Source: Patescibacteria group bacterium (lineage in GTDB: Bacteria > Patescibacteriota > Patescibacteriia > UBA1558 > UBA10009). Taken from it: a DNA stretch of 64,000 bases. The notes beneath the pieces are model-generated. The model did no database searches. It was not told where the DNA came from and worked only from the letters and a program-made list of their open reading frames with translations. The translations under genes and the position numbers were made by a program. The stretch's first letter is position 1. Each line of letters begins with the position of its first letter. This document shows, one piece after another, positions 1-64,000 of this stretch. The stretch spans positions 193,084 to 257,083 of the forward strand of contig JBAZSE010000001.1 of assembly GCA_041662565.1 (NCBI GenBank), written 5' to 3'.

Positions 1-29
1 CCAAATTTTTTGCTGCCAGCTCTCTTAAC

Positions 30-473
30 TTGCCTGCATTTAACGTTAACAGCATAAATCCGGCGGATTTAAATAAACAATATCAAGAAGATGTTCTTAA
101 TCCTTTAAATGACAATCAACCATCGGATAACAATGCCAATGCTAATGCAGATAACGGCAATGTTAATGATCAGGCGATTTTACCCGAAGTTCCTGGGCAA
201 GTTGAAACTGATTTAAACAACAATGTTAATGCGCCGGCTATTTTGGATTCCGATAAGGATGGTTTAGATGATGAAGAAGAGGCAACTTTAAGCACTAATC
301 CTAATGAACCGGATTCCGATGGCGACGGTTTATTTGACCGTGAAGAAGTTAAAGTGTACTTAACCGATCCGTTAAATCCTGATTCCGATGGCGATGGCTA
401 TTTGGACGGTGCCGAAGTCAAGGGCGGTTATAATCCCAAGGGAGCTGGTAAACTTTTAGATACTAATTTTTAA
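30..473 (+). CDS. Secreted or surface protein fragment with thrombospondin type-3-like Ca-binding repeats (DxDxDGxxDxxE, three or more copies); probably continues upstream of the window
   Basis: Repeats DSDKDGLDDEEE, DSDGDGLFDREE and DSDGDGYLDGAE read directly from the translation; N-rich low-complexity linker. Confidence 0.5.
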   Translation: MPAFNVNSINPADLNKQYQEDVLNPLNDNQPSDNNANANADNGNVNDQAILPEVPGQVETDLNNNVNAPAILDSDKDGLDDEEEATLSTNPNEPDSDGDGLFDREEVKVYLTDPLNPDSDGDGYLDGAEVKGGYNPKGAGKLLDTNF

Positions 474-481
474 TTTATTTC

Positions 482-1804
482 ATGTTTACTCCCACCAATA
501 ACCAAGAACAATTTTCCGCCAATTCGGGCCAAGGTAAAGAACCTGTGCAGGATAATGCCGACGAACAATTGGATGTTCATACCATGCCCGAAAAGTTTTT
601 CCAGTCAACTATGACCCCTCCCGAGCATAAGCAGTTGAACTGGGTAATTTTAGGCGTAATTGTTTTTTTGGTTTTAGGCGGAATTATTGCCGGAGTTTTG
701 TATTTTATCAATCAACAGGCAGTACCTACGGTGACAGAATTGCCTCAACAGCCGGCAAATAATAATGCCAATCAACTTTTGGAAAATGAAAACGCCAATC
801 TTAATGCCAATGATAACCAAAATCAAAATGTTAATTCGGGCGATATTTTGGCTACGCCCTCAGCTAGAGATGCACAGCGTTTAACGGATATTAGCGCCTT
901 AAGGAGCGCCTTGGCTTTATCTGCCGGTACCCTGCAAATTTACCCTAATTCTTTAGCTAGTTTGGTAGGTCCAATTTTAAAGGAGCTACCTTTAAATCCC
1001 AGTGCTGTTGGCGAAAGCGTGCCTTATATTTATCTGGTGAGCGAGGATAAAGCAGATTATGAAATAAGTTTTTCTTTAGAACAAGGCGGCGAGTGGGGTA
1101 TTGTTAAATTGCCTCAAGGCGATTATTTAGCCACTGCTTCAGGTATTATTCCGGCAAGTTCTGGCAATAATTCCGAGCAAGGCAATGGCAATGAAAATAC
1201 CAATTCCGGTTTGCCGGAAGTTCCTTCAACTCCGGTGGTGCCCAGCAAGGGCTTGGATAGCGATGGCGATCAGTTAACCGATATTGAAGAAAATCTTTAT
1301 CAAACAAATCCTGCCTTGGCCGATACGGATGCCGATGACTTTACCGATGCGGCGGAAATTTTAAGTTTATATGATCCCATTAAATCCAAAGCCCGATTGG
1401 TTGATTCCGGCTTAGTTGGTATTTACCAAAATCCCACTTATGGTTCCTCGGTTTTTTATCCCAAGTCGTGGTCTGTTCGGTCTTTAAACCCTACTAATAG
1501 CGAGGTTATTTTTACTTCCAATACCGGAGAATTTATTGAAACCATTGTTCAACCCAACGCCTTGGGAGTTTCGGCCCGCAATTGGTATTTGGATAAAAAT
1601 AAAACTGCGGATCCGGCATCGCTAAAAAATGTGGTAGTGGGCGGTTTGCCGGCAATTCAAACTGCCGACGGTTTAACAACCTATTTGGCCGTTGGCTCCA
1701 ATGTTTACATTTTGTCTTATGATATCGGCAACCAACAACAGATGAATTTTTACGCCACCTATGAATTATTTTTAAAGAGCTTTATTTTTCTCCAAGGTGT
1801 TTAG
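482..1804 (+). CDS. Membrane-anchored N-rich hypothetical protein with two TSP3-like Asp repeats
   Basis: Single N-terminal TM helix (LNWVILGVIVFLVLGGIIAGVLYF); DSDGDQLTDIEE and DTDADDFTDAAE repeats; no recognisable catalytic motif. Confidence 0.45.
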   Translation: MFTPTNNQEQFSANSGQGKEPVQDNADEQLDVHTMPEKFFQSTMTPPEHKQLNWVILGVIVFLVLGGIIAGVLYFINQQAVPTVTELPQQPANNNANQLLENENANLNANDNQNQNVNSGDILATPSARDAQRLTDISALRSALALSAGTLQIYPNSLASLVGPILKELPLNPSAVGESVPYIYLVSEDKADYEISFSLEQGGEWGIVKLPQGDYLATASGIIPASSGNNSEQGNGNENTNSGLPEVPSTPVVPSKGLDSDGDQLTDIEENLYQTNPALADTDADDFTDAAEILSLYDPIKSKARLVDSGLVGIYQNPTYGSSVFYPKSWSVRSLNPTNSEVIFTSNTGEFIETIVQPNALGVSARNWYLDKNKTADPASLKNVVVGGLPAIQTADGLTTYLAVGSNVYILSYDIGNQQQMNFYATYELFLKSFIFLQGV

Positions 1805-1820
1805 CCTACATTAATAATTT

Positions 1821-2222
1821 ATGTTCAGTTTGGAATTTAACAATCTTATTAAAGCGCCTCAAAATTACGGGGCTCTTTTTAATAAGTTAGGACAGCAAAC
1901 AATCAAGAATTTGGGCATTAAAAACCTGGCTGTTTCGGCCGCTTTAATCAGCCCTCAGGAAATTCAGGAATTTAATAAAATTTATCGCCATAAAAACAAG
2001 GTCACCGATGTTTTATCTTTTGAGGAAGTTAATGAAGTGGTGATTTGTTACGCCAAAGCCAAAGAGCAAGCCAAAGAACATGGTCATTCTCTTAAAAAAG
2101 AGCTAGCGATTTTATTTGTCCACGGTCTTTTGCATGTTTTGGGCTACGAAGATAAAACCCTACGGGGAGCTAGAGAAATGGATGAGTTGGGAGCCCGAAT
2201 AATCAGCAAGTATCGTTTATAA
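1821..2222 (+). CDS. ybeY: rRNA maturation endoribonuclease YbeY
   Basis: HGLLHVLGYEDKT matches the YbeY HxxxHxxGxxH zinc motif; size about 130 aa. Confidence 0.75.
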   Translation: MFSLEFNNLIKAPQNYGALFNKLGQQTIKNLGIKNLAVSAALISPQEIQEFNKIYRHKNKVTDVLSFEEVNEVVICYAKAKEQAKEHGHSLKKELAILFVHGLLHVLGYEDKTLRGAREMDELGARIISKYRL

Positions 2223-2288
2223 GGAGTGAACATCTTTTTTGTTCAAATGTGGAAAAGTTTTTTAGTTGCCTTAATTGCCTTTTTTTAT

Positions 2289-2294
2289 TATAAT
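2289..2294 (+). promoter_or_regulatory. TATAAT -10 box of a candidate ftsA-ftsZ promoter
   Basis: ttattaTAATtag just upstream of the 44-bp palindrome; no SD before ftsA. Confidence 0.35.
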
Positions 2295-2307
2295 TAGTAG
2301 TGAGGAA

Positions 2308-2351
2308 GAAATGTTGTAGTGACAATTCATGAATTGTCACTACAACATTTC
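2308..2351 (+). promoter_or_regulatory. 44-bp perfect palindrome (22-bp arms, no spacer) in the ftsA leader
   Basis: gaaatgttgtagtgacaattca / tgaattgtcactacaacatttc are exact reverse complements. Confidence 0.7.
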
Positions 2352-2447
2352 GACCGAACGCCCTAATTACACACAGTATAATTAGTACTGATAGACAGAA
2401 AAAGTTATATCGCTTTTATTCAATTTTACTAACATAAATCATCAGTC

Positions 2448-3695
2448 ATGACTCAAGCTCAAATTATTACCGGTTTGGATATTGGTTCCAGCAACATTAG
2501 GGCCGTTGTTTTGCAGCAAACCCACGAAGGCGGTTGGCAAATTATTGGTGCCAGCGAACGCTTGGCCGAAGGCGTGGCCAAAGGCATGGTTACCAATATT
2601 GAAGATCTGGTTTCATCCATTTCCGAATGTTTGGAGCAGGCCGAAAGAATGACCGGATTACCAATCGAAAGAGCGGTCGTGGGCATGAATGGCACGCATA
2701 TTAAAACTTTGGAATCAACCGGCGTAGTGGCGGTGGCTAAAGCGGATAAAGAAATAACCGAAGAAGATGTCGAACGGGCGATTGAAGCGGCTCAAGCCGT
2801 GGCCACGCCGGCCAATTACGAAATTCTCCACGTTATTCCCAAGGACTTTACCATAGATGGCCAATCGGGCGTTAAAGATCCGGTAGGCATGACCGGCATT
2901 CGGCTGGAAGTGGCAACCCAAATTATTATGGGTTTATCTTCGCAGGTTAAAAATTTAACCAAATGTATCTACCGCACAGGGGTAGATATCAATGATGTGG
3001 TTTTTGGCGTATTGGCGGCAAGTGAAAGTACTTTGGTTAAAAAACAAAAAGAATTGGGCGTGGCTTTAGTTAATTTAGGCGCCCAAACAACAAGCTTGAT
3101 TGTTTATGAAGAAGGAGATGTTTTACATACTGCCGTACTGCCCATTGGCAGTAACCATATTACTGCCGATATTGCCATCGGTTTAAGGATTTCTATGGAA
3201 ACCGCCGAGGCCTTAAAACTAGAAATTGCCCAGGCCGATAGCTCCAAGGTTAATAAAAGAGATGAAATTGATTTGGCCAGATTTTCGGTCAACGAAAAAG
3301 AAAGAACAATGGTTTACGTTAAACAGATTGCCGAAATCGTTCAGGCCAGGGTAGAAGAAATTTTCAGTTTGATTGATAAGGAATTAAAAAAAATCAACCG
3401 TTCCGGTTTATTGCCCTCGGGCGTTGTTTTAACCGGGGGCGGGGCCAAGCTTCCCGGAATTTTAGAGCTAGGCAAAGAAAAATTAAAGTTGCCGGTGTTT
3501 GCCGGTTTTCCCTTGGGTTTGGAAAATAATGCCATTGATAAAGTTAATGATCCCAGTTATGCCACGGCTTTGGGCTTGGCTATTTGGGGAACTCAAGGGG
3601 CAGCTGCCAAACACGGTCTGCATTTGCCCTCTTTTTCTTCGGTTGATCAGGTTGTAGGAAAAATGAAAGATTGGTTTAAATCATTATTGCCTTAA
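2448..3695 (+). CDS. ftsA: Cell division protein FtsA
   Basis: ITGLDIGSSNIRAVV actin-fold N-terminus; 415 aa; immediately upstream of ftsZ. Confidence 0.9.
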   Translation: MTQAQIITGLDIGSSNIRAVVLQQTHEGGWQIIGASERLAEGVAKGMVTNIEDLVSSISECLEQAERMTGLPIERAVVGMNGTHIKTLESTGVVAVAKADKEITEEDVERAIEAAQAVATPANYEILHVIPKDFTIDGQSGVKDPVGMTGIRLEVATQIIMGLSSQVKNLTKCIYRTGVDINDVVFGVLAASESTLVKKQKELGVALVNLGAQTTSLIVYEEGDVLHTAVLPIGSNHITADIAIGLRISMETAEALKLEIAQADSSKVNKRDEIDLARFSVNEKERTMVYVKQIAEIVQARVEEIFSLIDKELKKINRSGLLPSGVVLTGGGAKLPGILELGKEKLKLPVFAGFPLGLENNAIDKVNDPSYATALGLAIWGTQGAAAKHGLHLPSFSSVDQVVGKMKDWFKSLLP

Positions 3696-3731
3696 CTCAT
3701 TAAATTTACCAAATTTTAATATCACAATATC

Positions 3732-4934
3732 ATGTCTATAAATGTCAAAGTCAAACCGATGGAAGTTAAGCCGGAAATGGAAACTTTCGCCAAAATTAAA
3801 GTTTTTGGCGTAGGTGGGTCCGGCGGTTCGGCCATTAATCGAATGATAAAATCCAAAATCAGAGGTGTGGATTTTATTGCGGTTAATACCGATGCCCAGG
3901 CCTTAAACAGTAATGCGGCGCCAAAAAAAGTCCATATCGGCAAAGGCACAACACGGGGTTTGGGCGCAGGCATGGATCCGGAAACCGGGGCTCAAGCGGC
4001 CGAAGAAGATGAAGATGAAATCAGATCGGCCATTCAGGGCGCTGATATGGTTTTTATCACTTGCGGTCTTGGTGGAGGCACTGGCACCGGTGCGGCGCCG
4101 ATTATTGCGGCCGCGGCCAGAGAGCTTGGTGCTTTAACCATTGCGGTAGTTACCAGGCCTTTTAGTTTTGAAGGCGCCCAGCGCCGGAGCATTGCCGAAA
4201 GGGGTTTGGATAAGTTAATTGATAAAGTTGATACCATTATTACCATTCCCAATGACCGTTTATTGCAAGTGATTGATAAAAAAACTTCCTTATTGGATGC
4301 GTTTGCCATTGTGGATGAGGTTTTAAAACAGGGCGTGCAGGGCATTTCGGAAATTATCACCATTCCGGGTTTAGTTAATGTGGATTTTGCCGATGTTAAA
4401 GCAATTATGAAAGATGCCGGCAGCGCTTTAATGGGCATTGGTCGCTCCAGCGGTGAAAATCGGGCAGTAGAAGCGGCCAGAGCCGCTATTGAAAGTCCGC
4501 TTTTGGAACTTTCCATCAAAGGCGCTAAAGGAGTATTGTTTACCATTACCGGCGGAACGGATCTAACCATGCATGAAGTAAACGAAGCGGCCGAAGTTAT
4601 AACATCTTCCATCGATTCCAATGCCAAAGTAATTTTTGGCGCCGTGATTGATGAATCTTTGAATTCGGAAGTGAAAATTACGGTTATTGCCACCGGCTTT
4701 AGTCCAAGCAACAGGGGAGAATCCGAAGTGGAAAGAATGCAAAAAGAAGATCGGCCTTTTACCGTTGTCCAGCCCGTTAACCAGCAATTGGAAGAAAGGC
4801 AGAATTTAGCGGCCAAAAATATTTTTTCCAAAAAGGGCAAAACCATAGAGCATAAACTGGAAGTGCCGGTTAAATCCAAAGAAGAAGAAGAATTGGAAGT
4901 TCCGGCTTTTATCAGAAGAAAGATGGGTAAATAA
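3732..4934 (+). CDS. ftsZ: Cell division GTPase FtsZ
   Basis: GGGTGTGAAPIIA tubulin signature; NTDAQAL; 400 aa. Confidence 0.95.
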   Translation: MSINVKVKPMEVKPEMETFAKIKVFGVGGSGGSAINRMIKSKIRGVDFIAVNTDAQALNSNAAPKKVHIGKGTTRGLGAGMDPETGAQAAEEDEDEIRSAIQGADMVFITCGLGGGTGTGAAPIIAAAARELGALTIAVVTRPFSFEGAQRRSIAERGLDKLIDKVDTIITIPNDRLLQVIDKKTSLLDAFAIVDEVLKQGVQGISEIITIPGLVNVDFADVKAIMKDAGSALMGIGRSSGENRAVEAARAAIESPLLELSIKGAKGVLFTITGGTDLTMHEVNEAAEVITSSIDSNAKVIFGAVIDESLNSEVKITVIATGFSPSNRGESEVERMQKEDRPFTVVQPVNQQLEERQNLAAKNIFSKKGKTIEHKLEVPVKSKEEEELEVPAFIRRKMGK

Positions 4935-4942
4935 TTTAACCT

Positions 4943-5422
4943 ATGCGTTGCCCGGTTTGTTTAACTCAAGATACTAAGGTAACCGATTCCCGGTTGGCGG
5001 AAGAAGCTTTTGTTATTAAAAGGCGTCGGGAATGTTATAGATGTGGCTTTAGATTTTCCACCTATGAACAGATGGAAATCCTTAACTTAACGGTAGTTAA
5101 AAGAACGGGCAACAAAGAGCCCTACTTGCGTGAAAAATTGGAATCAGGTTTAAAAAAATCTTTGGAAAAAAGGCCCTACACCCAGGATAATTTTAAAAAA
5201 TTAGTTAGCACCATTGAGCGCGATATCCAAAAAAGAAAGCAAGATGAAATTACCACTTCGGAAATCGGCGAAATAGTCATGAAACGGCTGAAACTTTTCG
5301 ATAAAGTGGCTTACATCAGGTTTGCTTCCGTTTACCGAGCCTTTGAGGATGTAAAAACTTTTCAAAAGGAATTAAACAGCTTACTAAAATCTCCAGCGGC
5401 TTTAAAAAGCAAGAAAAGATAA
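4943..5422 (+). CDS. nrdR: Transcriptional repressor NrdR (zinc ribbon plus ATP-cone)
   Basis: MRCPVCLTQDTKVTDSR...CYRCGFRF zinc ribbon followed by an ATP-cone; 159 aa. Confidence 0.9.
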   Translation: MRCPVCLTQDTKVTDSRLAEEAFVIKRRRECYRCGFRFSTYEQMEILNLTVVKRTGNKEPYLREKLESGLKKSLEKRPYTQDNFKKLVSTIERDIQKRKQDEITTSEIGEIVMKRLKLFDKVAYIRFASVYRAFEDVKTFQKELNSLLKSPAALKSKKR

Positions 5423-5428
5423 TTTGCC

Positions 5429-5911
5429 ATGTTAGAACGTTTTAATACAACTACCAGATTGATTATTGCCGTTTCTTTGGCAGTGGTTATTTGGATTGCC
5501 GGCGTTTTAGTTGGCCAGGAACAAACCGTGACCATTTTAAATCCGCAAGGCGGTTTGAACCAGATTATTAACCGCCAAGTAAATATTAAAGTCAGTTTAA
5601 TGTTGGATTTTGGCGAAGGTAAAATAATTGTTTATCCCGAAACTCAAGTTAAGTATGGCCAAACAGTTTTAAACTTATTGCAAAAAATCAGCCAAGAAGA
5701 TAAAAGCGGGCTAAAGCTGGTATATGATTTGGATGCTAAAACAGGTGAATTGAAAAAGTTTTCTTTGCAGGGTATATCCGGCAATTTAACCGGCCGACAA
5801 TGGTTGGTTTGGCTTAATAACCAATTGCAAACCCAGCCCATAAATTCCATTAAACTCAAGAGCAAGGATATTATTGAGTTAAAATACGTAAAATTAATTT
5901 CCAACCCATGA
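5429..5911 (+). CDS. Hypothetical signal-anchored protein
   Basis: N-terminal TM helix; no motif recognised. Confidence 0.35.
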   Translation: MLERFNTTTRLIIAVSLAVVIWIAGVLVGQEQTVTILNPQGGLNQIINRQVNIKVSLMLDFGEGKIIVYPETQVKYGQTVLNLLQKISQEDKSGLKLVYDLDAKTGELKKFSLQGISGNLTGRQWLVWLNNQLQTQPINSIKLKSKDIIELKYVKLISNP

Positions 5912-6282
5912 CCAACTTTAACGCTGCTCCCATCGAAGAACAGGTTAAAAATTTATTGGAACAGAATCTGGCTTATTCCAAGCAGATTTATTTAATCTCC
6001 AAAAAACTCAAGGCCTATATGCTTTTGGGTAGGATTATGAGCACCATCAGCATTTTGTTTGTGGTCGGACCTTTAATTTTAGGCCTGGTTTATTGGCAGG
6101 ATATCATGGGTTATGTTACCAGCGCCGTAATGCCGGTGGGTTTAGGGCAGGAGCAGGGGGCCTTGAATAATTTATTACCTGGCGGTAAAATTAATCAGCA
6201 GGATCTTTTAAAAGCCATTAATGATCAGGGAGGAATTTTTAACGCTTATAAAAATATCTTGGATTTAAACAATCAGCAGTAA
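5908..6282 (+). CDS. Hypothetical small membrane protein
   Basis: Start overlaps the upstream stop (ATGA); one TM helix. Confidence 0.3.
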   Translation: MTNFNAAPIEEQVKNLLEQNLAYSKQIYLISKKLKAYMLLGRIMSTISILFVVGPLILGLVYWQDIMGYVTSAVMPVGLGQEQGALNNLLPGGKINQQDLLKAINDQGGIFNAYKNILDLNNQQ

Positions 6283-6341
6283 ATAATTAACGACTAAACC
6301 AAACGGAGCCTAAAAAACTTTGTTTTTTAGTCAGCAAAATT

Positions 6342-7691
6342 ATGCCAATATTAGAACCAAAAAACAAAAAGTTCTCTTTTTGGCCGAAATTTTGGCCAGA
6401 ACATTTAATGCCGGTAATTTTAACCAGCTTGATCGTGGGAATTTTATCCGGCGGAGCGGCGGGGTTTTTTACCGCCACCCTTTTTTCCGGGTCTTTCAGC
6501 CAATGGTTGAGTAATCCTTTGGGTTTTAAAATCAATAATTCCAAACCCACAGGTGTTAATGAAAATAAACCGCTTGATTTTAAAATTGCCCAAAGCGAAG
6601 ATAAAAGCGAAAATGAAGAATCATCCAGCACCCAGGCCGTAGCCAAGGTTTCTCCGGCTGTGGTCAGTATTGTTATCAGTAAAGAACTTCGGCAGTATAA
6701 CAATAATTTTGGCTCGGGCCTACCTTTTCCCGATATATTTAATTTTCCGTTTGATCAGTTTTTTAACATGCCTAATATTCAGCCAGCGCCGCAGGCGCCA
6801 ACTCAACCGTCTTCCCCTTCACAAAAACAAAAAATTGGCGGAGGCACGGGTTTTATTATTACAACTAACGGTTTGATTGCAACTAACAAACACGTGGTAG
6901 AAGATGCCGAGGCTGATTATTCGGTAGTTATGTCGGACGGTAAAACCTATGATGCCAAGGTTGTGGCCAGGGATCCGCTAAATGATGTGGCTTTTATTAA
7001 GATTGAAGCAGATAATTTGCCGATTGTTACCTTGGGTGATTCTGCTAAATTAAAAATCGGTCAAACTGTTTTGGCTATCGGTTTTTCTTTGGGAGAATAC
7101 TCTAACTCAGTTACCAAAGGTATTATTTCGGGTATTAATCGGGATATAGTGGCAGGCGGTATGGGTACCAGTGAAAATTTGCAGGGCGTTATTCAAACCG
7201 ATGCCGCTATTAATCCCGGCAATTCTGGCGGCCCGCTGATTAATTTGGCGGGCGAGGTAATTGGTATTAATACGGCCATTAATCAATCAGGTCAGTTGGT
7301 GGGTTTTGCTTTGCCCATAAATAATGTTAAGCAGGTAATAGAAACGGTTAAAGCCAAGGGTAAAATTGTTAGGCCTTATTTGGGCGTAAGATATGTGCCT
7401 ATTACCGCGGACTTGGCAACAAAAAATAAATTGCCATATAAAACCGGTGTTTTAATTGTTCGCGGTCAAAATAATACCGAATTGGCAGTTGTTCCGGGTT
7501 CCCCGGCCAATAAAGCGGGTTTAGTGGAGAATGATATAATTTTGGAGATCAACGGCATTATTTTGGATCAAAACCATTTGCTGGCCGAAGAAATTACCAA
7601 ACATCAACCAGGCGATTTAATTAATCTCAAGGTGTTTCATCAAGGCAGTGAAAAAACCATTAATCTGGAATTGGCCCAATATCCCGAATAA
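6342..7691 (+). CDS. htrA: HtrA/DegP-family periplasmic serine protease with C-terminal PDZ domain
   Basis: TNKHVV catalytic His region, GNSGGPLINLAGEVIGINTA serine motif, PDZ-like C-terminus. Confidence 0.85.
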   Translation: MPILEPKNKKFSFWPKFWPEHLMPVILTSLIVGILSGGAAGFFTATLFSGSFSQWLSNPLGFKINNSKPTGVNENKPLDFKIAQSEDKSENEESSSTQAVAKVSPAVVSIVISKELRQYNNNFGSGLPFPDIFNFPFDQFFNMPNIQPAPQAPTQPSSPSQKQKIGGGTGFIITTNGLIATNKHVVEDAEADYSVVMSDGKTYDAKVVARDPLNDVAFIKIEADNLPIVTLGDSAKLKIGQTVLAIGFSLGEYSNSVTKGIISGINRDIVAGGMGTSENLQGVIQTDAAINPGNSGGPLINLAGEVIGINTAINQSGQLVGFALPINNVKQVIETVKAKGKIVRPYLGVRYVPITADLATKNKLPYKTGVLIVRGQNNTELAVVPGSPANKAGLVENDIILEINGIILDQNHLLAEEITKHQPGDLINLKVFHQGSEKTINLELAQYPE

Positions 7692-7696
7692 GCTAT

Positions 7697-9016
7697 TTAC
7701 AGATATTTGGCAATTTCCCAGGGTGTAACTTCCAATCGCGCTTCTTGGATGTCCTGTTTTGATGCGGTTATAATGGCTTTAAGGGCATGTTCTCCTAAAA
7801 GTTTGGTTAACACTTCATCACGCTCCAACTCTGCCAGGGCCTCGGTTAAAGAGCCGGGCATGGTAGTTACGCCTTTGGTTTGCCTGGCTTGATCCGTTAA
7901 TAAGTAAACATTTTCTTCAATTGGTTCCGGTACGGTTAAATTATTTTTAATGCCATCCAAACCGGCTGCCAGCATGGCCGCAAAAGCCAAATACGGATTG
8001 GTTAAAGCATCCGGGCATCTAAGCTCAATTCTAGTTGATTGCGGCCTATTGGGGCTGATTTGTGGAATTCTGATTAAGGCCGAACGGTTAATAGTGCCCC
8101 AGCAAATATTAACAGGCGCTTCATAGCCTGGCACTAAGCGTTTGTAGGAATTAACCGTAGGATTAACAATGGCTGCCAAGGCGCGGGCATGCTTAAGTTG
8201 GCCCGCTAAAAAGTTATAAGCCAAAGGCGAAAGATGATAACGGTCAGTTGGGCTGTAAAACGCGTTAGTTGAACCATTAAACAAACTTTGATGAATATGC
8301 ATGCCCGAACCGTTAATGCCCATAATGGGTTTGGGCATAAAAGTAACTTTTAAAGTTTCTTCATTGGCATAGGCCTTAAGTGCCGCTTTAACGGTTAAAA
8401 CATTATCGGCGCTTTTTAAGGCGTTATCATACATCACGTCAATTTCGTGCTGGCCCTCAGCTACTTCATGATGATATGTTTCACCTCTAATGCCGAAATT
8501 TTTTAAGGAATCCATAACCCGTCGGCAAATGCGCGAGGCCCTGCTGGTGGGCGTGTAATCAAAGTAACCTTTATGGTCATGGGGCACTAATTCGGGCAAT
8601 TTATTTTTTTCAAATAAAAAGAATTCCAATTCGGCGGCCGTATAATAATCAAAGCCCAGAGTTGTTTTGGCTTCATTTAAGATTTTTTTTAATATATACC
8701 TGGGGTCTCCGGTAAAGGGCTGGCCATCGGGCAGATAAATATCGCAAATTACCCTGGCCGCTTTAAATTCGGTATTGGTCCAAGGCAAAATGGCAAAGGT
8801 GGAAAGATCCGGCTTTAACAGCATATCGCTTTCAAAAATACGGGCGTGGCCTGTTACCGAAGATCCATCGTACCAAGCGCCGTGAGCGCAGATATCCGCA
8901 AAGCGGTAGGCCTCGGTTTCCACTACTTTAATTTTACCCATCAAATCCGAAAATTGCAGCAAAATGGTTTTAACTTCTTGGTTTTTTATCAAGTCCTGAA
9001 TTTCTTCAAGATTCAT
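7697..9016 (-). CDS. glnA: Glutamine synthetase type I
   Basis: 439 aa; N-terminal beta-grasp region, YFDYTP, NGSGMHIHQS and NPY motifs typical of GS. Confidence 0.9.
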   Translation of the reverse strand: MNLEEIQDLIKNQEVKTILLQFSDLMGKIKVVETEAYRFADICAHGAWYDGSSVTGHARIFESDMLLKPDLSTFAILPWTNTEFKAARVICDIYLPDGQPFTGDPRYILKKILNEAKTTLGFDYYTAAELEFFLFEKNKLPELVPHDHKGYFDYTPTSRASRICRRVMDSLKNFGIRGETYHHEVAEGQHEIDVMYDNALKSADNVLTVKAALKAYANEETLKVTFMPKPIMGINGSGMHIHQSLFNGSTNAFYSPTDRYHLSPLAYNFLAGQLKHARALAAIVNPTVNSYKRLVPGYEAPVNICWGTINRSALIRIPQISPNRPQSTRIELRCPDALTNPYLAFAAMLAAGLDGIKNNLTVPEPIEENVYLLTDQARQTKGVTTMPGSLTEALAELERDEVLTKLLGEHALKAIITASKQDIQEARLEVTPWEIAKYL

Positions 9017-9316
9017 ATATTTGGCCTGTTGTAATTTATTAAATCCAACGGGCGATTAATGGTTAATTGATATTTTTTTATAGTGAAAAGCTCCTCTTGT
9101 GGAGGGGCTTGAATTTTTGAGGTTTTTTATTTTTTAGACAGTAAAAAAACTCAAGCCCCTCTTGAGTTTATTATTATTTTGATTACGGAAAATTTCTTGT
9201 TTCATAAATCAATAGTATAATTTTAATCCAACTGTTTTTATCTGGCAAGCACGTGAGTTGGGGATAAATCCTTTCTAATTGCTAAAGATAGGGGTTTTTG
9301 CTACAATTTCAATATT

Positions 9317-10408
9317 ATGAATGAAATTTTATCAAAAGTTAATGATCTTAAATTAAAGATTGAAGCTCTTAAAGCCAGGGTTGATTTGGCTTCCAAACAA
9401 GGGAATATTGATAGTTTAGCAGGAGAAATGAATGAACCGTCTTTTTGGCAAAATCCAGAGAGAGCCCGGTTGGTTTCCCAGCAAGTTGCCAATCTAAAAG
9501 CCGAAATAGAATCCTGGCAACAGTTGGAACAGCAGATTAATGATTTATTAATTTTATCACAAGAAGATGAAAGCGATGATTCAGTTAGTTTAGATAAAGA
9601 AATTTCCGACCAGTTTTATATCTTGGAAAAACAATTCAAGCAATTGGAAGTTAAAACGGTTTTAAATGGTAAATACGATGTTGATAATGCCGTCTTAACA
9701 ATTTATGCCGGCGCTGGCGGAACAGAGGCGCAGGATTGGGCGGAAATGCTTAAACGGATGTACTTAAGATTTTGTGAAGGCAAAAAGTGGCCAATTAAAA
9801 TTATTGATGAATCGCGGGGCAATGAAGCGGGCATTAAAAGTGTTATGATGGAAATTTCCGGCAACTTTGCTTACGGATTTTTACGGGCAGAATCAGGCGT
9901 GCATCGCTTGGTGCGCCTCTCGCCATTTGATGCCGATCATGCGCGGCACACCTCTTTTGCTATGGTGGAAGTAACGCCGGAAATTGAGCAAGAGGATTTT
10001 TTGCTTAAAGATGAAGATTTAAAAATTGAAGCCAACACGGCTACGGGTCATGGCGGCCAATCGGTTAATACCACTTATTCCGCTATACGCTTAACTCATT
10101 TACCAACGGGCATTAAGGTCTCGTGCCAAAATGAAAGAAGCCAACTGCAAAACAGAGAAACTGCCTTAAAGATTTTAAAAGGCAAGTTGGCTAAATATTA
10201 CGAGGCGCAAGCGGAAGAAGAGCGGATGCGGATTAGGGGTGAACTAACCGAAGCGGCTTGGGGCAACCAAATTCGCTCTTATGTGCTGCATCCTTATAAA
10301 ATGGTTAAAGATCACCGCACCGATTATGAAGAGCATGAACCGGATAAGGTATTGGATGGCGAGTTGGATGGTTTTATAGAACAGTATTTGAGGAGCCAGA
10401 TAAAGTAA
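9317..10408 (+). CDS. prfB: Peptide chain release factor 2, encoded as one uninterrupted frame
   Basis: SPF tripeptide (RF2-specific) and GGQ motif (GGQSVNTTYSAIRLTHLPTG); 363 aa with no internal frameshift site. Confidence 0.85.
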   Translation: MNEILSKVNDLKLKIEALKARVDLASKQGNIDSLAGEMNEPSFWQNPERARLVSQQVANLKAEIESWQQLEQQINDLLILSQEDESDDSVSLDKEISDQFYILEKQFKQLEVKTVLNGKYDVDNAVLTIYAGAGGTEAQDWAEMLKRMYLRFCEGKKWPIKIIDESRGNEAGIKSVMMEISGNFAYGFLRAESGVHRLVRLSPFDADHARHTSFAMVEVTPEIEQEDFLLKDEDLKIEANTATGHGGQSVNTTYSAIRLTHLPTGIKVSCQNERSQLQNRETALKILKGKLAKYYEAQAEEERMRIRGELTEAAWGNQIRSYVLHPYKMVKDHRTDYEEHEPDKVLDGELDGFIEQYLRSQIK

Positions 10409-10451
10409 ATTTGACTAAATTTTCCTCATCATTTAAGATATAAATAGGGTC

Positions 10452-10475
10452 ACCTAAGAACTAAGAAGCTTAGGT
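10452..10475 (+). promoter_or_regulatory. Inverted repeat ACCTAAG-N10-CTTAGGT abutting a TATAAT -10; candidate operator
   Basis: cACCTAAGaactaagaagCTTAGGTATAAT read directly. Confidence 0.4.
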
Positions 10476-10501
10476 ATAATTAATAAGAAAAGCGAAAATA
10501 T

Positions 10502-10726
10502 ATGCAAGATAGTGAATTAAGGGGTTATTTTACCTCAATTAAGCAAGATGCTAACCGTGTCGAAGAACGGTTAGATAAGCAAGACCAGATCCTTGAGCAA
10601 ATCGCCAGAACCGTCGCTTTGATTTTGGATATGCTATCCGCTCATGAGACAACTATGAATTATCACGGCAATATGTTGGGTAATCACGAAAGAAGAATTG
10701 GCAAGTTGGAGCGCCAAATATCCTAA
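10502..10726 (+). CDS. Hypothetical small coiled-coil protein
   Basis: 74 aa; heptad-like charged pattern; downstream of the operator-like IR. Confidence 0.3.
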   Translation: MQDSELRGYFTSIKQDANRVEERLDKQDQILEQIARTVALILDMLSAHETTMNYHGNMLGNHERRIGKLERQIS

Positions 10727-10883
10727 TTTGACAAGTTGTAAAACATCAGTTAAGTTTAAATTAATATGAATTATATCTTAAAGAGCCAAGTTTGTTGTTC
10801 TACTTGTTCCTCCCAAACCATGGGTGGCTTCTTTGGATATACAAACTTTGCTTAAACTTTTGTAAATTATATCTCTTAAGAAT

Positions 10884-10912
10884 CCTCTCAAATGGTTTGA
10901 GGGGATTTTTTT
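10884..10912 (+). terminator. Rho-independent terminator
   Basis: CCTCTCAAA-TGG-TTTGAGGGG stem followed by a T7 run. Confidence 0.6.
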
Positions 10913-10935
10913 GTACCTTATAAAAAGGAGGTTGC

Positions 10936-11262
10936 ATGAAGATTCATTTACCTAATGGTTGGCCACAGAAGACCATTCGGCTACAAGTGAATGTGTTGGC
11001 TTTGCAGGAAAAGGATATTCAGGAGGTTTATCCTTGTCCTACGGATTCTCAGCAGATTGGGCTGGAAATCAAAGGTGTCTTTCATCGGTTCGGCTTACAG
11101 CCGGAATGGGCGGAGCAGCTACAGGCGCTAGATGAAAAACCATTTGGGAATGCCGTGTTTCATGGACACCCAGGGGTTTTAATCCTTAAAGCTCAATCAA
11201 CAGGCGAACTGGTGTTGGAACTTAAACCAGCTCACTACGATGTAGTGTTTATCGGTTGCTGA
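10936..11262 (+). CDS. Hypothetical protein (strong AAGGAGG RBS)
   Basis: 108 aa; aaaggaggttgcATG; GC higher than neighbours. Confidence 0.35.
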   Translation: MKIHLPNGWPQKTIRLQVNVLALQEKDIQEVYPCPTDSQQIGLEIKGVFHRFGLQPEWAEQLQALDEKPFGNAVFHGHPGVLILKAQSTGELVLELKPAHYDVVFIGC

Positions 11263-11343
11263 TAAGCCAATGAGGGGAGGAGGCACCAGCTTCTTTCCCT
11301 CAATTTTTTTGCCAAAACCCCATTAAAAGAGTAAAATATCATT

Positions 11344-12717
11344 ATGGATAAATTATTTTTGTACAACACATTAACCCGCCAAAAGCAGGAATTTATCCCT
11401 TTAAAAAAGGGTAAAGTTGGTTTATACACTTGCGGGCCCACAGTTTATAATTTTGCCCATATCGGCAATTTGCGTACTTATATTTTTGAAGATATTTTGC
11501 GTCGGGTTTTGGAATACAATAAATACAAAGTTAAGCAGGTTATGAACATTACCGATGTTGGCCATTTAACTTCCGATTCCGATACCGGTGAGGATAAACT
11601 GGAAAAAGGTTCTGCCAGAGAAGGAAAATCCGTTTGGGAAATTGCCGAGTTTTATACCAAGGCCTTTCGTCAGGATTTGAAAAATTTGAATATCCAGGAA
11701 CCTGATAAATGGATTAAGGCAACCGAGACGATTAAAGAGCAAATTGATTTTGTTAAAAAGTTGGAGAAAAAAGGTTTAACTTATAAAACTTCCGACGGAA
11801 TTTATTTTGATACTGCCAGGTATATTGATTACCCTCATCTTGCCAAACTTAATTTAGCCGGACAACAAGAAGGCAGTCGGGTGGAAATAAATAATGAAAA
11901 AAAGAATCCGACCGATTTTGCGCTGTGGAAATTTTCGCCAAAAGATTCTACAAGACAGATGGAATGGAAATCGCCGTGGGGCGTTGGTTGGCCGGGCTGG
12001 CATTTGGAATGTTCGGCTATTAGCATTAAAGCACTGGGCAAGGAATTTGATATTCATACAGGAGGCATTGATCATATTCCCGTGCATCATACCAATGAGC
12101 GCGCGCAAAATTGGGGTTTGTTGGGCCAAGAAGCTGTTAGATATTGGTTGCATGGCGAATTTTTGGTAATCAACCAAGAAAAAATGGCAAAATCAGAAGG
12201 TAATTTTATTACTATCCAGTCCCTTAAAGATAAAGGCATTAATCCTTTGGCTTACAGATACTTTTGTTTGCAAGCGCATTACCGATCCAAACTGAATTTT
12301 AACTGGGAAGCGTTGCAGGCCGCGCAAAATGGTTATAATAATTTAATTAAAGAAATTTCAACTTTGGAAAAACCAAAAGGGGATTGTTTTGAATTTGAAG
12401 CCAAATTTACTCAAGCTATTAATGATGATTTAAATATGCCCGAGGCCCTGGCGATTGTTCAAAAATTATTAAAGTCGGATAATCCTTCATCGGCTAAAAG
12501 GGCTTCAATTATCAAATTTGACAAAGTTTTGGGCTTGGGGTTAAATACTTATAAAGTTGCCACTAAGATCAGTCCGGAAATTCAGCTATTAATAAATGCC
12601 AGACAAGAGGCCAGAAAAAATCAAGATTGGCACAAGTCGGATGAGTTAAGAAAAAAAATTGAAGATCAGGGGATTAAAATTCAGGATTTGTCTGATGGCG
12701 GGTATGAAATAGAGTAG
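11344..12717 (+). CDS. cysS: Cysteinyl-tRNA synthetase
   Basis: HIGNLRTY (HIGH motif), KMAKSEGN (KMSKS motif), CGPTVYN zinc site; 457 aa. Confidence 0.9.
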   Translation: MDKLFLYNTLTRQKQEFIPLKKGKVGLYTCGPTVYNFAHIGNLRTYIFEDILRRVLEYNKYKVKQVMNITDVGHLTSDSDTGEDKLEKGSAREGKSVWEIAEFYTKAFRQDLKNLNIQEPDKWIKATETIKEQIDFVKKLEKKGLTYKTSDGIYFDTARYIDYPHLAKLNLAGQQEGSRVEINNEKKNPTDFALWKFSPKDSTRQMEWKSPWGVGWPGWHLECSAISIKALGKEFDIHTGGIDHIPVHHTNERAQNWGLLGQEAVRYWLHGEFLVINQEKMAKSEGNFITIQSLKDKGINPLAYRYFCLQAHYRSKLNFNWEALQAAQNGYNNLIKEISTLEKPKGDCFEFEAKFTQAINDDLNMPEALAIVQKLLKSDNPSSAKRASIIKFDKVLGLGLNTYKVATKISPEIQLLINARQEARKNQDWHKSDELRKKIEDQGIKIQDLSDGGYEIE

Positions 12718-12734
12718 ATTTAATAAAATTTAGC

Positions 12735-12770
12735 AAACAGGGTCAAAGATTTTTGACCTTGTTTTTATTT
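12735..12770 (+). repeat. AAACAGGGTCAA element copy A: hairpin terminator after cysS
   Basis: aaacagggtcaaag-atttt-tgaccttgttttt, a 12-bp stem plus T run; core 12-mer shared with copies at 36148, 42554 and 51731. Confidence 0.6.
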
Positions 12771-12773
12771 GTT

Positions 12774-14168
12774 ATGAAATTCAGAAAATCACAATTTGTT
12801 TTTTATGCTTGCATGAGCTTTATTATCGGAGTTGGTTTAGCTTCATTTTTTACCATTTCATGGACTGTTATTTATTTTGCCGGACTAGTCAGCATTATTA
12901 TGATAATTTTTAGTAAAGCCAAATCATCGTGGCAACTGGCTTTTCTTTGTTTTTTGTTTTTTGTTCTGGGTTATGGGCGTTACCAATTATCAATTCCTAT
13001 CATAAATGAAAACCAGATAGCATTTTATAATAATCAAAAAGTCGTTTTTCAAGGTGTGATAGCAGATGAGCCCGATGCAAGATTGGATCAGGTTAAATTA
13101 ACAATTAAAAGTTGGAAGCTTAAAGCAAAAACCGGTTGGCAAGATATCCAAGGTAATGTTTTGGTTAATACCAATTTATATCCTCAATATAATTATAATG
13201 ATATTGTGGAAATTTCCTGTAAGCTGGCCGCGCCGGAGCCAATAGAAGATTTTCAGTACGATAAATATCTGGCCAAATCCGATATTTATTCTGTTTGCTA
13301 CCGTGGTCAGATTAAATTAATCGGCCATTTTCAAGGCAACTTTGTTAAATCTTTCATTTTAAAAATTAAAAACAAAGTGGTTTGGCTTGCAGGCCAGATT
13401 TTACCCGAACCCCAGGCCTCGTTTTTGGGGGGATTGTTGTGGGGCGCTAAAAAGGGTCTACCGCCCGAAATTTTAAATGATTTTACCGCTGCCGGTGTAA
13501 CTCATATTATTGCTGTTTCCGGCTATAATATTACGATTATTGCTGTGGCGTTAACCAGCATATTTGTAGCTTTAGGTTTTGGCAAAAAAACCGTTTTTTG
13601 GCTGATTGTTTTATGTATTGCTTTTTTTGTGGCAATTACCGGTTTTCCCGCTTCTATTATCAGGGCGGGTATTATGGGCATTATTGTTTTAATGTCACAA
13701 ACTTTGGGCCGGGTTTCTAACATAAAAAATACTTTAGCCCTAACGGCTTTGGTTATGCTGCTAGTTAATCCTAAAATCTTAATCTGGGATGCTGGTTTTC
13801 AATTATCTTTTTTATCTACCATCGGTTTGGTTTATTTGTCGCCACTTATGGTCAAATGGTTAAAGTGGCTGCCGAATTTTTTAGGCATTCAGGATTCATT
13901 AAGTACAACTCTTTCGGCAATTGTTTTTACCACCCCGTTAATATTATGGCAATTCGGCAGATTTTCTGTTGTGGCGCCGCTGGCAAATTTGCTTATTTTA
14001 CCGGCCATTCCTTTGATGATGTTGTTGGGTTTTATAGCCATTGCTCTGGGTTTAATTTGGTTGCCAGCGGGCAGTGTGGCTGCCTGGCCCTTGTGGCTGG
14101 GCTTAACTTATATTTTAAACACGGCACATTGGTTAGCCGCTCTGTCGTGGTCAAATATTAATTTATGA
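12774..14168 (+). CDS. comEC: DNA internalisation competence protein ComEC/Rec2 (membrane domains only)
   Basis: FLGGLLWGAKKGLPPEILNDFTAAGVTHIIAVSGYNITII competence domain; polytopic; the track ORF began at an upstream TTG inside the hairpin, ATG at 12774 preferred. Confidence 0.8.
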   Translation: MKFRKSQFVFYACMSFIIGVGLASFFTISWTVIYFAGLVSIIMIIFSKAKSSWQLAFLCFLFFVLGYGRYQLSIPIINENQIAFYNNQKVVFQGVIADEPDARLDQVKLTIKSWKLKAKTGWQDIQGNVLVNTNLYPQYNYNDIVEISCKLAAPEPIEDFQYDKYLAKSDIYSVCYRGQIKLIGHFQGNFVKSFILKIKNKVVWLAGQILPEPQASFLGGLLWGAKKGLPPEILNDFTAAGVTHIIAVSGYNITIIAVALTSIFVALGFGKKTVFWLIVLCIAFFVAITGFPASIIRAGIMGIIVLMSQTLGRVSNIKNTLALTALVMLLVNPKILIWDAGFQLSFLSTIGLVYLSPLMVKWLKWLPNFLGIQDSLSTTLSAIVFTTPLILWQFGRFSVVAPLANLLILPAIPLMMLLGFIAIALGLIWLPAGSVAAWPLWLGLTYILNTAHWLAALSWSNINL

Positions 14169-15067
14169 AAAAAAAATTTAAAATTCTGATTTGGTTTTTT
14201 TCGGCAGTTTTATCATTATCAGTAATTGCCTGGCAAGCAAGTAGCGATAATGATTTAAAGGTCTATTTTTTTAATATTGGCCAAGGTGATGGTATATTAA
14301 TCAGAACTCCCGATAGGCAAAATATCGTTATTGACGGCGGACCTGATAATTCGTTTATTACTAAACTCGGGGCAACTTTGCCTTTTTACGACCGTACGAT
14401 TGATTTAATGATTTTAACTCATCCCCATGCCGATCATGTCACCGGTTTAATTACGGTTTTGGAAAGGTATCAAGTTAAACAGGTTTTATCTGCTGGCGTA
14501 ATTTATCAAAGCGCTCCGTATTATGGATGGTTAAAACTAATTCAAGAAAAAAATATTCCGATTGTGTTTGCTCAAGCAGGCCAAGAGTTTATTTTTGGTG
14601 AAGTAGATTTAAAAGTAATTTATCCTTGGCAAAATTTTGCTAACAAGGAAATCGTGGAAAAAGGCGATGAAGCCGCAACAAGCGGGTCAATTGATAATTT
14701 AAATAACACCTCGGTGGTTTTAAAAATGGTTTACCGGCAAAATTGCGTTATTTTTACCGGTGATTTGGAAATACCCGGCGAAGAGTTGATTTTAAAAAGT
14801 AAACAAAATATTACGGCCGACATATTAAAAGTGGGCCATCATGGCAGTGATACGGCCACAAGTGAAAAATTTTTAGCCCAAGTTAACCCTAAATACGCCG
14901 TCATCCAGGTTGGCCAGGATAATAAGTTCGGTTTGCCGGATTTGCGGGTTATCAAAAGATTAGCCAAAAAACAGATAAAAATCTACCGGACAGACCAAAA
15001 CAATGATGTGCTTTTCCGTTTAACCGGGCAAAGCATTACAGTTGATTATCCACCGCCCAAACCTTGA
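14165..15067 (+). CDS. Metallo-beta-lactamase fold hydrolase, equivalent to the ComEC C-terminal domain, encoded as a separate overlapping gene
   Basis: LTHPHADHVTGL HxHxDH motif; ATGA overlap with the comEC stop; signal-anchor N-terminus. Confidence 0.8.
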   Translation: MKKKFKILIWFFSAVLSLSVIAWQASSDNDLKVYFFNIGQGDGILIRTPDRQNIVIDGGPDNSFITKLGATLPFYDRTIDLMILTHPHADHVTGLITVLERYQVKQVLSAGVIYQSAPYYGWLKLIQEKNIPIVFAQAGQEFIFGEVDLKVIYPWQNFANKEIVEKGDEAATSGSIDNLNNTSVVLKMVYRQNCVIFTGDLEIPGEELILKSKQNITADILKVGHHGSDTATSEKFLAQVNPKYAVIQVGQDNKFGLPDLRVIKRLAKKQIKIYRTDQNNDVLFRLTGQSITVDYPPPKP

Positions 15068-15112
15068 TTTTCTTTAAAATGTTGGTATAATAGGTATAGT
15101 TTTAACTAATAT

Positions 15113-15508
15113 TTGACCATAATAAAAAATATGCCCGATAAGCAATACAACGTCCTTTTAATTGAAGATGAAGAAATGCTGGCCAGCATGTACGAAACCA
15201 AGTTTAAAAATGAGGGTTATAACATCCGCAAGGCCTTGGATGGTGAAACCGGCCTTAAGTTAGCCCAAGAAGAAAAGCCAGATATTATTTTGTTGGATAT
15301 TATTATGCCTAAACTGGATGGCTTTTCGGTTTTAAAAAAAATCAGGGAAATTGAAAAATTCAGTAAAGTGCCGGTTATTTTATTAACCAATTTGGGCCAG
15401 GATGAAGATGTTAAAAAGGGCACGGCTTTAGGCGCTAACGGCTATTTGGTTAAGGCCAACATGACGCCGACCGAGGTAGTGGATAAAGTTAAAGAGTATT
15501 TAAAGTAA
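15113..15508 (+). CDS. Stand-alone CheY-like response-regulator receiver domain
   Basis: VLLIEDEE...DIILLDIIMPKLDG...K; 131 aa, no output domain. Confidence 0.8.
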   Translation: MTIIKNMPDKQYNVLLIEDEEMLASMYETKFKNEGYNIRKALDGETGLKLAQEEKPDIILLDIIMPKLDGFSVLKKIREIEKFSKVPVILLTNLGQDEDVKKGTALGANGYLVKANMTPTEVVDKVKEYLK

Positions 15509-15538
15509 GTAATTAGGAAAATTATTAAATAAATATAT

Positions 15539-16003
15539 ATGGAAAGAACATTAATTATCATGAAGCCCGATGCTTTGCAAAGAAGCTTGGTGGGCGAGAT
15601 AGTGGGGCGGTTTGAAAAAAAAGGCCTTAAAATCGTGGGCATGAAAATGATGGAACTGGATGATCTTAAGTTGGATGATCATTATGCTCATCATAAGGAT
15701 AAGCCATTTTTTGGCAACTTAAAAAAATTCATGAAAAGTTCGCCGGTTTTACTGATGGTTTTGGAAGGCATAGAAGTGGTTAAAGCCGTGCGTATTATTG
15801 TGGGTTCAACCAAACCGATTGAAGCCGATAGCGGAACAATTAGAGGCGATTTGGCCATGACCAATTGGAATTTGGTCCACGCTTCCGATTCATTGGAAAC
15901 CGCCGAAACCGAAATCAAGCGTTTCTTTAATCAGGATGAATTATTTAATTACAATAAGGTTGGTTCCGAGATGGTTTACGAATCAGAATTCATCGCTAAT
16001 TAG
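15539..16003 (+). CDS. ndk: Nucleoside diphosphate kinase
   Basis: ERTLIIMKPDALQRSLVGEIVGRFEKKGLKIVGMK; NxxHASD active-site His region. Confidence 0.9.
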   Translation: MERTLIIMKPDALQRSLVGEIVGRFEKKGLKIVGMKMMELDDLKLDDHYAHHKDKPFFGNLKKFMKSSPVLLMVLEGIEVVKAVRIIVGSTKPIEADSGTIRGDLAMTNWNLVHASDSLETAETEIKRFFNQDELFNYNKVGSEMVYESEFIAN

Positions 16004-16009
16004 TTGAAT

Positions 16010-16037
16010 TTGACAGATTTTTCGTCTTTGCTATACT
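16010..16037 (+). promoter_or_regulatory. Sigma70-like promoter TTGACA-N16-TATACT
   Basis: Read directly; overlaps the ndk stop. Confidence 0.45.
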
Positions 16038-16050
16038 TATATTAACCATT

Positions 16051-16131
16051 ATGTCCAAGCAAGAAACCATTAGAAATTCCAGTATTTTCAGCCAAACAGT
16101 AAATTTTGGTTTCTTTTTTACTTTTATCTAG
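16051..16131 (+). CDS. Candidate micro-ORF (26 aa, MSKQETIRNSSIFSQTVNFGFFFTFI) between promoter and terminator
   Basis: ATG 20 nt after the -10; hydrophobic C-terminus; no SD; could instead be a small RNA. Confidence 0.2.
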   Translation: MSKQETIRNSSIFSQTVNFGFFFTFI

Positions 16132-16182
16132 CTTGCCTGATGGGTTAGTTGATTTAACATAAATCATCGAGCTGAGCTCGAC

Positions 16183-16211
16183 AAAACTAGTCCATCGGTG
16201 GCTAGTTTTTT
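16183..16211 (+). terminator. Hairpin terminator AAAACTAG-N11-CTAGTTTT plus T run
   Basis: Preceded by the 15-nt palindrome TCGAGCTGAGCTCGA at 16167-16181. Confidence 0.5.
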
Positions 16212-16329
16212 GTTATAACCGGATTTGTTGTTCTAAAATTCCAGTTTTCAATCATTGATTGGCAATTAGAATTTTTGAACAATAAACAAAGCAAATTGGA
16301 CTATTTGTCCACATCAAGGAGAATGCAGA

Positions 16330-16563
16330 ATGAAGTGTTCGTGCCAGCGGAAAATAACCCGCATCATTGCCAGGCAATACTATAACACTGCTTTAATCGG
16401 CGGTGGCATTGCTACAGATGTCGTGGGTTGGGAATTGACCCTCCAGGGCCATTGCTCAAACGGCTGCGGGCCTGTTAACTTGGGCTCCGCCCGATCAATT
16501 CAGGAAGTGCAAACAAGGTACCCCAACATAAGCATTGAGGAGAAGGCCAATGCCGCTTATTAA
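16330..16563 (+). CDS. Hypothetical Cys-containing small protein (GC-rich islet, gene 1)
   Basis: 77 aa, MKCSCQRK...HCSNGCGP; aaggagaatgcagaATG RBS; local GC about 50% against roughly 38% background. Confidence 0.3.
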   Translation: MKCSCQRKITRIIARQYYNTALIGGGIATDVVGWELTLQGHCSNGCGPVNLGSARSIQEVQTRYPNISIEEKANAAY

Positions 16564-16798
16564 TGACAAGAGCTGTGTCTGCGGCCGACCAATCAGCGTG
16601 ATTACCATCAGGGCTGGCGATCAGCCAGATGCTGATGCAGTTTCGCTCAACGTCCAGCATGGCTTTCACGCTTATGGCAGCTGTCATAACAACAACTGCA
16701 ATAAGGTCTATCTGGGCTTTGGCCTTGATGAGCGTAAGTTGGCCGATGACATGCAGCTTACATTTGTGGCCACCTGGCGCTGCACAAACTTTACTTGA
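16550..16798 (+). CDS. Hypothetical Cys/His-rich small protein (GC-rich islet, gene 2)
   Basis: 82 aa, MPLINDKSCVCGRP...GSCHNNNC; gaggagaagg SD; overlaps gene 1; followed by terminator AAGGGGGTTT..AAACCCCCTCTTTTTTT. Confidence 0.3.
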   Translation: MPLINDKSCVCGRPISVITIRAGDQPDADAVSLNVQHGFHAYGSCHNNNCNKVYLGFGLDERKLADDMQLTFVATWRCTNFT

Positions 16799-16865
16799 AT
16801 CCGATCAACGATTCAGCCAAGGGGGTTTATTGCCAAAACCCCCTCTTTTTTTCCACAAATTTTAT

Positions 16866-16893
16866 TTGACAAATATTTTTGATTTGCTATGAT
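16866..16893 (+). promoter_or_regulatory. Sigma70-like promoter TTGACA-N16-TATGAT
   Basis: Read directly. Confidence 0.45.
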
Positions 16894-16904
16894 ATCCATA
16901 AGTT

Positions 16905-16973
16905 ATGAAAAATTCACTTAAAAACCAGAATTTGTTAAATATTATTATTACGCTGATTAAGGTAGTCAGGTAA
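16905..16973 (+). CDS. Candidate micro-ORF (22 aa, MKNSLKNQNLLNIIITLIKVVR)
   Basis: Sits between the promoter and a perfect hairpin terminator; hydrophobic core; no SD. Confidence 0.2.
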   Translation: MKNSLKNQNLLNIIITLIKVVR

Positions 16974-16995
16974 TTTTTTAGTAAATTTAAAAAAT

Positions 16996-17025
16996 AACGC
17001 TGACTGCCAAGGTCAGCGTTTTTTG
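16996..17025 (+). terminator. Rho-independent terminator AACGCTGAC-N8-GTCAGCGTT plus T5
   Basis: Perfect 9-bp stem. Confidence 0.65.
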
Positions 17026-17116
17026 TTAAGCAGAAAATTTCTTCTCAAAAGTATTAAAGCCTTGGGCAGAAGATTTTTGCTGAACATTTCACAATCAAAT
17101 ATTTTGGAGTTCCAAA

Positions 17117-17407
17117 ATGCTGACCGCAGAAGAAAAGGCGAAATTCGCCGAAGGGTTTTATCATGATTTATTTGGGCGCTACGCAGTGCCCGGTGTTCAT
17201 GTCAATCCCGATGTTGTTTCAATTTCGGCCTTAAATAACGGAGGCGTGCCTCATAACCATGCAGGTTGCGCCGCCAAATTGGAGTGGGAAATTCTTTCCC
17301 ACGATCCAATAACAGGCAATATTCCTGTTCTGGTTTGCCCGGTTTGCAAGCAAAGCGGGCAAGAATCCAAGATCGCCAAAATCGATAGTTTGTGGCAATT
17401 AGCTTGA
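17117..17407 (+). CDS. Hypothetical small protein with HNHAGC and CPVCKQ motifs (possible zinc ribbon)
   Basis: 96 aa; ggag SD. Confidence 0.3.
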   Translation: MLTAEEKAKFAEGFYHDLFGRYAVPGVHVNPDVVSISALNNGGVPHNHAGCAAKLEWEILSHDPITGNIPVLVCPVCKQSGQESKIAKIDSLWQLA

Positions 17408-17571
17408 CTAATAGCTGTAAGGATTGCTACAATCTAACTCCGGTATTTTCCGGAAAACAATTCCAAGGGGGCCAAAGTTGACCCACGATAGAGATAACTC
17501 TTCTAATGTCAGCGGTTTACCGCCTGAAGAAGAGCAGTTCGATCCACCTAAACCAATTCTGGAGGATCACG

Positions 17572-17760
17572 ATGTCTGAGTCCGATCATTCGGACGCTGA
17601 TTTTGCTACCATCACTGCAACCCAATCGTCAACGAATACAGATACAGAAGTTCAGCCATTGTTTCTGCTGCCGCCTAATCTAACTGGAATTGCTCGTGAT
17701 AAGCAGATCCAGAGAGATGCTATCAGAGCAGCTAGGACCAAAAATTCAAGTCGTCATTAG
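17572..17760 (+). CDS. Hypothetical acidic Ser/Thr-rich small protein
   Basis: ggaggatcacgATG; 62 aa. Confidence 0.3.
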   Translation: MSESDHSDADFATITATQSSTNTDTEVQPLFLLPPNLTGIARDKQIQRDAIRAARTKNSSRH

Positions 17761-17783
17761 GACGATGTTATGGAGGATAGCAT

Positions 17784-17966
17784 ATGTCCCTTGCCAGCCT
17801 AGAGCAGATGGGGCTCGTGGATAACGAAGTGATTTATGATGTCTGGTCTCGTCGAGGATCCTTTGAAGGGGTAGTTACTTCCAAGATACAAGAGGTAACT
17901 AATCCAACAAACCAGTCTTCATCTGCCAGTCAGGCAGAGCCCTCTCATAGAGGGGCGAGGAAATGA
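17784..17966 (+). CDS. Hypothetical small protein
   Basis: ggaggatagcatATG; 60 aa; followed by a hairpin plus T7 at about 18003-18040. Confidence 0.3.
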   Translation: MSLASLEQMGLVDNEVIYDVWSRRGSFEGVVTSKIQEVTNPTNQSSSASQAEPSHRGARK

Positions 17967-18042
17967 TCTTCGTTTCTAAGAGCGTCTCAATGACGTTTCT
18001 AACCGCTTACCACATCAATGGTCAGCGGTCTTTTTTTACCCA

Positions 18043-18651
18043 TTAATCAATGGGTAAATCAATCGGAGTTTTATCTTCCGTTTTATTTTTAACAAGCGGC
18101 TGATAAATTTCGTAATTGTTATTTTGATCTGGAGTTGCGCCAAAGGGATTAAGCAAAGCATCGGGCCCCTTATCATGTTCATGATTTACAGGCAGAGGTG
18201 TTTCGGCAAAAGCCGGACGAATATATGTTGGTGTGGCTGCTTTAATTGTTGGTTCCGTAACTGGTTTTTTATTGTCGGCCATAATTTCATCCATTCTTCT
18301 TTGGGCTTTAATTCTTTTGGTTTTGGCCTCCTCTCCGATTTTTAATTTGTCTTTTTCTTGGGCTTGGTTTTTAACAAAACTATTAACCTTGCCCAAAACA
18401 TTTTTTGGAGTATGCTTAAAAATTCCGGCCTTGCCCCAAGCTTTAACAGCGGCTACGGCTTCTTTTTTTGAAAGTGCTTTAGGATCATAGCCGCCCTTTA
18501 ATCCTTTGGCGATTTTTTTTGCCCTAACAGAATCAAAGCCGGCATCAATCAGGGCTTTTTCATTCAAGGCCTTAAGCTTTAATGATTTGGGGGTTAGGCC
18601 TAAAGCCAAGTTACCCATTTTTTTCATTAATGGATTGTAGGCAATTTTCAT
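18043..18651 (-). CDS. Hypothetical Lys/Ala-rich protein
   Basis: 202 aa, no TM helix; KAxGKxG repeats. Confidence 0.35.
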   Translation of the reverse strand: MKIAYNPLMKKMGNLALGLTPKSLKLKALNEKALIDAGFDSVRAKKIAKGLKGGYDPKALSKKEAVAAVKAWGKAGIFKHTPKNVLGKVNSFVKNQAQEKDKLKIGEEAKTKRIKAQRRMDEIMADNKKPVTEPTIKAATPTYIRPAFAETPLPVNHEHDKGPDALLNPFGATPDQNNNYEIYQPLVKNKTEDKTPIDLPID

Positions 18652-18971
18652 ACTTGTATTTTATCATATGCCGGCGTATTTGCCCATTTTTAACCAAAGA
18701 GCTATACTTAAAGTGCCCTATTTGATGAAGGCAGATTGGAACTTTACAAAAACATGACTTGGGAGTTTTATATTAGGCCTGGCCGTGGCTAGTCCTTGCA
18801 AACACCCTGCAGCCGTAACTGTCTTTCCACCGGTTATTGAGGTTCACTTTAATGACTTGCGGATGATAAGTGGCTCGCTTGGTATTATCGTAACTTCCAA
18901 TCATGCTCTTTTACAGATAGGGCTTTTAGTTTTGCCTTATTTTGTAACAAAAGCCCGGCTTTTCCGTCTTA

Positions 18972-19003
18972 TTAAGTATAGGCCCGATGCTTGAAGGGCC
19001 TGT
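18972..19003 (+). terminator. Hairpin AGGCCC-N10-GGGCCT plus T7 immediately before the ABC transporter start
   Basis: Read directly; indicates the ABC gene starts at ATG 19017 rather than 18987. Confidence 0.5.
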
Positions 19004-19016
19004 TTTTTCATCCAGT

Positions 19017-20780
19017 ATGCATAATAACTACACAAAACAGACATTTAAGATTTTTTGGCAACATGTTGTGCCTCACCGCGGCCTTGGTTTAATAATGATG
19101 GCCGGGGTGGTTTTGGCGTCGGTGGCGCATCTTATCGTGCCTCTTTTTTATAAAGATTTTTTTGATATTATCGCTACCGCTCCCAATCCCGGCGTAGTTG
19201 TTCCCAATTTGATTGCCATTTTGGTTAAAGTGTTTATTTTTTACCTCATCATGTGGGCGTTTTGGCGCGTGGCCACTTTTTCTTTAAGCTACTTTCAAAA
19301 CATGATTATGGTGGATTTGGCCAACACTTGTTTTGCCTATATCCATAAACATTCCATTTCTTTTTTTAACAACACTTTTGTCGGTTCGCTGGTTAAAAAG
19401 ATTAATCGTTTTTCGCGTTCTTTTGAAATGATTGTGGATACCATTGTTTTTGAATTTTTGCCGATTTTGGTTGATGTGGTATTTGTTACGGTTGTTTTAT
19501 ACAGCAGGAACCGTTGGTTAGGTTTAATAGTTTTGGCCTGGGTAATTGTTTACATAGTAGTTAATTATTTTTTCAGCTTGTATAAATTAAAGTTTGATTT
19601 TAAAAAAAGCGAAGCTGATTCCCGAGTTACGGGGGTGCTGGCCGATTCCATTACCAACCACCAAAACATTAAATTTTTTAACGGTTATGAACGGGAAAAA
19701 AGTTTTTTTACCAACGTTAATAATGAGTTAAAAAAGATCCGCCAGTATTGCTGGGATTTGGCCAATATTTTTGAAGCTGTTCAGGGCTTACTAATGTTTT
19801 GTTTGGAAGTGGGAATTTTTTATCTGGCCGTTAAATTGTGGCAAAAAGGTTTGGCCACCATCGGCGATTTTGTGCTCATTCAGGCCTATTTGATTACCAT
19901 CTTTAACAGGATGTGGACCTTTGGCCGGATTATCAGGCACTATTACGAGCATTTGGCCGATGCCAATGAAATGACTGAGATTTTGGAAACCTCTCATGAA
20001 ATTCAAGATATTAAAGGCGCTGCTGATCTTAAGGTAACTAAGGGCGAAATTGAATTTAAGGAAGTCAGCTTTAGTTATCATCAAACCAGGCGGGTAATTA
20101 CCGACTTTAATTTGGCTATTAAATCCAAAGAAAGGGTGGCTTTAATCGGTCCATCCGGCGGAGGCAAATCAACTTTGGTTAATTTGCTACTCAGGAATTA
20201 CGATTTGGAAAAAGGCAAGATTTTAATTGATAATCAAAAAATCTCCGCTATAACTCAAGCAAGTTTGTGGCAAAACATTAGCGTTGTTTCGCAGGATCCG
20301 ATTTTATTTCACCGGACAATTTTGGAAAATATCCGCTATGGCCGGCCAAATTCCAGCGAAGCAGAGGTGATTAAGGCGGCCAAACTGGCTAACGCCCATG
20401 ATTTTATTTCAAATTTTTCCGCAAATTACCAAACCATGACGGGCGAGCGCGGTGTTAAACTTTCGGGGGGAGAAAGGCAACGCGTGGCTATTGCTAGGGC
20501 GATATTAAAAAACGCGCCGATTTTAATTTTGGATGAAGCAACTAGCAGTTTGGATAGCGAATCCGAACGGCTGATTCAAGAGGCCTTGCAAACTTTGATG
20601 AAAAATAAAACGGTTATTGTTATTGCCCACCGGCTATCCACCATTATGAAAATGGATAGAATTATTGTTTTAAAGGATGGCCAATTGTTTGAACAAGGCA
20701 CACATCAAACCTTGATAAACAAAAAAACCGGCCTTTACAAAATGCTGTGGGAACGGCAAGTGGGTGGATTCATTCAATAA
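19017..20780 (+). CDS. ABC exporter, fused permease and ATPase (MsbA/multidrug-like)
   Basis: Six-TM N-terminal half; Walker A GPSGGGKST, signature LSGGERQRVAIARA, Walker B ILILDEATS. Confidence 0.85.
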   Translation: MHNNYTKQTFKIFWQHVVPHRGLGLIMMAGVVLASVAHLIVPLFYKDFFDIIATAPNPGVVVPNLIAILVKVFIFYLIMWAFWRVATFSLSYFQNMIMVDLANTCFAYIHKHSISFFNNTFVGSLVKKINRFSRSFEMIVDTIVFEFLPILVDVVFVTVVLYSRNRWLGLIVLAWVIVYIVVNYFFSLYKLKFDFKKSEADSRVTGVLADSITNHQNIKFFNGYEREKSFFTNVNNELKKIRQYCWDLANIFEAVQGLLMFCLEVGIFYLAVKLWQKGLATIGDFVLIQAYLITIFNRMWTFGRIIRHYYEHLADANEMTEILETSHEIQDIKGAADLKVTKGEIEFKEVSFSYHQTRRVITDFNLAIKSKERVALIGPSGGGKSTLVNLLLRNYDLEKGKILIDNQKISAITQASLWQNISVVSQDPILFHRTILENIRYGRPNSSEAEVIKAAKLANAHDFISNFSANYQTMTGERGVKLSGGERQRVAIARAILKNAPILILDEATSSLDSESERLIQEALQTLMKNKTVIVIAHRLSTIMKMDRIIVLKDGQLFEQGTHQTLINKKTGLYKMLWERQVGGFIQ

Positions 20781-20826
20781 AAATAGGCCTTGCCTTTACT
20801 GGTCAAGGCCTATTTTATTTTTTCGC
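20781..20826. terminator. Bidirectional terminator between convergent genes
   Basis: AGGCCTTG-N10-CAAGGCCT flanked by A and T runs. Confidence 0.7.
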
Positions 20827-21284
20827 GTATTCACAAAATAAACCAGCCAAGCCCAAATTAAAGCAACTAAAAAAATAGTTGAACCGATAAAACAAGGGGT
20901 TGTAAAAGGATTGGTGGTAATTTGGCCGGAACAACCAATTGTTGGCTGGCCGTTATTTTTTAAAAATTTAAATAGAACAAAGCTAAAGTTGCTCCAGGCA
21001 AAAATTGTGCCGGCAATTAAAAAAATGCCCAAATGTTTTAATGATTTAAGCTTAGTTAAAATTTCCTTTTTATTTAGGTTGAGCGACCAAATTAAAGCGA
21101 TTAAAAAAGCCCAAGATCCCCAAAAACAAGGGGTGGTAACGGGGTTGGGAATCTGGCAATCTTGGATTTTAAAAAACGTCCATTCTATGGCGTAAAATTT
21201 GTTAAAATCCTGGGCTACCGTGTAAAAAGCAAAAACCGTTCCACCAAATAAAATAAGATTTAAAATATAGTAAAGTTTTTTCAT
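20796..21284 (-). CDS. Four-TM membrane protein with an internal duplication (NPVTTPCFWGSWAFL / NPFTTPCFIGSTIFL)
   Basis: Two homologous halves each with NPxTTPCF before a TM helix; no family recognised. Confidence 0.4.
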   Translation of the reverse strand: MKKLYYILNLILFGGTVFAFYTVAQDFNKFYAIEWTFFKIQDCQIPNPVTTPCFWGSWAFLIALIWSLNLNKKEILTKLKSLKHLGIFLIAGTIFAWSNFSFVLFKFLKNNGQPTIGCSGQITTNPFTTPCFIGSTIFLVALIWAWLVYFVNTRKNKIGLDQ

Positions 21285-21299
21285 GAGTTTAATGTATTT

Positions 21300-21407
21300 G
21301 GCCTCTCGACCTTGCTCGAGGCCATTCGACTCATTTTTATGGTTGAAGCTACGACTTTATGTCGTAGCGAAAACCATGAGCGACTCCGCTTCGGCGGAGG
21401 AGTCGAA
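21300..21407 (-). other. Highly structured roughly 110-nt leader 5' of the membrane-protein gene (nested hairpins, UUCG loop)
   Basis: 10-bp long-range pairing cattcgactc/gagtcgaatg enclosing hairpins ctacgac/gtcgtag, atggtt/aaccat and ctccgc-ttcg-gcggag; plus ggcctc..gaggcc. Confidence 0.4.
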
Positions 21408-21440
21408 TGGTCGGGGTGACCCGATTTGAACGGGCGACCT
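21408..21440 (-). ncRNA. tRNA 3'-half-like fragment (T-arm GCCCG-TTCAAAT-CGGGT, acceptor CACCCCG, A, CCA) with no matching 5' half adjacent
   Basis: The reverse complement of 21408-21479 lacks a D-arm and anticodon arm; its acceptor strand is complementary to the CGGGGTG at 21654-21660. Confidence 0.45.
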
Positions 21441-21490
21441 TCCGCCTTCGCGTTCCGCTACGGCGGACAGGCATGCACCTAAAAATAAAT

Positions 21491-21567
21491 TGGTCGGGGT
21501 AGCGGGATTTGAACCCACGACCTCACGCACCCCATGCGTGCGCGCTAGCCAACTGCGCTATACCCCG
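21491..21567 (-). tRNA. tRNA-Pro (anticodon GGG) with encoded CCA
   Basis: Manual cloverleaf: CGGGGTA-TA-GCGC-AGTTGGCTA-GCGC-G-CACGC-ATGGGGT-GCGTG-AGGTC-GTGGG-TTCAAAT-CCCGC-TACCCCG-A-CCA. Confidence 0.8.
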
Positions 21568-21622
21568 TTGTGAATATTAAATTTAAGCACCTTTACCCGC
21601 CATAGCCGAAGGCGTCGGCGGG

Positions 21623-21660
21623 CCATGCGTGCGCGGCACAGCCAACTGCGCCACACCCCG
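21623..21660 (-). ncRNA. tRNA 5'-half-like fragment (acceptor strand CGGGGTG, D-arm, anticodon stem, ATGG) homologous to tRNA-Pro, then diverging into a GC hairpin
   Basis: CGGGGTGTGGCGCAGTTGGCTGTGCCGCGCACGCATGG followed by CCCGCC..GGCGGG; no T-arm or 3' acceptor follows. Confidence 0.45.
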
Positions 21661-21669
21661 ATTACTGGC

Positions 21670-21697
21670 ATTATAGTTGAAAATTTATATTTTACAA
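21670..21697 (-). promoter_or_regulatory. Minus-strand promoter TTGTAA-N16-TATAAT with predicted start at the 5' tRNA-like fragment
   Basis: Reverse complement of + 21670-21697; predicted TSS near 21663. Confidence 0.45.
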
Positions 21698-21757
21698 GCC
21701 CTAGCTGGCTAATGCGATTTTTTCCATTTTGATATATACTTATAATAGATTAAACTT

Positions 21758-22516
21758 ATGCCCAAAAAATATTGGATTATTATTTGCTTTGTTTTGGCCG
21801 TTGGTATTTATTTAAACCGGTCTTATGCTTATATTTATCAAAGAATAGATAAAGCCGGCTTAAATCCGCCTGTTCAAAATCAGCTTTATTCATTTGGCTA
21901 CACCAATGATGTTCCAAGTTACGAAGATTACGCGCTCTATGTGGCTTTAGGCGATAGCTTAACCGCCGGAGTTGGGGTTGATCAATATGAACAATCTTTT
22001 CCTTATCTGCTAGCAAAAAAAATAGCCGATGCCAAACAACCAAAAGTAATAACCTTAAAAACCTTGGCTGTGCCCGGAGCCAAAACCGCGGATGTTTTAA
22101 CTCTTCTTCCCACGGTTATTGCCAACAAACCACAGGCAGTAATTTTATTGATAGGCGTTAACGATATTCATGGTAACGTTTCTAAAGATGATTTTAAAAA
22201 AAATTATGAACAAATTGTAAGCGAGTTAACTAAAAAAACGTCAGCTAAAGTTTATTTAATCAATCTGCCGGCTATTGGCGCTAATAATTTATTGTTATTG
22301 CCCTATAATTATTACTTCAGGGCATTAACTAAAAATTTTAATAAAGTTATTAAAGAGTTGGCCGAGCAATACAATCTTACTTATATTGATTTGCATACGC
22401 CCACGGCCGATGTTTTAAAACATAACGGCAATTATTATTCAGTTGATTTTTTTCACCCCTCGGCTATTGGTTATCAGCATTGGGCCGAAATAATTTATGC
22501 AGATTTACATAAATAA
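21758..22516 (+). CDS. SGNH/GDSL-family hydrolase
   Basis: ALGDSLTAGVG block I Ser, GVNDI block III, DFFHPS catalytic Asp/His; signal-anchor N-terminus. Confidence 0.75.
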   Translation: MPKKYWIIICFVLAVGIYLNRSYAYIYQRIDKAGLNPPVQNQLYSFGYTNDVPSYEDYALYVALGDSLTAGVGVDQYEQSFPYLLAKKIADAKQPKVITLKTLAVPGAKTADVLTLLPTVIANKPQAVILLIGVNDIHGNVSKDDFKKNYEQIVSELTKKTSAKVYLINLPAIGANNLLLLPYNYYFRALTKNFNKVIKELAEQYNLTYIDLHTPTADVLKHNGNYYSVDFFHPSAIGYQHWAEIIYADLHK

Positions 22517-23603
22517 TCCCACTTCAGCAACTTGGATTTTTGGTCTGATTTTAATAATCGGTTTGATCGTATCCTCTCGTTGGAAAAAAAATCAAGATCT
22601 GTTTCCGGTTTCATTAACCCAGGAATTAAAAGGCCTGGCTATTTTAGCGGTTATTTTTTCACATATCGGCTATATTTTGGCTACTGATAATCGTTTTTTG
22701 TTTCCTTTATCGATTTTTGCCGGCATTGGGGTAAATTTATTTTTGTTTTTATCCGGCTATGGCCTGACTGCCAGCGCTTTAAAAAAAAATTCCTCAATAA
22801 TTAAATTTTATAAATCAGGATTGATTAAATTATTTACGCCGCTTTGGGCCAGCTTGATTTTATTTTTTTTGTTGGATTTTTTTATTCTTAAATTAAATTA
22901 CAGTTGGCAAACTATTTGGCAATCGTTTGTAGGATTTTTTCCAAACGCCGATGTTAACAGCCAATTAAATTCTCCTCTCTGGTATTTTACATTGATTCTT
23001 TTTTACTACTTAATTTTTCCCATTGTATGGTTTAAAAAGTATCCTTGGGTTTCCGCCCTTATTTTATATGGCTTGGGTTATTGGTTTATCCGGTTTAATC
23101 CCTTTTGGCTGGTGAATGTTAAACATTTATATGAAGTTCATGTTGTTGCTTTTCCTTTGGGAGTGGCAGTGGCCTGGTTATTTTCTTGGCCGGTTTTTTT
23201 GGCAAAATTAAACTTATTAAAAATCGATAAAATTTGGCTTAAAAAAATCGGGCATTATATTTTATTGGCAACATTAATCATTATTATTTGTTATACCGCT
23301 TATTATTCGGGTGTGGGCAAGGGGCCCGTTTTAGAACAAAGGTTAAGTTTAATTACCATGTCGGCAATCGTGCTGCTTTTTTTGGTTAAAAAAATCGAAT
23401 TTAAATTGCTGTATTGGCTGGGTTTTTATTCTTTCGAAATATATTTATTACATTGGCCTATTTTATTCCGTTATGATTTTTTATATCGCTATTTGCCCAC
23501 CTACCCTTGGCTGGCAACCGCTTTTTATGTAATTGTTTTTTTGTTTTTAGGCATAGGTTTAAGAAAACTTTCCAATGTTGTAAGTAAAAAAATTAATTGC
23601 TAA
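22497..23603 (+). CDS. Acyltransferase-3 family membrane O-acyltransferase (OatA-like AT3 domain)
   Basis: Polytopic; LKGLAILAVIFSHIGY region; overlaps the SGNH gene by 20 nt. Confidence 0.6.
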   Translation: MQIYINNPTSATWIFGLILIIGLIVSSRWKKNQDLFPVSLTQELKGLAILAVIFSHIGYILATDNRFLFPLSIFAGIGVNLFLFLSGYGLTASALKKNSSIIKFYKSGLIKLFTPLWASLILFFLLDFFILKLNYSWQTIWQSFVGFFPNADVNSQLNSPLWYFTLILFYYLIFPIVWFKKYPWVSALILYGLGYWFIRFNPFWLVNVKHLYEVHVVAFPLGVAVAWLFSWPVFLAKLNLLKIDKIWLKKIGHYILLATLIIIICYTAYYSGVGKGPVLEQRLSLITMSAIVLLFLVKKIEFKLLYWLGFYSFEIYLLHWPILFRYDFLYRYLPTYPWLATAFYVIVFLFLGIGLRKLSNVVSKKINC

Positions 23604-23631
23604 GTCGGTTTTATTCAGTTATAATATCTTC

Positions 23632-24267
23632 ATGATTTTAAATTTATTGTTTCAAGATCCGTTAATGTTTGTGGCCTGGCTCATGGCTATTGTTTACGGC
23701 ATTACGGTTCATGAATTTTCGCATGCTTGGGCGGCAACCTGGCAAGGGGATGATACGGCTCGTTTATCCGGCCGGTTAACTTTAAATCCTTTGGCTCATT
23801 TGGATATGGTGGGCATGCTAATGCTGGTGTTGGCTGGTTTTGGCTGGGGCAAACCGGTGCCGGTTAATCCTTATAATTTAAAGCGCGGCAAACTAAGCGA
23901 TAATTTGGTTTCTTTGGCAGGCATTATTGTTAACTTGGTTAGCGTTTTTATTTTTGGTTTTTTATTGAAGTTTTTTCTAACTCAAACCAATTTGGGAGGA
24001 GATAATCTACTGATCAATTTTTTATACATGTTGGTGATGGTTAATTTGATTTTGGCGGTTTTTAACCTTATTCCTATTCCGCCGCTTGATGGCTCACATA
24101 TATTAATGAATGTTTTACCGGAAAGGTTTGATAATTTTAAAGCCAGATTAACCGCCCAAGGCCCCTTTGTTTTATTGATTTTTATCTTAGCCGATAATTT
24201 TTTAAACTTGGGTATTTTTTCTTCTTTATTCCAGTTTTTCTTTAATTTGGTAGGCAGATTGTTTTAA
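23632..24267 (+). CDS. Site-2 protease family (M50-like) membrane metalloprotease
   Basis: HEFSHAWAA HExxH in a TM helix; LNPLAHLD; 211 aa. Confidence 0.7.
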   Translation: MILNLLFQDPLMFVAWLMAIVYGITVHEFSHAWAATWQGDDTARLSGRLTLNPLAHLDMVGMLMLVLAGFGWGKPVPVNPYNLKRGKLSDNLVSLAGIIVNLVSVFIFGFLLKFFLTQTNLGGDNLLINFLYMLVMVNLILAVFNLIPIPPLDGSHILMNVLPERFDNFKARLTAQGPFVLLIFILADNFLNLGIFSSLFQFFFNLVGRLF

Positions 24268-24327
24268 GTGTTGACTTTTAATTAGGGGGGGGTAATATTA
24301 ATTTATCAAAGGGTTAATAATAAAAAT

Positions 24328-25548
24328 ATGGAAACTATATATATTATATTAGGCGCACTCCTTATTTTTGTTTGGGTTATACAAATAGATAAAATGAGTT
24401 CCGAGGTAATCCCTGAACAACATCCAAGAAGGTTTTTGTTTTATTCAATTACTTTGGCTACTGTTTTTTTCTTTTTTGTTGTACCATTTTTTACTACTTT
24501 TCCTTTCATAGGGCCGCTTGTTCCTACAATTTTGAGTTTTCGATTTTTTGAAGTTTGGATGGAAAAACATTCAATCTTTTCAATTTTAGGCGTTTTTGTT
24601 TTTATTTTTATTGGCGGATATGAACTTAGCTGGTATTTATCTAAAAATTACAATATCAAAAAAATGCTTTTTGGCTGGTTGCCATTGTTAATGGTTATTT
24701 TGGTAACGCCTCTTTGGCTTTATTATCAGTATGACCGTTTAGCTGACCTCGGCATTTATCAATATAGACAAACGGAGCATAGCATCTCTTCGGCTTTAAG
24801 AGAAAAAAAAGCTGAAAAAATAAAAGAAGAACTTATTCAAAAGGCTATTCAGCAAAAAAATTTAAATATTTGTAAAACAGATGCCATTGATCCAAACAGG
24901 CAAGATCAATGCTATGTTGAAGTAGTTAAGCATTTAACCAATCCTAGCCCCGATTTATGTAACGCCATAAGTGAAGATAGTTACAACGGGACGGATAAAG
25001 ATGGATCTCTAATTTATCTTAGAAAAACATGCTACTATAATGTAGCTATTGCTACTGGATATATAGAGTTATGTAATAACGGCGCTCTAGCTAGTACCTC
25101 TCTTTCACAAGATGAAAAAAATCAATTTTGTTTTAATCAATTTTTGACAAATTTAGCTCTCACTACTCGGGATATCACATTATGTAATTATGCCGATCAG
25201 CCAGCTAATAGAATGTTTCGTTATGAAAAAAAACACCCATCTTGTTTGAGTGAATTTATATCAAAATATAAAAATAAAAGTTTATGTTACCAATATAGTA
25301 GTTACGAGGACTGCCTTGTCTTATACGCGGGGATCACAGGCGATATTTCTGCCTGTAAAGAATTTCCAGATGGTAATAGTGGTAATAGATTTTGGTGCTA
25401 TACAAATATTGCTATTTTTCATAGGGATAGTAATATTTGTGAACAAAATCTTGGTGGAACTGATTTGGAGGCATGTCTTTCGGGTGTTAAGGATAGAATA
25501 AGTTGCGACAATAAAGATTCGGAAGTAAATTACGATGGGTGCTATTAG
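24328..25548 (+). CDS. Hypothetical membrane protein with a large Cys-rich extracytoplasmic domain
   Basis: Four N-terminal TM helices then about 20 Cys in a 230-aa tail; AT-rich codon usage. Confidence 0.3.
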   Translation: METIYIILGALLIFVWVIQIDKMSSEVIPEQHPRRFLFYSITLATVFFFFVVPFFTTFPFIGPLVPTILSFRFFEVWMEKHSIFSILGVFVFIFIGGYELSWYLSKNYNIKKMLFGWLPLLMVILVTPLWLYYQYDRLADLGIYQYRQTEHSISSALREKKAEKIKEELIQKAIQQKNLNICKTDAIDPNRQDQCYVEVVKHLTNPSPDLCNAISEDSYNGTDKDGSLIYLRKTCYYNVAIATGYIELCNNGALASTSLSQDEKNQFCFNQFLTNLALTTRDITLCNYADQPANRMFRYEKKHPSCLSEFISKYKNKSLCYQYSSYEDCLVLYAGITGDISACKEFPDGNSGNRFWCYTNIAIFHRDSNICEQNLGGTDLEACLSGVKDRISCDNKDSEVNYDGCY

Positions 25549-25575
25549 GTAAGTTTAATATTTAAAATTTTAATT

Positions 25576-26025
25576 ATGGAGTATAAAGTAACAAAAACAA
25601 TTGAATATTTTACCGTTGTTAATTTTTGTTTGACTATATTTTTTTTAGTTCAAATGTTTAGGCGTCCATTTTCTAGTTCCGGAAGCGGTACGCTTTCTCT
25701 GTATATGAGTTATACAGTATATTATTCTTTCTTTTTAGTTATTTTTTTGATATTTTCAATCCATCTGAAAAATAAAAAGGCATTCCTTATAAATTTTATT
25801 TTTTCAGTCGCATTACTGTTGATAGTTGGATATGTAGCTCTTCCTTTAACAAAGTATTATGCCCGAAAACAATGGCAAAAAATAATGTTTAACGCTATTA
25901 AACAAGGAGATGTTGGCGCTTGTGATGGTATACAAAAGGGTTTATCGGGATTTTATATGGGCGGTAATATATCGGAATGTCAACGTCGCGTATTACATGA
26001 AAACGACTATAACACATCTGAATAA
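25576..26025 (+). CDS. Hypothetical membrane protein
   Basis: Three to four TM helices; AT-rich. Confidence 0.3.
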   Translation: MEYKVTKTIEYFTVVNFCLTIFFLVQMFRRPFSSSGSGTLSLYMSYTVYYSFFLVIFLIFSIHLKNKKAFLINFIFSVALLLIVGYVALPLTKYYARKQWQKIMFNAIKQGDVGACDGIQKGLSGFYMGGNISECQRRVLHENDYNTSE

Positions 26026-26224
26026 AACCTCATATTGACTTATTTTAATCACTCTGATATAATCGTTTTAAGTGTAAAAGTGAATATCATCAGTAGGGGA
26101 ATAATAGTACTCTATATGACTACGGCCGGTAATTGGTCAAATTTCACTTTGTGTTATCCGAAATCTTGACTAGTTACCTTTTTTATTAAATTAAGAAAGC
26201 AAATAATCAAATTATTAATTAATT

Positions 26225-26270
26225 TTCGAAATTCTGAATTCAATCGAAATTCAAAATTCGAAATTCATAA
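26225..26270 (+). repeat. Five or more copies of GAAATTC/GAATTC upstream of rpsL
   Basis: cgaaattctgaattcaatcgaaattcaaaattcgaaattcataattc. Confidence 0.5.
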
Positions 26271-26278
26271 TTCAACAT

Positions 26279-26704
26279 ATGCCTACAATTAATCAGTTGG
26301 TTAGACATTCCAGGAGCAAAAGCAAAAAAAAGTCCAAGACACCGGCTTTATTGCTTAGACAGAATACTTTAAGGAGAAACAAAAAAGAAGAAGCCAAGGG
26401 CTCGCCTTTTAAACGCGGTGTTTGCGTTAAAGTAACCACCACCACTCCTAAAAAACCAAACTCGGCTTTGCGTAAAATTGCCCGTGTCCGCCTTTCAAAC
26501 GGCATGGAAGTTACCGCTTATATTCCGGGTATTGGGCACAATTTGCAGGAACACTCTATCGTGATGATCCGCGGCGGTAGGGTAAAAGATTTACCTGGTG
26601 TTCGTTATCATATTGTTAGAGGCCGTTATGATTCCCGCGGTGTTGAAGGTAGAAAACAAGGTCGTTCATTATACGGAGCTAAGAAAGAAAAAGCTAAGAA
26701 ATAA
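26279..26704 (+). CDS. rpsL: 30S ribosomal protein S12
   Basis: MPTINQLVR...[10 protein letters not shown]. Confidence 0.95.
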
Positions 26705-26716
26705 TCTATATAATAT

Positions 26717-27181
26717 ATGAGAGGAAAACAAGCACCAAAAAGAAAAATCGCCCCGGAATCAAGATTCAGGAGCGTTAAGATAGCCAAGTTTATTAATTAC
26801 ATCATGCGTGACGGCAAAAAATCCACCGCCCAAAGGGTTGTTTATCAGGCCTTTGATATTGTGGCCGAAGTAACCAAAACGGATCCTTTGCAAATTTTTG
26901 AAGAGGCCTTAAAGCATGTTTCGCCATCCGTGGAAGTAAAAGGTAAAAGAATCGGTGGCGCTAACTATCAGATTCCTATGGTGGTAGCCGGCGATCGCAA
27001 ACTTTCTTTGGCTTTCCGTTGGCTGATTACTGCCGCCCAAAAGAGAAAAGGCAAACCAATGTCCGAAAAGTTAGCCGGTGAACTTATGTCTGCTGCTAAA
27101 GGTGAAGGTGAAGCAGTTAAAAAGAGAGAAGACACCTATCGCATGGCCGAAGCCAACAAGGCCTTTGCCCATTTTGCATAA
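26717..27181 (+). CDS. rpsG: 30S ribosomal protein S7
   Basis: Conserved S7 blocks; 154 aa. Confidence 0.95.
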   Translation: MRGKQAPKRKIAPESRFRSVKIAKFINYIMRDGKKSTAQRVVYQAFDIVAEVTKTDPLQIFEEALKHVSPSVEVKGKRIGGANYQIPMVVAGDRKLSLAFRWLITAAQKRKGKPMSEKLAGELMSAAKGEGEAVKKREDTYRMAEANKAFAHFA

Positions 27182-27372
27182 GATTGCTCCCGAGGCTAAA
27201 AAAATTTTTCGTCCTCGGCTCCCTCCTTCGTCTCGCCGCACTCTCGCTTCGGCCAGTTAAACTGGCCTTCGCTCGGTACGGCTCGCTCGGGGGACCCGCC
27301 TCGGACAGAGAAAAATTTTACTTACCCTCGCTCGCTTGATTATAAATAAAACTCATTAAAAATAAACTTACT

Positions 27373-29454
27373 ATGGCTCGTAAATATCCATTGGAAAAAT
27401 ATCGCAACATTGGCATTATTGCCCACATTGACGCCGGCAAAACCACCGTTTCCGAACGTATTTTGTTTTACACCGGCAAAAAACATAAAATTGGCGAGGT
27501 GCACGAAGGCGCCGCCGAAATGGACTGGATGGAACAAGAAAAAGAGCGCGGCATTACTATTACTTCAGCCGCTACTACCTGTTTTTGGCAGGATTGCCAA
27601 ATTAACATTATTGATACTCCGGGCCATATTGATTTTACCGTTGAAGTCCAACGCTCTTTAAGGGTGTTGGACGGCGGTGTGGTGGTATTTGACGGCGTGG
27701 CCGGCGTGGAACCACAATCCGAAACAGTTTGGCATCAGGCCGAAAAATTTAAAGTTCCTCGTATTTGTTTTATCAATAAAATGGACCGCATGGGCGCGGA
27801 TTTTTATAAAGATGTGGCCTCCATTCACAATCGCTTAACCAAAGCGGCTTATCCCGTGCAATTGCCAATCGGCGCTGCCGAAACATTTAAAGGCATTGTG
27901 GATTTACTTGGACGTAAGGCCTATTATTACCGCGATGATTTAGGTAAGGATGTGGAAGAAACCGAAGTGCCGGAAGATATGAAAGAGTTGGTGGAAAAAT
28001 ACCGCGAACAGTTGTTTGAGGCCGTGGCTTCAACCGACGAGGTTTTGATGAATAAATTTTTGGAAGGCCAGGAAATTTCCATTGCCGAATTTAAAAAGGC
28101 CGCCAGGCAAGCGGTTATTACCAATCAATTAGTTTTGATTTTTTGCGGCAGTGCTTTAAAAAACAAAGGCGTTCAGTTTTTGTTGGACGCGGTTTGTGAT
28201 TATCTGCCTTCACCCTTGGATATTCCACCCTTGGAATGTTACGAGCCGGGCGATAAAGAGCATAAAATTATTCGCAAGCCCGAAGATACCGAACCGTTTA
28301 CGGCCTTGGCTTTTAAAATTGCCACCGACCCTTACGTGGGTAAATTATGCTTTTTTAGGGTATACGCCGGAACATTAAAAGCCGGTTCCTATATATACAA
28401 TACTTCAACCGGTGAAAAAGAAAGAGTTGGCCGTATTTTAATCATGCACGCCAATCACCGCGAAGAAGTGGACGAAGTTAACTCGGGCGATATTGCCGCC
28501 TTGATCGGCTTAAAGGCCACCTATACCGGCAATACTTTATGTGATGAAGATCATCAGGTTGTTTTGGAATCCATTACTTTCCCCGAGCCGGTTATTTCCA
28601 TTGCCATTGAGCCCAAAACCAAACAAGACCAGGAAAAAATGGGCAATGCCATGCAGAAACTTATGGAAGAAGATCCAACTTTCCGCGTTAAAACCGATGA
28701 AGAAACTTTGCAAACCATTATTTCCGGCATGGGTGAACTTCATTTGGATATTATTGTTGATAGAATGAAGCGTGAATTTAAAGTTGAATGCAATGTGGGT
28801 AAGCCCCAGGTTGCTTATCGCGAAACAATTAGAGGCGAAGCCGAAGCCGAAGGTAAATACATTAGGCAGTCGGGCGGACGCGGACAATACGGCCATTGTT
28901 GGATTAAGATTGAACCTCAAGAAAGAGGCAAGGGCTTTGAATTCGTGGATCAGATTAAAGGCGGTAGCATTCCCAAGGAATTTATCGCTCCGATCCAAAA
29001 AGGTATTAAAGAGGCCTCTGATAACGGCGTGTTGGCCGGTTACCCATTTGTTGATTTTAGAGCCACGGTGTTTGATGGTTCTTACCACGATGTTGACTCT
29101 TCCGAAGCGGCCTTTAAAATTGCCGGTTCTATGGCTTTTCAATCAGCCGCCCGTAAAGCCGGTTTGGTTTTGCTGGAGCCGATGATGAAAATTGAAATTG
29201 TGACTCCGGAAGAATTTATGGGCGATGTGATTGGCGATCTTAGCTCCAAGCGAGGCCAAATCAATGAAATGACCGAGCGCTCTCAAATGAAAGTCATTGA
29301 CGGTTCCGTACCGTTGGCTTCAATGTTTGGCTATGCCACTTCGCTTAGATCCTTAACTCAAGGTAGGGCTTCGTACTCCATGGAATTTGACCATTACGCC
29401 GAAGTGCCTAAAAACGTGGAAGCGGAAATCGTGGAAGCCAGAGGCAAAAAATAA
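27373..29454 (+). CDS. fusA: Elongation factor G
   Basis: [10 protein letters not shown]1 motif, [12 protein letters not shown]; 693 aa. Confidence 0.95.
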
Positions 29455-29483
29455 TAGATAAAGATAACAAATTGAATTTTAGC

Positions 29484-29520
29484 AGGCCGATGCCTTAAGG
29501 CATCGGCCTGTTTGTTTTTT
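29484..29520 (+). terminator. Strong rho-independent terminator after fusA
   Basis: AGGCCGATGCC-TTAA-GGCATCGGCCT plus a T-rich tail. Confidence 0.8.
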
Positions 29521-29547
29521 ATAATGTTTGTGTTATAATATCATTCT

Positions 29548-29940
29548 ATGATAATCCAAAAACATCTGTACTTGATCTCTTTGTTGTTTTTGTTTTCGGT
29601 TATTTTAATGCCTTTGTCATTATCCAACTGTGGCCTTCAGGGTTTTTATATTGCTTTGGGTTGCCCCACACTGCACGCCAATTCGTGCGGAGGTATGAAT
29701 TTGGATCATTTCGGTTTTATGCTGGGCATGCTGACTTTTGGGCTGGCGGCCATTTTTTACTTTTTTTGCCCGCAAATTTTAAGGAAAAAACTTTTTTCTT
29801 TAATAGATTTGATTAAAAAACAATTTTTTATTCAAGCTAAATTTTTTGCCAATCAAGGTAATTTAATCGGCAATCTTAAGCCGTTTGATAATTTATTATT
29901 AGCTTATTCAAGCGGCATAATTCAACCAAAAACTTTTTAA
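29548..29940 (+). CDS. Hypothetical small membrane protein
   Basis: Two to three TM helices; Cys pairs. Confidence 0.3.
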   Translation: MIIQKHLYLISLLFLFSVILMPLSLSNCGLQGFYIALGCPTLHANSCGGMNLDHFGFMLGMLTFGLAAIFYFFCPQILRKKLFSLIDLIKKQFFIQAKFFANQGNLIGNLKPFDNLLLAYSSGIIQPKTF

Positions 29941-30017
29941 ATAAAATTTTCAGGTTTCTTTATCCGCCAAAGCCCTAAGCAAAGGCGGAAATCATTAATC
30001 TTTAATTTTGAACCATT

Positions 30018-30773
30018 ATGTTTGATGAAAAAAAAGACGGCATTTTTGCCAATCAGAATCCCAAAACAACCTTTATCTTTGGTTTAATCGGCGGATTGTT
30101 GGTTGTTTGCACCATTGGTTTTTTTATTTTATTGGCTAATGTTTTAGCCAATAATGATGATAGTGAAAAAGCTCCGGTGGCAAAAGGCAATGCGGTAGTT
30201 AACGATCCCTCTAACAACGCGCCGGTGGCTCCAACCGTAGGCGGAAAAGTGGAAATTAAACTTTCGGGCACCGAATATATCAGAGGCAATAAAAATGCCA
30301 AAGTTAAAATCGTAGAATTTTCCGATTATCAATGTCCTTTCTGTTCCAGATTCCATCCTACTATGCAACAGGTTATGGCCGATTACGGCGATAAAGTTGC
30401 TTGGATTTACAAGCATTTTCCTTTGGATTCTCTCCATCCTAATGCCCGTCCGGCTGCCGAAGCCAGTGAATGCGTTGGCGAACAAAAAGGCAATGACGGT
30501 TTTTGGCAGTTTACCGATGGCCTTTACGGCGAACAAGATAAAATAGGGCCCGATTTTTTTAAAGAATTGGCTCAAAAGATCGGGGTTAATATGTCTGAAT
30601 TCAACAATTGCGTTTCTTCCCGTAAATATCAGCAAAAGGTAGAAGCCGATTATCAAGAGGGCTTATCTTACGGTGTAGATGGTACTCCCGGAAGTTTTGT
30701 TAACGGCGTGCCGGTTAAAGGCGCTTTGCCTTACGCTTCCGTTAAACAGATTATCGATTCTGAACTTAATTAA
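30018..30773 (+). CDS. DsbA-like thioredoxin-fold thiol:disulfide oxidoreductase
   Basis: Signal anchor; CPFC active site in DYQCPFCSRFHP. Confidence 0.7.
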   Translation: MFDEKKDGIFANQNPKTTFIFGLIGGLLVVCTIGFFILLANVLANNDDSEKAPVAKGNAVVNDPSNNAPVAPTVGGKVEIKLSGTEYIRGNKNAKVKIVEFSDYQCPFCSRFHPTMQQVMADYGDKVAWIYKHFPLDSLHPNARPAAEASECVGEQKGNDGFWQFTDGLYGEQDKIGPDFFKELAQKIGVNMSEFNNCVSSRKYQQKVEADYQEGLSYGVDGTPGSFVNGVPVKGALPYASVKQIIDSELN

Positions 30774-30805
30774 ACAACCAAACAAATATAAATTGGATTA
30801 ATTTT

Positions 30806-30890
30806 CGAGCTATGTCGAGCTATTTTGAGCTAAGTCGAGCTAAGCTCGATAAGCTCGATAAGCTCGATAAGCTCGATAAACTCGATTTGG
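30806..30890 (+). repeat. Tandem decamer/nonamer repeats: four copies of TCGAGCTAnn then five copies of CTCGATAAG; the two blocks are mutually reverse-complementary
   Basis: tcgagctatg tcgagctatt ttgagctaag tcgagctaag ctcgataag (x3) ctcgataaa ctcgatttg. Confidence 0.7.
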
Positions 30891-30923
30891 TTCAGTTATT
30901 TTTGTTGTGGTTAAACGATCATT

Positions 30924-32300
30924 ATGCTTAATCAAGAAAATAATCTTTATCAATGTAAAATTTCCGGCATGCACTGCGAGGCCTGTGAAATTTTATTGGA
31001 ACGAAAATTAAAAGAAGCATCGGGCGTTATTTCGGTTAAGGTAAACCATGCCAATGGCAAAGCCAAATTAATTTGCACTTCTGAGCCCGATTGGAAAAAT
31101 CTACAAGCCATTGTGAAGCATGAGGGCTACGATTTAACTTATTCGACTGATGGTCAGGCAAAGCAGGCAAATAATCTTGAAAAAGTTAATCATTGGCAGA
31201 TTGCCGGATTTTTTCTGGTGGTAATTGTTGGGCTTTGGCTGTTAAATAAACTGCAATTATTGCCGGAAGGTTTTGGGGTAAGTAATAACATGAGTTACGG
31301 GTTAATTTTTGGCATTGGTTTGGTAGCGGCCGTTTCCAGTTGTTTGGCAGTCACCGGCGGTTTACTATTGGCATTAGCTGCCAAAGAACAAACGCTTAGG
31401 CCAAACTTAACCGGCTGGCGCAAATTTAGGCCCTATTGGCATTTTAATTTAGGTCGGCTGGTTGGCTATACTGTTTTTGGTGGTTTAATTGGCGCGTTAG
31501 GTTCGGGCTTAAGTTTATCGGTCAGTGTTAGCAATTTAGTTACAATTATCGCCAGCATAGTGATGATTTTATTGGGCTTTAATTTGCTACAGCTTTTTCC
31601 ACAATTAAGGGTTTTGCATCCCAGGATGCCAAAATTTTTAGGCCATAAAATCCATGACTTGGTTCAGCAAGAAAATTCGGTTGGACCGTTTATTTTAGGC
31701 GGTTTGACTTTTTTCCTGCCCTGCGGTTTTACCGTTGCTTTGCAGTTGTATGTTTTATCCCAAGGCGGAATTTTAACCGGTGCCTTAACCATGCTGGTTT
31801 TTGCGCTTGGAACTTTGCCGGCTTTGCTTTTTATCAGCATTTTATCCAGTTTTATCAAAACTTCTTGGCGAAATTATTTTATAAAGTTTGCAGGAGTTTT
31901 GGTGGTGGTTATCGGTTTGCTGGGTTTAAAAAGCGGTTTGGCTTTTTTAAGGGGCACTCAAACGGGATCTGTTAAACAAGGGGTTTCAAGCCAAAATTCC
32001 AGTAGTGTTTATTTGCCTTTGGTTGATGGTAAGCAAATTGCTCAAATGGAAATTAACGGTTTGGGTTATTATCCTTCAATCTTTAAAGTTAAAGCGGGTA
32101 TTCCGGTGGAATGGCAGATTGATGGCACCAAGGCCTCGGGTTGCGCCCAAGTAGTTGTTTCGCGCGGGCTTGGTATTCAGGAAATCATTCCACGAACAGG
32201 TATTAAAACCATTACTTTTACCCCAACTCAAACAGGCAAGATAGCTTTTAGTTGCCCCATGGGTATGACAACTCCGGGCTCGGCTTTTATTGTTGAATAA
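30924..32300 (+). CDS. Heavy-metal-associated (HMA) domain fused to a polytopic permease (TauE/SafE- or CcdA-like) and a C-terminal beta-rich domain
   Basis: GMHCEACE HMA motif; about eight TM helices with Gly-rich helices; C-terminal FSCPMGM. Confidence 0.5.
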   Translation: MLNQENNLYQCKISGMHCEACEILLERKLKEASGVISVKVNHANGKAKLICTSEPDWKNLQAIVKHEGYDLTYSTDGQAKQANNLEKVNHWQIAGFFLVVIVGLWLLNKLQLLPEGFGVSNNMSYGLIFGIGLVAAVSSCLAVTGGLLLALAAKEQTLRPNLTGWRKFRPYWHFNLGRLVGYTVFGGLIGALGSGLSLSVSVSNLVTIIASIVMILLGFNLLQLFPQLRVLHPRMPKFLGHKIHDLVQQENSVGPFILGGLTFFLPCGFTVALQLYVLSQGGILTGALTMLVFALGTLPALLFISILSSFIKTSWRNYFIKFAGVLVVVIGLLGLKSGLAFLRGTQTGSVKQGVSSQNSSSVYLPLVDGKQIAQMEINGLGYYPSIFKVKAGIPVEWQIDGTKASGCAQVVVSRGLGIQEIIPRTGIKTITFTPTQTGKIAFSCPMGMTTPGSAFIVE

Positions 32301-32312
32301 TATTGAACATTA

Positions 32313-32435
32313 GGGGCAGGCAGAATTAAATTATTTTTTCGCTCGCATAACTCGCTTGCCCGACTACGCCTTCGGCTTGTCGGTCTTAGCTCAAACAGAT
32401 CCTCGCTTCAAAAATAATTTAATTCTGCCTGCCCC
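32313..32435 (+). repeat. 26-bp perfect inverted repeat flanking a 70-nt spacer, immediately upstream of copA
   Basis: ggggcaggcagaattaaattatttttt ... aaaaataatttaattctgcctgcccc; spacer contains CCGAC..GTCGG. Confidence 0.7.
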
Positions 32436-32460
32436 CACACTGATATTAATAATTTATTAT

Positions 32461-34635
32461 ATGAAAGAAATAAATTTTAACATAGCCGGCATGCATTGTG
32501 CTTCGTGTTCTACTCGCAATGAAACCAGCTTAAAAAAATTGAGGGGCGTTAAAGAGGCCGTTGTTAATTATGCTTTGGGTACGGCTAGGGTAAACTACGA
32601 TGAACAGTCGGTTTCGGTTAAGGCCATGCATCAGGCAGTAGAAGCCAACGGTTACAAAGTGGTTGATCAAACAGGCGAGGGCCATATGCATCATGATAAT
32701 TCCGTTCAAGAATTACAGCAGGCAAAAAATAAAGCCCTACTTGCTTTAGGCTTGGCTTTACCGGCTTTAATTATGGCCATGTTTAAAATTAATTTTCCTC
32801 TGGAATTTTGGGGATTTAATTTAAGCGTTTGGCTGCAAGCCGGCTTAAGTTTAGCGATTATTTTGGGCTTGGGTTTTGAATTTCATGTTGGCATGCTTAA
32901 GCAACTTAGGCATTTTACCGCTAACATGGATAGTTTGATTTCTATTGGCACGCTTGCTGCCTTGGTTTACAGTTTTTGGGCTATGACAAACGGTTTAGAG
33001 GATTTTTACTTTGAAACCGGCGCGGTGATTACGGCTTTAATTTTGCTAGGTAAATATTTTGAAGCCCGCAGTCGTGGCCAAGCCAGCCAAGCCATTAGTA
33101 AATTAATGCAATTGGGCGCCAAAGAAGCCACAATTTTAATCAACAATCAGCAAAAGCTTGTGCCTATTGATCAGGTTAAAACAGGGGATCGTTTACTGGT
33201 TAAACCGGGTGAAAAAATTCCGGTTGACGGCAGGGTGGTTAAAGGCAAAAGTAATGTTGATGAAGCCATGTTAACCGGAGAAAGTTTGCCGGTTGGTAAA
33301 AAAATCGATGATGAAGTTTTTGGCGCGACCGTAAATATTGACGGTTCATTAGAAATTATCGCCACTAAAGTTGGGGCCGAAACCGTTTTGGCACAAATTG
33401 TTAAATTAGTGGCCGACGCGCAAAATACCAAAGCCCCAATTCAAAAATTAGCCGATAAAATTTCGGGAATTTTTGTGCCGATTGTTATGTTGCTGGCCAC
33501 TATTACGGCGCTGGCTTGGTATTTTTTTACCGGCGATTTAACCAGTGGGTTGATTTCGGCTGTGGCGGTTTTAGTTATTGCTTGCCCTTGCGCGCTGGGC
33601 TTGGCCACGCCAACAGCCATTATGGTGGGTACTGGTTTAGGCGCCAAAAGGGGAATACTTATTAAAAACGGCCAATCATTGGAAAGGGCGGAAAAAATAG
33701 ATGTGATGATCTTTGATAAAACCGGCACGTTAACCCAAGGCAAGCCAAAAGTTACTGATATTATTAATTTGTCCGAAAAATTATCTTTGGATGAAGTGTT
33801 GGCTTTAGCTGCCGGAGCAGAAATTTTATCCGAACATCCTTTGGCCAGGGCCGTGGTTCAAGCGGCTTTGGATAAAAAATTGGTTTTGCCGGAAGTTGAT
33901 GATTTTGAAAATTTAGCCGGCCAAGGAGTTAAGGCCAAAATTAAAAACAGTTTGTTGCTGGTGGGCAGTTTGCGCTTGCTGGAGCAGTTAAATATTCCCA
34001 CTAAGCAATTAGAACAAAAATTAAATCAATTAGCCAATGAAGCCAAAACGGTAATTGTTGTAGCTTACGAAAATCAAGCTGTTGGCTTATTGGCAATTGC
34101 CGATACAATTAAAGCGGAAGCCGTTCAAGCCATTATTCAATTAAAACAATTGGGCGTTAAAACCATCATGATTACCGGTGATAATAGGCAAACCGCCCAA
34201 GCTATTGCCAGCCAATTAAATATAACCGAGGTGTTGGCGGAAATTTTGCCTCAAGGCAAAGCCAGCGAGGTTAAAAAATTACAAAGCCAGGGTTTTAAAG
34301 TGGCTTTTGTAGGCGATGGCATTAATGACGCGCCTGCCTTGGCCCAAGCGGATTTGGGTTTGGCTATGGGAACGGGAACAGATATTGCTATGGAAGCCGG
34401 CAACATTGTTTTGGTTAAAGGCAATCCGGTTAAAGCAGTGGAGTCGCTTAAACTGGCTCAAGCCACTTTGCGGGCGATTAAGCAAAATTTATTTTGGGCT
34501 TTCTTTTATAATGTTGTGGCTTTGCCTTTAGCGGCTTTTGGCTTACTTAATCCTATGATAGCCGCCGCAGCCATGTCATTCAGTTCCGTTTCGGTAGTTC
34601 TTAATTCTTTACGTCTCAAAAAGATTAAATTATAA
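32461..34635 (+). CDS. copA: Copper-translocating P1B-type ATPase
   Basis: N-terminal [11 protein letters not shown]; CPC ([11 protein letters not shown]); DKTGTLT; GDGINDAP; start taken at 32461 because the upstream extension overlaps the IR. Confidence 0.9.
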
Positions 34636-34639
34636 ACAT

Positions 34640-35206
34640 ATGGATATATTTATCTATTACTTTAAGGAATTTCTTAATTATTTAACGTTAATTGGAACGG
34701 GGATTGCGGTGATATTATTACTGAATATAATTTATCTAAAAGCGACATCCAAAAGTTCTAATTGGCTGGCTCAATTGATTCAAAATAAGGCGCTGTTATG
34801 GGTATTTATTGTTTCTTTAATTGCCACTTTGGGTAGTTTGTTTTATTCCGAAATTGCCGGTTATCAGCCCTGCAAATTATGCTGGTTTCAGCGGATCTTT
34901 ATGTATCCCTTGCCTTTATTAATCTTAATGGCTCTGATTAGAAAAGAAATTTGGATTAAGCCCTATGCTTTAGCAATGTCGGTAATTGGGCAGGTAATCT
35001 CTTTGTACCATTATTTTTTGCAAGTTGGAACATTATACAATATTCCGGTTAATAGTTTGGCTCCTTGTTCGGATGTTGGTGTTAGTATTTCCTGCACTTC
35101 TTTTTCTTTTATCCGCTTTGGCTATATTACGATTCCCATGATGTCGTTTATCGCGTTTTCTTTAATAACCATTATTTTGCTGACAAAAACAGATAAGAGA
35201 AATTAA
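34640..35206 (+). CDS. DsbB/BdbC-family disulfide bond formation protein
   Basis: CKLCWFQRIFMYPL resembles BdbC CxxCWYQRI; four TM helices; second Cys pair near the C-terminus. Confidence 0.7.
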   Translation: MDIFIYYFKEFLNYLTLIGTGIAVILLLNIIYLKATSKSSNWLAQLIQNKALLWVFIVSLIATLGSLFYSEIAGYQPCKLCWFQRIFMYPLPLLILMALIRKEIWIKPYALAMSVIGQVISLYHYFLQVGTLYNIPVNSLAPCSDVGVSISCTSFSFIRFGYITIPMMSFIAFSLITIILLTKTDKRN

Positions 35207-35289
35207 CAAAAGTTTGTACTTGAGTAATTGCGGATTCCGCGGATTTAAGGTCTGTGGAATCCGTTTTGAATTCGTGATATCATAAATAC

Positions 35290-36102
35290 ATGCTTATCAC
35301 CAAGGCCTCGGGCGAGCAGGTTCAATTCAGCCGCCCAAAATACGAAGAATCTTTGCGTAAGGTTGGCTTAACCGTGGCCGAAGCCAAAGAAATTTCCGCC
35401 CAAATTTATCAGGATTTGTATCCTTCTATTAATTCAGCAGAAATTTATTCTAAAACCCAAATTGTTTTAAAGCAAAAAAACCGTATGTTTGCCGCCAAGT
35501 ATTCTCTTAAAAGAGCTATTATGAGCTTGGGGCCAACAGGTTTCTTTTTTGAACGCTATATGGCGGCGGTGTTAAGCGCTTACGGTTATCAAACCAAGTA
35601 CAATCAATTTTTGCGAGGCAAATGCGTGGAGCACGAAGTTGATATTGTGGCCGAACGATCAGGCAAAAAATACATGATTGAATGCAAGTATCATAACCAG
35701 CCCGGCGTTAAATCGGATGTTAAAGTGGCTTTATATATTTACGCGCGTTTTTTGGATTTGCGTGAGGCGCAAAAATTTGATGAGCCGGTGTTGATTACCA
35801 ATACATTATGCACTACCGAGGCCATTAAGTACGCCCGTTGTTCGGGCTTAAAAATTATTGGTTGGCATTATCCTTTGGGCAACCAAAGTTTGGAGCATTA
35901 TATTGAAGCCAAAAAACTTTATCCCGTTACCGTTTTAACTTCTTTAACCGCTTATTTAAACGCCGCTTTTAGAGAAGCCAACATAGTTTTAGCGAGCGAC
36001 TTGTTAAAATTTAGCGTTACGGCTTTAGCCAAGAGGTTTAAAATCAAAGAAACCTTGGCGCAAAAATTAATTTCTGAAGCAAAAGAACTAACGGAAGTTT
36101 AA
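35290..36102 (+). CDS. ATP-cone domain fused to an Mrr-like PD-(D/E)xK restriction-endonuclease-fold domain
   Basis: ATP-cone N-terminus (ITKASGEQVQFSRPKYEESL); HEVDIVAE..MIECKYH PD-ExK motif. Confidence 0.55.
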   Translation: MLITKASGEQVQFSRPKYEESLRKVGLTVAEAKEISAQIYQDLYPSINSAEIYSKTQIVLKQKNRMFAAKYSLKRAIMSLGPTGFFFERYMAAVLSAYGYQTKYNQFLRGKCVEHEVDIVAERSGKKYMIECKYHNQPGVKSDVKVALYIYARFLDLREAQKFDEPVLITNTLCTTEAIKYARCSGLKIIGWHYPLGNQSLEHYIEAKKLYPVTVLTSLTAYLNAAFREANIVLASDLLKFSVTALAKRFKIKETLAQKLISEAKELTEV

Positions 36103-36147
36103 AGTATTGACATAAAAATCAAAAAGTTATAAGCTGGAAAAAATAAT

Positions 36148-36192
36148 AAAACAGGGTCAAATGCCTTTATCAGGCCGGCCCTGTTTTATTTT
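36148..36192 (+). repeat. AAACAGGGTCAA element copy B, preceded by TTGACA-N15-TATAAG
   Basis: aaaacagggtcaaatgcctttatcaggccggccctgttttatttt. Confidence 0.55.
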
Positions 36193-36282
36193 GATTGAAA
36201 TTTCTATTTTTCAACAATCTTGCAATTAACCAAATCATTTGTCATTTAAAGATAAATAATGATTAATTAACATGTCAACTCT

Positions 36283-36774
36283 ATGGAAAATTTAAAGAAT
36301 AATTATGCCTTTATTGACAGTCAGAATTTAAATTTGGGCATAAGAAGCCAGGGATGGCTTTTGGATTTTAGTCGCTTTAGAGTTTATTTAAAAGATAAAT
36401 ATCATATTAGTAAGGCGTTTTTATTTATCGGCTATGTTGCCGGTAATGAAGTCAGATATGCTGATTTACAACAAGCCGGATATATTATTATTTTTAAACC
36501 CACCTTGGAACAAAAAATTGGTAACAAGGTGGTGGTTAAGGGTAATGTTGACGCTGATTTGGTTTTACATACCATGATTCAATATGGTAATTACAGCCAA
36601 GCCGTTATTGTTTCTGGCGATGGGGACTTTTATTGTTTAGTTGAATATTTAACAGAAAAAGAAAAATTATTGAAAATTATTGTACCTAATAAAAAATACT
36701 CCTCTTTATTAAGAAGATTTAGTTATTTTATTGTTAATATTAGTTTATTCCGGAGTAAACTTGAGAGAAAATAA
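36283..36774 (+). CDS. NYN/LabA-like (PIN-fold) domain protein
   Basis: YAFIDSQNL..NVDADLV..VIVSGDGDF conserved acidic residues. Confidence 0.65.
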   Translation: MENLKNNYAFIDSQNLNLGIRSQGWLLDFSRFRVYLKDKYHISKAFLFIGYVAGNEVRYADLQQAGYIIIFKPTLEQKIGNKVVVKGNVDADLVLHTMIQYGNYSQAVIVSGDGDFYCLVEYLTEKEKLLKIIVPNKKYSSLLRRFSYFIVNISLFRSKLERK

Positions 36775-36930
36775 AAGAGAGGCATTCCCTCGGGACAAAA
36801 CCCTTTGGTAGTCCTCTCATCGTGATAAAGTTATTTTACCAAATTGGTTTTATTTGTAAATATTGACATAATTCATAAAAGATGGTATCTTAATATATTA
36901 AGCTATTGTTCATTAAATTTTACCTAATAT

Positions 36931-36979
36931 TAGCCACGGTTTTTAGCTTGTTTAAAAAATAGGTTGAAAACCGCGGCTA
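36931..36979 (+). promoter_or_regulatory. 13-bp near-perfect inverted repeat TAGCCACGGTTTT/AAAACCGCGGCTA upstream of ORF 37046
   Basis: Read directly; one mismatch. Confidence 0.4.
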
Positions 36980-37045
36980 ATGGCAGCTAGCGGCATAAAC
37001 CAGGCATATCCTATAGAGGGTGCGCCACAAATTTAGGAGTACACC

Positions 37046-37627
37046 ATGCAGGTGAATTCTAAAACGTCCGAATTAGATGAAGTATTCGGAAAAGAACTCG
37101 GATTGGTCCACAAGGCCATTGTTAGAGGCCGCAATTTAGGCGCTAACAAGGCATTTTGGACAGCACTCGCCGATGACTCAATTTTTTTCGGCGAAGTTAT
37201 GGATCTTTATAAGAACAGGTCATATTTTGATAACGACCAAAGGAAGTTTGGTTGGAAGCTATTGAAAGACAATAGCGATCTTGCTGAATTTTCGATTGAT
37301 CTTTTTAAGGAGGTTGTACTTCTCCAACAGGGGGAAAGTTCAATCAATGGCCTCGAGATGATTCAGCGAGCTGTAAAACTTAAGGCCAATCTTGGCCAGC
37401 GGCAGGCTGAATGGTTGTTGAAAAACGGAGACAAGATCCCGATCGGGTTGCGCAACAAAATTTTGGTTTTTCCCGAAACCATTTGGCAGGACATCGATGG
37501 TTTCTTCTGGGTAAGTATCATCTACCATAACGGGATGATCTGGAAAATGAATGGTAGATGTCTAAATCAAAATTTCGATGACATCTTTTATCTGGTTCGT
37601 TTGCGCGATCTACCCTTGGCCGCCTAG
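37046..37627 (+). CDS. Hypothetical protein (GC-richer than surroundings)
   Basis: 193 aa; aggag SD. Confidence 0.3.
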   Translation: MQVNSKTSELDEVFGKELGLVHKAIVRGRNLGANKAFWTALADDSIFFGEVMDLYKNRSYFDNDQRKFGWKLLKDNSDLAEFSIDLFKEVVLLQQGESSINGLEMIQRAVKLKANLGQRQAEWLLKNGDKIPIGLRNKILVFPETIWQDIDGFFWVSIIYHNGMIWKMNGRCLNQNFDDIFYLVRLRDLPLAA

Positions 37628-37676
37628 GCACCCTGTCCTTTATCTAGGATATCTGATCCTTGGATTCTTGACACTT

Positions 37677-37738
37677 CGACCGACTGGACTAAATATGTGT
37701 TCAACAACACCTCTATTTAGTCCAGCGGTCGGTTTTTT
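37677..37738 (+). terminator. Long hairpin terminator (about 18-bp stem) plus T6
   Basis: cgaccgactggactaaata ... tatttagtccagcggtcgg tttttt. Confidence 0.75.
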
Positions 37739-37816
37739 ATTTTGCCTAAATTGTGGTATAATTTTGGGGAAAAGAGGGCGAGGAAGCCCTTTGGTTTTTT
37801 ATTAATTTCAAGCTTT

Positions 37817-38266
37817 ATGGCTAAAAATAGAAAAATTTACATTGGCTCGGATCATGCCGGCTTTAAGCTTAAGGAAGAATTAAAGAAATATTTAAAAACC
37901 CTTGGTTTTGCATGCCAGGATCTGGGCAATACCAAGTTTGAGCCCCTGGACGATTATCCCGATTACGCTACCAAAGTGGCTCGCCAGGTGGTTAAAAATA
38001 AAGGCGCCAACGGCATTTTAATTTGTGGCAGCGGGGTGGGCATGTGCATGGCCGCTAATAAGGTTAGGGGAGCCAGAGCCGTAAACGCCTCTGATGAAAA
38101 AATTGCCCAGGCCTCGCGTGAACACAATCAGGCCAATATTTTATGTTTTGGCCAAAGCTATATTAAACCGGCCTTAGCTAAAAAAATTACCAAAGTTTGG
38201 CTAAATACTCCTTACAGTACCGAAGATAGGCATGTGAGGCGAGTAATAAAAATGAATAAATTATGA
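37817..38266 (+). CDS. rpiB: Ribose-5-phosphate isomerase B
   Basis: IYIGSDHAGFKLKE, ILICGSGVGMCMAANK; start ATG at 37817 preferred over 37742. Confidence 0.85.
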   Translation: MAKNRKIYIGSDHAGFKLKEELKKYLKTLGFACQDLGNTKFEPLDDYPDYATKVARQVVKNKGANGILICGSGVGMCMAANKVRGARAVNASDEKIAQASREHNQANILCFGQSYIKPALAKKITKVWLNTPYSTEDRHVRRVIKMNKL

Positions 38267-38895
38267 AAAAAATCATTCCCGCCATTTTAACCAACGATGT
38301 AGAAGATTTAAAAACCAAACTGGTTCAGCTTAAAGGTTTGGTTGACTGGGTGCAAATAGATATTATGGATAATATTTTTGTGCCCAACCAATCTATAGGC
38401 GTGGCTGAATTAAAAAGCATCAGCCATGCTTTTAATTTAGAAGCCCATTTAATGGTAGAACAGCCGGAAAAATATTTTCATGATTGTTTGGAAGCCGGTT
38501 TTAAAAGGGTGATTTTCCACGTGGAATGTTGCCACGATTTGGCCATGGTTTTTAACGAAGCCAAAAATTACGGTTTTGAAATAGGCATAGCTTTAAACCC
38601 CGAAACTCCTATTGAACACGTTTTGCCTTTTTTGGATAAAGTCAAATTAGTTTTGTTTTTAACCGTGCATCCCGGTTTTCAGGGGCAAGAATTTATTCCG
38701 GAAGTTATGCTTAAAATTAAAAAACTCAAAGAAATGCATCCAGAAATTTTATTGGCCATTGATGGGGGCTTAAAATTGGAAAATATTCAACTGGCCGCCA
38801 GTTCGGGGGCTGATTATTTGTGCGTGGGTAGCGGGGTTTTTAAAAACGGCGATCCTATTCAAAATCTTAAACAATTAAATGAAGCGGTAAGTTAA
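38263..38895 (+). CDS. rpe: Ribulose-phosphate 3-epimerase
   Basis: VQIDIMDNIFVPNQSIG matches the Rpe HxDxMDGxFVPN pattern; TIM barrel size. Confidence 0.75.
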   Translation: MKKIIPAILTNDVEDLKTKLVQLKGLVDWVQIDIMDNIFVPNQSIGVAELKSISHAFNLEAHLMVEQPEKYFHDCLEAGFKRVIFHVECCHDLAMVFNEAKNYGFEIGIALNPETPIEHVLPFLDKVKLVLFLTVHPGFQGQEFIPEVMLKIKKLKEMHPEILLAIDGGLKLENIQLAASSGADYLCVGSGVFKNGDPIQNLKQLNEAVS

Positions 38896-38900
38896 AAAAT

Positions 38901-40901
38901 ATGTCCGATCAACAACTGGATAATTTGTGCGTTAATACTTTAAGAATTTTATCCGCTGAAATGGTAGAAAAAGCCAAAAGCGGGCATCCTGGTTTGCCTT
39001 TGGGCGCCTCTCCTATGGCTTATGTTTTATGGACCAAGTTTTTACGCCATAATCCGGGTAATCCAAAATGGCAAAATCGCGACAGGTTTATTTTATCAGC
39101 TGGGCATGGTAGCGCACTCTTATACAGTTTATTGCATTTAACGGGCTACAATTTACCACTGGAAGAATTAAAAAATTTCCGCCAATGGGAAAGTAAGTGC
39201 CCGGGCCATCCGGAATACGGTTTAACGCCCGGCGTAGAAACCACCACCGGCCCGCTAGGCCAAGGGTTTGCCAATGGCATTGGCATGGCTTTAGGGCAAA
39301 GTATTTTAGCCGCCAGATATAATAAAGAGGGATATAAGCTTTTTGATTACACTATTTACGGTTTGGTTTCGGATGGCGATTTAATGGAAGGCATAAGTTC
39401 CGAAGCCGCTTCATTTGCCGGCAGTACTTTTTTGGGCAAATTGATCTATTTTTACGACAGCAATAAAATTTCCATTGAAGGTTCTACCGATTTAAGCTTT
39501 AAAGAAAACGTTAGTGAGCGTTTTAAGGCCTATAATTGGCAGGTGCTAGAAGTAGCTGATGGAAATAATTTGGCAGAAATAGCCAAAGCCGTTAATGAAG
39601 CTAAAACTGATGTTCGCCCGACCTTAATTAATGTTAAAACCCATATTGGTTTTGGCAGCCCTAAACAGGATAGCGCCGAAGCCCATGGCGAACCATTGGG
39701 GAGCGAGGCCTTAAAACAAACAAAAATTAATTTGAACTGGCCGCTAGAGCAGGAATTTTATCTGCCTCAAGAAGCAGTTGATTATTTTAGGCAGGCAATA
39801 ACGGAAGGAGAAAAACAAGAAAATTCTTGGCAAGAACTTTTTAAAAATTACCAAAATGCTTTTCCGGATTTAGCCAAAGAATTAACCAATGAAAATTTAC
39901 CTGTTGGTTGGGATGCTGATTTGCCTGTTTTTGATCCTGCTAAGGATGCCAGTATGGCCACTCGAGCTGCTTCGGGCAAGGCCTTAAACGCTTTGGCTAA
40001 AAAATTACCATTGCTCTTGGGCGGTTCAGCCGATTTAGCGCCTTCGAATAAAACCTATTTAACGGGTTTTGCCGATTTTACCGATCAAAAGGCAACCACC
40101 GAAGCACGCAATATTCATTTTGGGGTACGCGAACATGCCATGGGCGCAATTTTAAACGGTTTAGCTTTAACCAGCCCCATTATTCCTTATGGCGGAACCT
40201 TTTTTATTTTTACAGATTACTTTAAGCCGGCCATCCGTTTGGCCGCATTAATGAATTTGCGGGTGATATATGTTTTAACTCATGATTCCATTGGCGTAGG
40301 CGAAGACGGACCAACGCATCAACCCATAGAACATTTAATGGCCTTGCGAGCTGTGCCAAATTTATTAGTCATTAGGCCAGCGGATGCCAATGAAACGGCC
40401 ATAGCTTGGCAAACGGCCATAAACAATACCACAGGCCCTACCGCGTTGGTTTTAACCAGGCAGAATTTAGCCACTATTGACCGAACAAAATTCGCTTCAG
40501 CCCAAAATTTAACTAAGGGCGCTTATGTTTTAAATCCGCAAGTTGCCAATCCTGATTTGATTATCATAGCTACCGGATCGGAAGTGGAATTAGCCCTGGC
40601 TTCAGCCGTTGTTTTGCAAGAAAAAAATATCCAAACCAGAGTAGTTAGCATGCCTTCTTGGAGATTATTTGAAGCACAATCGGCAGAATATAAAGAACAG
40701 GTTTTACCGGCCAATATCACGGCTCGTTTAAGTATTGAGGCAGGGTCTACACAGGGCTGGCAAAAATATATTGGTTTAAACGGCATGGCCATTGGCCTGG
40801 ATCGTTTTGGCGCTTCCGCTCCGGCAAAAGTTAATTTTGAAAAATTCGGTTTTACGGTAGAAAATGTTGTGGCACGCGCCCTTAAACTTTTAAATAAATA
40901 A
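38901..40901 (+). CDS. tkt: Transketolase
   Basis: SGHPGLPLGASPMAYVLW TPP-binding region; 666 aa. Confidence 0.9.
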   Translation: MSDQQLDNLCVNTLRILSAEMVEKAKSGHPGLPLGASPMAYVLWTKFLRHNPGNPKWQNRDRFILSAGHGSALLYSLLHLTGYNLPLEELKNFRQWESKCPGHPEYGLTPGVETTTGPLGQGFANGIGMALGQSILAARYNKEGYKLFDYTIYGLVSDGDLMEGISSEAASFAGSTFLGKLIYFYDSNKISIEGSTDLSFKENVSERFKAYNWQVLEVADGNNLAEIAKAVNEAKTDVRPTLINVKTHIGFGSPKQDSAEAHGEPLGSEALKQTKINLNWPLEQEFYLPQEAVDYFRQAITEGEKQENSWQELFKNYQNAFPDLAKELTNENLPVGWDADLPVFDPAKDASMATRAASGKALNALAKKLPLLLGGSADLAPSNKTYLTGFADFTDQKATTEARNIHFGVREHAMGAILNGLALTSPIIPYGGTFFIFTDYFKPAIRLAALMNLRVIYVLTHDSIGVGEDGPTHQPIEHLMALRAVPNLLVIRPADANETAIAWQTAINNTTGPTALVLTRQNLATIDRTKFASAQNLTKGAYVLNPQVANPDLIIIATGSEVELALASAVVLQEKNIQTRVVSMPSWRLFEAQSAEYKEQVLPANITARLSIEAGSTQGWQKYIGLNGMAIGLDRFGASAPAKVNFEKFGFTVENVVARALKLLNK

Positions 40902-40937
40902 TCAATTATTGTTATACTCAAATAATTAAATAATTTT

Positions 40938-41657
40938 ATGGCTACCAAAAACAAACAAAAAGGCAAAAAAGTTGTGGAGTACCAGGGCTATAGGCCCGAT
41001 ACGGCTTTAAAGGTCAGTGATAATGAAATAGAAACCTGGCGGATTTTTAAAATCATGGCCGAATTTATTTCCGGCTTTGAATTTATTAGCAAGTATGAAA
41101 AAGAAGTCACTTTTTTTGGTTCAGCCAGAGCCGGTTTTGATAAAGGTATTTATCAAGAAGCCACCAAACTGGCTTACCGCCTTTCCAAAGAAGGTTACGC
41201 CATTATGACGGGCGGCGGGCCCGGCATTATGGAAGCGGCTAATAAAGGCGCATACGAAGCCGGCGGACCATCATTGGGCGCCAACATTAAATTGCCGGAT
41301 ACTTCCATGGGCACCGAAAGGCGCAACGCTTACGTTAAAGAATCCTGCGTGTTTGATTATTTTTTCGTGCGTAAAGTTATATTATCCATTACTTCGCAGG
41401 CCTACATTTTCTTTCCCGGAGGTTACGGCACTTTGGATGAATTATTCGATATGATCACTTCCATTCAAACCAAAAAAATAAAAAGAGTGCCGATTATTTT
41501 GGTTAACACCGAATTTTGGACACCGCTTTTGGCTTGGATAGATGAATATGTTTGCACGCGCAATAACGCCATTAATAAAGAAGATATGCAAATTTATCAA
41601 CTTGTAAATAATGCCGACGACGCCTTTAAATTAATCAAAAAGCTTTTAAAGAATTAA
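40938..41657 (+). CDS. LOG-family protein (TIGR00730 Rossmann-fold nucleotide-binding, cytokinin riboside 5'-monophosphate phosphoribohydrolase-like)
   Basis: GGGPGIMEAANKGA and PGGYGTLDELFD motifs. Confidence 0.8.
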   Translation: MATKNKQKGKKVVEYQGYRPDTALKVSDNEIETWRIFKIMAEFISGFEFISKYEKEVTFFGSARAGFDKGIYQEATKLAYRLSKEGYAIMTGGGPGIMEAANKGAYEAGGPSLGANIKLPDTSMGTERRNAYVKESCVFDYFFVRKVILSITSQAYIFFPGGYGTLDELFDMITSIQTKKIKRVPIILVNTEFWTPLLAWIDEYVCTRNNAINKEDMQIYQLVNNADDAFKLIKKLLKN

Positions 41658-41661
41658 AATA

Positions 41662-42510
41662 ATGAAAACCAAAATATTTTTGGATAGCGGAGATCCGGCG
41701 GAAACAAAAATTGCGCATGAGTTGTTGGGTTATTTGGATGGGCAAACCACCAATCCCAGTTTGATTGTTAAACATCCGGAGGCGCAAGCCAGGGCGCAAG
41801 CAGGAAAAAAATTCTCTCAAGAAGAAATTTTTGATTTTTACCAAAAAGTTATTACCGAAATTTCAGCTTTAATTCCTGTTGGTTCAGTTTCGGTAGAAGT
41901 TTATGCGGATAAAGATACGAAGGCCGAAACAATGATCGAGCAGGGCTTAAAAATGAACAGTTGGATACCTAACGCTTGGATTAAGTTGCCAATTACCCCC
42001 GAGGGTTTAAAAGCGGCCACGGAATTGGTTAAGCAAAAAGTCCGCTTAAATTTAACTTTATGTTTTTCGCAATCCCAAGCGGCCGCAGTTTATGCCGCAA
42101 CTTTGGGTGCCGGTAAAGGCGAAGTTTTTGTTTCACCTTTTGTGGGTCGGTTGGATGATAGGGGAGAAAACGGTATGGATTTAATTGCCAATATCGTTAA
42201 AATGTATTCATCGGGCGATGGGCATGTGGAGGTTTTATCAGCCAGTGTGCGTAATCAAGAACATTTTAATGAATCCTTGCGTTTGCAGGCCGATATTATT
42301 ACTGCTCCCTTAAAAGCGATTCAACCTTGGGCCCAAGCCGGGCAAATAGTTCCGGGTGATGAATACGTTTATCCTAAGGGCAATTTAACGGCTATACCGT
42401 ATCAAGAAATTTCTTTAACTAAACCTTGGCAAGAATACAACATCCAGCACGATTTAACCGATAAAGGTTTGGAAAAGTTTGCTACCGATTGGAATGCGTT
42501 GATTGGTTGA
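41662..42510 (+). CDS. tal: Transaldolase / fructose-6-phosphate aldolase family
   Basis: IFLDSGDPAETK N-terminus; Schiff-base Lys context in a TIM barrel. Confidence 0.65.
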   Translation: MKTKIFLDSGDPAETKIAHELLGYLDGQTTNPSLIVKHPEAQARAQAGKKFSQEEIFDFYQKVITEISALIPVGSVSVEVYADKDTKAETMIEQGLKMNSWIPNAWIKLPITPEGLKAATELVKQKVRLNLTLCFSQSQAAAVYAATLGAGKGEVFVSPFVGRLDDRGENGMDLIANIVKMYSSGDGHVEVLSASVRNQEHFNESLRLQADIITAPLKAIQPWAQAGQIVPGDEYVYPKGNLTAIPYQEISLTKPWQEYNIQHDLTDKGLEKFATDWNALIG

Positions 42511-42553
42511 TAATTGACAAATTTTAAGGGTTTTGTAAAATAGAATAAATACA

Positions 42554-42600
42554 AACAGGGTCAAACAGCTATTATTAATGGCTTTGGCCTTTTTTTATTA
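42554..42600 (+). repeat. AAACAGGGTCAA element copy C (left copy of a 45-bp direct repeat), preceded by TTGACA-N16-TAAAAT
   Basis: aaacagggtcaaacagctattattaatggctttggcctttttttatta. Confidence 0.7.
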
Positions 42601-42670
42601 ACGACGTAGAGCGAGAGAAGCGAAAAGGTAATCTTTTCGCTTCCGAGCCGAGGAGTTAATATGTAATCAT

Positions 42671-42976
42671 ATGAAAATACAGATTTTGCCAGCAGTCAAT
42701 CAATTTGTATTTTCTTTAGACGAATCAATTATAGCCAAAGTTTTAAGAACTATTGATTTATTGGAAAGATTCGGCAATCAATTACAATTACCTCACAGTA
42801 AATCAGTTGGCCACCGCCTGTTTGAGTTAAGAATTCACGGCCGTCAAGAAATCCGTATTTTTTATGGTTATTATGAAAACAGAGCAATTTTGCTTCATGG
42901 TTTAATTAAAAAATCCAATAAAATTCCAAAACATGAATTAAGTACAGCTTATAGTCGTTTTAAAGATTTGACATAG
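42671..42976 (+). CDS. HigB/RelE-like (Gp49 family) type II toxin
   Basis: LFELRI..RIFYGYY..ILLHGLIKKSNKIPKHE pattern; toxin precedes an XRE antitoxin. Confidence 0.65.
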   Translation: MKIQILPAVNQFVFSLDESIIAKVLRTIDLLERFGNQLQLPHSKSVGHRLFELRIHGRQEIRIFYGYYENRAILLHGLIKKSNKIPKHELSTAYSRFKDLT

Positions 42977-43039
42977 TATAACATATACGTTATAATTGGC
43001 AATGAGTGAGGAGAGAAAATTTATTTTCTCTCCAAACGA

Positions 43040-43345
43040 ATGAACCAATTATATAAAATATACTTATTTTATATGGAATCCTATAAAAATTTTAAAAACA
43101 AGCTGTTAAAGAATCCAAATATTAAAAAGGCCTATGATGAATTAGGGCCTGAATTTGCCGTTATTCGGATGATTATAGCTAAAAGGCTCGCCGCTGGGCT
43201 TACCCAAACTCAGTTGGCTAAAAAATTGGGCACCAAGCAATCGGCTATTTCACGTCTGGAACAGGGATCGGCTAATCCATCCCTGGCTTTATTGGTTAAA
43301 CTTTCCAAAGCCCTTAATGCCAAGCTGGAAATTTCCATTTCTTAA
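43040..43345 (+). CDS. HigA-like XRE-family HTH antitoxin
   Basis: LTQTQLAKKLGTKQSAISRLEQG helix-turn-helix. Confidence 0.7.
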   Translation: MNQLYKIYLFYMESYKNFKNKLLKNPNIKKAYDELGPEFAVIRMIIAKRLAAGLTQTQLAKKLGTKQSAISRLEQGSANPSLALLVKLSKALNAKLEISIS

Positions 43346-43375
43346 AAGTATTAAGTTAAGGTGTGAAATTAAATT

Positions 43376-43573
43376 ATGATAAAAAATTTAAAAAATAAGA
43401 AAAATATTTGTAAACACGATTATAAAAATGCAGTACAGGTTGGCAATATTGATTATCAATGTCGTTTGTGTGGAAAATTACTCGATCCATGCGAGTGGTT
43501 TTTGATGAATAGTTTTGAATTTATTGATGTTGATGTAGTGAATAAAAAAATAACAAAAAAACGCCCTAGTTAA
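43376..43573 (+). CDS. Small zinc-ribbon-like protein
   Basis: CKHDY...CRLCGKLLDPC; 65 aa. Confidence 0.3.
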   Translation: MIKNLKNKKNICKHDYKNAVQVGNIDYQCRLCGKLLDPCEWFLMNSFEFIDVDVVNKKITKKRPS

Positions 43574-43688
43574 AGGGCCTTTTCAACCACGTTCCTATGC
43601 CGGTTGTCCCAGCCACGCCACCATCCGGTGACAGTTCGGAATACAGGTTTTTGTTTTTTTACGATATAATAACTTATTAACAGTGTCA

Positions 43689-43714
43689 AACCGCCCTCTC
43701 TGGGCGGTTTTTTG
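43689..43714 (+). terminator. Hairpin AACCGCCC-TCTCT-GGGCGGTT plus T6 in a GC-rich 220-nt spacer
   Basis: Read directly. Confidence 0.6.
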
Positions 43715-43797
43715 CACCCCAATCCACCACCGCCTGGTCCGCCTAGACGTAGTGCTGGCGGATTGCCAAACCAATATGAAAGTGGTACATTTTATAA

Positions 43798-44154
43798 ATG
43801 AATAATGATCAAAATACCAAACTCATTGAGCTTAAGGATTTCATTGATCAGTTTAGACAAGTCAGGGATTGGCAAAAATTCCATAACCCCAAGGATTTAG
43901 CCGAGGCCATAAGTGTGGAAGCGTCTGAGCTAATGGAATTGTTTTTATGGGGCGATAAACAGGAGTTTACCGATAAGGTTAATAACGATCCTGAATTTAA
44001 AACCAAGGTCAGTGATGAACTAGCTGATGTTTTAATCTACTGTATTGAATTTTCGCTTACCACGGGCATTGATCTATCAACTGCCATTATGGAAAAAATG
44101 ACCAAAAATGCTATTAAGTATCCGGTGGAGAAGGGTAAAAGGGAAGTTGGATAA
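43798..44154 (+). CDS. MazG-like nucleoside triphosphate pyrophosphohydrolase (all-alpha NTP-PPase)
   Basis: EASELMELF...DELADVLIYCIEFS EExxE/DxxxD motifs; 118 aa. Confidence 0.7.
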   Translation: MNNDQNTKLIELKDFIDQFRQVRDWQKFHNPKDLAEAISVEASELMELFLWGDKQEFTDKVNNDPEFKTKVSDELADVLIYCIEFSLTTGIDLSTAIMEKMTKNAIKYPVEKGKREVG

Positions 44155-44159
44155 GTATA

Positions 44160-44924
44160 ATGGGTTATGAAATTATGGCAAATTTAACCACGCTTGAAAA
44201 ACAGGTACTTGAAAAATTATTCCAAATGAATGGTGGTTATGTTTTGAATTTTTCAGATCGGACAATGAGAGAGTTTTTTAGAGACGATATAGGAATTGAT
44301 ATTTACAATCAAAAATATAACTATTTAAGCGGTTCAAAAGCTAATCGTATGCGTGGTTTGTGGTTAGAGGCAGATGAGAAAACTGTAGGTAAAAGTTTGT
44401 TGAAACTTATTGAATACATTGAAAATGAAATTTTGCTTGATAATTTAAAGCGAGTAGATTTTCCGAACGATAGAATGACCACTGTAAAAAATATTGGGGA
44501 AAAACTTCTTGGAACAAAAATAAAAATGGAAAATAAATCGCAAGCTACTTTTAAAAATGGCAACATAAATATAACCTTACAAAAAGAAGTTTTTGATCAT
44601 GTGCAAAAATTGTTGAATAGCGGGCATTATTTTAATGCCGTAGAAGAAGCTTATAAAATTGTTAGAAAAAAATTAAAAGACATTTCAGGAAAAGAGAAAG
44701 CTACAGATGCTTTTAGTTATGAAAATTGCGAAAAGATTTTTGGACATCCGCCTGTCGATGATGCAGAAAATGATTTTTTTGAAGGTATAAAATTTTTGCA
44801 TATGGCAATCCAGTTTTTAAGAAACGAAAAGGCGCACACGCCAGCTCGTGATCTCGATAAAAATTTAGCCATTCACTACATTTCGCTTGCTAGTTTGGCG
44901 TATGATCTAATAACCAGAAAATAA
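44160..44924 (+). CDS. HEPN-domain protein (Rx4H motif; TIGR02391-like)
   Basis: C-terminal FLRNEKAHTP matches HEPN Rx4-6H; alpha-helical; 254 aa; 5 nt after mazG-like. Confidence 0.5.
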   Translation: MGYEIMANLTTLEKQVLEKLFQMNGGYVLNFSDRTMREFFRDDIGIDIYNQKYNYLSGSKANRMRGLWLEADEKTVGKSLLKLIEYIENEILLDNLKRVDFPNDRMTTVKNIGEKLLGTKIKMENKSQATFKNGNINITLQKEVFDHVQKLLNSGHYFNAVEEAYKIVRKKLKDISGKEKATDAFSYENCEKIFGHPPVDDAENDFFEGIKFLHMAIQFLRNEKAHTPARDLDKNLAIHYISLASLAYDLITRK

Positions 44925-44926
44925 TC

Positions 44927-45910
44927 ATGACGAATAAATCATCAAATAAAAACTTGCGTAAGGCAAGCCAAGCAAAGAAAGACGAGTTTTATACCCAACT
45001 TTCTGATATTGAAAATGAGCTTAAGCATTATAAAGATCAATTTCGTGGCAAAGTGGTATTTTGTAATTGTGATGACCCCAAAGAAAGCAATTTTGTCAAA
45101 TATTTCAGCATGAATTTTGAGCATTTAGGATTGAAGAAATTAATCGCCACGCACTATAAAGATGCGAATTTGTTTACTAAAGAAGCGCCATATAAATTGG
45201 AATACACCGGCGATAAAAACGGTAATCGCACACCCGATCCGAGTGAATTCATGAAAAAGATGATTGGTACGGGCGACTTCCGTAGCGAAGAATGTATCAA
45301 ACTGCTTAAAGAAGCCGATATAGTGGTGACCAACCCGCCATTTTCTCTATTCCGTGAATACGTTGCGCAGCTTATCGAATACAGGAAGAAATTTTTGATT
45401 ATGGGTAATCAAAATGCGATTACTTATAAAGAAATTTTTAAATTAATTAAAGAGAATAAGATGTGGCTCGGGCAAAGTCTAAATGGTAAAAATATCTTAT
45501 TTGAAATTCCAGATTATTATGAAAGTTACTACAAAATTATAGGCGGTAAAAAATATGCATTTCCAAAAGGTGTAGTATGGTTTACTAACCTTGATGTGCC
45601 AAAACGAAGTGAAGAAATGGTATTGTACAAGAAGTATATTAAAAAAGATTATCCTACATATGATAATTATGATGCGATAAATATCGACAGGACAGAACAG
45701 ATTCCTCTAGATTATGCTGGAGGCATGGGCGTGCCGATTACTTTTTTACATAAATACAATCCTAAGCAATTTGAGATTTTAGATGGGCTTAATCGTTATA
45801 GTATTTTATTTGGACCCACTAAGGAAACTAGAGGTAAATATTTAGCACAAATAAATGGTAAGCCTATTTATGTTCGAATTGTAATTAAAAACAAGAAAGT
45901 AAAAAAATAA
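44927..45910 (+). CDS. N6-adenine DNA methyltransferase-like protein (NPPF motif IV)
   Basis: VVTNPPFSLF catalytic motif; EFYTQ N-terminus; 327 aa; 2 nt after the HEPN gene. Confidence 0.6.
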   Translation: MTNKSSNKNLRKASQAKKDEFYTQLSDIENELKHYKDQFRGKVVFCNCDDPKESNFVKYFSMNFEHLGLKKLIATHYKDANLFTKEAPYKLEYTGDKNGNRTPDPSEFMKKMIGTGDFRSEECIKLLKEADIVVTNPPFSLFREYVAQLIEYRKKFLIMGNQNAITYKEIFKLIKENKMWLGQSLNGKNILFEIPDYYESYYKIIGGKKYAFPKGVVWFTNLDVPKRSEEMVLYKKYIKKDYPTYDNYDAINIDRTEQIPLDYAGGMGVPITFLHKYNPKQFEILDGLNRYSILFGPTKETRGKYLAQINGKPIYVRIVIKNKKVKK

Positions 45911-45911
45911 T

Positions 45912-47003
45912 ATGAAAATTGAATTACATAAAATTCCAGTATATAAGGTGATTGCCGGTTACAGGGATAGCGCCGAGGAGGGCGTGGTGGCTTATAGCGG
46001 TAAACTTGATATTCGTCCGAAGTATCAGCGTGAGTTTGTCTACAAGGGTCACCAGCGTGACGCCGTTATAAAGACAATCAAAAACGGTTTTCCTCTTAAC
46101 GTGATGTATTGGGTTAAAACTGACGAGGGTAACTTTGAGGTTTTAGACGGCCAACAGCGTACTATTAGCGTAGGCCAATATGTAAACGGAGATTTTTCAC
46201 TTAATGATCGTTTTTTTCATAACTTGACTAATGAGGAACAAAGGCAGATTTTGGATTATGAACTCATGATTTATTTTTGCGAGGGCACGGACAAAGAACG
46301 GCTAGACTGGTTCAGGATAATTAATATTGCTGGAGAAAAATTGACTGACCAGGAATTGCGCAATGCAGTGTACACCGGCTCATGGTTGAGTGATGCTAAA
46401 TTGAAATTTAGCAAATCAAACTGTGCGGCATATCATCTAGCAAATGATGGCGGACAATTAGTAAGTGGATCACCAATACGACAAGAGTATTTGGAAACGG
46501 CACTTTCGTGGATTAACGATGGCAAGATAGAGGACTACATGGCTAAGCATCAGCATAATAAGAACGCTGACGAGCTGTGGGAATATTTTCAGAGTGTAAT
46601 TGCATGGGTACGAAAGACTTTTACAAATTATCGTCGAGAAATGAGCGGTGTACAATGGGGCGAACTGCATAACAAATTCAAAGACAAGAAACTGAACGCT
46701 GGCAAATTAGAAGCCGAAATCAAAGATTTAATGCAAGATGAAGATGTAACGAAAAAATCCGGTATTTATCCGTATGTTTTAACTCAAAATGAAAAATTTC
46801 TAAACATCCGTGCTTTTACCGATAAACAAAAGAGAGAGGCCTACGAAAGACGGAAAGGCGTTTGTGCAAAGTGTAAAAAATCTTTTGAAATTGGAGAAAT
46901 GGAAGCTGATCATATAAAACCTTGGCATGAGGGCGGTAAAACTGTTTCAGAAAATTGCCAGATGTTATGTAAGCAAGATAACAGAACTAAGTCTGGAAAA
47001 TAA
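45912..47003 (+). CDS. DUF262 (ParB-like, DGQQR motif) fused to a C-terminal HNH endonuclease
   Basis: IRPKYQREFVY and VLDGQQRTISVG DUF262 signatures; CAKCKK..EADHIKPWHEGGKTVSENCQMLCKQDNRTK HNH motif; start 1 nt after the MTase stop. Confidence 0.7.
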   Translation: MKIELHKIPVYKVIAGYRDSAEEGVVAYSGKLDIRPKYQREFVYKGHQRDAVIKTIKNGFPLNVMYWVKTDEGNFEVLDGQQRTISVGQYVNGDFSLNDRFFHNLTNEEQRQILDYELMIYFCEGTDKERLDWFRIINIAGEKLTDQELRNAVYTGSWLSDAKLKFSKSNCAAYHLANDGGQLVSGSPIRQEYLETALSWINDGKIEDYMAKHQHNKNADELWEYFQSVIAWVRKTFTNYRREMSGVQWGELHNKFKDKKLNAGKLEAEIKDLMQDEDVTKKSGIYPYVLTQNEKFLNIRAFTDKQKREAYERRKGVCAKCKKSFEIGEMEADHIKPWHEGGKTVSENCQMLCKQDNRTKSGK

Positions 47004-47094
47004 AAACGGCAGTATTAAGATTTAATAGATTGTATGTATTTATTGCAAAATTTTAAGAAAAGTGATAAAGTCATGGTGAATTATCTATAAAAAT

Positions 47095-48120
47095 ATGGAC
47101 AAAAAAGCATTTATTCAACAAATTGAAAAATTAAGGAATTCTAAGGTTATTACCTATTTAACTAGTGATAGGCAGGGTCCTGTTAACGCTAGAATTGCCA
47201 TGGATATAGTGCCTATTATAAGCAAGCAGTTAATGGCTATTGGTAAAACTGAAAATATCGATCTATTTTTGTATAGTTCGGGTGGCGACACCATGGTGCC
47301 ATGGAGATTGGTTTCCATGATCCGCGAATACTGCGAAAAATTTTCAGTTATCATTCCATATAAAGCTCATAGTTCCGCAACTATGATTTCTTTAGGCGCT
47401 GATGAAATTGTTATGAGTAATCTTTCAGAGCTTTCGCCAATTGATCCATCAACAGCTAATGTTTTTAATCCTAGTGATCCACAGAATCCTCAAAATAAAA
47501 TTCCTATCTCTGTAGAAGATGTGATGGCTTATTTTGATCTAGCAAAGAATAAGTTTGGCATTAAAAATGACGAAGATCTGGCTAAGATTTTTAATAAATT
47601 TGTGGAAGCCAATCCTCAAATTCATCCTTTGGCCCTAGGTAATATTAATAGGACTCATAATTTAATACGTAACCTCGCTAAGCGTTTACTAAAAAGTCAT
47701 AAAACGCCAATGAGGGAAGAAGAAATTGGTAAAATTGTTGATGATTTTACGGAAAAACTATATTCCCACCAATATTTTATTGGTCGTAAAGAAGCTAAGG
47801 AGGATTTAGGTTTAAAAAATGTTGTTTTTGCTGATGAAAGTTTAGCTAAAGCAATGACCGATTTATACGAAGAATATGCTAGGGAAATGGAATTTGGGAT
47901 TATGTGGAGTCCGGAAAATGAACTTGGTCTTAATGTTATGCAAAACACGAAAGATTATAAGATTGCTTTTATTGAGAGTGATAGTATTATTAATTGTTTT
48001 GAGTTAAAAATTGAATATAGGAAACAACAGATTAATATTATTCAACAAACTCCTCAGGGTCCAATCCAGGTGCCTCAAGAGCAGGTTGGATTTAAGATCG
48101 TTGAGCAGGGTTGGAAATAA
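47095..48120 (+). CDS. SDH-family (S49/ClpP-fold) serine protease
   Basis: LYSSGGDTMVPWRLVSMIRE..AHSSATMISLGADEIVM matches the SDH/ClpP-fold Ser nucleophile region; 341 aa. Confidence 0.55.
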   Translation: MDKKAFIQQIEKLRNSKVITYLTSDRQGPVNARIAMDIVPIISKQLMAIGKTENIDLFLYSSGGDTMVPWRLVSMIREYCEKFSVIIPYKAHSSATMISLGADEIVMSNLSELSPIDPSTANVFNPSDPQNPQNKIPISVEDVMAYFDLAKNKFGIKNDEDLAKIFNKFVEANPQIHPLALGNINRTHNLIRNLAKRLLKSHKTPMREEEIGKIVDDFTEKLYSHQYFIGRKEAKEDLGLKNVVFADESLAKAMTDLYEEYAREMEFGIMWSPENELGLNVMQNTKDYKIAFIESDSIINCFELKIEYRKQQINIIQQTPQGPIQVPQEQVGFKIVEQGWK

Positions 48121-48147
48121 ACTTTAATTAACATAAAAAATTTAACT

Positions 48148-48537
48148 ATGTCAAAACCAGTATTAAATTATATTATAATTTGTGAATCAGTGATAGTATC
48201 AGAGGATGGAAAATTTTCTATATTAAATATTTTTAGTGAAATTAATGCTAAACAATTTCCCGCAGCCCATCCAAAATTTGTTATTGTTAGTAATACCAAG
48301 GGGGAGCCTGGTAATTATAAACAAAAAATAGAAATCGTTAATTTACAAGATAATTCAGTAGCGGCTAAGGTTGAGTCAAGTTTTGGAATTAAAGAGGGCG
48401 GTATTAATGTTTTTTTTGGCAATTTTGTTAACACCATTTTTAATAATTCTGGCAAATATTGGATAAAAGTTACTTATGATGATAAAGATGTGGTCACTAA
48501 TGAAAATGATAACTTTTTCTTTGTTAAGCAGTTATAG
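48148..48537 (+). CDS. Hypothetical beta-rich small protein
   Basis: 129 aa, no motif. Confidence 0.3.
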   Translation: MSKPVLNYIIICESVIVSEDGKFSILNIFSEINAKQFPAAHPKFVIVSNTKGEPGNYKQKIEIVNLQDNSVAAKVESSFGIKEGGINVFFGNFVNTIFNNSGKYWIKVTYDDKDVVTNENDNFFFVKQL

Positions 48538-48539
48538 TT

Positions 48540-49082
48540 GTGTATATGAAAAATTTTGAGTTTAAAACAAATGATGATACTTCTACTACGACCAAGTCTG
48601 ATACATTAATCAGCGAAAGCGAGATAGGGGGAACTTTAAAATTTTTAAATGATCAAATTGTCAAGTTACAAGATAAGGCTAATGAGACAGCTGAAGATTT
48701 TAATCGTTTGGAAGGGCGTACTAACGTATTTAGTAATTTTATAATGGGATTAACATCTTTAGTAGCCGGAGTATTTTTTATTAGTGGAATATTTATTTTT
48801 TTAGATTATTGGAAATATAACCCGGAAAGGTTTGAAAAATTTATGGATAAAACAGAAGAAATTAAAGATAATTTTTATACAAAACAAGAAATGGATAAAA
48901 ATATCAATAATCATTATTTAACTATTAAAGATCAGTTAAATAAGGCTTTTGGCTTTGAAGTGGATTTAGATAATCAAAGTCAAGAGCTTGGGGAATTACG
49001 CAAGAGCAATGAATATTTATTAAAAGTAATTAATTGCCAAAAGGATAAGAGATATTGGCAATTTGAACAATGTTATAAATAA
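48540..49082 (+). CDS. Hypothetical single-TM protein with flanking coiled coils
   Basis: TM LTSLVAGVFFISGIFIFL; 3-nt gap after the previous gene. Confidence 0.3.
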   Translation: MYMKNFEFKTNDDTSTTTKSDTLISESEIGGTLKFLNDQIVKLQDKANETAEDFNRLEGRTNVFSNFIMGLTSLVAGVFFISGIFIFLDYWKYNPERFEKFMDKTEEIKDNFYTKQEMDKNINNHYLTIKDQLNKAFGFEVDLDNQSQELGELRKSNEYLLKVINCQKDKRYWQFEQCYK

Positions 49083-49227
49083 TAAATATTTTTTATTTTA
49101 TAAAATTTTTCCCTTTCTGTGGGATTTTTTATTTTCTTGATCCCCCTCTAAAATCATGCTATAATTCCTAAACAATTTAAATAAATTTGGCCTAAACTCT
49201 AGCTATTGCTGGGGCATGGTATAAAAT

Positions 49228-49325
49228 CGTTGAACACATCCAACCCGTCATTCAGGGCGTGTTCAACGTTGCGTAGGGAAACTTACGTAAGGCCCGCAAG
49301 GGCCTCCTGGTGGCGGGTTTTGTGT
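49228..49325 (+). other. GC-rich structured element (10-bp IR, GNRA hairpin GGCCC-GCAA-GGGCC, terminator-like CCCGC..GCGGGTTTT) in the leader of ORF 49370
   Basis: cgttgaacac..gtgttcaacg; ggcccgcaagggcc; gcgggtttt read directly. Confidence 0.4.
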
Positions 49326-49369
49326 TTCCGACATTTTAAGTCAGTCATTATTAACTAACTTTTTGTTTT

Positions 49370-49831
49370 ATGCAAACAACAAAAAATAAGGAAGAAATAA
49401 TCAACAAAATTTTAAATATTATTGAAACAGCCAAGCGTGAACAAATAGCTTATGATGTGCCAGATTGCGAGGGAGCGTTATGCTTTGATCTGGATTTTAG
49501 TGATATTACCCAGGCGGAAAAGTATAAAATTGGAGGTATTGCCCTGCATGTTTTTGGCGATTACGTAAAAAAGAGGGTCACTAAAGTGGAACAATCAGCT
49601 ATGTTAAAAATCGGCCAAGATGTGATGCTTGGTTCTTTTTTGGCGGCTAGGTTAGGGCATAAGGAGCTCTCGGACGAAATAACCAGGCGTTTGCTGGAAG
49701 CCCGATTGGGTTTACTAAAAGAAAACAAGGAGTTTAATTTTTATGAGCTTTTAGATCAGCAGTTTACGGAATATTTGGAGTTTTGCCAGCAGTATGACAG
49801 TCAAATTGCTTTGGAAAGAGGGGTTGTTTAA
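49370..49831 (+). CDS. Hypothetical protein
   Basis: 153 aa. Confidence 0.3.
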   Translation: MQTTKNKEEIINKILNIIETAKREQIAYDVPDCEGALCFDLDFSDITQAEKYKIGGIALHVFGDYVKKRVTKVEQSAMLKIGQDVMLGSFLAARLGHKELSDEITRRLLEARLGLLKENKEFNFYELLDQQFTEYLEFCQQYDSQIALERGVV

Positions 49832-49874
49832 GATATCTAAGTTGAGCAAAACTTTTTAAAATGGTAGTATTTAT

Positions 49875-50447
49875 ATGATGATAAAAAATCAAATAAAGCT
49901 ACATCAAAAGAATATTAAATATACTCTTCGAGTTAGCGCACGGGCACGGCAAATGAGGTTGGCGATATACTGTGACGGTAATTTTGTAGTTACGGTTCCG
50001 CAAAATGTGAGTGCTAATATTATAGAACAATTTATTATTACCAAGGCGCAGTGGATACTTAATAAATTGGAATATTTTAAAAGTATTGCTGGGCGGGTAT
50101 TTCCGGGCGGAAATAAAAAAGAGTATTTACAATATAAAGATAAGGCGCAGGTGCTGGCGCAAGAAAGGATAGGGTATTTTAATCAAACCTATAATTTTAA
50201 ATTCCATAAAATCAATATTAAAAATCAAAAGTCCCGCTGGGGCAGTTGTTCTAAAAAAGGCAATTTAAATTTTAATTATAAAATAGCTTTGCTTTCAGCG
50301 CGTTTGGCTGATTATATTATTGTCCACGAATTGTGTCATTTAGGGGAATTTAATCATTCCCGCAAGTTTTGGAATTTGGTGGCCTGCGTGATACCTGATT
50401 ATTTGGCCAGAAGAAATGAATTAAAGAAAAATAGAATTAAAAAATAA
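49875..50447 (+). CDS. YgjP-like (DUF45/M48-like, WLM-type) metal-dependent hydrolase
   Basis: C-terminal VHELCHLGEFNHSRKFW HExxH..H motif. Confidence 0.65.
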   Translation: MMIKNQIKLHQKNIKYTLRVSARARQMRLAIYCDGNFVVTVPQNVSANIIEQFIITKAQWILNKLEYFKSIAGRVFPGGNKKEYLQYKDKAQVLAQERIGYFNQTYNFKFHKINIKNQKSRWGSCSKKGNLNFNYKIALLSARLADYIIVHELCHLGEFNHSRKFWNLVACVIPDYLARRNELKKNRIKK

Positions 50448-50450
50448 AAT

Positions 50451-51674
50451 ATGAAAATAAATAATTATCTCAAATTAGTTATCACCGTTTTAGTTTCTTT
50501 ATCAGCCGGTTATCTTGGTTCATTTTTTACTACCCCGGCTATTCCCACTTGGTATGCCAATCTTGTTAAACCGGCTTTAAATCCGCCCTCATGGGTGTTT
50601 GCGCCCGTGTGGACCATTTTGTTTATTTTAATGGGTATTGCCGCGTATTTAGTGTGGCAAAAAGGTTTTAAACGGCAAGAAGTTAAATACGCTTTGGTTA
50701 TTTTTGCGGGCCAACTGATTTTAAATATTGTTTGGTCGGGTATTTTTTTTGGCTGGCAAAACCCGGGTGTTGCCTTTTTGGAATTAATTGTTTTATGGCT
50801 GGCGATTTTATCAACCATCAAGGTTTTTGCCAAAGTTTCTAAAACCGCGGCTTGGCTGTTAGTGCCATATATTTTATGGGTCAGTTTTGCCGGCTATTTA
50901 AATTTTTCCATCTGGCAGCTTAATAATTCGCCTGCGGTGGTAAAAAACAATTCTATTTTTGATCCCCAAAATTGTGCTTATGTTATAGAAGATCAGCCCG
51001 TTGTTTTAACTAATGGCTTAAGCGTGCAGGATGTTGTTGATGCCAACGCCAAAATTACCACCAAATATTTTGGCAATCAAGTTAATGCCGATTTTAATGC
51101 TGATGGTTTGGTTGATGTTGCTTTTTTGGCAACGCAAACTTCGGGCGGAAGTGGAACATTTTATTATACGCTGGTGGCTTTAAATACTTCTACTGGTTGC
51201 CAGGGTTTGGCAGCAGATTTTATCGGGGATAGAATTGCTCCGCAAACTACCGAATTTAAAGATGAGATGATTATCGTAAATTACGCCGATCGTAAAGCTA
51301 CTGAAAGTTTTGATGTGGCGCCATCAATTGGTTTAAGTAAATACTACAAAATTATTGATGGGCAGTTAAGAGCGGTTGTGCCGCCAATGTTGGATTACCG
51401 TAACGATCCAACCGTATTGGCTATTCAAAAAATGCTGATTGCCAAATATCCCAAGTATGCCAAAACCTTAGCCGTTAACCTTAGGCAGCAAACCGATATT
51501 TACGCTGTGGGTGCCATTAGTTTTGAGCCCGGTGAAGCCGGTGGCCAGTATTTAGCCGTAAAAGAAGGGGATAGCTGGCAATTGGTTTACGAAGGCAATG
51601 GCAGTGTTGATTGCGTTGCCATTAAGCAAAATTATCAATTTCCAACCGAAATGCTAGCCGGCTTTTGTGATTAA
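50451..51674 (+). CDS. TspO/MBR (tryptophan-rich sensory protein) domain fused to a roughly 250-aa C-terminal beta-rich domain
   Basis: Five TM helices with Trp-rich loops (PSWVFAPVWTILFILMG); long soluble C-terminus. Confidence 0.6.
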   Translation: MKINNYLKLVITVLVSLSAGYLGSFFTTPAIPTWYANLVKPALNPPSWVFAPVWTILFILMGIAAYLVWQKGFKRQEVKYALVIFAGQLILNIVWSGIFFGWQNPGVAFLELIVLWLAILSTIKVFAKVSKTAAWLLVPYILWVSFAGYLNFSIWQLNNSPAVVKNNSIFDPQNCAYVIEDQPVVLTNGLSVQDVVDANAKITTKYFGNQVNADFNADGLVDVAFLATQTSGGSGTFYYTLVALNTSTGCQGLAADFIGDRIAPQTTEFKDEMIIVNYADRKATESFDVAPSIGLSKYYKIIDGQLRAVVPPMLDYRNDPTVLAIQKMLIAKYPKYAKTLAVNLRQQTDIYAVGAISFEPGEAGGQYLAVKEGDSWQLVYEGNGSVDCVAIKQNYQFPTEMLAGFCD

Positions 51675-51730
51675 AAATAATGTATCAAATTTGACAAAGG
51701 TAGTTATTTTTCTTAAGATATTAATATAAT

Positions 51731-51776
51731 AAACAGGGTCAAGTAGCTATTATTAATGGCTTTGGCCTTTTTTATT
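51731..51776 (+). repeat. AAACAGGGTCAA element copy D (right copy of the 45-bp direct repeat), preceded by TTGACA-N17-TAAGAT
   Basis: aaacagggtcaagtagctattattaatggctttggccttttttattt; about 95% identical to copy C. Confidence 0.7.
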
Positions 51777-51779
51777 TCC

Positions 51780-52172
51780 ATGGATAAAGAATTTCAAAAA
51801 TGGCATTCTAAAAAAGAAAAATTACATAATGAAGCGTTAAGGTTGTTTTTTCATGAAAGAGAAGTTTGGTGGTGTTCTTTGGGGGTGAATATAGGTTTTG
51901 AACAAGATGGTAAGGGGGTTATTTTTTCTAGACCTATCCTGGTCCTAAAAAAATTTAACAACGAGGTATTTTGGGCATTATCCTTAACTACTAAGATAAA
52001 ACAGGGCAAGTTTTATGCCCCAGTTATTCTAAATGATAATGTACCCAGGTGTGTGATTGTTTCTCAGCTTCGTTTGATTGATGCTAAGCGGCTCATTGAT
52101 AAAATCGGCACAATCGGCAAAGAAAATTATAATCAAATTAAAAAAACAACCATAAATCTTTTTGATTCATAG
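51780..52172 (+). CDS. MazF/PemK-like toxin-fold protein
   Basis: G.EQDGKGVIFSRPILVL...ALSLTTK resembles the PemK GxEQxGxRPxLVxS..PxTS pattern; start taken after the repeat. Confidence 0.5.
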   Translation: MDKEFQKWHSKKEKLHNEALRLFFHEREVWWCSLGVNIGFEQDGKGVIFSRPILVLKKFNNEVFWALSLTTKIKQGKFYAPVILNDNVPRCVIVSQLRLIDAKRLIDKIGTIGKENYNQIKKTTINLFDS

Positions 52173-52316
52173 TCGTTCATTTCTGGGTAGCTTTTTTAGA
52201 GCCAACCCGAGGCCGAAGCCATTTATAAATATACTTTAACATATCAATAAAGCTTGTCAAGACGGTTATTTGACAAAACCCTTTATTTTCAATAAGATAA
52301 GCCGACAAAACACTAT

Positions 52317-52574
52317 ATGGAACGTCTTAAAGAAATTATTGAATTAATAGAAATAACCGGCGATAAATGCATTATTTTACAGCCGGATAAAGGGGCTTAT
52401 GTTGTCATGAAAATGTCGGATTATAGAGTTTTGGTGGAAAATGGCTTAAAAATAAGGCCAACTCCACAAATCAGCTCTTTTGCCAGGCCCGAAACAGATA
52501 TAAAACTGTACGAAATTCCCCAAATTGGCCAAAAAAACGCTGAAGCAGATATTTATTATCCCGAACCTGCTTAA
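52317..52574 (+). CDS. Phd/YefM-like antitoxin-fold protein
   Basis: ITGDKCIILQPDKGAYVVMKMSDYRVL pattern; preceded by the TTGTCAA-N10-TTGACAA operator-like IR. Confidence 0.5.
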   Translation: MERLKEIIELIEITGDKCIILQPDKGAYVVMKMSDYRVLVENGLKIRPTPQISSFARPETDIKLYEIPQIGQKNAEADIYYPEPA

Positions 52575-52765
52575 GCACACAAAAGGGCCTGCCCCGACTT
52601 CGCTTTAGCGAACTTCGTGGCTAATGTTAGTAAAGTGGGGATAGAGCAATTTTATTTAAGATATAAAATGGCTTGTCTTAAATCTTACAAAGTTCAATTT
52701 TATGGCTAATATTAGCCATAAATTAGTTTAAAAAGCAAAATTAAATCAATAGTGGTCAGGGGTAC

Positions 52766-52794
52766 TTGCATTTTTTTTTACAACTTGCTATAAT
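52766..52794 (+). promoter_or_regulatory. tuf promoter TTGCAT-N17-TGcTATAAT (extended -10)
   Basis: Read directly; 90-nt leader ending in aaggag SD. Confidence 0.6.
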
Positions 52795-52884
52795 CAACCC
52801 TGACTTTTAAATAATTAATTTAGACGGCTGGGTAAAACTGCTCTACTATCAGGGCAGGCCGTTATCAAAAAAGGAGTATTTCAT

Positions 52885-54072
52885 ATGGCTGAAGCATTTG
52901 ATCGCTCAAAGCCCCACGTCAATATCGGAACCATTGGTCACGTTGACCACGGCAAAACCACCTTAACCGCCTGTATTTTAAATTACATCGCGGCTACCGG
53001 CGGTAAAGCCCAAAAGAAAAACGTTGATCAGATTGATAACGCTCCGGAAGAAAAAGAGCGCGGTATTACTATTGCCACTGCTCACGTGGAATATGAAACA
53101 GCCAAAAGGCATTATGCCCACGTTGACTGTCCAGGACACGCCGACTACGTTAAAAACATGATTACCGGCGCAGCTCAGATGGACGGCGCAATTTTAGTCG
53201 TTAGCGCTGCTGACGGCCCTATGCCTCAAACCCGCGAGCACATTTTGTTGGCTCGTCAGGTTGGTGTACCTTATATTGTAGTTTTCTTAAACAAAGTAGA
53301 TCAAGTTACCGATCCTGAATTAATTGATTTGGTTGAAGAAGAAGTTAGGGATTTATTGAAGAAATATGAATTCCCTGGCGATGAAACCCCAATTATCAGA
53401 GGTTCGGCTTTAAAGGCCTTGGAAGATCCAAAAGGTGAATACGGCGCCGCTATTCAAAAACTGTTGGATGCCGTTGATAGCTACATTCCGGAACCTGTTA
53501 GAGATATTGCCAAACCTTTCTTAATGCCTGTTGAAGATATCTTTTCCATTGAAGGCCGCGGCACCGTTGTTACCGGTAGAATCGAAAGAGGCGTGGTTAA
53601 AATCAATGAAGAATTGGAAATTATCGGTTTGGGTGATACTAAAAAAACCGTTATTACCGGTATTGAAATGTTTAACAAGTCCTTGGACGAAGGCCGAGCT
53701 GGCGATAATGCCGGATTGCTTTTAAGAGGCACTAAAAAAGAAGAAATTCAAAGAGGTCAGGTTTTGGCTAAACCGGGTAGTGTTACCCCTCATGCCGAAT
53801 TTGAATCCGAAGTTTATATCTTAAGCAAGGATGAAGGCGGTAGACACACTCCTTTCTTTAAGGGCTATAAACCTCAATTCTACATTAGAACCACCGATGT
53901 TACCGGAGAAGTGGAATTGCCGGAAGGCGTGGAAATGGTTATGCCTGGGGATACCATTACCTTCAAAATTAAGTTAATTCAACCGGTTGCTTTGGAAGAA
54001 AAGCAGAGATTTGCCATTCGAGAAGGCGGTCATACTGTTGGCGCCGGCGTTGTAACCAAGTTTATTAAATAA
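52885..54072 (+). CDS. tuf: Elongation factor Tu
   Basis: [22 protein letters not shown]; 395 aa. Confidence 0.95.
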
Positions 54073-54142
54073 TTTTCAAATTCCCTCCCTCGCTTTTTTA
54101 AGCGGGGGAGGGTTTATAAAACATTAAACAGTTCTTTCAACA

Positions 54143-54517
54143 ATGACTACCACTAAAACAGCAGCTAAAACAGAAACAGGAGTAATCGCCGCTAAAACCG
54201 AAAGCCAGCCGATTCCCAAGGTCAGAATAAAGATCAGGGCTTATGATCATAAAATTATTGATCAATCAGCCAAGACCATTATTGAAACCGCCAAAAGGAC
54301 CGGCGCTGAAGTGTTGGGCCCGATTCCTTTACCGACCGAAAAGAGCAAGTACACTGTTTTAAAATCAACTTTTGTCCACAAAGATGCCCGTGACCAGTAT
54401 GAATTGCGCATCCACAAAAGATTGATCGATATTGTTAATTTAACGCCTAAAACCATTGATTCATTGATGAACTTAAGCTTACCGGCAGGCGTTGATGTGG
54501 AAATTAAGATGAGTTAA
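54143..54517 (+). CDS. rpsJ: 30S ribosomal protein S10
   Basis: [15 protein letters not shown]...PIPLPT. Confidence 0.9.
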
Positions 54518-54758
54518 ATTATTTCCCTAAGTTTGATTCAAGTAACCCCTATTTAAGGGAAGTGCTTAAAAAGAATTTCTGGGGAAGTGAAAGTTTGAAA
54601 ATCAGAGAAATTTACAATTGGCTTGTGCAACATCTAGCAAATTGATGTTAACAAAGGCCGCGATGTTACCTGGAATCACTCGGGTTTGCTACAAAGCAAC
54701 TTTCGAAGAAATGGGGTAGTATCACGGTTTTTGGTTTAAACACAGATGTATATCGTTT

Positions 54759-55535
54759 ATGAGATTTATCTTAGGAAAAAAAGTAGAAATGACCCAGATT
54801 TTTAAAGCAGACGGCAATGTTGTGCCTGTGACTGTTGTTCAGGCCGGCCCTTGCCAGATTACCCAGGTTAAAAATTTGGACACAGACGGTTACGTTGCCG
54901 CCCAAATTGGTTATGGCGAAAAAAACAAATTGTTAAAACCGCTTTTGGGGCATTTAAAAAACTTTCCTAAATACAGATATTTGCGCGAATTTCGTTTAGA
55001 GGATGGTCAAGAAGTTAAACAGGGCCAAACAATTACCGTTTTAGCATTTACCGAAGGTGAAAAAGTTAAATTAACCGGCATTTCCAAAGGTAAGGGTTTT
55101 CAGGGTGTTGTTAGAAGGCACGGTTTTAAAGGTAGCCCCGCTTCGCATGGTCATAAAGACCAATTAAGAATGCCTGGTTCCATCGGTTCCACCGGACCGG
55201 CCCACATTTACAAAGGCACCCGCATGGGCGGCCGCATGGGCAACGATTCTACTACTTACAATTTGGAAATAGTTAAAATTGATGAGGAAAAAAATTTATT
55301 ATACATTAAAGGCGCTTTGCCCGGAGCCCGTAACGGTTTGATTTTAATCCAGGCCAAGGGCGATTTAAAAGAAATTATTAAACAAGAAGCCAAAGTTGAA
55401 GAACCGATTGTTGAACAGGTTGCTCCTGTTGTAGAGGCACCGGTTATTGAAGAAGCAAAGATTTCTGCCGAAGGCGAAGTTGTTTCCAACACAGAAGAAA
55501 CTGCAGCAGTTTCGGAAACAGAAGTTAAAAGTTAA
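54759..55535 (+). CDS. rplC: 50S ribosomal protein L3 with an acidic C-terminal extension
   Basis: MRFILGKKVEMTQIF..; C-terminal EAPVIEEAK tail. Confidence 0.9.
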   Translation: MRFILGKKVEMTQIFKADGNVVPVTVVQAGPCQITQVKNLDTDGYVAAQIGYGEKNKLLKPLLGHLKNFPKYRYLREFRLEDGQEVKQGQTITVLAFTEGEKVKLTGISKGKGFQGVVRRHGFKGSPASHGHKDQLRMPGSIGSTGPAHIYKGTRMGGRMGNDSTTYNLEIVKIDEEKNLLYIKGALPGARNGLILIQAKGDLKEIIKQEAKVEEPIVEQVAPVVEAPVIEEAKISAEGEVVSNTEETAAVSETEVKS

Positions 55536-55538
55536 TTT

Positions 55539-56168
55539 ATGAAAGCAAAAGTTTACAATTTAGCAGGAGAAGTTTTAAGGGAACAGGAACTGGATGCCAA
55601 GTTTTTTGGCATTAAAGTCAAAGCCGAAGTTATCCAGCAATCCGTTACCGCTCAAGCTGCCAATGCCCGCGAAGTTTTGGCTCACGCCAAAGGCCGGGCC
55701 GAGGTAAGAGGCGGTGGTAAAAAACCTTGGAAACAAAAAGGTACCGGCCGAGCCAGACACGGTTCTACCCGTTCTCCTATTTGGGTTGGTGGCGGTGTAA
55801 CTTTTGGCCCAACCAAAGAACGTAATTTTTCCGTTTCGATCAATAAAAAAGCCAAAAAAAGAGCTTTGCAAATGGTTTTGGCCGATAAAGCCAATCATGA
55901 ACATTTGATTTTAATCGATGAATTAACGGTTGACGCCCCTAAAACCAAAAAGATGGCGCAAATTTTAAAGAAATTGCCGTTAAACAACAAATCCACTTTG
56001 ATTGTTTTGGACAAAAAAAATGATGCGGTTGTTAGAAGCTCCAGAAATATTGCTAAAGTTATTACCGCTTCAGCCGATAGTATAAATATTATAGATTTAT
56101 TAAAGTGCGAGTATTTATTGATGCCTGTTAAGGCCTTGCCCAAAGTTGTTAAGCACTATTCGTTTTAA
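55539..56168 (+). CDS. rplD: 50S ribosomal protein L4
   Basis: RGGGKKPWKQKGTGRARHGS. Confidence 0.9.
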   Translation: MKAKVYNLAGEVLREQELDAKFFGIKVKAEVIQQSVTAQAANAREVLAHAKGRAEVRGGGKKPWKQKGTGRARHGSTRSPIWVGGGVTFGPTKERNFSVSINKKAKKRALQMVLADKANHEHLILIDELTVDAPKTKKMAQILKKLPLNNKSTLIVLDKKNDAVVRSSRNIAKVITASADSINIIDLLKCEYLLMPVKALPKVVKHYSF

Positions 56169-56173
56169 AAAAT

Positions 56174-56647
56174 ATGGGATTATTTGATAAATTAAAAACC
56201 AAATCAGCTGCTTCCAGCCACAATGTTTCTCCCCGCAGCACCAAACAGCCGGTTAAGGCCGATTTAACCTTGGCCGAATTAAAGCAGGAAAAAGGTTTAG
56301 AGAGCGCCCCAACTTTAGCACAAGCGCAAAAAGCAACCAATAAGATTTCTAAAGATGATACCAAGGGCGCTTATAAAATTTTAATCAAACCGCTAGTAAC
56401 CGAAAAAGGCAGTTACTTTGCCGCCAGCGGAAAATATTTATTCGAAGTTTATCCCGGAGCCAATAAAGGGCAGATTAAAAAAGCCATCGAAGCGGTTTAC
56501 GGAGTTAAGCCGGTTAAAGTCAATATCGTGCGGTTGCCCGGTAAAAGCGTTCGGTACGGAAAAGTTACCGGTACTACTAAAGATCAAAAAAAAGCAATTG
56601 TAACTTTAAGAAAAGGTGAAACCATTGAGGTTTACGAAGGCGTTTAA
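56174..56647 (+). CDS. rplW: 50S ribosomal protein L23 with a roughly 55-aa N-terminal extension
   Basis: ILIKPLVTEK..FEVYPGANKGQIKKAIEAVYGVKPVKVN. Confidence 0.85.
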   Translation: MGLFDKLKTKSAASSHNVSPRSTKQPVKADLTLAELKQEKGLESAPTLAQAQKATNKISKDDTKGAYKILIKPLVTEKGSYFAASGKYLFEVYPGANKGQIKKAIEAVYGVKPVKVNIVRLPGKSVRYGKVTGTTKDQKKAIVTLRKGETIEVYEGV

Positions 56648-56653
56648 AATAAT

Positions 56654-57499
56654 ATGGCAATAAGAATTTACAGACCAACAACCCCCGGCCGCCGTAAAAC
56701 ATCAGTGATGATTACGAGGCATTTGGATAAGGTAAAGCCCTTAAAGAGTTTGGTTGTTTACAAAAAAAGATTTGCCGGCAGAGGTAATACCGGTAGAATT
56801 AACGTTAGACATCAGGGCGGCGGAGCCCGAAAAATCGTTCGCCAAATTGATTTTTTTAGAAACAAATGGGATATCCCCGGCAAAGTTGCTACACTGGAAT
56901 ACGATCCTAACCGCAACGCCAGCATTGCTTTAGTTAATTTTGTAGACGGTGAAAAAAGATATATTTTATGCCCCGAAGGTTTGGTTAAAGGTATGACGGT
57001 TGTTTCTTCGCAAAAAACCTTTACCCAACAAGTTGGTAATGCTTTTCCTTTGGATTTAATTCCGCCAGGAACTTTTATTCACAATGTAGAGCTGGAACCC
57101 GGTAAAGGCGGAAAAATGGCCAGAGCGGCCGGCAGCGGCATTATTTTACAGGTTATCGAAGGCCAGCACGCTCAGTTAAAAATGCCTTCAGGCGAAATAA
57201 GATTATTGCCAAAATCATGTTTGGCCACAGTTGGTACCGTTTCCAATGCCGATTTTAGACACATTAGATGGGGCAAAGCCGGCAGAATGAGACACAGAGG
57301 CATTAGGCCAACCGTTAGAGGTAAAGTTATGAACCCGGTTGATCATCCTCATGGCGGTGGTGAGGGCTCCAACTCCATTGGTTTAAAGAAAGGCCCGATG
57401 AACGTTTACGGTAAAAAAGCCATGGGTATTAAAACCCGCAAGCATCACTTAATTTCAGCCAAATTGATTTTAACCAGAAGAAAGAAAAAGAGCGCTTAA
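56654..57499 (+). CDS. rplB: 50S ribosomal protein L2
   Basis: MAIRIYRPTTPGRR..HPHGGGEG. Confidence 0.95.
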   Translation: MAIRIYRPTTPGRRKTSVMITRHLDKVKPLKSLVVYKKRFAGRGNTGRINVRHQGGGARKIVRQIDFFRNKWDIPGKVATLEYDPNRNASIALVNFVDGEKRYILCPEGLVKGMTVVSSQKTFTQQVGNAFPLDLIPPGTFIHNVELEPGKGGKMARAAGSGIILQVIEGQHAQLKMPSGEIRLLPKSCLATVGTVSNADFRHIRWGKAGRMRHRGIRPTVRGKVMNPVDHPHGGGEGSNSIGLKKGPMNVYGKKAMGIKTRKHHLISAKLILTRRKKKSA

Positions 57500-57512
57500 T
57501 TAAGAAATTACT

Positions 57513-57806
57513 ATGTCCAGAAGTTTAAAGAAAAATCCTTGGATTGATCCCAAGTTATTAAAAAAACTTTCCCGTTTAAAGCCCGGCGATAAAACCGTTA
57601 TCAAAACCTGGGCCAGGGCCTCAACCATTACTCCCGAAATGGTGGGTTTGACCATTGGCGTGCACAATGGCAAACAGCACTTACCGGTTTTTGTGGTAGA
57701 AAATATGGTAGGCCATAAACTGGGCGAGTTTTCACCCACCCGCAAGTTTATTTCCCACGGTGGTAAAATGGCCAAGGAGCAATCAAAAGACGCTGGTTCC
57801 AAATAA
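57513..57806 (+). CDS. rpsS: 30S ribosomal protein S19
   Basis: [25 protein letters not shown]. Confidence 0.95.
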
Positions 57807-57840
57807 AGATTAAAGCCAAGGAATTTTAAATCAATTTATT

Positions 57841-58398
57841 ATGAGCAAGTTAGCCAACAAAAAAACCAACCAACCAACCTCCAAAGAACAGGAGATTAAG
57901 GTTTTGGCGGCCGAATCCGTTAAAGAAACCCCTAAAGCCAAAGAAGGCGGCCAAGAAAAAAAAGCCGTTACTTCGGCCCGGGCTTTGTTGCGCTATTACA
58001 AAGTTTCCCCCCGCAAGGTTCGTTTGGTAATTAATGAAATCAAGGGTTTGCCGGTTATGGAGGCCTTAGCCAGATTACAGTTAATGCAAAAAATTTCCGC
58101 CCGCGATATTGCCAAGTTGTTAAAATCGGCTATTGCCAACGCGGAAAATAATTTTAAATTAAAAAAAGAAGATTTATTCGTTAAAAGCATAGTAGCCAAT
58201 CAGGGCCCTTCACTTCACCGTTTTATGCCTGCCGCCTTTGGTTCGGCCCATGATATTTTAAAACGCAGTTCACACGTGGATTTAACGATTGCCTTAAAAG
58301 AAGAAAATAAAAAAAAGAAAGAACAACCGGTTAAGAGCAAAAAAACGATTAAGCCGGAAATTAAGAAAGTAAAAAAACCAGTAACCAAAAAATCCTAA
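57841..58398 (+). CDS. rplV: 50S ribosomal protein L22 with Lys-rich N- and C-terminal extensions
   Basis: ARALLRYYKVSPRKVRLVINEIKGLPV core. Confidence 0.85.
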   Translation: MSKLANKKTNQPTSKEQEIKVLAAESVKETPKAKEGGQEKKAVTSARALLRYYKVSPRKVRLVINEIKGLPVMEALARLQLMQKISARDIAKLLKSAIANAENNFKLKKEDLFVKSIVANQGPSLHRFMPAAFGSAHDILKRSSHVDLTIALKEENKKKKEQPVKSKKTIKPEIKKVKKPVTKKS

Positions 58399-58422
58399 TT
58401 CCTAGTAACTAGCACCTAATCT

Positions 58423-59142
58423 ATGGGACACAAAGTAAATCCAAAAGTTTTCCGCCTCGGTCAAACCCTAGCTTGGTCTTCCAAGTGGTTTGCCAGAGAT
58501 AAAGATTATGCTGATTTGTTAAAGCAGGATGTTTTGATTAGGAAATTTTTAAAAACGAAGTTAAAAGAAGCTATTTTGGAAAAAGTGGAAATCGAAAGAT
58601 CCAATGCCCAGTTAACCCTTAATTTAACGGCATCTAGGCCCGGAACCATTATCGGCCGTGGGGGAGAAGGCATTGAAGGTCTTAAAAAAGAGTTGATGAA
58701 AAAGTTTTTTGCCAACAGCAGGCAAAATATTAAAATCAATATCCAAGAAGTGGCCAATCCCAATTTGTCACCCGAAGTTATGCTGCATTTCATGATTGCG
58801 GATATTGAAAAGCGTATGCCTTTTAGGCGCATTATGAAACAATCCATAGATCGGATTATGAAAGCCGGAGCGTTGGGAGTTAAGGTTATCATGGGCGGCC
58901 GCTTAAACGGAGCCGAAATCGCCAGAACCGAAAATTTATCCCAAGGCAAAATTCCTTTACATACCTTAAGAGCCAACATTGATTACGCCCGCGGCGTGGC
59001 CCGCACCACTTTTGGAGCCATCGGCATTAAGGTTTGGATTTATAAAGGCGATGTTTTTGAAAAATCAGCCGAAGAAAAAAACGAAGCCGCAGCTGCAAGC
59101 GCGGCCAAAGTCGAAAAACCTTTTAGTTTGATTAATAAATAA
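58423..59142 (+). CDS. rpsC: 30S ribosomal protein S3
   Basis: MGHKVNPKVFRLGQT; KH domain. Confidence 0.95.
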   Translation: MGHKVNPKVFRLGQTLAWSSKWFARDKDYADLLKQDVLIRKFLKTKLKEAILEKVEIERSNAQLTLNLTASRPGTIIGRGGEGIEGLKKELMKKFFANSRQNIKINIQEVANPNLSPEVMLHFMIADIEKRMPFRRIMKQSIDRIMKAGALGVKVIMGGRLNGAEIARTENLSQGKIPLHTLRANIDYARGVARTTFGAIGIKVWIYKGDVFEKSAEEKNEAAAASAAKVEKPFSLINK

Positions 59143-59189
59143 AGTATACGGATCAAGCGATCAACTACCAGTAAAGAATCAATAACATT

Positions 59190-59612
59190 ATGTTAGCGCC
59201 AAAAAAAGTAAAACACAGGAAGTGGCAAAAAACCGATCAGATTAAGGGTAAAGCCACCAGAATGAATAACATTGCTTTCGGACAGTTTGCCCTTAAGGCG
59301 ATTTCGGCTGGCTGGGTTAGTTCCAGGCAGATCGAATCCGCCAGAAGGGTTATGACCCGTTACGTAGCTAAAGGCGGCAAGATTTGGATTAGGATTTTCC
59401 CCGATAAGCCAATAACCGCCCACGGTTCCGAAATGCCTATGGGTAAAGGTAAAGGCGCGGTTGATCATTTTGTGGCCGTAGTTAAAGCCGGAACGATTTT
59501 GTTTGAAATTTCGGGCATTAGCCGAGATCAGGCACACGAAGCCATGACTTCCGCCAATTACAAATTACCGATCAGATCAAAATTTATTGAAAAGACATCG
59601 ATCAGCCATTAG
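59190..59612 (+). CDS. rplP: 50S ribosomal protein L16
   Basis: [14 protein letters not shown]. Confidence 0.95.
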
Positions 59613-59618
59613 GTTTTA

Positions 59619-59864
59619 ATGAATTATCATATGGATTTTAAAGAATTAAAAAAAGTATCCGTTGCCGAATTGGTAAAGCTGTTGGCCAAATACCGCGAGC
59701 AATTGCGCGATTTGCGTTTTTCCATTAGCGCCAAACAGCAAAAAAACATTAGGCAGATCAGAGAGCCCAAACAGATGATTGCCCGCATTTTAACTTTATT
59801 GAATAATCACAAAGCCGATGAATCTACCGATCAAACCGTAGCCGGCGACAATTTAAATAAATAA
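59619..59864 (+). CDS. rpmC: 50S ribosomal protein L29
   Basis: LKKVSVAELVKLLAKYREQLRDLRF. Confidence 0.8.
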   Translation: MNYHMDFKELKKVSVAELVKLLAKYREQLRDLRFSISAKQQKNIRQIREPKQMIARILTLLNNHKADESTDQTVAGDNLNK

Positions 59865-59872
59865 TCATCAAT

Positions 59873-60127
59873 ATGACCGAAGTTCAAAAAAAAGTTTTAA
59901 GAAAATTCGAAGGCCTGGTGGTTTCCGATAAAATGGCTAAAACCGTTGTGGTTAAGGTTGAGCGCAAAGTGGCGCATAAAAAGTACGGTAAAAAATTCGC
60001 CATCAGCCGCAATTTTAAATGTCATGATGAAAAGAACGAATATAAAACAGGCGATAAGGTGTTATTTGCCGCTTGCCGCCCGATTTCCAAAGATAAAAAA
60101 TGGCGGGTTATTAAAAAGCTTTCATAA
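59873..60127 (+). CDS. rpsQ: 30S ribosomal protein S17
   Basis: GLVVSDKMAKTVVVKVER. Confidence 0.9.
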   Translation: MTEVQKKVLRKFEGLVVSDKMAKTVVVKVERKVAHKKYGKKFAISRNFKCHDEKNEYKTGDKVLFAACRPISKDKKWRVIKKLS

Positions 60128-60153
60128 TATTATAGTTTAGATTCTGGAAACAT

Positions 60154-60525
60154 ATGATCCAATCACAAACAATTTTAAATTCAGCCGACAACAGCGGCGC
60201 CAAAAAATTATACTGCATTAAGGTTAATGGCGGTTACAAAAGGCGCTATGCCGGCATTGGCGATATTATTACGGTTAGCATTAGAGAGGCCCAGCCCCAC
60301 AGCGGAGTTAAAAAGGGTCAGGTTGCCAAAGCGGTTATTGTTAGGCAAAGAAAAGAAATCAGACGCGCTGATGGCACTTATATCAGATTTGACGATAATG
60401 CCGCGGTGTTGGTTGATCCCAAGAGTTATGATCCCAAAGGCACCAGAATTTTTGGGCCGGTGGCCAGAGAATTAAGGGCCAAGGGTTTTAATAAGATTAT
60501 TTCTTTAGCCGTTGAAGTTTTATAA
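60154..60525 (+). CDS. rplN: 50S ribosomal protein L14
   Basis: [18 protein letters not shown]. Confidence 0.95.
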
Positions 60526-60844
60526 AATCAGATATATGAAAATCAAAAAAGGCGACAACGTTATCATTATAGCCGGCAAAGATAAGGGCAAAACCGGTAA
60601 AATTACCCAGGTTTTTCCCGAGCTTTTAAAAGTGGTTGTAGAAGGCCTAAATACCCATTTTAAAAATATGCGCCCTAAGCGCCAAGGTGAAAAAGGCCAA
60701 AAGATTGAATTTTCTGCGCCTTTGGATGTTTCTAACGTTATGCTGGTAGATCCTAAAACCGGACGCGCTACCAGAATCGGTACCAAAACCCTAGCATCAG
60801 GTGAAAAAGTCAGAATTGCTAAAAAATCCAACGAAGTAGTTTAA
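60512..60844 (+). CDS. rplX: 50S ribosomal protein L24
   Basis: [24 protein letters not shown] motif. Confidence 0.9.
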
Positions 60845-60882
60845 ATTATGCGGTTTACGGCATTTGCCTCCAAGTTAGCTAA

Positions 60883-61451
60883 ATGAATAATATGAATTTA
60901 AAAGAACAATATCAAAAAGAAGTGGTTAATAAAATGAAAGCGGCTTTTGGCTTTAAAAATAATTTGGCTGTGCCAAAGATTTTAAAAGTGGTTTTAAACG
61001 TGGGCATTGGTCGCAGCAAGGATGATCCTAAACTGGCCGAAATAGCCGAGAGCAATTTAAAAAGAATTACCGCTCAAGCGCCCATTTACACTATTTCCAA
61101 AAAATCAATTTCCGCTTTTAAGGTTAGAGAAGGTATGAAAGTAGGTTTAAAGGTTACCTTAAGAGGCCAAAGAATGTGGGATTTTTTGGAGAAATTGGTT
61201 AAAATCACTTTGCCTCGCGTGAGAGATTTTAGAGGTTTGGATCCTAAATTGTTGATAAAACCGGCAATTTGAGCATTGGCTTTAAAGAGCATTTGGTTTT
61301 TCCCGAGATTAAATCCGATGAGGTTGATAAAATACACGGTTTGGAATTAGCCGTTAGCACCACTGCCAAAAATCACGCCGAAGGCCTGGCCTTATTTAAG
61401 AATCTGGGTTTTCCGTTTAAAGAAGAAGAAGGCAAAAAAGCCGCTAAATAA
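60883..61451 (+). CDS. rplE: 50S ribosomal protein L5, interrupted by an apparent 1-nt frameshift near 61250
   Basis: Frame 1 gives ..ITLPRVRDFRGLDPKLLIKPAI*; frame 0 from 61248 gives IVDKTGNLSIGFKEHLVFPEI..TTAKNHAEGLALFKNLGFPFKE, aligning with L5 ..[27 protein letters not shown].. Confidence 0.8.
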
Positions 61452-61481
61452 ATAAAGAAAATATTTTAATAACACAGTAAA

Positions 61482-61667
61482 ATGGCAATTCAATCACAAA
61501 TAGAAAAATCCAAAAGAGTTCCTAAATTTTCCAGCAGAATAGTCAGGCGCTGTTGGCGTTGTGGCCGCAATCACGGCTATATGCGCAAATTTAAAATCTG
61601 CCGGATTTGTTTTAGGGAGCTAGCCAACCAAGGCGCCATTCCTGGCATGAAAAAAGCCAGTTGGTAA
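61482..61667 (+). CDS. rpsN: 30S ribosomal protein S14 type Z (zinc-binding)
   Basis: 61 aa with CWRCGR...CRIC zinc knuckle. Confidence 0.9.
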
Positions 61668-61735
61668 ACCAAGCATGACCGCCTTTAAGGCAAGTTTAAA
61701 TAATTAACAAACTATTCAATTATCAAACAATCTGT

Positions 61736-62128
61736 ATGATGACCGATCCCATAGCCGACATGTTAACCAGAGTAAGGAACTCACTGGCTGTCCATAAGTC
61801 AGAGGTTATTTTGCCGTATTCCAAAATTAAATTTGAAATTGCCAAAATTTTAAAAAATGCCGGTTATTTGGTTGAAGCGGAAAAAGTGGAAGAAGATTTT
61901 ACCAAAATAAAACTGGTCTTGGCTTACAAAGAAAACAATCAGCCGGCCATTACCCATATAAAAAGAATCAGCAAGCCGGGTTTGCGGGTTTATGTTTCCC
62001 GCGATAAAATTCCCTATGTTTTAAATAATTTGGGTATAGCCATTTTGTCTACTTCCAGGGGCTTAATGACCAATAAGCAGGCCAGAAGGGCCAGAATCGG
62101 CGGAGAATTAATCTGTGAAGTTTGGTAA
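61736..62128 (+). CDS. rpsH: 30S ribosomal protein S8
   Basis: MMTDPIADMLTRVRN. Confidence 0.95.
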   Translation: MMTDPIADMLTRVRNSLAVHKSEVILPYSKIKFEIAKILKNAGYLVEAEKVEEDFTKIKLVLAYKENNQPAITHIKRISKPGLRVYVSRDKIPYVLNNLGIAILSTSRGLMTNKQARRARIGGELICEVW

Positions 62129-62171
62129 TTAAATTGAAAATTTTGCTTTTGAAATTTAAAATTCAGCATAT

Positions 62172-62720
62172 ATGTCAAGAATAGGAAAAAAACCAATCCC
62201 CATTACTGCAGGCGTCGAAGTCAAACTTGACGGCGGTTTAGTCGTGGTTAAAGGCTCCAAGGGCCAGCTGGAACAGCGTTTACATCCTTTAGTTAAGGCC
62301 GAAATCAAAGATAACGAAATCATTATCAGCATTCCGGATGAAAATGACAGAAGCCAGAAGGCGTTGTGGGGCTTATCCAGAACTTTGGTCAGCAATTTGG
62401 TGGAAGGTGTAACCAAAGGTTTTTCTAAAGAATTGGAAATCAACGGCATTGGTTTTAAAGCAGCCGTGAGCGGAGAAGTTTTGCTTTTAAACGTCGGTTT
62501 TTCGCACCAGGTTGAATTTAAATTTTCCAAAGATATCAAGATTACGGTGGAAAAAAATTTAATTACCGTTTCCGGCATTGATAAGCAAAAAGTCGGTCAG
62601 ATTGCCGCCGAAATCAGGGCCATTAAAAAACCAGAGCCCTACAAAGGCAAAGGTATTAAGTATAAAGAAGAAGTTATCAGACGCAAGGCCGGCAAGGTGG
62701 TTAAGGGTTCGGCCGGTTAA
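62172..62720 (+). CDS. rplF: 50S ribosomal protein L6
   Basis: MSRIGKKPIPI.. Confidence 0.95.
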   Translation: MSRIGKKPIPITAGVEVKLDGGLVVVKGSKGQLEQRLHPLVKAEIKDNEIIISIPDENDRSQKALWGLSRTLVSNLVEGVTKGFSKELEINGIGFKAAVSGEVLLLNVGFSHQVEFKFSKDIKITVEKNLITVSGIDKQKVGQIAAEIRAIKKPEPYKGKGIKYKEEVIRRKAGKVVKGSAG

Positions 62721-62759
62721 ATTTAAATTAATTTTCAGCTTGCCCTCTTAAAACATGTT

Positions 62760-63143
62760 TTGGGCAAGAGGCGAACAAGCAAGAATCATATGAAAGATTT
62801 AAATAAAATTAAAAAAGATTTAAGGCAAAGAAGGGTTAATCGGACCAGATCCAAAGTGTCTGGCAACGCATTAAAGCCCCGCTTAGCCGTGTTTAAGGGT
62901 TTAAGGCAGCTTTCTATCCAAGCGATTGATGATGTGGCAGGTAAAACCGTAGCCAGCGCTTATGATAAGGAAGTAACGGCCAAAACCAATATGGAAAAAG
63001 CCAAAGGCGTTGGTTTATTGATTGCCAAAAAATTGCAGGAGAAAAAAATTTCCCAAGCCGTTTTTGATAAAAGGCACTATAAATACCATGGTTTGGTTAA
63101 GGAAGTAGCCGATGGCGCCCGTGAAGGCGGTTTACAATTTTAA
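62760..63143 (+). CDS. rplR: 50S ribosomal protein L18
   Basis: RPRLAVFKGLRQLSIQAIDD. Confidence 0.9.
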   Translation: MGKRRTSKNHMKDLNKIKKDLRQRRVNRTRSKVSGNALKPRLAVFKGLRQLSIQAIDDVAGKTVASAYDKEVTAKTNMEKAKGVGLLIAKKLQEKKISQAVFDKRHYKYHGLVKEVADGAREGGLQF

Positions 63144-63169
63144 ATTTTTATTTAGGAATTCAATCAAGT

Positions 63170-63844
63170 ATGTCTAAACCAGTTAAAAATAACAGCCGTG
63201 GCGGTTTTAAAGAAAGGCCGCAAATGGAATACGAACAGAAGATTGTTGACTTAGCCAGAGTTACTAGGGTTATGGCTGGCGGCAAAAGGATGCGTTTTAG
63301 AGCAGCCGTTGTTTTGGGTGATAAGCGCGGTAAAGTCGGCTGGGGTTTGGCTAAAGGAGCTGATGTGGCTATTGCCGTTGGCAAAGCCGTGGCTCAGGCC
63401 CAAAAAAGCATGATTAAAATCCGTTTTGTTGAAGGAACAATTCCTCATCAGATCGAGGTTAAGTTTAAAGCGGCCAGAATCATGTTAAAACCGGCTGTTA
63501 AAGGCACGGGTATTATTGCCGGCGGAGCTGTTAGGAGCGTTTTGGAATTAGTCGGTATACCCAATATTTACAGTAAAATTTTAAGCAAGAGTAGTAATAA
63601 AATTAGCAATATTCAAGCAACTTTTAAGGCCTTACAATCATTGCAGTATCAAGCGGAAGATAAAGGCACCGAAATTGCTGTGGGCGAAGCTGTTGAACCG
63701 ATAGTGATTGAACGGGATTTGGATAAAGAAGAAGAATTGGATAAAGAACAAAAAAGATTGCTTAAAAAAGCCGGCCTAGATGCTGATTTGTCAAAATCGG
63801 CTTTAGCCAATTTAAAAACCGGCTCCAAGGGCAAAATCAGCTAG
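63170..63844 (+). CDS. rpsE: 30S ribosomal protein S5 with a C-terminal extension
   Basis: RVTRVMAGGKRMRFRAAVVLGDKRGKVGWGLAKGADV. Confidence 0.9.
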   Translation: MSKPVKNNSRGGFKERPQMEYEQKIVDLARVTRVMAGGKRMRFRAAVVLGDKRGKVGWGLAKGADVAIAVGKAVAQAQKSMIKIRFVEGTIPHQIEVKFKAARIMLKPAVKGTGIIAGGAVRSVLELVGIPNIYSKILSKSSNKISNIQATFKALQSLQYQAEDKGTEIAVGEAVEPIVIERDLDKEEELDKEQKRLLKKAGLDADLSKSALANLKTGSKGKIS

Positions 63845-63881
63845 GTATTAATATTTTAGAATTTCAATAATATGACCATGA

Positions 63882-64000
63882 TCGGTTTACATAATTTACA
63901 GGCCTCCAAGGGCAGTAATAAAAGAAAAATTCGCCGTGGCCGAGGTAATGCTTCGGGCAAGGGTAACTATTCCGGCTGAGGCGGTAACGGTCAAAGAGCC
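63882..64000 (+). CDS. rplO: 50S ribosomal protein L15 N-terminus (runs off the window); contains an in-frame TGA at 63947-63949
   Basis: ..LQASKGSNKRKIRRGRGNASGKGNYSG*GGNGQRA aligns with the L15 GxGSGxGKTxGRGxKGQ pattern; no L30 gene between S5 and L15. Confidence 0.6.

Follow-up and report, generated by a model that had tools for sequence, protein, structure and literature searches.

A 44-bp palindrome upstream of ftsA in a Patescibacteria genome looks like the lengthened stem of a small foldback insertion element

The ybeY-ftsA intergenic region

The window, by which we mean the whole 64-kb stretch of DNA that was analyzed, comes from a metagenome-assembled Patescibacteria genome close to Komeilibacteria. 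It contains the genes ybeY, ftsA, ftsZ and nrdR in an order that is kept in relatives. Upstream of ftsA there is a predicted sigma-70-type promoter (TTGCCT-17-TATAAT), which scores 10/12 in a promoter scan and ends at 2294, and a 44-bp palindrome lies between this promoter and ftsA. An earlier note on this DNA had described the palindrome as part of an ftsA-ftsZ leader; it is indeed upstream of ftsA, although it is in the ybeY-ftsA intergenic region and outside of the ftsA-ftsZ interval. The genes and promoter components are:

1821-2222: ybeY, the upstream neighbour (Pfam)
2266-2271, plus strand: -35 box TTGCCT of the resident ftsA promoter (promoter scan; conserved upstream of ftsA in relatives)
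2289-2294, plus strand: -10 box TATAAT, a hybrid of resident TA (2289-2290) and TAAT of the inserted element described below (comparison of filled and empty sites)
2377-2385, plus strand: displaced resident -10 box and the bases next to it, TATAATTAG, which form a direct repeat with 2289-2297 at a spacing of 88 nt
2448-3695, plus strand: ftsA (Pfam)
3732-4934, plus strand: ftsZ, downstream of ftsA (Pfam)
4943-5422, plus strand: nrdR, after ftsZ (Pfam)

The palindrome occupies positions 2308-2351 (GAAATGTTGTAGTGACAATTCA|TGAATTGTCACTACAACATTTC), with arms that are complementary at 22 of 22 positions and a spacer of 0, and it stops there: the neighbouring bases 2307 (A) and 2352 (G) are not complementary. 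Its description as 44 bp long with no mismatch and no spacer is thus borne out, as is the claim that arms of 22 bp are far beyond chance; the longest arm of any spacerless palindrome came to 7-13 nt when the 64-kb window was shuffled 100 times with dinucleotides preserved. The TATAAT box is upstream as had been noted, but the gap is 13 nt rather than about 14. There is no second match to the arm in the window when up to three mismatches are allowed.

Chimeras of the fold-back type typically leave perfect spacerless palindromes, and public contigs assembled at k=31 do break at this site, both of which would fit an artefact of assembly or amplification. The positions of the breaks are informative, however. 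The Logan contigs (k=31) of two SRA samples, independent of each other, agree here: the ybeY-side contigs (L003, L004) end at 2337 and the ftsA-side contigs (L001, L002) begin at 2322, with the final 30 nt of the one set reverse-complementary to the initial 30 nt of the other. These are the forced de Bruijn breaks for a palindrome at 2308-2351, and the palindrome and its boundaries are therefore real in both samples, in which the ybeY and ftsA genes and all overlapping bases are identical to the window. Moreover, each arm runs on into a different unique flank, an 809-kb contig crosses the palindrome, and other species carry homologous hairpins at the same position. We therefore reject an artefact, for which the remaining probability is vanishingly small.

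Orthologous sites in relatives

FtsA identities give the tree (window,(L089,(L010,L007))), with L005 and L011 outside; the FtsA proteins of L089 and L010 are each 87% identical to that of the window, and those of L010 and L007 are 95% identical to each other. The -35/-10 pair and its spacing are kept in all 12 relatives examined. Immediately after the -10 box the sequence is TATAATTAGTAGTGAGGAA-(GACAAGAAAG CTTG CTTGCTTGTC)-GACCGAACGCCCTAATTATACACAGTCTAATTAA in L089 and TATAATTAGGAGTGAGAGA-(GAAAAGAAAG CTTG CTTTCTTTTC)-AATCGAACGAGTAATTACACGAAGTATAATTAG in L010, such that both have a hairpin at the same position as the palindrome, with a 10-bp stem and a CTTG loop (24 nt, compared to 44 nt in the window). 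L010 and L089 carry the module, its flanks conserved, and L007, L005 and L011-L019 lack it. In L007, the sister of L010, the whole module is cleanly missing between TATAATTA repeats, and L010 corresponds at the ftsA locus to L007 plus the module.

The flanks and the stem of the module behave differently. The window and L089 flanks match at 19 of 19 positions on the left and 31 of 34 on the right (50/53 in total), compared to 49/110 (45%) in the downstream leader and 59% at ftsA third codon positions; identity to the window is 84-100% for the L089 flanks and 79-84% for those of L010. Identity of the stems to that of the window is 18/44 for L089 and 19/44 for the other orthologue, with just the first and last few bases shared. 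On these alignments the flanks are under purifying selection and the stem keeps its pairing, not its sequence, with the qualification that flank conservation could partly reflect promoter-proximal constraints.

These comparisons bear on the suggestion that the palindrome is an operator for a dimeric regulator of the division genes, i.e. that a dimeric transcription factor binds the 44 bp, centered at about +28, and represses ftsAZ as a roadblock. The perfect dyad symmetry, the overlap with the early transcribed region, and the nested TTGT-N4-ACAA and ACA-N10-TGT sub-palindromes within the arms are all compatible with this, and there is a general likeness to the operators of LexA, CRP/FNR-type proteins and NrdR in having dyad symmetry near a promoter. 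Those operators, however, are 12-20 bp with conserved contact bases, and the palindrome is far longer than known operators. The operator reading fails because an operator would keep its contact bases, and here only pairing is conserved: next to conserved flanks, both the sequence and the length of the stem have been replaced, with pairing kept by compensatory changes. A search for other copies or half-sites, as the earlier note had proposed, found none in the window at up to three mismatches, and the arm has no match in the species-representative genomes or viral contigs scanned. There is a single 20-mer match among metagenome contigs, to one arm by itself in an unrelated contig that has hardly any ORFs (L009), which we regard as a chance match, and the palindrome is thus not a dispersed exact repeat. 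Nor does the adjacent regulator NrdR offer a ready candidate, as it has a different box; the central 16-mer of the palindrome matches the published NrdR-box consensus at 10/16 positions, misses the key C/G positions, and has no counterpart in the orthologues. A different and truly conserved palindrome is situated upstream (see below). We consider it very improbable indeed that the 44-bp palindrome is an operator. A dif/Xer site or a hairpin-telomere resolution site is likewise rejected, since the orthologous sites are not conserved in sequence and the flanks differ.

A second copy at a higB/higA locus

We constructed a covariance model (R1) from the three ftsA modules, with the apex of the window copy trimmed, and scanned the whole window with filters off. 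It matches 42997-43058 (46.1 bits, E=1.3e-7), a copy absent from its training set. BLAST with short words gave no second module copy, and the covariance model alone found this one. The features of this region are:

42596-42661, plus strand: possible distant third foldback, GAAGCGAAAAG-GTAAT-CTTTTCGCTTC, with an AT-rich outer helix; membership uncertain
42671-42976: Gp49/HigB-like gene, 5' of the paralogous copy
42993-43058, plus strand: paralogous copy, 66 nt (46.1 bits with R1, 93.5 bits with a covariance model designated R2)
43073-43345: XRE/HigA-like gene, 3' of the paralogous copy

The hairpin of the higA copy is GGAGAGAAAA-TTTA-TTTTCTCTCC, and the copy sits in the -10 box of a TTGACA-17-TATAAT promoter, directly after this perfect promoter. 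The four copies (three at ftsA and one at higA) align without gaps over 77 columns in a common fold with helices P1-P4. Across them 97.6% of cells are paired and there are compensatory double changes at 11 of 21 pairs; none of 500 shuffles reaches the observed pairing values, and slid partners are only 39-50% paired. The count of compensatory changes is from four sequences with the window apex trimmed, and four of the 11 are in the trimmed upper stem, where the bases may be non-homologous, whereas the changes in P1-P3 and at the six basal P4 pairs are robust. One example is a P1 pair that is A-T in the ftsA copy and G-C in the higA copy (alignment columns 8/56). When the two window copies are folded independently by minimum free energy, the P1-P4 pattern comes out again, with z-scores of -9.8 and -7.6. 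Model R2 scores these two copies at 93.5 and 69.8 bits on the plus strand (the latter is the ftsA element, 2291-2376) compared to 29 and 16 bits on the minus strand, and the conserved features are therefore strand-specific. All of the stem pairs are Watson-Crick, with no G-U, and pairing alone therefore does not distinguish selection on RNA from selection on DNA.

The possible third foldback (42596-42661) resembles the other two in size and style, is just upstream of the higB-like gene, scores 12.8 bits with R2, has a fold z-score of -4.2, and is absent from the orthologous loci L093, L102 and L098. In a scan of the window for perfect hairpins, purine-rich 5' arms are present in only three foldbacks (2291-2376, 42993-43058 and 42596-42661). 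Overall, R2 identifies two copies clearly, and a third doubtfully, in the 64 kb of the window. There is no further copy in about 19 kb more of the same genome (L108, L109), for a total of about 83 kb or roughly a tenth of the genome, and across about 150 kb of relatives' loci R2 finds the ftsA orthologues only. Degenerate module patterns have no matches in viral contigs.

Anatomy of the foldback element

The palindrome looks like the lengthened apical stem (P4) of a small foldback insertion element, which is about 66 nt long in its simplest version and 86 nt long at ftsA, and we hold this foldback-insertion anatomy with good confidence. The parts of the ftsA copy are:

2291-2376, plus strand: inserted foldback element, 86 nt, consisting of P1-P4 and a 7-nt tail CACACAG, with TA borders at 2289-2290 and 2377-2378
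2291-2297, plus strand: left arm of P1, TAATTAG, which pairs with 2363-2369 (minimum-free-energy folds)
2300-2305, plus strand: GTGAGG, with the left side of P2 (2300-2301), an invariant GA loop (2302-2303) and the left side of P3 (2304-2305)
2308-2351: apical stem P4, the 44-bp palindrome, lengthened in the lineage of the window
2354-2359, plus strand: CCGAAC, with the right side of P3 (2354-2355), an invariant GA loop (2356-2357) and the right side of P2 (2358-2359)
2363-2369, plus strand: right arm of P1, CTAATTA, with an alternative partner at 2379-2385 (predicted folds)

In the four copies P1 is 7 bp (TAATTRG/CYAATTA), P2 and P3 are 2 bp each, and P4 is 10 bp with a tetraloop, with the exception of the window's ftsA copy, in which alone P4 is 20 bp. 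The helices are parted by purine-rich internal loops of 2 nt, one of which is an invariant GA opposite GA and another AA/GA or GA/AA. The element ends are TAATTRG and YAYRMAR, and the right arm of the 7-bp outer helix is followed by seven more inserted bases. Because this 7-nt tail is outside of the repeat and the right arm is subterminal, the ends depart from classical terminal inverted repeats.

The copies are 65-86 nt long and have no coding capacity. We considered a leader peptide, but the mini-ORFs (GTG-AGG-AAG... in the ftsA copies, ATG-AGT-GAG... in the higA copy) vary between copies in frame, length and sequence, and this is rejected. An intrinsic terminator or attenuator is also rejected; the sequence after the hairpin, GACCGAACGCCC along the plus strand and CTTCCTCAC along the minus strand, has no U-tract in either direction, and a terminator scan made no call. 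No Rfam family matches the element at its gathering threshold, and under permissive filters the sole matches are to generic models of miRNA-precursor hairpins, with scores of 16-26 bits where the thresholds are 55-200.

Insertion within -10 boxes

At both loci the element can be compared with empty orthologous sites. The higA intergenic region is 40 nt in L093-L107, whose HigA proteins are 91-92% identical, compared to 96 nt in the window; the empty site reads ...CGT-TATACT-GATTTC... and the window ...CGT-TA-(TAATTGG...CCAATTA TATAAAA)-TA-TACTTAT..., with the element in parentheses. At ftsA the empty site of L007 is ...TTAT-TATAATTATG... and the filled site of L010 is ...TTAT-TA-(TAATTAGG...GTAATTA CACGAAG)-TA-TAATTAGG.... 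The junction common to the two loci is TA-(TAATTRG...7-nt tail)-TA-TA(A/C)T, and by this comparison of sequences both copies are insertions relative to the empty sites. In each case the insertion splits the -10 hexamer after its second base (TA^TAAT and TA^TACT). The first bases of the element, TAAT, restore a TATAAT box at 17 nt from the resident -35 box, which at higA is an improvement on TATACT, and the displaced resident box comes after the 7-nt tail at both loci. This displacement downstream of the tail accounts for the direct repeat TATAATTAGTA at 2289-2299 and 2377-2387, spaced by 88 nt.

A possible target duplication is TA at both insertions, or up to 9 bp (TATAATTAG) at ftsA, with the caveat that two bases are indistinguishable from chance and that the longer repeat at ftsA shares bases with the end of the element itself. 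The counterpart of TATAATTAG in L089 is TCTAATTAA, in which the second TATAAT-like box has decayed to TCTAAT; the first box is conserved, and the upstream box is thus the working -10. A second promoter at 2377-2382 is rejected for the same reason and for want of a -35 box.

The earlier note had reasoned that if the palindrome belonged to a dispersed repeat found at unrelated loci, it would be a mobile or REP element rather than an ftsAZ-specific operator. The outcome is mixed: a paralogue is present at the unrelated higB/higA locus and both copies are insertions, but the exact palindrome is unique and the copy number is low. Taken together, the junctions point to a mobile origin rather than to an ftsAZ-specific invention. 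We think it probable, though with appreciable doubt, that this is a low-copy, MITE-like element that has been kept at ftsA, where it would give the mRNA a lineage-lengthened 5' stem-loop of about 20 bp.

Lengthening of the stem and possible consequences

The short form (a 10-bp stem with a tetraloop, about 66 nt) is common to L089, L010 and the higA paralogue, and is therefore ancestral. The six basal P4 pairs of the window, GAAATG/CATTTC, correspond to GAAAAG/CTTTTC and GACAAG/CTTGTC in the short forms, with two compensatory swaps, and above them a perfect palindrome of 32 nt stands in place of the upper 12 nt. Symmetry this complete suggests that the replacement was templated by DNA, for example through template switching or hairpin-primed repair. 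The predicted stability of the hairpin changes with the lengthened stem from about -12 to about -32 kcal/mol; P4 by itself, folded as RNA, is predicted to form 20 bp with a CAUG loop at -26.7 kcal/mol.

From the position of the -10 box, ftsA transcription is predicted to start at about 2301-2303, approximately 7 nt past the box and within the Shine-Dalgarno-like GTGAGG (2300-2305); the palindrome stem begins about 6 nt after this predicted start. With 97 nt between the end of the stem and the ftsA start codon, the hairpin is unlikely to occlude the ribosome-binding site directly. The left arm of P1 overlaps the -10 box and would therefore be missing from promoter-derived transcripts, and the full P1-P4 structure would form only in read-through transcripts, from ybeY for the ftsA copy or from higB for the higA copy.

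The most probable course of events starts with a copy, whose mobilization we infer, inserting in the conserved ftsA promoter (TA^TAAT) in the ancestor of a Komeilibacteria-related clade. Its 5' end, TAATTRG, rebuilt a perfect TATAAT at 17 nt from the resident -35 box, and transcription should now start inside the element. The first 6 nt or so of the ftsA-ftsZ mRNA would then be the Shine-Dalgarno-like GAGGAA, followed directly by the P4 hairpin, CCGAACG, and a small second hairpin in which CUAAUUA pairs with the displaced box. Selection has retained the flanks and the pairing while leaving the stem sequence free, which indicates action through structure and not through a protein operator. In the lineage of the window the stem would have grown from 10 bp to a perfect 20-bp RNA duplex (22 complementary pairs in the DNA). 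The likeliest effect would be on the fate of the mRNA, either by protection of its 5' end or by rendering it cleavable by a double-strand-specific RNase. The stable 5' stem-loop in the ftsAZ mRNA, which the earlier note had given as its second option, is a plausible and favoured reading given the predicted start; a role of this RNA in mRNA fate is held tentatively, at somewhat less than an even chance.

A further explanation is that the element is a selfish remnant with no host function, i.e. a decaying MITE-like insertion that is tolerated for its rebuilt -10 box, with the palindrome a neutral product of template switching or hairpin-templated repair. That both copies are insertions fits this, and the 22 of 22 pairs with no wobble fit a DNA-templated origin; the clean loss in L007 between the TATAATTA repeats, together with the flanks of its sister L010 being the most diverged, suggests that the module is dispensable there. 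Less easily explained are the 50/53 identity of the window and L089 flanks, so far above the adjacent leader and ftsA third positions, and the invariant GA/GA loops and compensatory changes in P2 and P3, which would be unexpected from templated symmetrization, since this would pair the loops too. We regard the remnant explanation as unlikely, although it deserves serious consideration.

The palindrome could alternatively act as DNA, with the spacerless palindrome, and P1 reaching the -10 box, extruding as a cruciform under negative supercoiling to modulate the promoter. A perfect spacerless palindrome is the best substrate for this, the foldback does reach the -10 region (2291-2297), and the pairs are all Watson-Crick as DNA requires. 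But the orthologues and the paralogue, with 10-bp stems and 4-nt loops, are poor cruciform formers, and the strand-asymmetric loops that are conserved (see the R2 scores above) fit a single-stranded reading. Furthermore, the CUUG tetraloop of the orthologues is closed by G-C, and a G-C-closed CUUG tetraloop is an RNA-stability motif. A cruciform switch is very improbable.

Perfect duplexes of about 20 bp have the classical length of an RNase III substrate, and a stable hairpin within a few nucleotides of an mRNA 5' end, preceded by a Shine-Dalgarno-like sequence and far from the start codon, is an arrangement that shields transcripts from 5'-end-dependent decay by RNase E or RNase J. Examples of 5' stabilizing stem-loops and STAB-SD elements are the E. 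coli ompA leader, the B. subtilis aprE leader and the B. thuringiensis cry3A STAB-SD. The ftsA leader is like these in having a stable hairpin near the predicted 5' end, after a Shine-Dalgarno-like GAGGA and at 97 nt from the start codon; it differs in that those are not mobile insertions and have stems much shorter than 20 bp.

Relationship to known small elements

The closest parallel in behaviour is with the Correia elements (CREE/NEMIS) of Neisseria, which insert at TA, have promoter-creating ends, often lie between promoter and gene, and differ in presence or absence between strains (PMC2649163, PMC10969869). When transcribed, they fold into long hairpins that are cleaved or bound by RNase III (PMC10969869). 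CREE have ends TATAG[CT]GGATTAAC..., are 104-157 bp with 26-bp terminal repeats and often an IHF site, and are present in more than 100 copies per genome (PMC2649163). The element described here is similarly a small non-coding foldback that inserts at TA, has an end that supplies a -10 box, and sits between promoter and gene. It has no sequence similarity to CREE, however, and differs in its size (66-86 nt), its 7-bp outer helix, asymmetric purine loops and 7-nt right tail, in being seen in only two or three copies here, and in having both of its sure insertions inside a -10 hexamer. Membership in the Correia family is rejected on the end consensus and size, and the likeness is of behaviour only.

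ERIC, RUP, BOX and REP/REPIN elements are also intergenic, co-transcribed, hairpin-forming and non-coding, and they alter the stability of neighbouring mRNAs, but they are high-copy with a recognizable consensus, and no such consensus is evident here by eye. REP elements are further marked by a GTAG head and by RAYT as their cognate transposase, neither of which is evident here.

We conclude that the element is a new, low-copy member of the small foldback insertion elements, unusual in inserting into and rebuilding -10 boxes and in its apparent domestication in front of ftsAZ. A search of PMC open-access papers and bioRxiv returned no description of miniature mobile elements in Patescibacteria. 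A broader proposal, which is attractive but rather unlikely in full, is that there is an undescribed family of foldbacks of about 66 nt in these candidate-phyla-radiation (CPR) bacteria that target the TA^TA of sigma-70 -10 boxes, regenerate the box and ride on strong promoters; one copy would have been domesticated for at least tens of millions of years as the ftsA-ftsZ 5' leader, with a stem that has now reached RNase III length and would be a new post-transcriptional control point. Bacteria of the candidate phyla radiation have tiny genomes and the regulation of their cell division is little known. If the foldback reading is right, a mobile hairpin that targets and preserves promoters would have been kept by its host in front of key division genes. 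The covariance model built from the element can be used to find more copies.

A conserved dyad upstream of the ftsA promoter

Separate from the 44-bp palindrome, and upstream of the promoter, there is a conserved palindrome GAACA-N7-TGTTC at 2228-2244. It is present once per ftsA locus, even in relatives that are only 50% identical, and on the strength of this sequence conservation is a better operator candidate. The more eye-catching 44-bp palindrome is not the conserved control site, and GAACA-N7-TGTTC is the place to seek a regulator of the division genes.

Sites upstream of the division genes

A dyad of the form GAACA-N7-TGTTC lies at positions 2228-2244 of the window, approximately 25 nt 5′ of the -35 box of the ftsA promoter. 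One such site is found 5′ of ftsA in each of the relatives' loci L005-L008, L010-L013, L015, L016, L018-L021 and L089-L092, and it is present as a single copy per locus even in those relatives whose FtsA proteins share only ~50% identity. The sole other near-match in the window, at 11544-11560, has one mismatch. The 44-bp perfect palindrome in the ftsA leader (2308-2351) was proposed in the earlier note as a possible operator for a regulator of the division genes; because the GAACA and TGTTC half-sites are kept across the ftsA loci while the 7-nt spacer varies, the dyad is a much better operator candidate than the palindrome. A conserved segment, GTGGAAAAG, follows the dyad.

Examined by eye, the ftsA leaders of several more distant relatives (L014, at ~2330-2500, and L013, L016 and L018) have unrelated inverted repeats of their own just 3′ of the -10 box (e.g. 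GAAATTAGAAAC...GTTTCTTATTTC in L016), and two others (L012 and L017) have very short ftsA leaders.

Downstream, the division genes are followed by:

4943-5422, nrdR, directly 3′ of ftsZ

The ftsA, ftsZ and nrdR genes appear to form one operon, and the arrangement is also kept in L005, L006 and L001.

The 44-bp palindrome is a break point of public k=31 assemblies in every sample, with the Logan contigs L001-L004 ending at window positions 2322 and 2337. Perfect palindromes of at least 31 bp could be detected in Logan data through contig ends that are reverse-complementary over 30 nt.

Repeats flanking the higB-like and higA-like genes

A third foldback is inserted just 5′ of the higB-like start codon:

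42596-42661, foldback (stem, GAAGCGAAAAG/CTTTTCGCTTC; outer helix, TATTAAC/GTTAATA)

The orthologous loci of three relatives (L093, L102 and L098) are without it. This foldback may be distantly related to the ftsA element, whose covariance model (R2) gives it only 12.8 bits. Directly before the start codon of the higA-like gene (43073) there is an inverted repeat, ATATAAAATA-TACT-TATTTTATAT (43051-43074), which overlaps the displaced -10 box and the tail of the ftsA-type element's copy at this locus (42993-43058), and is a possible antitoxin operator.

Other repeats and RNA genes

Further inverted repeats are intergenic:

29483-29510, perfect spacerless palindrome with 14-nt arms
32313-32435, perfect 26-nt inverted repeat (GGGGCAGGCAGAATTAAATTATTTTT and its complement), 71 nt between arms
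52699-52722, perfect spacerless palindrome with 12-nt arms

The first, which is rich in GC and has a T-run 3′ of it, is therefore probably a terminator. The second, which has an inner GC-rich hairpin between its arms and lies 5′ of a gene whose product begins with a heavy-metal-binding motif (GMHCASCS), could be a further foldback element or a structured RNA.

The RNA genes include a tRNA and two Rfam matches above the gathering threshold (DUF3800-IX and LOOT):

21491-21567, minus strand, tRNA-Pro
43581-43649, minus strand, DUF3800-IX RNA (54 bits)
49189-49305, plus strand, LOOT RNA (79 bits)

The DUF3800-IX RNA adjoins the toxin-antitoxin cluster.

What the first reader, a model, noticed from the sequence alone, without database searches (positions are those of the whole stretch)
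12735..51776. Four-member family of mini-elements: sigma70-like promoter, then a conserved AAACAGGGTCAA core, then a hairpin and T run
Copies at 12735, 36148, 42554 and 51731 all begin with the same 12-mer. Each sits 15-25 nt downstream of a TTGACA/TTGTCT-N15-17-TAnAnT promoter-like pair and ends in a hairpin plus U-run, although the loops differ between copies. All lie at the 3' ends of unrelated genes (cysS, ATP-cone nuclease, tal) or before mazF-like. They could be a REP/BIME-like terminator-repeat family. They could also be a family of short independently transcribed sRNAs, with predicted products of roughly 45-70 nt beginning near the conserved core.
Basis: seen in the sequence. Interest (0 to 1): 0.55.

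Follow-up and report, generated by a model that had tools for sequence, protein, structure and literature searches.

The report
Portable promoter-plus-terminator leader before accessory genes
Four short, related DNA modules in this candidate-phyla-radiation (Patescibacteria) genome each combine a strong promoter with an immediately following terminator hairpin placed just in front of a toxin, nuclease or competence gene, so they most likely act as leaky gates on those genes rather than as mobile repeats or ordinary stand-alone small-RNA genes.

Summary
AAACAGGGTCAA occurs exactly four times, all on the + strand (12735, 36149, 42553, 51731), against 0.02 expected by chance.

The 12-mer is not followed by a hairpin. 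It is the 5' arm of the hairpin, which is followed by a T-run, so each copy looks like an intrinsic terminator. Three copies have a consensus TTGACA-N16/17-TAnnnT promoter ending 11-13 nt upstream. The cysS copy has only a weak one.

The same architecture recurs in related Patescibacteria. About 19 further distinct modules were found, including three within 2.3 kb of a Komeilibacteria MAG. Every module whose downstream sequence was held sits just 5' of a same-strand gene, and almost all of those are accessory genes (NYN, MazF, HigB-like, DUF3800, Bro-N, RadC, RhuM/Fic, and others). The start codon is often only 6-30 nt after the T-run, which leaves no room for another promoter.

The fold is specific to the gene-sense strand (many G·U pairs). 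The 5' arm is invariant while the 3' arm and the hairpin interior drift.

Best reading: a portable promoter-leader-terminator (attenuator) module that also terminates the upstream gene and releases a 40-65 nt RNA as a by-product. It is not REP/BIME. No Rfam family matches it. The factor that would control read-through, if there is one, is unknown.

The parts
12688..12715 (+). c1: weak promoter-like pair TTGTCT-16-TAGAGT, overlapping the cysS stop codon (12715-12717)
   Evidence: Read from the sequence. It matches only 8 of 12 consensus positions and is not listed among the strong sites.
12735..12774 (+). c1: hairpin AAACAGGGTCAAA-GATT-TTTGACCTTGTTT followed by a T-rich tail. It lies 18 nt after cysS and 10 nt before the comEC ATG.
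   Evidence: -16 kcal/mol, z -4.7; listed as a terminator with 13 pairs.
12775..14168 (+). Gene downstream of c1: ComEC (Competence + DUF4131 domains)
36107..36135 (+). c2 promoter TTGACA-17-TAAGCT, starting 5 nt after the stop codon of the Mrr_cat nuclease gene
   Evidence: TTGACA is conserved in the syntenic orthologue L107 while the spacer has diverged.
36149..36195 (+). c2 hairpin AAACAGGGTC...GGCCCTGTTT, with an inner GCCT/AGGC stem, followed by TTTTATTTT
   Evidence: -22.4 kcal/mol, z -6.0. 41 of 45 nt are identical to L107 although the flanking DNA is about 70% identical.
36283..36774 (+). Gene downstream of c2: NYN-domain (PIN-like RNase) protein
42514..42541 (+). c3 promoter TTGACA-16-TAAAAT, starting 4 nt after the tal stop codon. 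Its spacer is homologous to those of the L042 and L104 modules.
42553..42599 (+). c3 hairpin (AGGGTCAA/TTGGCCTT outer stem, AGCTATT/AATGGCT inner stem) followed by T7
42600..42670 (+). Second part of the c3 leader: CGACGTAGAGCGAGA, then a variable hairpin, then CGAGCCGAGGAG (Shine-Dalgarno-like), then the ATG. The same element precedes MazF in L123/L146.
42671..43345 (+). Genes downstream of c3: a Gp49/HigB-like toxin (42671-42976) and an HTH_3 antitoxin-like gene (43040-43345)
51691..51719 (+). c4 promoter TTGACA-17-TAAGAT, starting 17 nt after the stop codon of the TspO-fusion gene
51731..51776 (+). c4 hairpin, 43 of 46 nt identical to c3, followed by T6. The MazF ATG follows at 51780.
51780..52574 (+). 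Genes downstream of c4: a PemK/MazF toxin (51780-52172), then a Phd/YefM-like gene (52317-52574) with its own TTGACA-17-TAAGAT promoter at 52270

Best explanation
Each copy is a portable promoter-leader-terminator module of about 85-100 bp, placed at the 5' end of an accessory gene such as a toxin, nuclease, defence or competence gene.

Proposed mechanism:
1. A sigma-70-type promoter (TTGACA-N16/17-TAAGAT-like) fires, and the transcript starts 0-8 nt before AAACAGGGUC.
2. That sequence is the 5' arm of a hairpin followed directly by a U-run, which makes an intrinsic terminator.
3. Most transcripts would end after about 40-65 nt, leaving a short hairpin RNA as a by-product. Read-through from the upstream gene would be stopped at the same place.
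4. Only polymerases that read through reach the downstream ORF. Its start codon lies a few to a few tens of nt after the U-run, and it has no promoter of its own.

The hairpin is therefore a gate, or attenuator, in the 5' leader.

The 5' arm is invariant while the 3' arm drifts through G·U-tolerated changes and the interior is freely replaced. This suggests that the 5' arm is also read by something shared, a protein or an RNA, that could tune read-through.

What is shown: the architecture, its strand specificity, its conservation and its gene association. What is inferred: termination and attenuation. What is speculative: the trans-acting factor.
For: Enrichment:
- Four exact copies against 0.02 expected.

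Structure:
- All four copies form hairpins followed by T-runs.
- The gene-sense RNA fold is more stable than its reverse complement in 19 of 22 members (mean -4.8 kcal/mol, Wilcoxon p = 2e-4).
- Of the 230 basal-stem positions, 31 are G·U pairs.

Promoters:
- Three of the nine perfect TTGACA-N16-18-TAnnnT sites on the + strand of the window sit 11-13 nt before a copy.
- A genome scan that did not require a promoter returned mostly unrelated single terminators. The hits from the Komeilibacteria MAG (L042, L083) and the Parcubacteria genome (L093) had TTGACA at the same distance upstream.

Recurrence in relatives:
- A metagenome scan found about 13 more distinct modules.
- A scan for the architecture alone, with no core required, found three more, two of them in L042, which carries three modules within 2.3 kb.
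- The closest MazF homologue, found through its protein sequence alone, carries TTGACA-17-TAAAAT-9-AAACAGGGTCtt, a hairpin, T5 and then the ATG 9 nt later.

Downstream genes:
- All are on the same strand as the module.
- They are NYN (six), MazF (three), Bro-N (three), DUF3800, RadC, RhuM/Fic, Y1_Tnp, 23S_rRNA_IVP, Peptidase_C39_2, HigB-like and ComEC.
- The gap from the U-run to the ATG is 30 nt or less in about 14 of 23 members (my count from the sequences).

Conservation:
- The orthologous pair c2 and L107 keeps the -35 hexamer, the core, the hairpin and the T-run, while the promoter spacer and the initial transcribed region have diverged.
- In the four members found without using the core as bait, the 5' arm has 0 of 40 changes and the 3' arm has 8 of 40 (Fisher p = 0.003).

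Precedents for strong promoters with leader terminators that release short RNAs:
- greA/GraL (PMC2836576).
- Lambdoid PR'-tR'/StxS upstream of Shiga toxin genes (PMC7547250).
Against: - There are no expression data. Transcription start sites, termination efficiency and read-through are all inferred from sequence.
- The leader is too short, at 0-8 nt before the hairpin, to hold an alternative antiterminator structure. No candidate regulator was found in the window, and no RNA complementary to the core was found either.
- c1 lacks a good promoter and may simply be the cysS terminator.
- c2, c3, L111 and L132 have 70-180 nt between the hairpin and the ATG, which is enough room for a second promoter.
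- Most members were found with the exact core as bait, so the invariance of the core is partly a product of how they were found. The independent set has only four members.
- Conservation could reflect recent duplication or gene conversion. c3 and c4 are near-identical, and L042 M1 and M3 appear about 90% identical by eye in the alignment.
Confidence: 0.5

Rival explanations
1. The copies are stand-alone small-RNA genes. The 40-65 nt hairpin RNAs are the functional product and act in trans, for example as a decoy or sponge for an RNA-binding protein or nuclease. Their position next to the downstream gene would then be incidental or secondary.
For: - The layout of promoter, RNA and terminator is the same as that of a real sRNA gene in this window. 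The DUF3800-IX RNA has its own TTGACA promoter and terminator.
- The transcribed part is conserved between species while the promoter spacers drift.
- Leader-terminated RNAs are known to acquire trans functions, as with StxS (PMC7547250) and GraL (PMC2836576).
Against: - The RNA would consist of nothing but the terminator hairpin, and its conserved 5' end would be locked in the stem.
- The interiors are unrelated between members.
- Every one of the members for which downstream sequence was available is followed by a same-strand ORF. Most of those ORFs have no room for their own promoter.
Confidence: 0.17
2. The copies are a dispersed repeat or cassette boundary. The module would be a selfish or recombinogenic unit, MITE-like or a homology patch for swapping accessory-gene cassettes. 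It would spread with or between accessory genes, and the hairpin would be a constitutive leaky terminator with no regulated read-through. Conservation would come from common descent and gene conversion.
For: - The units are mosaic. c3 and c4 share a hairpin but have different promoters and different genes. The c3 leader is shared with the MazF leader of L123.
- L042 M1 and M3 appear about 90% identical by eye over about 100 bp, and the Bro-N ORF in L042 reads into the next module.
- The module plus NYN unit sits next to tRNA-Pro in L130 but elsewhere in the window.
- The modules are restricted to one lineage. NYN and MazF homologues in other Patescibacteria lack them.
Against: - There are no terminal inverted repeats, no target-site duplications, and no integrase or transposase in the window.
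- The unit next to the Y1_Tnp gene has no inverted partner.
- The orthologous pair c2 and L107 is stable at about 70% flank identity, with selective conservation of the functional parts.
- The asymmetry between the 5' and 3' arms is not expected from descent alone.
Confidence: 0.22
3. The copies are REP/BIME-type repeats. They would be extragenic palindromes mobilised by a RAYT transposase that also serve as terminators.
For: - The copies are extragenic hairpins found after genes.
- One member (L132) precedes a Y1_Tnp (IS200/RAYT-like) gene.
Against: - Only one arm is conserved, and hairpin length and interior vary.
- All copies have a single orientation, with no clusters.
- G·U pairs make the fold strand-specific.
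- No inverted copy flanks the Y1_Tnp gene.
- The association with a promoter is not explained by this model.
Confidence: 0.04
4. The 12-mer is a DNA-uptake-sequence-like motif. Such motifs often occur in terminators in competent bacteria, and c1 sits immediately before comEC.
For: - The motif is a 12-mer located in terminator stems.
- c1 precedes comEC.
- The motif is conserved across related species.
Against: - There are only 4 copies in about 83 kb, none of them in coding DNA, and all on one strand.
- The opposite arm is degenerate.
- The tight linkage to a promoter and to accessory genes is not explained by this model.
Confidence: 0.03

Closest known systems
Leader (promoter-proximal) intrinsic terminators that release short RNAs: E. 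coli greA leader/GraL (PMC2836576) and lambdoid PR'-tR'/StxS upstream of Shiga toxin genes (PMC7547250)
   Same: A strong promoter is followed within tens of nt by a hairpin and U-run terminator. Most transcripts end as 40-75 nt RNAs, and the gene beyond depends on read-through. In the Stx case the gated genes are toxins.
   Different: Here the transcript is essentially only the hairpin. The same 5' arm is reused in front of many unrelated genes within one genome and across species. No Q-like or other antiterminator is known. Nothing has been tested experimentally.
Protein-dependent antitermination with a conserved leader element: LicT/BglG RAT-terminator (PMC5393181), the LoaP leader hairpin (PMC12691694) and the RfaH ops element (as summarised in PMC12691694)
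   Same: A short conserved element lies next to or overlapping the 5' side of an intrinsic terminator, in the leaders of several operons, which are often accessory or horizontally acquired.
   Different: There is no room for a separate RAT-like or LoaP-type hairpin upstream of the terminator. No cognate regulator gene was identified. Membership of any of these families cannot be claimed.
Type III toxin-antitoxin loci (ToxIN-like; from general knowledge)
   Same: The order is promoter, short RNA, terminator, then toxin gene, with the terminator limiting toxin transcription.
   Different: There are no tandem antitoxin repeats. The downstream genes belong to many unrelated families, including non-nucleases. 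Some of the toxins have protein antitoxin partners (HTH_3, Phd-like).
REP/BIME and other small dispersed palindromic repeats
   Same: These are short extragenic hairpins repeated around the genome that can act as terminators.
   Different: Only the basal 5' arm is conserved. The fold is strand-specific. A promoter is attached. The orientation relative to the downstream gene is fixed. There are no RAYT flanking copies.

Membership tests
Intrinsic (Rho-independent) terminator | Stable G+C-containing stem-loop | tested here: met
   One search gives -14 to -22 kcal/mol and z-scores of -3.4 to -6.0. One search gives the folds for 22 relatives.
Intrinsic (Rho-independent) terminator | U-run immediately 3' of the stem | tested here: met
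   All 23 members have at least 4-7 T after the stem.
Intrinsic (Rho-independent) terminator | Transcript release at the U-run | not testable with these tools
   This needs Term-seq or in vitro transcription.
Leader attenuator with trans-acting antiterminator (RAT/LicT, LoaP, Q-like) | Terminator located between the promoter and the regulated ORF | tested here: met
   The order is promoter, 6-19 nt, hairpin, U-run, then 6-40 nt to the ATG in most members.
Leader attenuator with trans-acting antiterminator (RAT/LicT, LoaP, Q-like) | Conserved recognition element shared by the regulated leaders | tested here: inconclusive
   AAACAGGGTC is invariant in 23 of 23 members, but 19 of them were found with the core as bait. 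In the four independent members the 5' arm has 0 of 40 changes and the 3' arm has 8 of 40 (p = 0.003).
Leader attenuator with trans-acting antiterminator (RAT/LicT, LoaP, Q-like) | Alternative antiterminator structure, or a separate binding hairpin upstream of the terminator | tested here: not met
   Only 0-8 nt of transcript precede the 5' arm.
Leader attenuator with trans-acting antiterminator (RAT/LicT, LoaP, Q-like) | Cognate regulator protein | tested here: inconclusive
   No NusG paralogue, CAT/PRD, ANTAR or similar domain appears among the roughly 60 window ORFs scanned. The rest of the genome was not seen.
Independent sRNA gene | Own promoter and own terminator | tested here: met
   Consensus promoters precede c2-c4 and the relatives, and hairpins with U-runs follow. 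These are in silico calls only.
Independent sRNA gene | Not part of the 5' UTR of the adjacent gene | tested here: not met
   A same-strand ORF starts 6-30 nt after the U-run in about 14 of 23 members, with no intervening promoter.
REP/BIME | Whole imperfect palindrome conserved among copies | tested here: not met
   Only the basal 10-12 nt of the 5' arm is conserved. Interiors are unrelated and total length runs from 23 to 54 nt.
REP/BIME | RAYT gene flanked by inverted REPs | tested here: not met
   In L132 the Y1_Tnp gene has a module upstream but no inverted partner within 1.5 kb. No Y1 gene was found in the window.
REP/BIME | Copies in both orientations, clustered as BIMEs | tested here: not met
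   All copies are single and in the gene-sense orientation.
Integron attC | RYYYAAC / GTTRRRY core sites, an integrase, and promoterless cassettes | tested here: not met
   The core sites are absent from the hairpin ends. No integrase was found in the window. Each unit carries its own promoter.
DNA uptake sequence (DUS/USS) | Very high genomic density, including inside coding DNA and on both strands | tested here: not met
   There are 4 copies in 64 kb and none in a further 19 kb of flanks. All are intergenic and on the + strand.
Any Rfam family | Covariance-model match | tested here: not met
   No hit overlaps the modules at the gathering threshold, or at E values up to 10 around c3.

The most novel reading that the evidence does not exclude
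The invariant 5' arm AAACAGGGUC could be the address label of a genome-wide switch. A dedicated trans-acting factor would bind the nascent 5' arm, block the terminator hairpin and open the adjacent ribosome-loading region. That would switch on, in one step, a whole set of otherwise silenced toxin, nuclease and defence genes in this Patescibacteria lineage. The factor might be an RNA-binding protein, a specialised elongation factor, or a signal induced by phage or stress.
Probability: 0.18. Interest if true: 0.75.

Novelty: new variant of a known kind. Interest (0 to 1): 0.5.

Why it matters
Gene regulation in candidate-phyla-radiation bacteria is almost unexplored, and they cannot be studied easily in culture. 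This is a reusable promoter-plus-terminator leader, conserved across species and attached specifically to toxins, nucleases and other accessory genes. It would be a simple and compact way for a very small genome to keep dangerous genes nearly silent, while insulating them from the housekeeping gene upstream.

The module gives a concrete, sequence-defined target for metatranscriptomics: 40-65 nt RNAs beginning near AAACAGGGUC. It also offers a handle for finding the factor that might open the gate. It can serve as a marker for accessory-gene units in these genomes.

If read-through turns out to be unregulated, the family is still a useful example of how terminators and promoters are packed together in streamlined genomes. 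It would be of modest interest in that case.

Tried and rejected
- **Genome-wide pattern scan (core + N4-30 + GRCCYTKTTT).** It returned 102 loci, mostly unrelated single terminators from many phyla. A hairpin forces the second half of the pattern to match, so my chance estimate was far too low. Only the Komeilibacteria and Parcubacteria hits shared the promoter architecture. The four Saccharibacteria hits are one orthologous plain terminator.
- **Rfam.** No family matches the modules.
- **Core as a general initial-transcribed or 5'-UTR motif of this genome.** Rejected, because other strong promoters in the window are not followed by it.
- **Reverse complement of the core (TTGACCCTGTTT) as a -35 box for an antisense promoter.** The -10 matches are poor. 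The variants AAACAGGGTCTT and AAACAGGGTCGT destroy the TTGACC yet keep the module.
- **Transcription start inside the 5' arm, so that only upstream transcripts terminate.** The distances from the -10 hexamer to the core, mostly 11-14 nt, place the start upstream of the arm.
- **Complementary partner RNA for the core.** None was found in LOOT, DUF3800-IX, tRNA-Pro or the candidate RNA at 36.9 kb. The only complements are the 3' arms themselves.
- **Module tied to the NYN or MazF gene families.** Rejected. NYN homologues in four other Patescibacteria genomes, and MazF homologues at 71% identity or less, lack it.
- **c3 and c4 as att-like direct repeats of a 9-kb island.** No integrase lies between them, and each has a different promoter. 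Not excluded, but unsupported.
- **Covariation counting on a MAFFT alignment.** Seven members with the G-to-T change in the 3' arm were misaligned by 1-2 columns, so pair tables were computed by fixed register in Python instead.
- **Literature search for the sequence.** It found only unrelated primers.

Full report
**1. The observation**

AAACAGGGTCAA occurs exactly four times in the window, all on the + strand, at 12735, 36149, 42553 and 51731. Dinucleotide-preserving shuffles give a mean of 0.02 copies, and none of 100 shuffles reaches four.

Reading the sequence and folding it shows that the 12-mer is not followed by a hairpin. It is the 5' arm of the hairpin. The 3' arms are:
- c1: TTTGACCTTGTTT
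- c2: GGCCCTGTTT
- c3 and c4: TTGGCCTT

Each hairpin is followed by a T-run. Fold energies are -14 to -22 kcal/mol, with z-scores of -3.4 to -6.0. c3 and c4 share the whole hairpin (43 of 46 nt). The interiors of c1 and c2 are unrelated to it.

**2. Promoters**

| Copy | Promoter | -10 hexamer to core |
|---|---|---|
| c2 | TTGACA-17-TAAGCT (36107) | 13 nt |
| c3 | TTGACA-16-TAAAAT (42514) | 11 nt |
| c4 | TTGACA-17-TAAGAT (51691) | 11 nt |
| c1 | TTGTCT-16-TAGAGT, inside the end of cysS | 19 nt |

Only nine perfect TTGACA-N16-18-TAnnnT sites exist on the + strand of the window, and three of them precede a copy. Other strong promoters in the window are not followed by the core, so the core is not a general leader motif of this genome.

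**3. Gene context**

| Copy | Upstream gene | Downstream gene, same strand |
|---|---|---|
| c1 | cysS | ComEC (ATG 10 nt after the hairpin) |
| c2 | Mrr_cat/AF1548-like nuclease (not an ATP-cone protein) | NYN-domain protein |
| c3 | tal | Gp49/HigB-like toxin with an HTH_3 partner |
| c4 | TspO-fusion gene | PemK/MazF toxin (ATG about 6 nt after the T-run), then a Phd-like gene |

The 9 kb between c3 and c4 is a defence-type island. It holds MazG-like, Hypoth_Ymh, EcoRI methylase, GmrSD-HNH, and SDH protease with DUF6941 genes, plus the LOOT and DUF3800-IX RNAs. No integrase or transposase was found anywhere in the window.

**4. Relatives**

The window comes from an 809-kb contig of a "Patescibacteria group bacterium".

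*Genome scan without a promoter requirement.* I scanned one genome per species for the core plus a matching 3' arm. It returned 102 loci, mostly unrelated single terminators in many phyla, because a hairpin makes the two halves of the pattern dependent on each other. The hits from a Komeilibacteria MAG (L042, L083) and a Parcubacteria genome (L093) carry TTGACA at the same distance upstream. L042 and L083 have TAAGAT -10 hexamers.

*Metagenome scan for promoter plus core.* This gave about 13 more distinct units with the full architecture.

*Scan for the architecture alone, with no core required.* This found three more modules, two of them in L042. L042 thus has three modules within 2.3 kb, each in front of one gene (DUF3800, Bro-N, Bro-N). 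Only two unrelated promoter-to-hairpin units turned up in the same loci.

*Protein-based search.* The closest MazF homologue (77% amino-acid identity, L165) was found through its protein alone. Its upstream region reads TTGACA-17-TAAAAT-9-AAACAGGGTCtt, then a hairpin, then T5, then the ATG. The truly constant part is therefore the 10-mer AAACAGGGTC.

*Limits of the family.* The module is restricted to one lineage:
- NYN homologues in four other Patescibacteria genomes lack it.
- MazF homologues at 71% identity or less lack it.
- 75 kb of those genomes contains no copy.
- 19 kb of extra flank from the window's own genome, mostly housekeeping genes, adds no copy.

**5. What lies downstream**

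In every member for which downstream sequence was held, the next gene is on the same strand. Pfam assignments and reading of the ORFs give:
- NYN (six)
- MazF (three)
- Bro-N (three)
- DUF3800, RadC, RhuM/Fic, Y1_Tnp, 23S_rRNA_IVP, Peptidase_C39_2, a HigB-like toxin and ComEC (one each)
- a few unknowns

By my count, the ATG lies 30 nt or less after the U-run in about 14 of 23 members. That is too little room for a sigma-70 promoter. These genes can therefore only be transcribed through the hairpin, which places the hairpin in their 5' leader.

**6. Strand and selection**

The gene-sense RNA fold is more stable than its reverse complement in 19 of 22 members (mean difference -4.8 kcal/mol, Wilcoxon p = 2e-4).

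In a fixed-register table of the basal ten pairs there are 184 Watson-Crick pairs, 31 G·U pairs and 15 mismatches. The 3' arm departs from the perfect complement 46 times in 23 members, mostly by changes that G·U pairing tolerates. U9 of the core pairs with G in 15 members and is never replaced by C.

Most members were found with the exact core as bait, so the fair test uses the four that were not (L042 M2 and M3, L141b, L165). In those, the 5' arm has 0 of 40 changes and the 3' arm has 8 of 40 (Fisher p = 0.003).

The syntenic orthologue of c2 (L107) has flanks about 70% identical to the window. It keeps the -35 hexamer, the core, the inner stem, the 3' arm and the T-run, while the promoter spacer and the initial transcribed region have diverged.

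**7. Mosaicism**

- c3 and c4 share a hairpin but differ in their promoters and genes.
- The second part of the c3 leader (42600-42670) is shared with the MazF leader of L123/L146.
- The promoter spacers of c3, L104 and L042 are homologous, although the genes behind them differ (RadC, DUF3800, Bro-N, HigB-like).
- In L130 a module plus NYN unit sits beside tRNA-Pro, whereas in the window it follows the Mrr gene.

The module is therefore portable between accessory genes.

**8. Interpretation**

The best-supported reading is a promoter-leader-terminator module. It would terminate the upstream gene and prematurely terminate most transcripts from its own strong promoter, releasing a 40-65 nt RNA. 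Only read-through would be allowed into a potentially harmful accessory gene.

The hairpin and U-run also abut the start codon, so they could limit ribosome loading as well. This last point is inference.

The invariant 5' arm, set against a drifting 3' arm, hints at recognition by a shared factor. I found no such factor, no complementary RNA, and no space for an alternative RNA structure.

Experimental analogues:
- The greA leader/GraL, where two thirds of transcripts terminate as 40-60 nt RNAs (PMC2836576).
- Lambdoid PR'-tR' upstream of Shiga toxin genes, whose terminated by-product became the sRNA StxS (PMC7547250).
- Conserved leader elements read by antiterminators, as in LicT/RAT (PMC5393181) and LoaP (PMC12691694).

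These show what the module works like. Membership in any of those families is not claimed.

**9. Rivals**

- **Trans-acting sRNA genes.** The layout fits. But the RNA is only a terminator hairpin, and every member precedes a dependent ORF.
- **Dispersed or recombinogenic repeat with an unregulated leaky terminator.** Mosaicism and lineage restriction fit. The absence of repeat hallmarks and the arm asymmetry do not.
- **REP/BIME.** The defining features were tested and not met.
- **DNA uptake sequence.** The density is far too low and the motif is on one strand only.

No Rfam family covers the modules.

**10. Verdict**

This is a real, conserved family specific to one lineage, and it is not in the RNA family library. 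It is best filed as a new variant of a known kind, the leader terminator or attenuator. Interest is moderate. It would rise considerably if a dedicated antitermination factor exists.

Noticed in passing
window 36863-36993 (+), compared with L107 10640-10746: A consensus promoter (TTGACA-17-TATCTT) is followed by about 75 nt that are 100% identical between the window and a relative whose coding DNA is only about 70% identical. The stretch contains a long hairpin, TTAGCCACGGTTTT...AAAACCGCGGCTAA. It lies upstream of ORF 37046-37627, which has no Pfam hit. No credible Rfam match was found. This is a candidate structured leader or sRNA.
   Followed up: partly
window 43581-43689 (-): The DUF3800-IX RNA (Rfam, 54 bits) is a separate minus-strand unit with its own promoter (TTGACA at 43689, TATCGT) and its own terminator (43578-43563). 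No DUF3800 gene is nearby. The -35 region of that promoter, TTGACACTGTTA, is the reverse complement of a core-like 12-mer (TAACAGTGTCAA at 43678), which explains that near-match to the family core. In L042 a DUF3800-V RNA sits directly after a DUF3800 gene that carries a module at its 5' end.
   Followed up: partly
window 49189-49305 (+): A LOOT RNA (Rfam, 79 bits) lies inside the defence-type island between c3 and c4, between an unknown 180-aa ORF and an unknown 153-aa ORF.
   Followed up: no
window 42600-42670 (+); L123/L146: A second conserved leader element follows the c3 terminator. It reads CGACGTAGAGCGAGA, then a variable hairpin, then CGAGCCGAGGAG, then the ATG. It precedes HigB-like in the window but MazF in a relative, so 5' leaders are exchanged between toxin genes.
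   Followed up: partly
window 21300-21662: Next to tRNA-Pro (21494-21567, minus strand) there is a partial duplicate of the tRNA at about 21625-21662. There is also a tRNA-like 3' half ending in CCA at about 21403-21475 (minus strand). Neither is called by ARAGORN or Rfam. They may be remnants of integration at a tRNA. In relative L130 a module plus NYN unit lies right beside this tRNA.
   Followed up: partly
window 42600-51700: This is a compact defence island with no integrase. It contains HigB-like/HTH, MazG-like, Hypoth_Ymh, EcoRI-type methylase, GmrSD-HNH nuclease, a ClpP-like SDH protease with DUF6941, YgjP-like and TspO-fusion genes. It is bracketed by the two near-identical hairpins c3 and c4.
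   Followed up: partly
L113 about 600 (+) and L129 about 217 (+): Two further units with the order consensus promoter, hairpin, T-run, but with unrelated stems. The promoter-then-terminator layout is therefore not unique to the AAACAGGGTC family in these genomes.
   Followed up: no

Follow-up and report, generated by a model that had tools for sequence, protein, structure and literature searches.

The locus examined here lies in a 64,000-nt window (the whole stretch of DNA that was analysed) from an ultra-small bacterium, a member of the Patescibacteria close to Ca. Komeilibacteria. It raises the question of what two short cassettes do next to a group of very small genes. Near-consensus promoter, micro-ORF and terminator units were found at both sites where the initial annotation had placed them (promoters with 11 of 12 matches each). 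They had been described as bracketing the small genes; the second, however, sits mid-locus, with P2 on one side and P3 on the other, and both cassettes precede genes. Judging from the sequences of this and related loci, the locus probably consists of three transcription units encoding five very small proteins, with two of the units starting with leader-peptide attenuators. We consider it fairly probable that the cassettes are ribosome-mediated attenuators of a new family, which would control small proteins with no match of known function.

Transcription units and small proteins

Three strong sigma-70-type promoters with extended -10 elements (TTGACA/T, 16-18 nt, TGCTAnnnT) were found (Table 1), the score being the number of matches out of 12 to the consensus. 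Promoter 1 is kept in 10 of 10 homologous leaders spanning that stretch (the one in locus L224 is cut by the contig end) and promoter 2 in 7 homologous leaders. Promoter 3 is absent in L218, L224 and L219, relative to which P3 and promoter 3 form an insertion of about 335 nt. No strong promoter was found between the leaders and P1 or P3, and the opposite strand has only weak promoter-like sites, the best with 9/12. L218 and L224 carry a terminator similar to that of the P4-P5 unit, and the leader-2 terminator was also called on the minus strand. The 202-aa protein encoded beyond the locus has homologues in L224, L221, L004 and L218.

Table 1. Features of the locus with positions in the window. 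SD denotes the Shine-Dalgarno sequence.
Feature	Position	Strand	Description
Promoter 1	16010..16037	+	TTGACA, 16 nt, TG-TATACT; 11/12, extended -10
Leader ORF 1	16051..16131	+	26 codons, MSKQETIRNSSIFSQTVNFGFFFTFI, no SD; starts about 7 nt from inferred transcription start
Small hairpin	16092..16109	+	CCAAA-N8-TTTGG in leader ORF 1, over first Phe codons; RNAalifold, columns 97-101 with 110-114
Antiterminator 5' strand (segment 2), leader 1	16137..16150	+	pairs with 16185-16198; begins 6 nt past leader stop codon
Leader-1 terminator	16183..16211	+	stem 16187-16205, U-tract 16206-16211; 5' arm 16185-16198 common to antiterminator
Long AT-rich hairpin	16228..16282	+	TTGTTC...GAACAA; between leader-1 terminator and P1 SD; -21.1 kcal/mol, z = -5.5
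P1	16330..16563	+	77 aa, family A1 (C-x-C ... G-x-C-x-N-G-C-x-x-V-x-L-G); SD AAGGAG
P2	16550..16798	+	82 aa, family A2, P1 paralogue; SD GAGGAG; 14-nt overlap with P1
Terminator of P1-P2 unit	16820..16852	+	9-bp stem then T-run
Promoter 2	16866..16893	+	TTGACA, 16 nt, TG-TATGAT; 11/12
Leader ORF 2	16905..16973	+	22 codons, MKNSLKNQNLLNIIITLIKVVR, no SD; intact in 7/7 homologues, 20-33 codons
Attenuator 2	16950..17025	+	segments 1: 16950-16958; 2: 16961-16971; 3: 16997-17008; 4: 17011-17019; U-tract 17020-17025
Leader-2 terminator	16996-17025	+	intrinsic
Long hairpin past attenuator 2	17029..17081	+	counterpart of 16228-16282; -16 kcal/mol, z = -2.2
P3	17117..17407	+	96 aa; SD core TGGAG
Promoter 3	17404..17433	+	TTGACT, 18 nt, TG-TACAAT; 10/12; overlaps P3 stop codon
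5' UTR element	17444..17477	+	CCGG-TATTTT-CCGG hairpin then CCAAGGGGG; kept in L218, L219, L224, directly 5' of P4-like gene
P4	17572..17760	+	62 aa, conserved PLFxLPPxLTG...QIQ; SD GGAGGA; predicted disordered
P5	17784..17966	+	60 aa, Ser/Thr/Gln-rich; SD GGAGGA; frame-0 codon signal weak
Terminator of P4-P5 unit	18002..18037	+	-14 kcal/mol, z = -4.1
Conserved 202-aa gene	18043-18651	-	convergent with P4-P5 unit terminator

The small ORFs are real genes by their SD sequences (SD cores in 5 of 5 locus genes against 4 of 62 host genes), by the codon signal of all five in the correct frame and by homologues in other genomes. The overlapping, SD-led pair of 77 and 82 aa was confirmed as annotated, whereas the GGAGGA sites ascribed to three further ORFs precede P4 and P5 but not P3. 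The homologue searches proposed with the initial annotation returned none of known function, and comparison with related genomes placed both cassettes, P1, P2 and P4 elsewhere as well. P1 (homologues P0006, P0007, P0008, P0010 and P0011) and P2 (homologues P0009 and P0012) belong to a rare four-Cys family with 11 clusters among 1.84 billion representatives; as far as these sequences tell, family A does not occur outside this lineage. L220, L221 and L228 also keep the A1 and A2 genes as an overlapping pair. Neither P1 nor P2 had a Pfam, PDB, phage or defence match, and a fold search with the AF2 model of P1, which is beta-rich (pLDDT 83), gave no significant match.

For P3, only the protein itself was found among 5.8 billion protein clusters, with no significant match. 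By eye, its C-terminal half appears to resemble family B (CxxCG...SLDPxTG...CVNPxC), the proteins of which in L006 (47 aa) and L007 (78 aa) are homologues of one another (E 5e-10 to 6e-14). P4 has a homologue in L218 (E 1.7e-7), itself linked to L224, and P5 has no detectable homologue. Small acidic ORFs are seen in L218 at the position of P5.

The CPxCG proteins of haloarchaea are small zinc-finger or zinc-ribbon micro-proteins. P1, P2 and family B are similar to these in their length below 100 aa and in their four conserved Cys, which form two knuckle-like pairs (C-x-C / C-x-N-G-C in P1 and P2; CxxCG / C-x-N-P-x-C in family B). They differ in that the small Cys proteins have no Pfam zinc-ribbon match and the P1 model has no fold match, and metal binding is putative. 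The four-Cys proteins would probably act as a zinc-binding P1/P2 heterodimer.

Conservation and folding of the two leaders

Both cassettes are recognisable by sequence similarity as conserved 5' leaders. Leader 1 (nhmmer, E 1e-21 to 1e-27) was found upstream of family-A genes in L218, L220, L221, L224, L225 and L228. These loci were found independently via protein similarity, and all such genes with complete upstream DNA have leader 1; the contig of L219 begins within it. Further homologues of leader 1 lie in L008, L006, L041 and L214. Of 11 family-A genes or gene pairs with complete upstream DNA, 10 are preceded by leader 1. Leader 2 precedes family-B genes (L007, L006) and P4-like genes (L218, L224, L219).

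The two leader ORFs evolve as coding sequence. All 11 leader-1 homologues have an unbroken leader ORF (24-31 codons) that starts at an invariant ATG; its indels are all multiples of 3, with an ATG-to-anchor distance of 47, 50 or 53 nt. The pN/pS of close leader-1 pairs is 0.19-0.36, and the Phe cluster shows TTT/TTC synonymous changes. In leader ORF 2 the distance from ATG to GGTCAG is 53, 56, 59, 83 or 92 nt, always 2 mod 3, whereas gaps outside the leader ORFs are of any length (1-19 nt). The peptides have near their C-terminal ends a Phe cluster F-G-F-F-F-T-F (leader 1) and an Ile run N-I-I-I-T-L-I (leader 2), although UUU and AUU codons are expected by chance in sequence this rich in AT. 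The U-rich core TTTTGGTTTCTTTTT hardly varies even in its nucleotides, which suggests constraint on the RNA too.

The terminator and antiterminator helices are mutually exclusive and both are conserved, with compensatory changes shown for the antiterminators. The leader-1 antiterminator was recovered by RNAalifold without prior structure; across 11 sequences, 97.9% of its cells are paired with 6 compensatory pairs (0/500 shuffles; slid controls 14-46%), and 11/11 homologues have a hairpin followed by a T-run at the terminator. In leader 2, 92% of helix 2:3 is paired and 8 cells are compensatory; 0/500 shuffles attained its covariation score. The leader-2 terminator 3:4 is 96% paired, with variation too small for covariation above shuffles. 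Helix 1:4 is 80% paired and has no covariation, and segment 1 is decayed in L224, L219 and L218. The long hairpin that follows the leader-1 terminator has 93.8% of cells paired and 9 pairs with compensatory changes (0/500 shuffles), and its counterpart after leader 2 is kept in sequence in L218, L224 and L219. The small hairpin within leader ORF 1 is weakly supported owing to its slight variation. The folds of the cassettes are stable, with z = -3.8 for leader 1 and z = -6.4 for leader 2.

Folding was treated as an equilibrium and the ribosome was modelled as a 28-nt masked footprint. In the native sequence, terminator probability is at most 0.17 in 9/11 leader-1 and 4/7 leader-2 sequences, and free leader-1 RNA favours the 2:3 helix. 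With the upstream part shuffled, 17 of 18 leaders have a median of at least about 0.99, the exception being leader 1 of the window (0.77). Masking the stop codon raises the probability to 0.65-1.0, and masking the first Phe or Ile codons keeps it near 0 in 9/11 leader-1 and 3-4 of 7 leader-2 sequences. Leader 1 of the window gives the weakest modelling (0.37 native versus 0.77 shuffled, with 20/100 shuffles at or below native), and L220 for leader 1 and L224 and L219 for leader 2 are predicted always to terminate. The stop codon lies within one ribosome footprint of segment 2 in all leaders, and in this modelling the pattern is that of classical attenuation, with fitting positions of stop and regulatory codons.

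Proposed mechanism and alternative explanations

In the proposed mechanism, the near-consensus promoter would start an mRNA of which the first 20-30 codons form a leader peptide, translated without SD as most genes of the genome are. Segment 2, just past the leader stop codon, could pair with the 5' arm of the terminator (segment 3). A ribosome at the stop codon would cover segment 2, the 3:4 terminator would form and transcription would yield no more than a short RNA, about 125-170 nt in length. A ribosome stalled earlier, at the Phe cluster of leader 1 or the Ile run of leader 2, would leave segment 2 free for the 2:3 antiterminator, and the polymerase would then pass the long conserved hairpin and transcribe the genes with SD sequences. 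Leader 1 would in this way serve P1-P2, and leader 2 would serve P3 and probably P4-P5 too, the latter also having promoter 3 of their own. The signal may be the supply of charged Phe-tRNA or Ile-tRNA, or general translation capacity, and the four-Cys proteins may act in a starvation or translation-stress response. Because none of the regulated genes belongs to amino-acid biosynthesis or encodes a tRNA synthetase, no physiological logic confirms Phe/Ile sensing.

The initial annotation had instead proposed a GC-rich foreign islet, at about 50% GC against about 38%. Recent acquisition from a phage, a plasmid or another bacterium, with the units having come along or acting as insulators, would agree with the moderately anomalous composition of P1-P2 (GC 0.51 and GC3 0.59 against 0.39 and 0.38 for the host), with SD sequences in all five genes of a genome almost devoid of them, with the insertion of P3 and promoter 3, and with the slot 3' of ndk, which varies among relatives and is without the module in L004, L005 and L009. 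The GC of 0.51 holds over P1-P2 only, as the top 500-nt window of the 64 kb (z about 2.7); 500-nt windows at 3751, 21301 and 26801 also reach 0.49-0.50, P3 to P5 are at about 0.47, the leaders are strongly AT-rich (0.28-0.33), and the mean of the whole region (16004-18040) is 0.428 against a background of 0.390. Family-A genes are also GC-richer than their own flanks in 8/9 other loci, so a high GC content characterises the family. The slot between ndk, the 202-aa gene and an ABC-transporter holds the same module in L218, L221 and L224, and the module is close to ndk also in L225, L008 and L041. At the locus, neither flanking repeats nor an integrase nor an adjacent tRNA was found, the region has no phage, plasmid or viral-contig match, and the narrow distribution of family A speaks against a foreign source as well. 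We find such an islet quite unlikely: on comparison with relatives, the locus reads as a mosaic, lineage-specific one, 3' of ndk in several of them, and not as a recent foreign acquisition.

Three further readings concern the cassettes themselves. It is unlikely that they are primarily stand-alone sRNA genes, possibly dual-function, with transcripts of ~170 and ~125 nt pairing in trans and ORFs of secondary importance. Their near-consensus promoters, efficient terminators and stable folds would suit this role, and termination in the leader would give abundant transcripts that could act in trans, as is known of attenuator-derived RNAs such as rnTrpL (PMC6614838). However, the cassettes always lie directly 5' of small-protein genes, with no strong promoter between for P1 or P3, and a trans-acting sRNA would need neither the conserved antiterminator nor in-frame ORF evolution. 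The 12-nt complementarities of leader 2 to the P4 SD region and the P2 coding sequence are of chance length, given 40 inverted pairs in 3.2 kb, and were not seen on inspection of L218. The sRNA reading can coexist with the attenuator model. In another reading, which appears very unlikely, the ORF is incidental and the switch is set by a ligand or a factor acting in trans (as a riboswitch, or through an RNA-binding protein or a tRNA). In its favour, the core UUUUGGUUUCUUUUU hardly varies in its nucleotides, further hairpins are kept among the homologues and the downstream genes have no relation to Phe/Ile metabolism. Against it, all 18 ORFs are open, the ATG is invariant, every indel is in frame and pN/pS is <1; the stop codon is always within one ribosome footprint of segment 2, and no Rfam riboswitch or T-box match was found even at E <= 10. 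The micro-ORFs had also been likened to type I toxins or regulatory peptides, and it is the second description, as conserved regulatory peptides, that stands. Membrane peptides checked by mRNA structure or antisense RNA, in the manner of Ibs, Fst, TisB or Hok, would share the very small ORF, the hydrophobic tail and the highly structured, strongly promoted short RNA; the leader-2 peptides of L007, L006 and L214 (30-33 aa) do end in 16-18 hydrophobic residues, and the minus-strand terminator call could suit an antisense RNA. In the window, L224, L218 and L219, however, those of leader 2 have only 9-13 hydrophobic residues, interrupted by Lys/Arg, and the leader-1 tail has only 7-9, so that no stretch in the window is of membrane-spanning length. 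The best antisense promoter is the 9/12 site, Rfam gave no match to a toxin or antitoxin RNA family, there is no evident antitoxin RNA, the leaders are always fused 5' to other genes, the antiterminator is conserved, and the conserved peptide parts coincide with RNA switch strands; we hold a toxin to be highly improbable.

Relation to known leader peptides

The attenuator reading has its closest parallels in the leader-peptide attenuators pheL-pheA and pheM-pheST of Gammaproteobacteria (Rfam Phe_leader; PMC3082878). Leader 1 likewise has a short ORF ending in a Phe codon run, followed by alternative antiterminator and terminator hairpins with one common strand, and the position of the ribosome is proposed to decide which hairpin forms. 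E. coli PheL carries FFFAFFFTFP where leader 1 has NFGFFFTFI. With 24-31 aa the leader-1 peptide is longer, and its N-terminus is polar and conserved (M-x-N-Q-E-T); no equivalent of the 1:2 helix of trp/phe leaders was identified in leader 1, and the regulated genes encode small four-Cys proteins and not pheA or pheST. The host also differs, being a Patescibacterium, a group that is generally described as without amino-acid biosynthesis. Among the Rfam leader families, none matched the leaders in sequence or structure.

Leader 2 is comparable to ilvL, ivbL, leuL and thrL, the classical branched-chain and threonine attenuation leaders. The C-terminal half of its peptide is rich in Ile, Leu, Val and Thr (NIIITLIKVV; up to 7 Ile in L007), and it has four segments, of which 1 resembles 3 and 2 resembles 4, allowing helices 1:2, 2:3 and 3:4 and also 1:4. 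It differs in being unrelated in sequence, in preceding genes for P3-like or P4-like small proteins, and in the three relatives with decayed segment 1, two of which are those with constant predicted termination. In mgtL/mgtP of Salmonella and in ermCL, the genes switched on by stalling on a leader ORF have no part in making the amino acid that is sensed. These are a precedent for leader ORFs over non-biosynthetic genes, although signals and sequences differ and the locus gives no evidence for Mg2+, proline or antibiotic sensing. In rnTrpL/peTrpL of Sinorhizobium, to which the peptide and RNA of the present leaders are unrelated, the terminated attenuator RNA and the leader peptide each function in trans (PMC6614838, PMC7298713), a precedent by which sRNA and regulatory-peptide roles can coexist with attenuation.

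Conserved leaders ahead of the small-protein genes

The features claimed in the initial annotation, the two micro-ORFs and five SD-led ORFs (P1-P5) among them, all exist in the window, and the coordinates of the locus, with three promoters and four terminators, are collected in the table below. The two promoter / micro-ORF / terminator units (cassettes 1 and 2) had been taken to bracket an islet, but each sits 5' of genes instead, the first ahead of P1-P2 and the second ahead of P3.

Features of the locus. Positions are those of the window. Matches denotes agreement of a promoter with the consensus.
Feature	Position	Strand	Remarks
Promoter 1	16010	+	11/12 matches, TG extended -10
Cassette 1 (leader 1)	16010-16211	+	5' of P1-P2
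Leader-1 antiterminator helix	16137-16150 with 16185-16198		just past leader stop, with terminator 5' arm
Terminator	16183-16211	+	
Long hairpin	16228-16282		between terminator and SD
P1	16330-16563	+	
P2	16550-16798	+	
Terminator	16820-16852	+	
Promoter 2	16866	+	11/12 matches, TG extended -10
Cassette 2 (leader 2)	16866-17025	+	5' of P3
Leader-2 helix 2:3	16961-16971 with 16997-17008		antiterminator
Terminator	16996-17025	+	
P3	17117-17407	+	
Promoter 3	17404	+	10/12 matches, TG extended -10
TTG-start ORF	17478-17579	+	33 codons
P4	17572-17760	+	
P5	17784-17966	+	
Terminator	18002-18037	+	
202-aa protein gene	18043-18651	-	convergent with the islet

In other genomes, nhmmer found cassette 1 in three contigs (L008, L006 and L041) and cassette 2 in two (L007 and L006), and an anchored DNA pattern found one additional cassette 1, in L214. 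The anchored pattern was specific, its four metagenome matches consisting of the new one, two already known and one random match. The bare 17-mer TTTTGGTTTCTTTTTTA matched at least 120 viral contigs by chance and no real leader. Further contigs (L218, L220, L221, L224, L225, L228 and L219, the last with a partial leader) were retrieved through the proteins of family A alone, family A being the four-cysteine proteins of the P1 (A1) and P2 (A2) kind. Cassette 1 lies directly 5' of family-A genes in L218, L220, L221, L224, L225 and L228, with E values of 1e-21 to 1e-27, and cassette 2 lies directly 3' of the family-A gene in four of the protein-retrieved loci, as in the window. Cassette 2 heads genes of a second small Cys family (family B) in L007 and L006. 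In L218, L224 and L219 the genes behind it are P4-like. A link between the leaders and the genes is in this way shown computationally.

Scanning positions 15900-18200 against Rfam with cmscan (E <= 10) returned chance-level, unrelated families only (e.g. mir-927 and S15 leader); nothing in the islet reached gathering score, and there was no match to Phe_leader, Leu_leader, Thr_leader, Leu/phe leader or T-box. Elsewhere in the window, two orphan structured RNAs match at gathering level, LOOT RNA (49189-49305, + strand, 79.4 bits) and DUF3800-IX RNA (43581-43649, - strand, 54.2 bits). Three more promoters of the strong extended -10 type were also seen, at 26035-26063 (+), ahead of the S12/S7 ribosomal protein genes, at 36863-36891 (+) and at 52260-52233 (-), the last with a short GC hairpin behind it that matches nothing in Rfam.

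The leader-1 ORF, of 24-31 codons from an invariant ATG, is intact in 11/11 sequences, and its peptide has the consensus M-[STI]-x-Q-E-T ... F-[GV]-[FV]-F-F-x-F. The leader-2 ORF, of 20-33 codons, is intact in 7/7 and ends in an Ile-rich stretch followed by V-S or V-R. The peptides of the window end in FGFFFTFI (leader 1) and LLNIIITLIKVVR (leader 2). Inside the ORFs, lengths differ only by multiples of three, the distance from ATG to anchor taking the values 47, 50 or 53 nt (leader 1) and 53, 56, 59, 83 or 92 nt (leader 2), while gaps outside the ORFs take any length from 1 to 19 nt. The pN/pS ratio is 0.19-0.36 in close leader-1 pairs and 0.35-0.59 in leader 2. With 18/18 ORFs open, in-frame indels and these ratios, sequence comparison shows computationally that the leader ORFs evolve as coding sequence, and the suggestion that the micro-ORFs encode regulatory peptides was borne out to this extent. 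The ATG lies 13 nt 3' of the -10 element in leader 1 of the window and 8-13 nt in leader 2, and an SD sequence is absent from both leader ORFs. This is host practice, because an SD core (GGAG, GAGG or AGGA) precedes merely 4 of the 62 long ORFs of the window (about 6%), compared with all five islet genes. Wherever the upstream sequence of a family-A homologue was read in another genome, it too has an SD-like motif. Phe accounts for 4-7 of the last 8-13 codons of leader 1, and leader 2 has 3-7 Ile codons, in an AT-rich composition that favours UUU and AUU; part of the codon cluster is under constraint as nucleotide sequence, and the nucleotides of the U-rich core in leader 1 are almost invariant.

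Alternative folds and a model of attenuation

A terminator hairpin with a T-run behind it occurs in 11/11 leader-1 sequences, as scored by per-sequence hairpin detection (MAFFT offsets the two terminator types), and in 4/7 leader-2 sequences; in L224, L219 and L218 the leader-2 hairpin is followed by an interrupted T-tract (CTTTAGTTT). For the 11 leader-1 sequences, RNAalifold does not return the terminator itself and returns a helix that joins the sequence just past the leader stop to the terminator 5' arm. In this antiterminator 97.9% of cells pair, and 6 of its 13 pairs show compensatory changes, a result that 0/500 shuffles reached; slid controls were 14-46% paired. Its strands are wholly different between subgroups (CTGATGG:CCGTCAG, TCTGGTGG:CCACCAGA and CTTGCGG:CCGCAAG). 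The corresponding helix of leader 2, formed by segments 2 and 3, is 92.1% paired with 8 compensatory cells, and its covariation score was equalled by 0/500 shuffles. The leader-2 terminator (3:4) is 96% paired, and a 1:4 helix is possible, with no covariation support. The long hairpin between the leader-1 terminator and the SD sequence has strong covariation support, and a counterpart lies 3' of leader 2.

When the upstream sequence was shuffled, the terminator had a median probability of about 0.99 or more in 17/18 leaders; with the native upstream sequence it had a probability of at most 0.17 in 9/11 leader-1 and 4/7 leader-2 sequences. Leader 1 of the window is the weakest case (0.37 native vs 0.77 shuffled). 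A structural switch is, at the computational level, shown by these folds. We then represented the ribosome by partition-function folding with a masked footprint of 28 nt, a model that is of equilibrium and not kinetic. Masking the leader stop codon brings the terminator up to a probability of 0.65-1.0, and with the A site on the first Phe/Ile codons this probability is about 0 in 9/11 leader-1 and 3-4/7 leader-2 sequences, the exceptions to the pattern being L220 (leader 1) together with L224 and L219 (leader 2). In this model, the response to masking is the behaviour of a classical leader-peptide attenuator.

According to the mechanism we propose, both leaders would be ribosome-mediated transcription attenuators. 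Efficient translation of the leader up to its stop codon would result in termination and release of a short RNA. A ribosome stalled on the Phe cluster of leader 1 or the Ile run of leader 2 would free the antiterminator strand, and transcription would then continue into P1-P2 or, for leader 2, into P3 and onward to P4-P5, which in the window genome have promoter 3 as well. That charged Phe-tRNA and Ile-tRNA are what is sensed, how the leaders respond when they are not translated, and what the proteins do are our inferences. By analogy, the locus would operate in the manner of the pheL/pheM and ilv/leu/thr leader attenuators (PMC3082878 for pheL), from which it differs in matching no Rfam leader family and in that the regulated genes are not biosynthetic; as far as database matches show, they neither make nor charge the cognate amino acid. 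Cognate biosynthetic or charging genes are the mark of the classical biosynthetic subclass of attenuators and not of the mechanism.

The hydrophobic micro-ORFs had also been likened to type I toxins, which is unlikely. A membrane span takes about 18 or more apolar residues, and the hydrophobic tails of the window peptides are too short for it. The peptides of 30-33 aa with 16-18 apolar terminal residues encoded by leader 2 in L007 (8822-8923), L006 (11741-11842) and L214 (2784-2876) come near membrane-spanning length, and no others do, leader 2 encoding 22 aa in the window and 20-21 aa in L224, L218 and L219. Furthermore, no antitoxin RNA is evident, and the elements invariably sit 5' of genes, fused to them. 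Promoter-like sites on the minus strand are weak (9/12) and about as frequent as in shuffled sequence. It is possible that the units act as stand-alone sRNAs in an added function, for which the attenuator RNA rnTrpL is a precedent (PMC6614838). Leader 2 has two complementarities of 12 nt (92%) that may reflect trans-pairing or chance, one between 16925-16936 and 17551-17562, just 5' of the P4 SD, and the other between 16947-16958 and 16591-16602 (P2 codons 14-18). These were not seen in L218 on inspection, and an sRNA would leave both the in-frame evolution of the ORFs and the antiterminator unexplained. The ORF statistics are likewise difficult to square with a switch that responds to a ligand or protein.

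Returning to attenuation, the two leaders are comparatively well supported as two new attenuator RNA families absent from Rfam. Full-text literature searching on leader peptides with attenuation or terminators in Patescibacteria or the Candidate Phyla Radiation turned up no description of such regulation for this lineage. If the leaders sense amino-acid supply, they would give a direct handle on the perception of starvation in uncultured, host-dependent bacteria and would point to the micro-proteins as its effectors. The strong SD sequence of the regulated genes, compared with about 6% of genes in the genome, raises the question of specialised translation. A broader reading, which we consider rather unlikely, is that two leader-peptide sensors, one tuned to Phe and one to Ile, gauge the amino-acid supply of an ultra-small bacterium, from a group thought to depend on hosts for amino acids, and that faltering supply or translation switches on private, SD-dependent, GC-rich and probably zinc-binding micro-proteins as a distinct, specially translated starvation or host-interaction regulon.

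Small proteins, gene order and origin of the locus

For none of P1-P5 was there a match in Pfam, NCBIfam, PHROG, PADLOC or PDB sequence; thus no homologue of stated function emerged, and in this respect the initial annotation stands. Among 5.8 billion clusters, P2 and P3 matched only themselves, and a first family-A profile of four sequences returned only its queries. Comparison of the slots downstream of ndk showed small Cys proteins in relatives as well, and an exhaustive search with a profile of P1, P2 and two relatives over 1.84 billion representatives found seven further proteins of 76-82 aa. Family A splits into P1-like and P2-like subfamilies with the invariant positions C-x-C ... I ... 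G-x-C-x-N-(G)-C-x-x-V, three Cys being invariant and the fourth nearly so. BLASTP gives no alignment of P1 with P2, and it takes profiles and intermediate sequences to bring out their relationship. L220, L221 and L228 have the overlapping A1-A2 gene pair as well. The AF2 model of P1 is confident and beta-rich (pLDDT 83, pTM 0.64), and Foldseek of this model against PDB and BFVD gave nothing at E < 0.01; with no Pfam match either, family A was assigned to no curated family or fold of the zinc-ribbon type. For P3, the AF2 model from a single sequence (pLDDT 41) is too poor for use. The C-terminal half of P3 resembles family B by eye, P3 itself having no significant match, and the two family-B proteins (47 aa in L006, 78 aa in L007) match each other with E values of 5e-10 to 6e-14. 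P4 has homologues in L218 and L224; no homologue of P5 was found. The locus provides at least two new small-protein families absent from Pfam and linked with the two leaders in one conserved module.

The window belongs to the contig ena:ERZ27249449:k141_1565377 (809 kb). In one source the product of P3 is annotated as a hypothetical protein of a "Patescibacteria group bacterium", and P3 is also carried by three other contigs that are 100% identical over the shared region and therefore provide no population variation. The nearest genomes, at 74-88% Ndk identity, are MAGs under the label Candidatus Komeilibacteria or Parcubacteria. The order cysS, comEC, MBL-fold gene, response regulator, ndk, variable slot, ABC transporter is kept in relatives, and the islet of the window occupies the variable slot. 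Presence of the module among relatives is mixed: L218, L221 and L224 have it in the same slot, L225, L008 and L041 have it near ndk, and L004, L005 and L009 lack it. The module adjoins ndk in L218, L221 and L225, which were retrieved without ndk as query. Compared with L218, L224 and L219, the window has an insertion of about 335 nt holding P3 and promoter 3. On comparison of these contigs, the locus is therefore a mosaic, in which two types of leader occur with several families of small genes.

The initial annotation had described the region as a GC-rich foreign islet. The GC anomaly holds for P1-P2 only, which at 0.512 form the top 500-nt window of the 64 kb (z 2.7; three other places reach 0.49-0.50) and have a GC3 of 0.59 vs 0.38 in the host; P3-P5 are at about 0.47, the leaders at 0.28-0.33 and the whole interval at 0.428 vs 0.390. 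Although this atypical composition, the variable slot and the inserted P3 and promoter 3 would suit a foreign origin, a recent one is contradicted by conservation of the module in the same slot in relatives. The high GC is family-wide, the same excess being found for family A in 8/9 other genomes, and there are no mobility signatures: the islet has no meaningful flanking repeats, the nearest tRNA is 3.5 kb away, and no match to the islet came from phage DNA, from tblastn against phages and plasmids or from two protein scans of viral contigs. All five islet ORFs score best in their own frame under the host codon model.

Gene insertion in this lineage has a hot spot in the slot 3' of ndk, with PhoU-like and PiT phosphate-transporter genes in L004 and L221, a 279-aa NAD-kinase-like gene in L005, and DUF1846 and thymidylate kinase in L225. 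In L006 (10997-11491), leader 1 heads an unrelated SD-led ORF of 70 aa and not a family-A gene; from this arrangement, leaders and genes have evidently been shuffled as modules. In the window, the sequence ahead of P4 appears to be inserted or duplicated, because the P4-like gene begins at the AAGGGGG element itself in L218, L224 and L219. The additional TTG-start ORF lies 3' of this conserved element in the window and overlaps the start of P4. The gene of the Lys/Ala-rich 202-aa protein, which has no family match, forms the right-hand border of the module and is conserved in L224, L221, L004 and L218.
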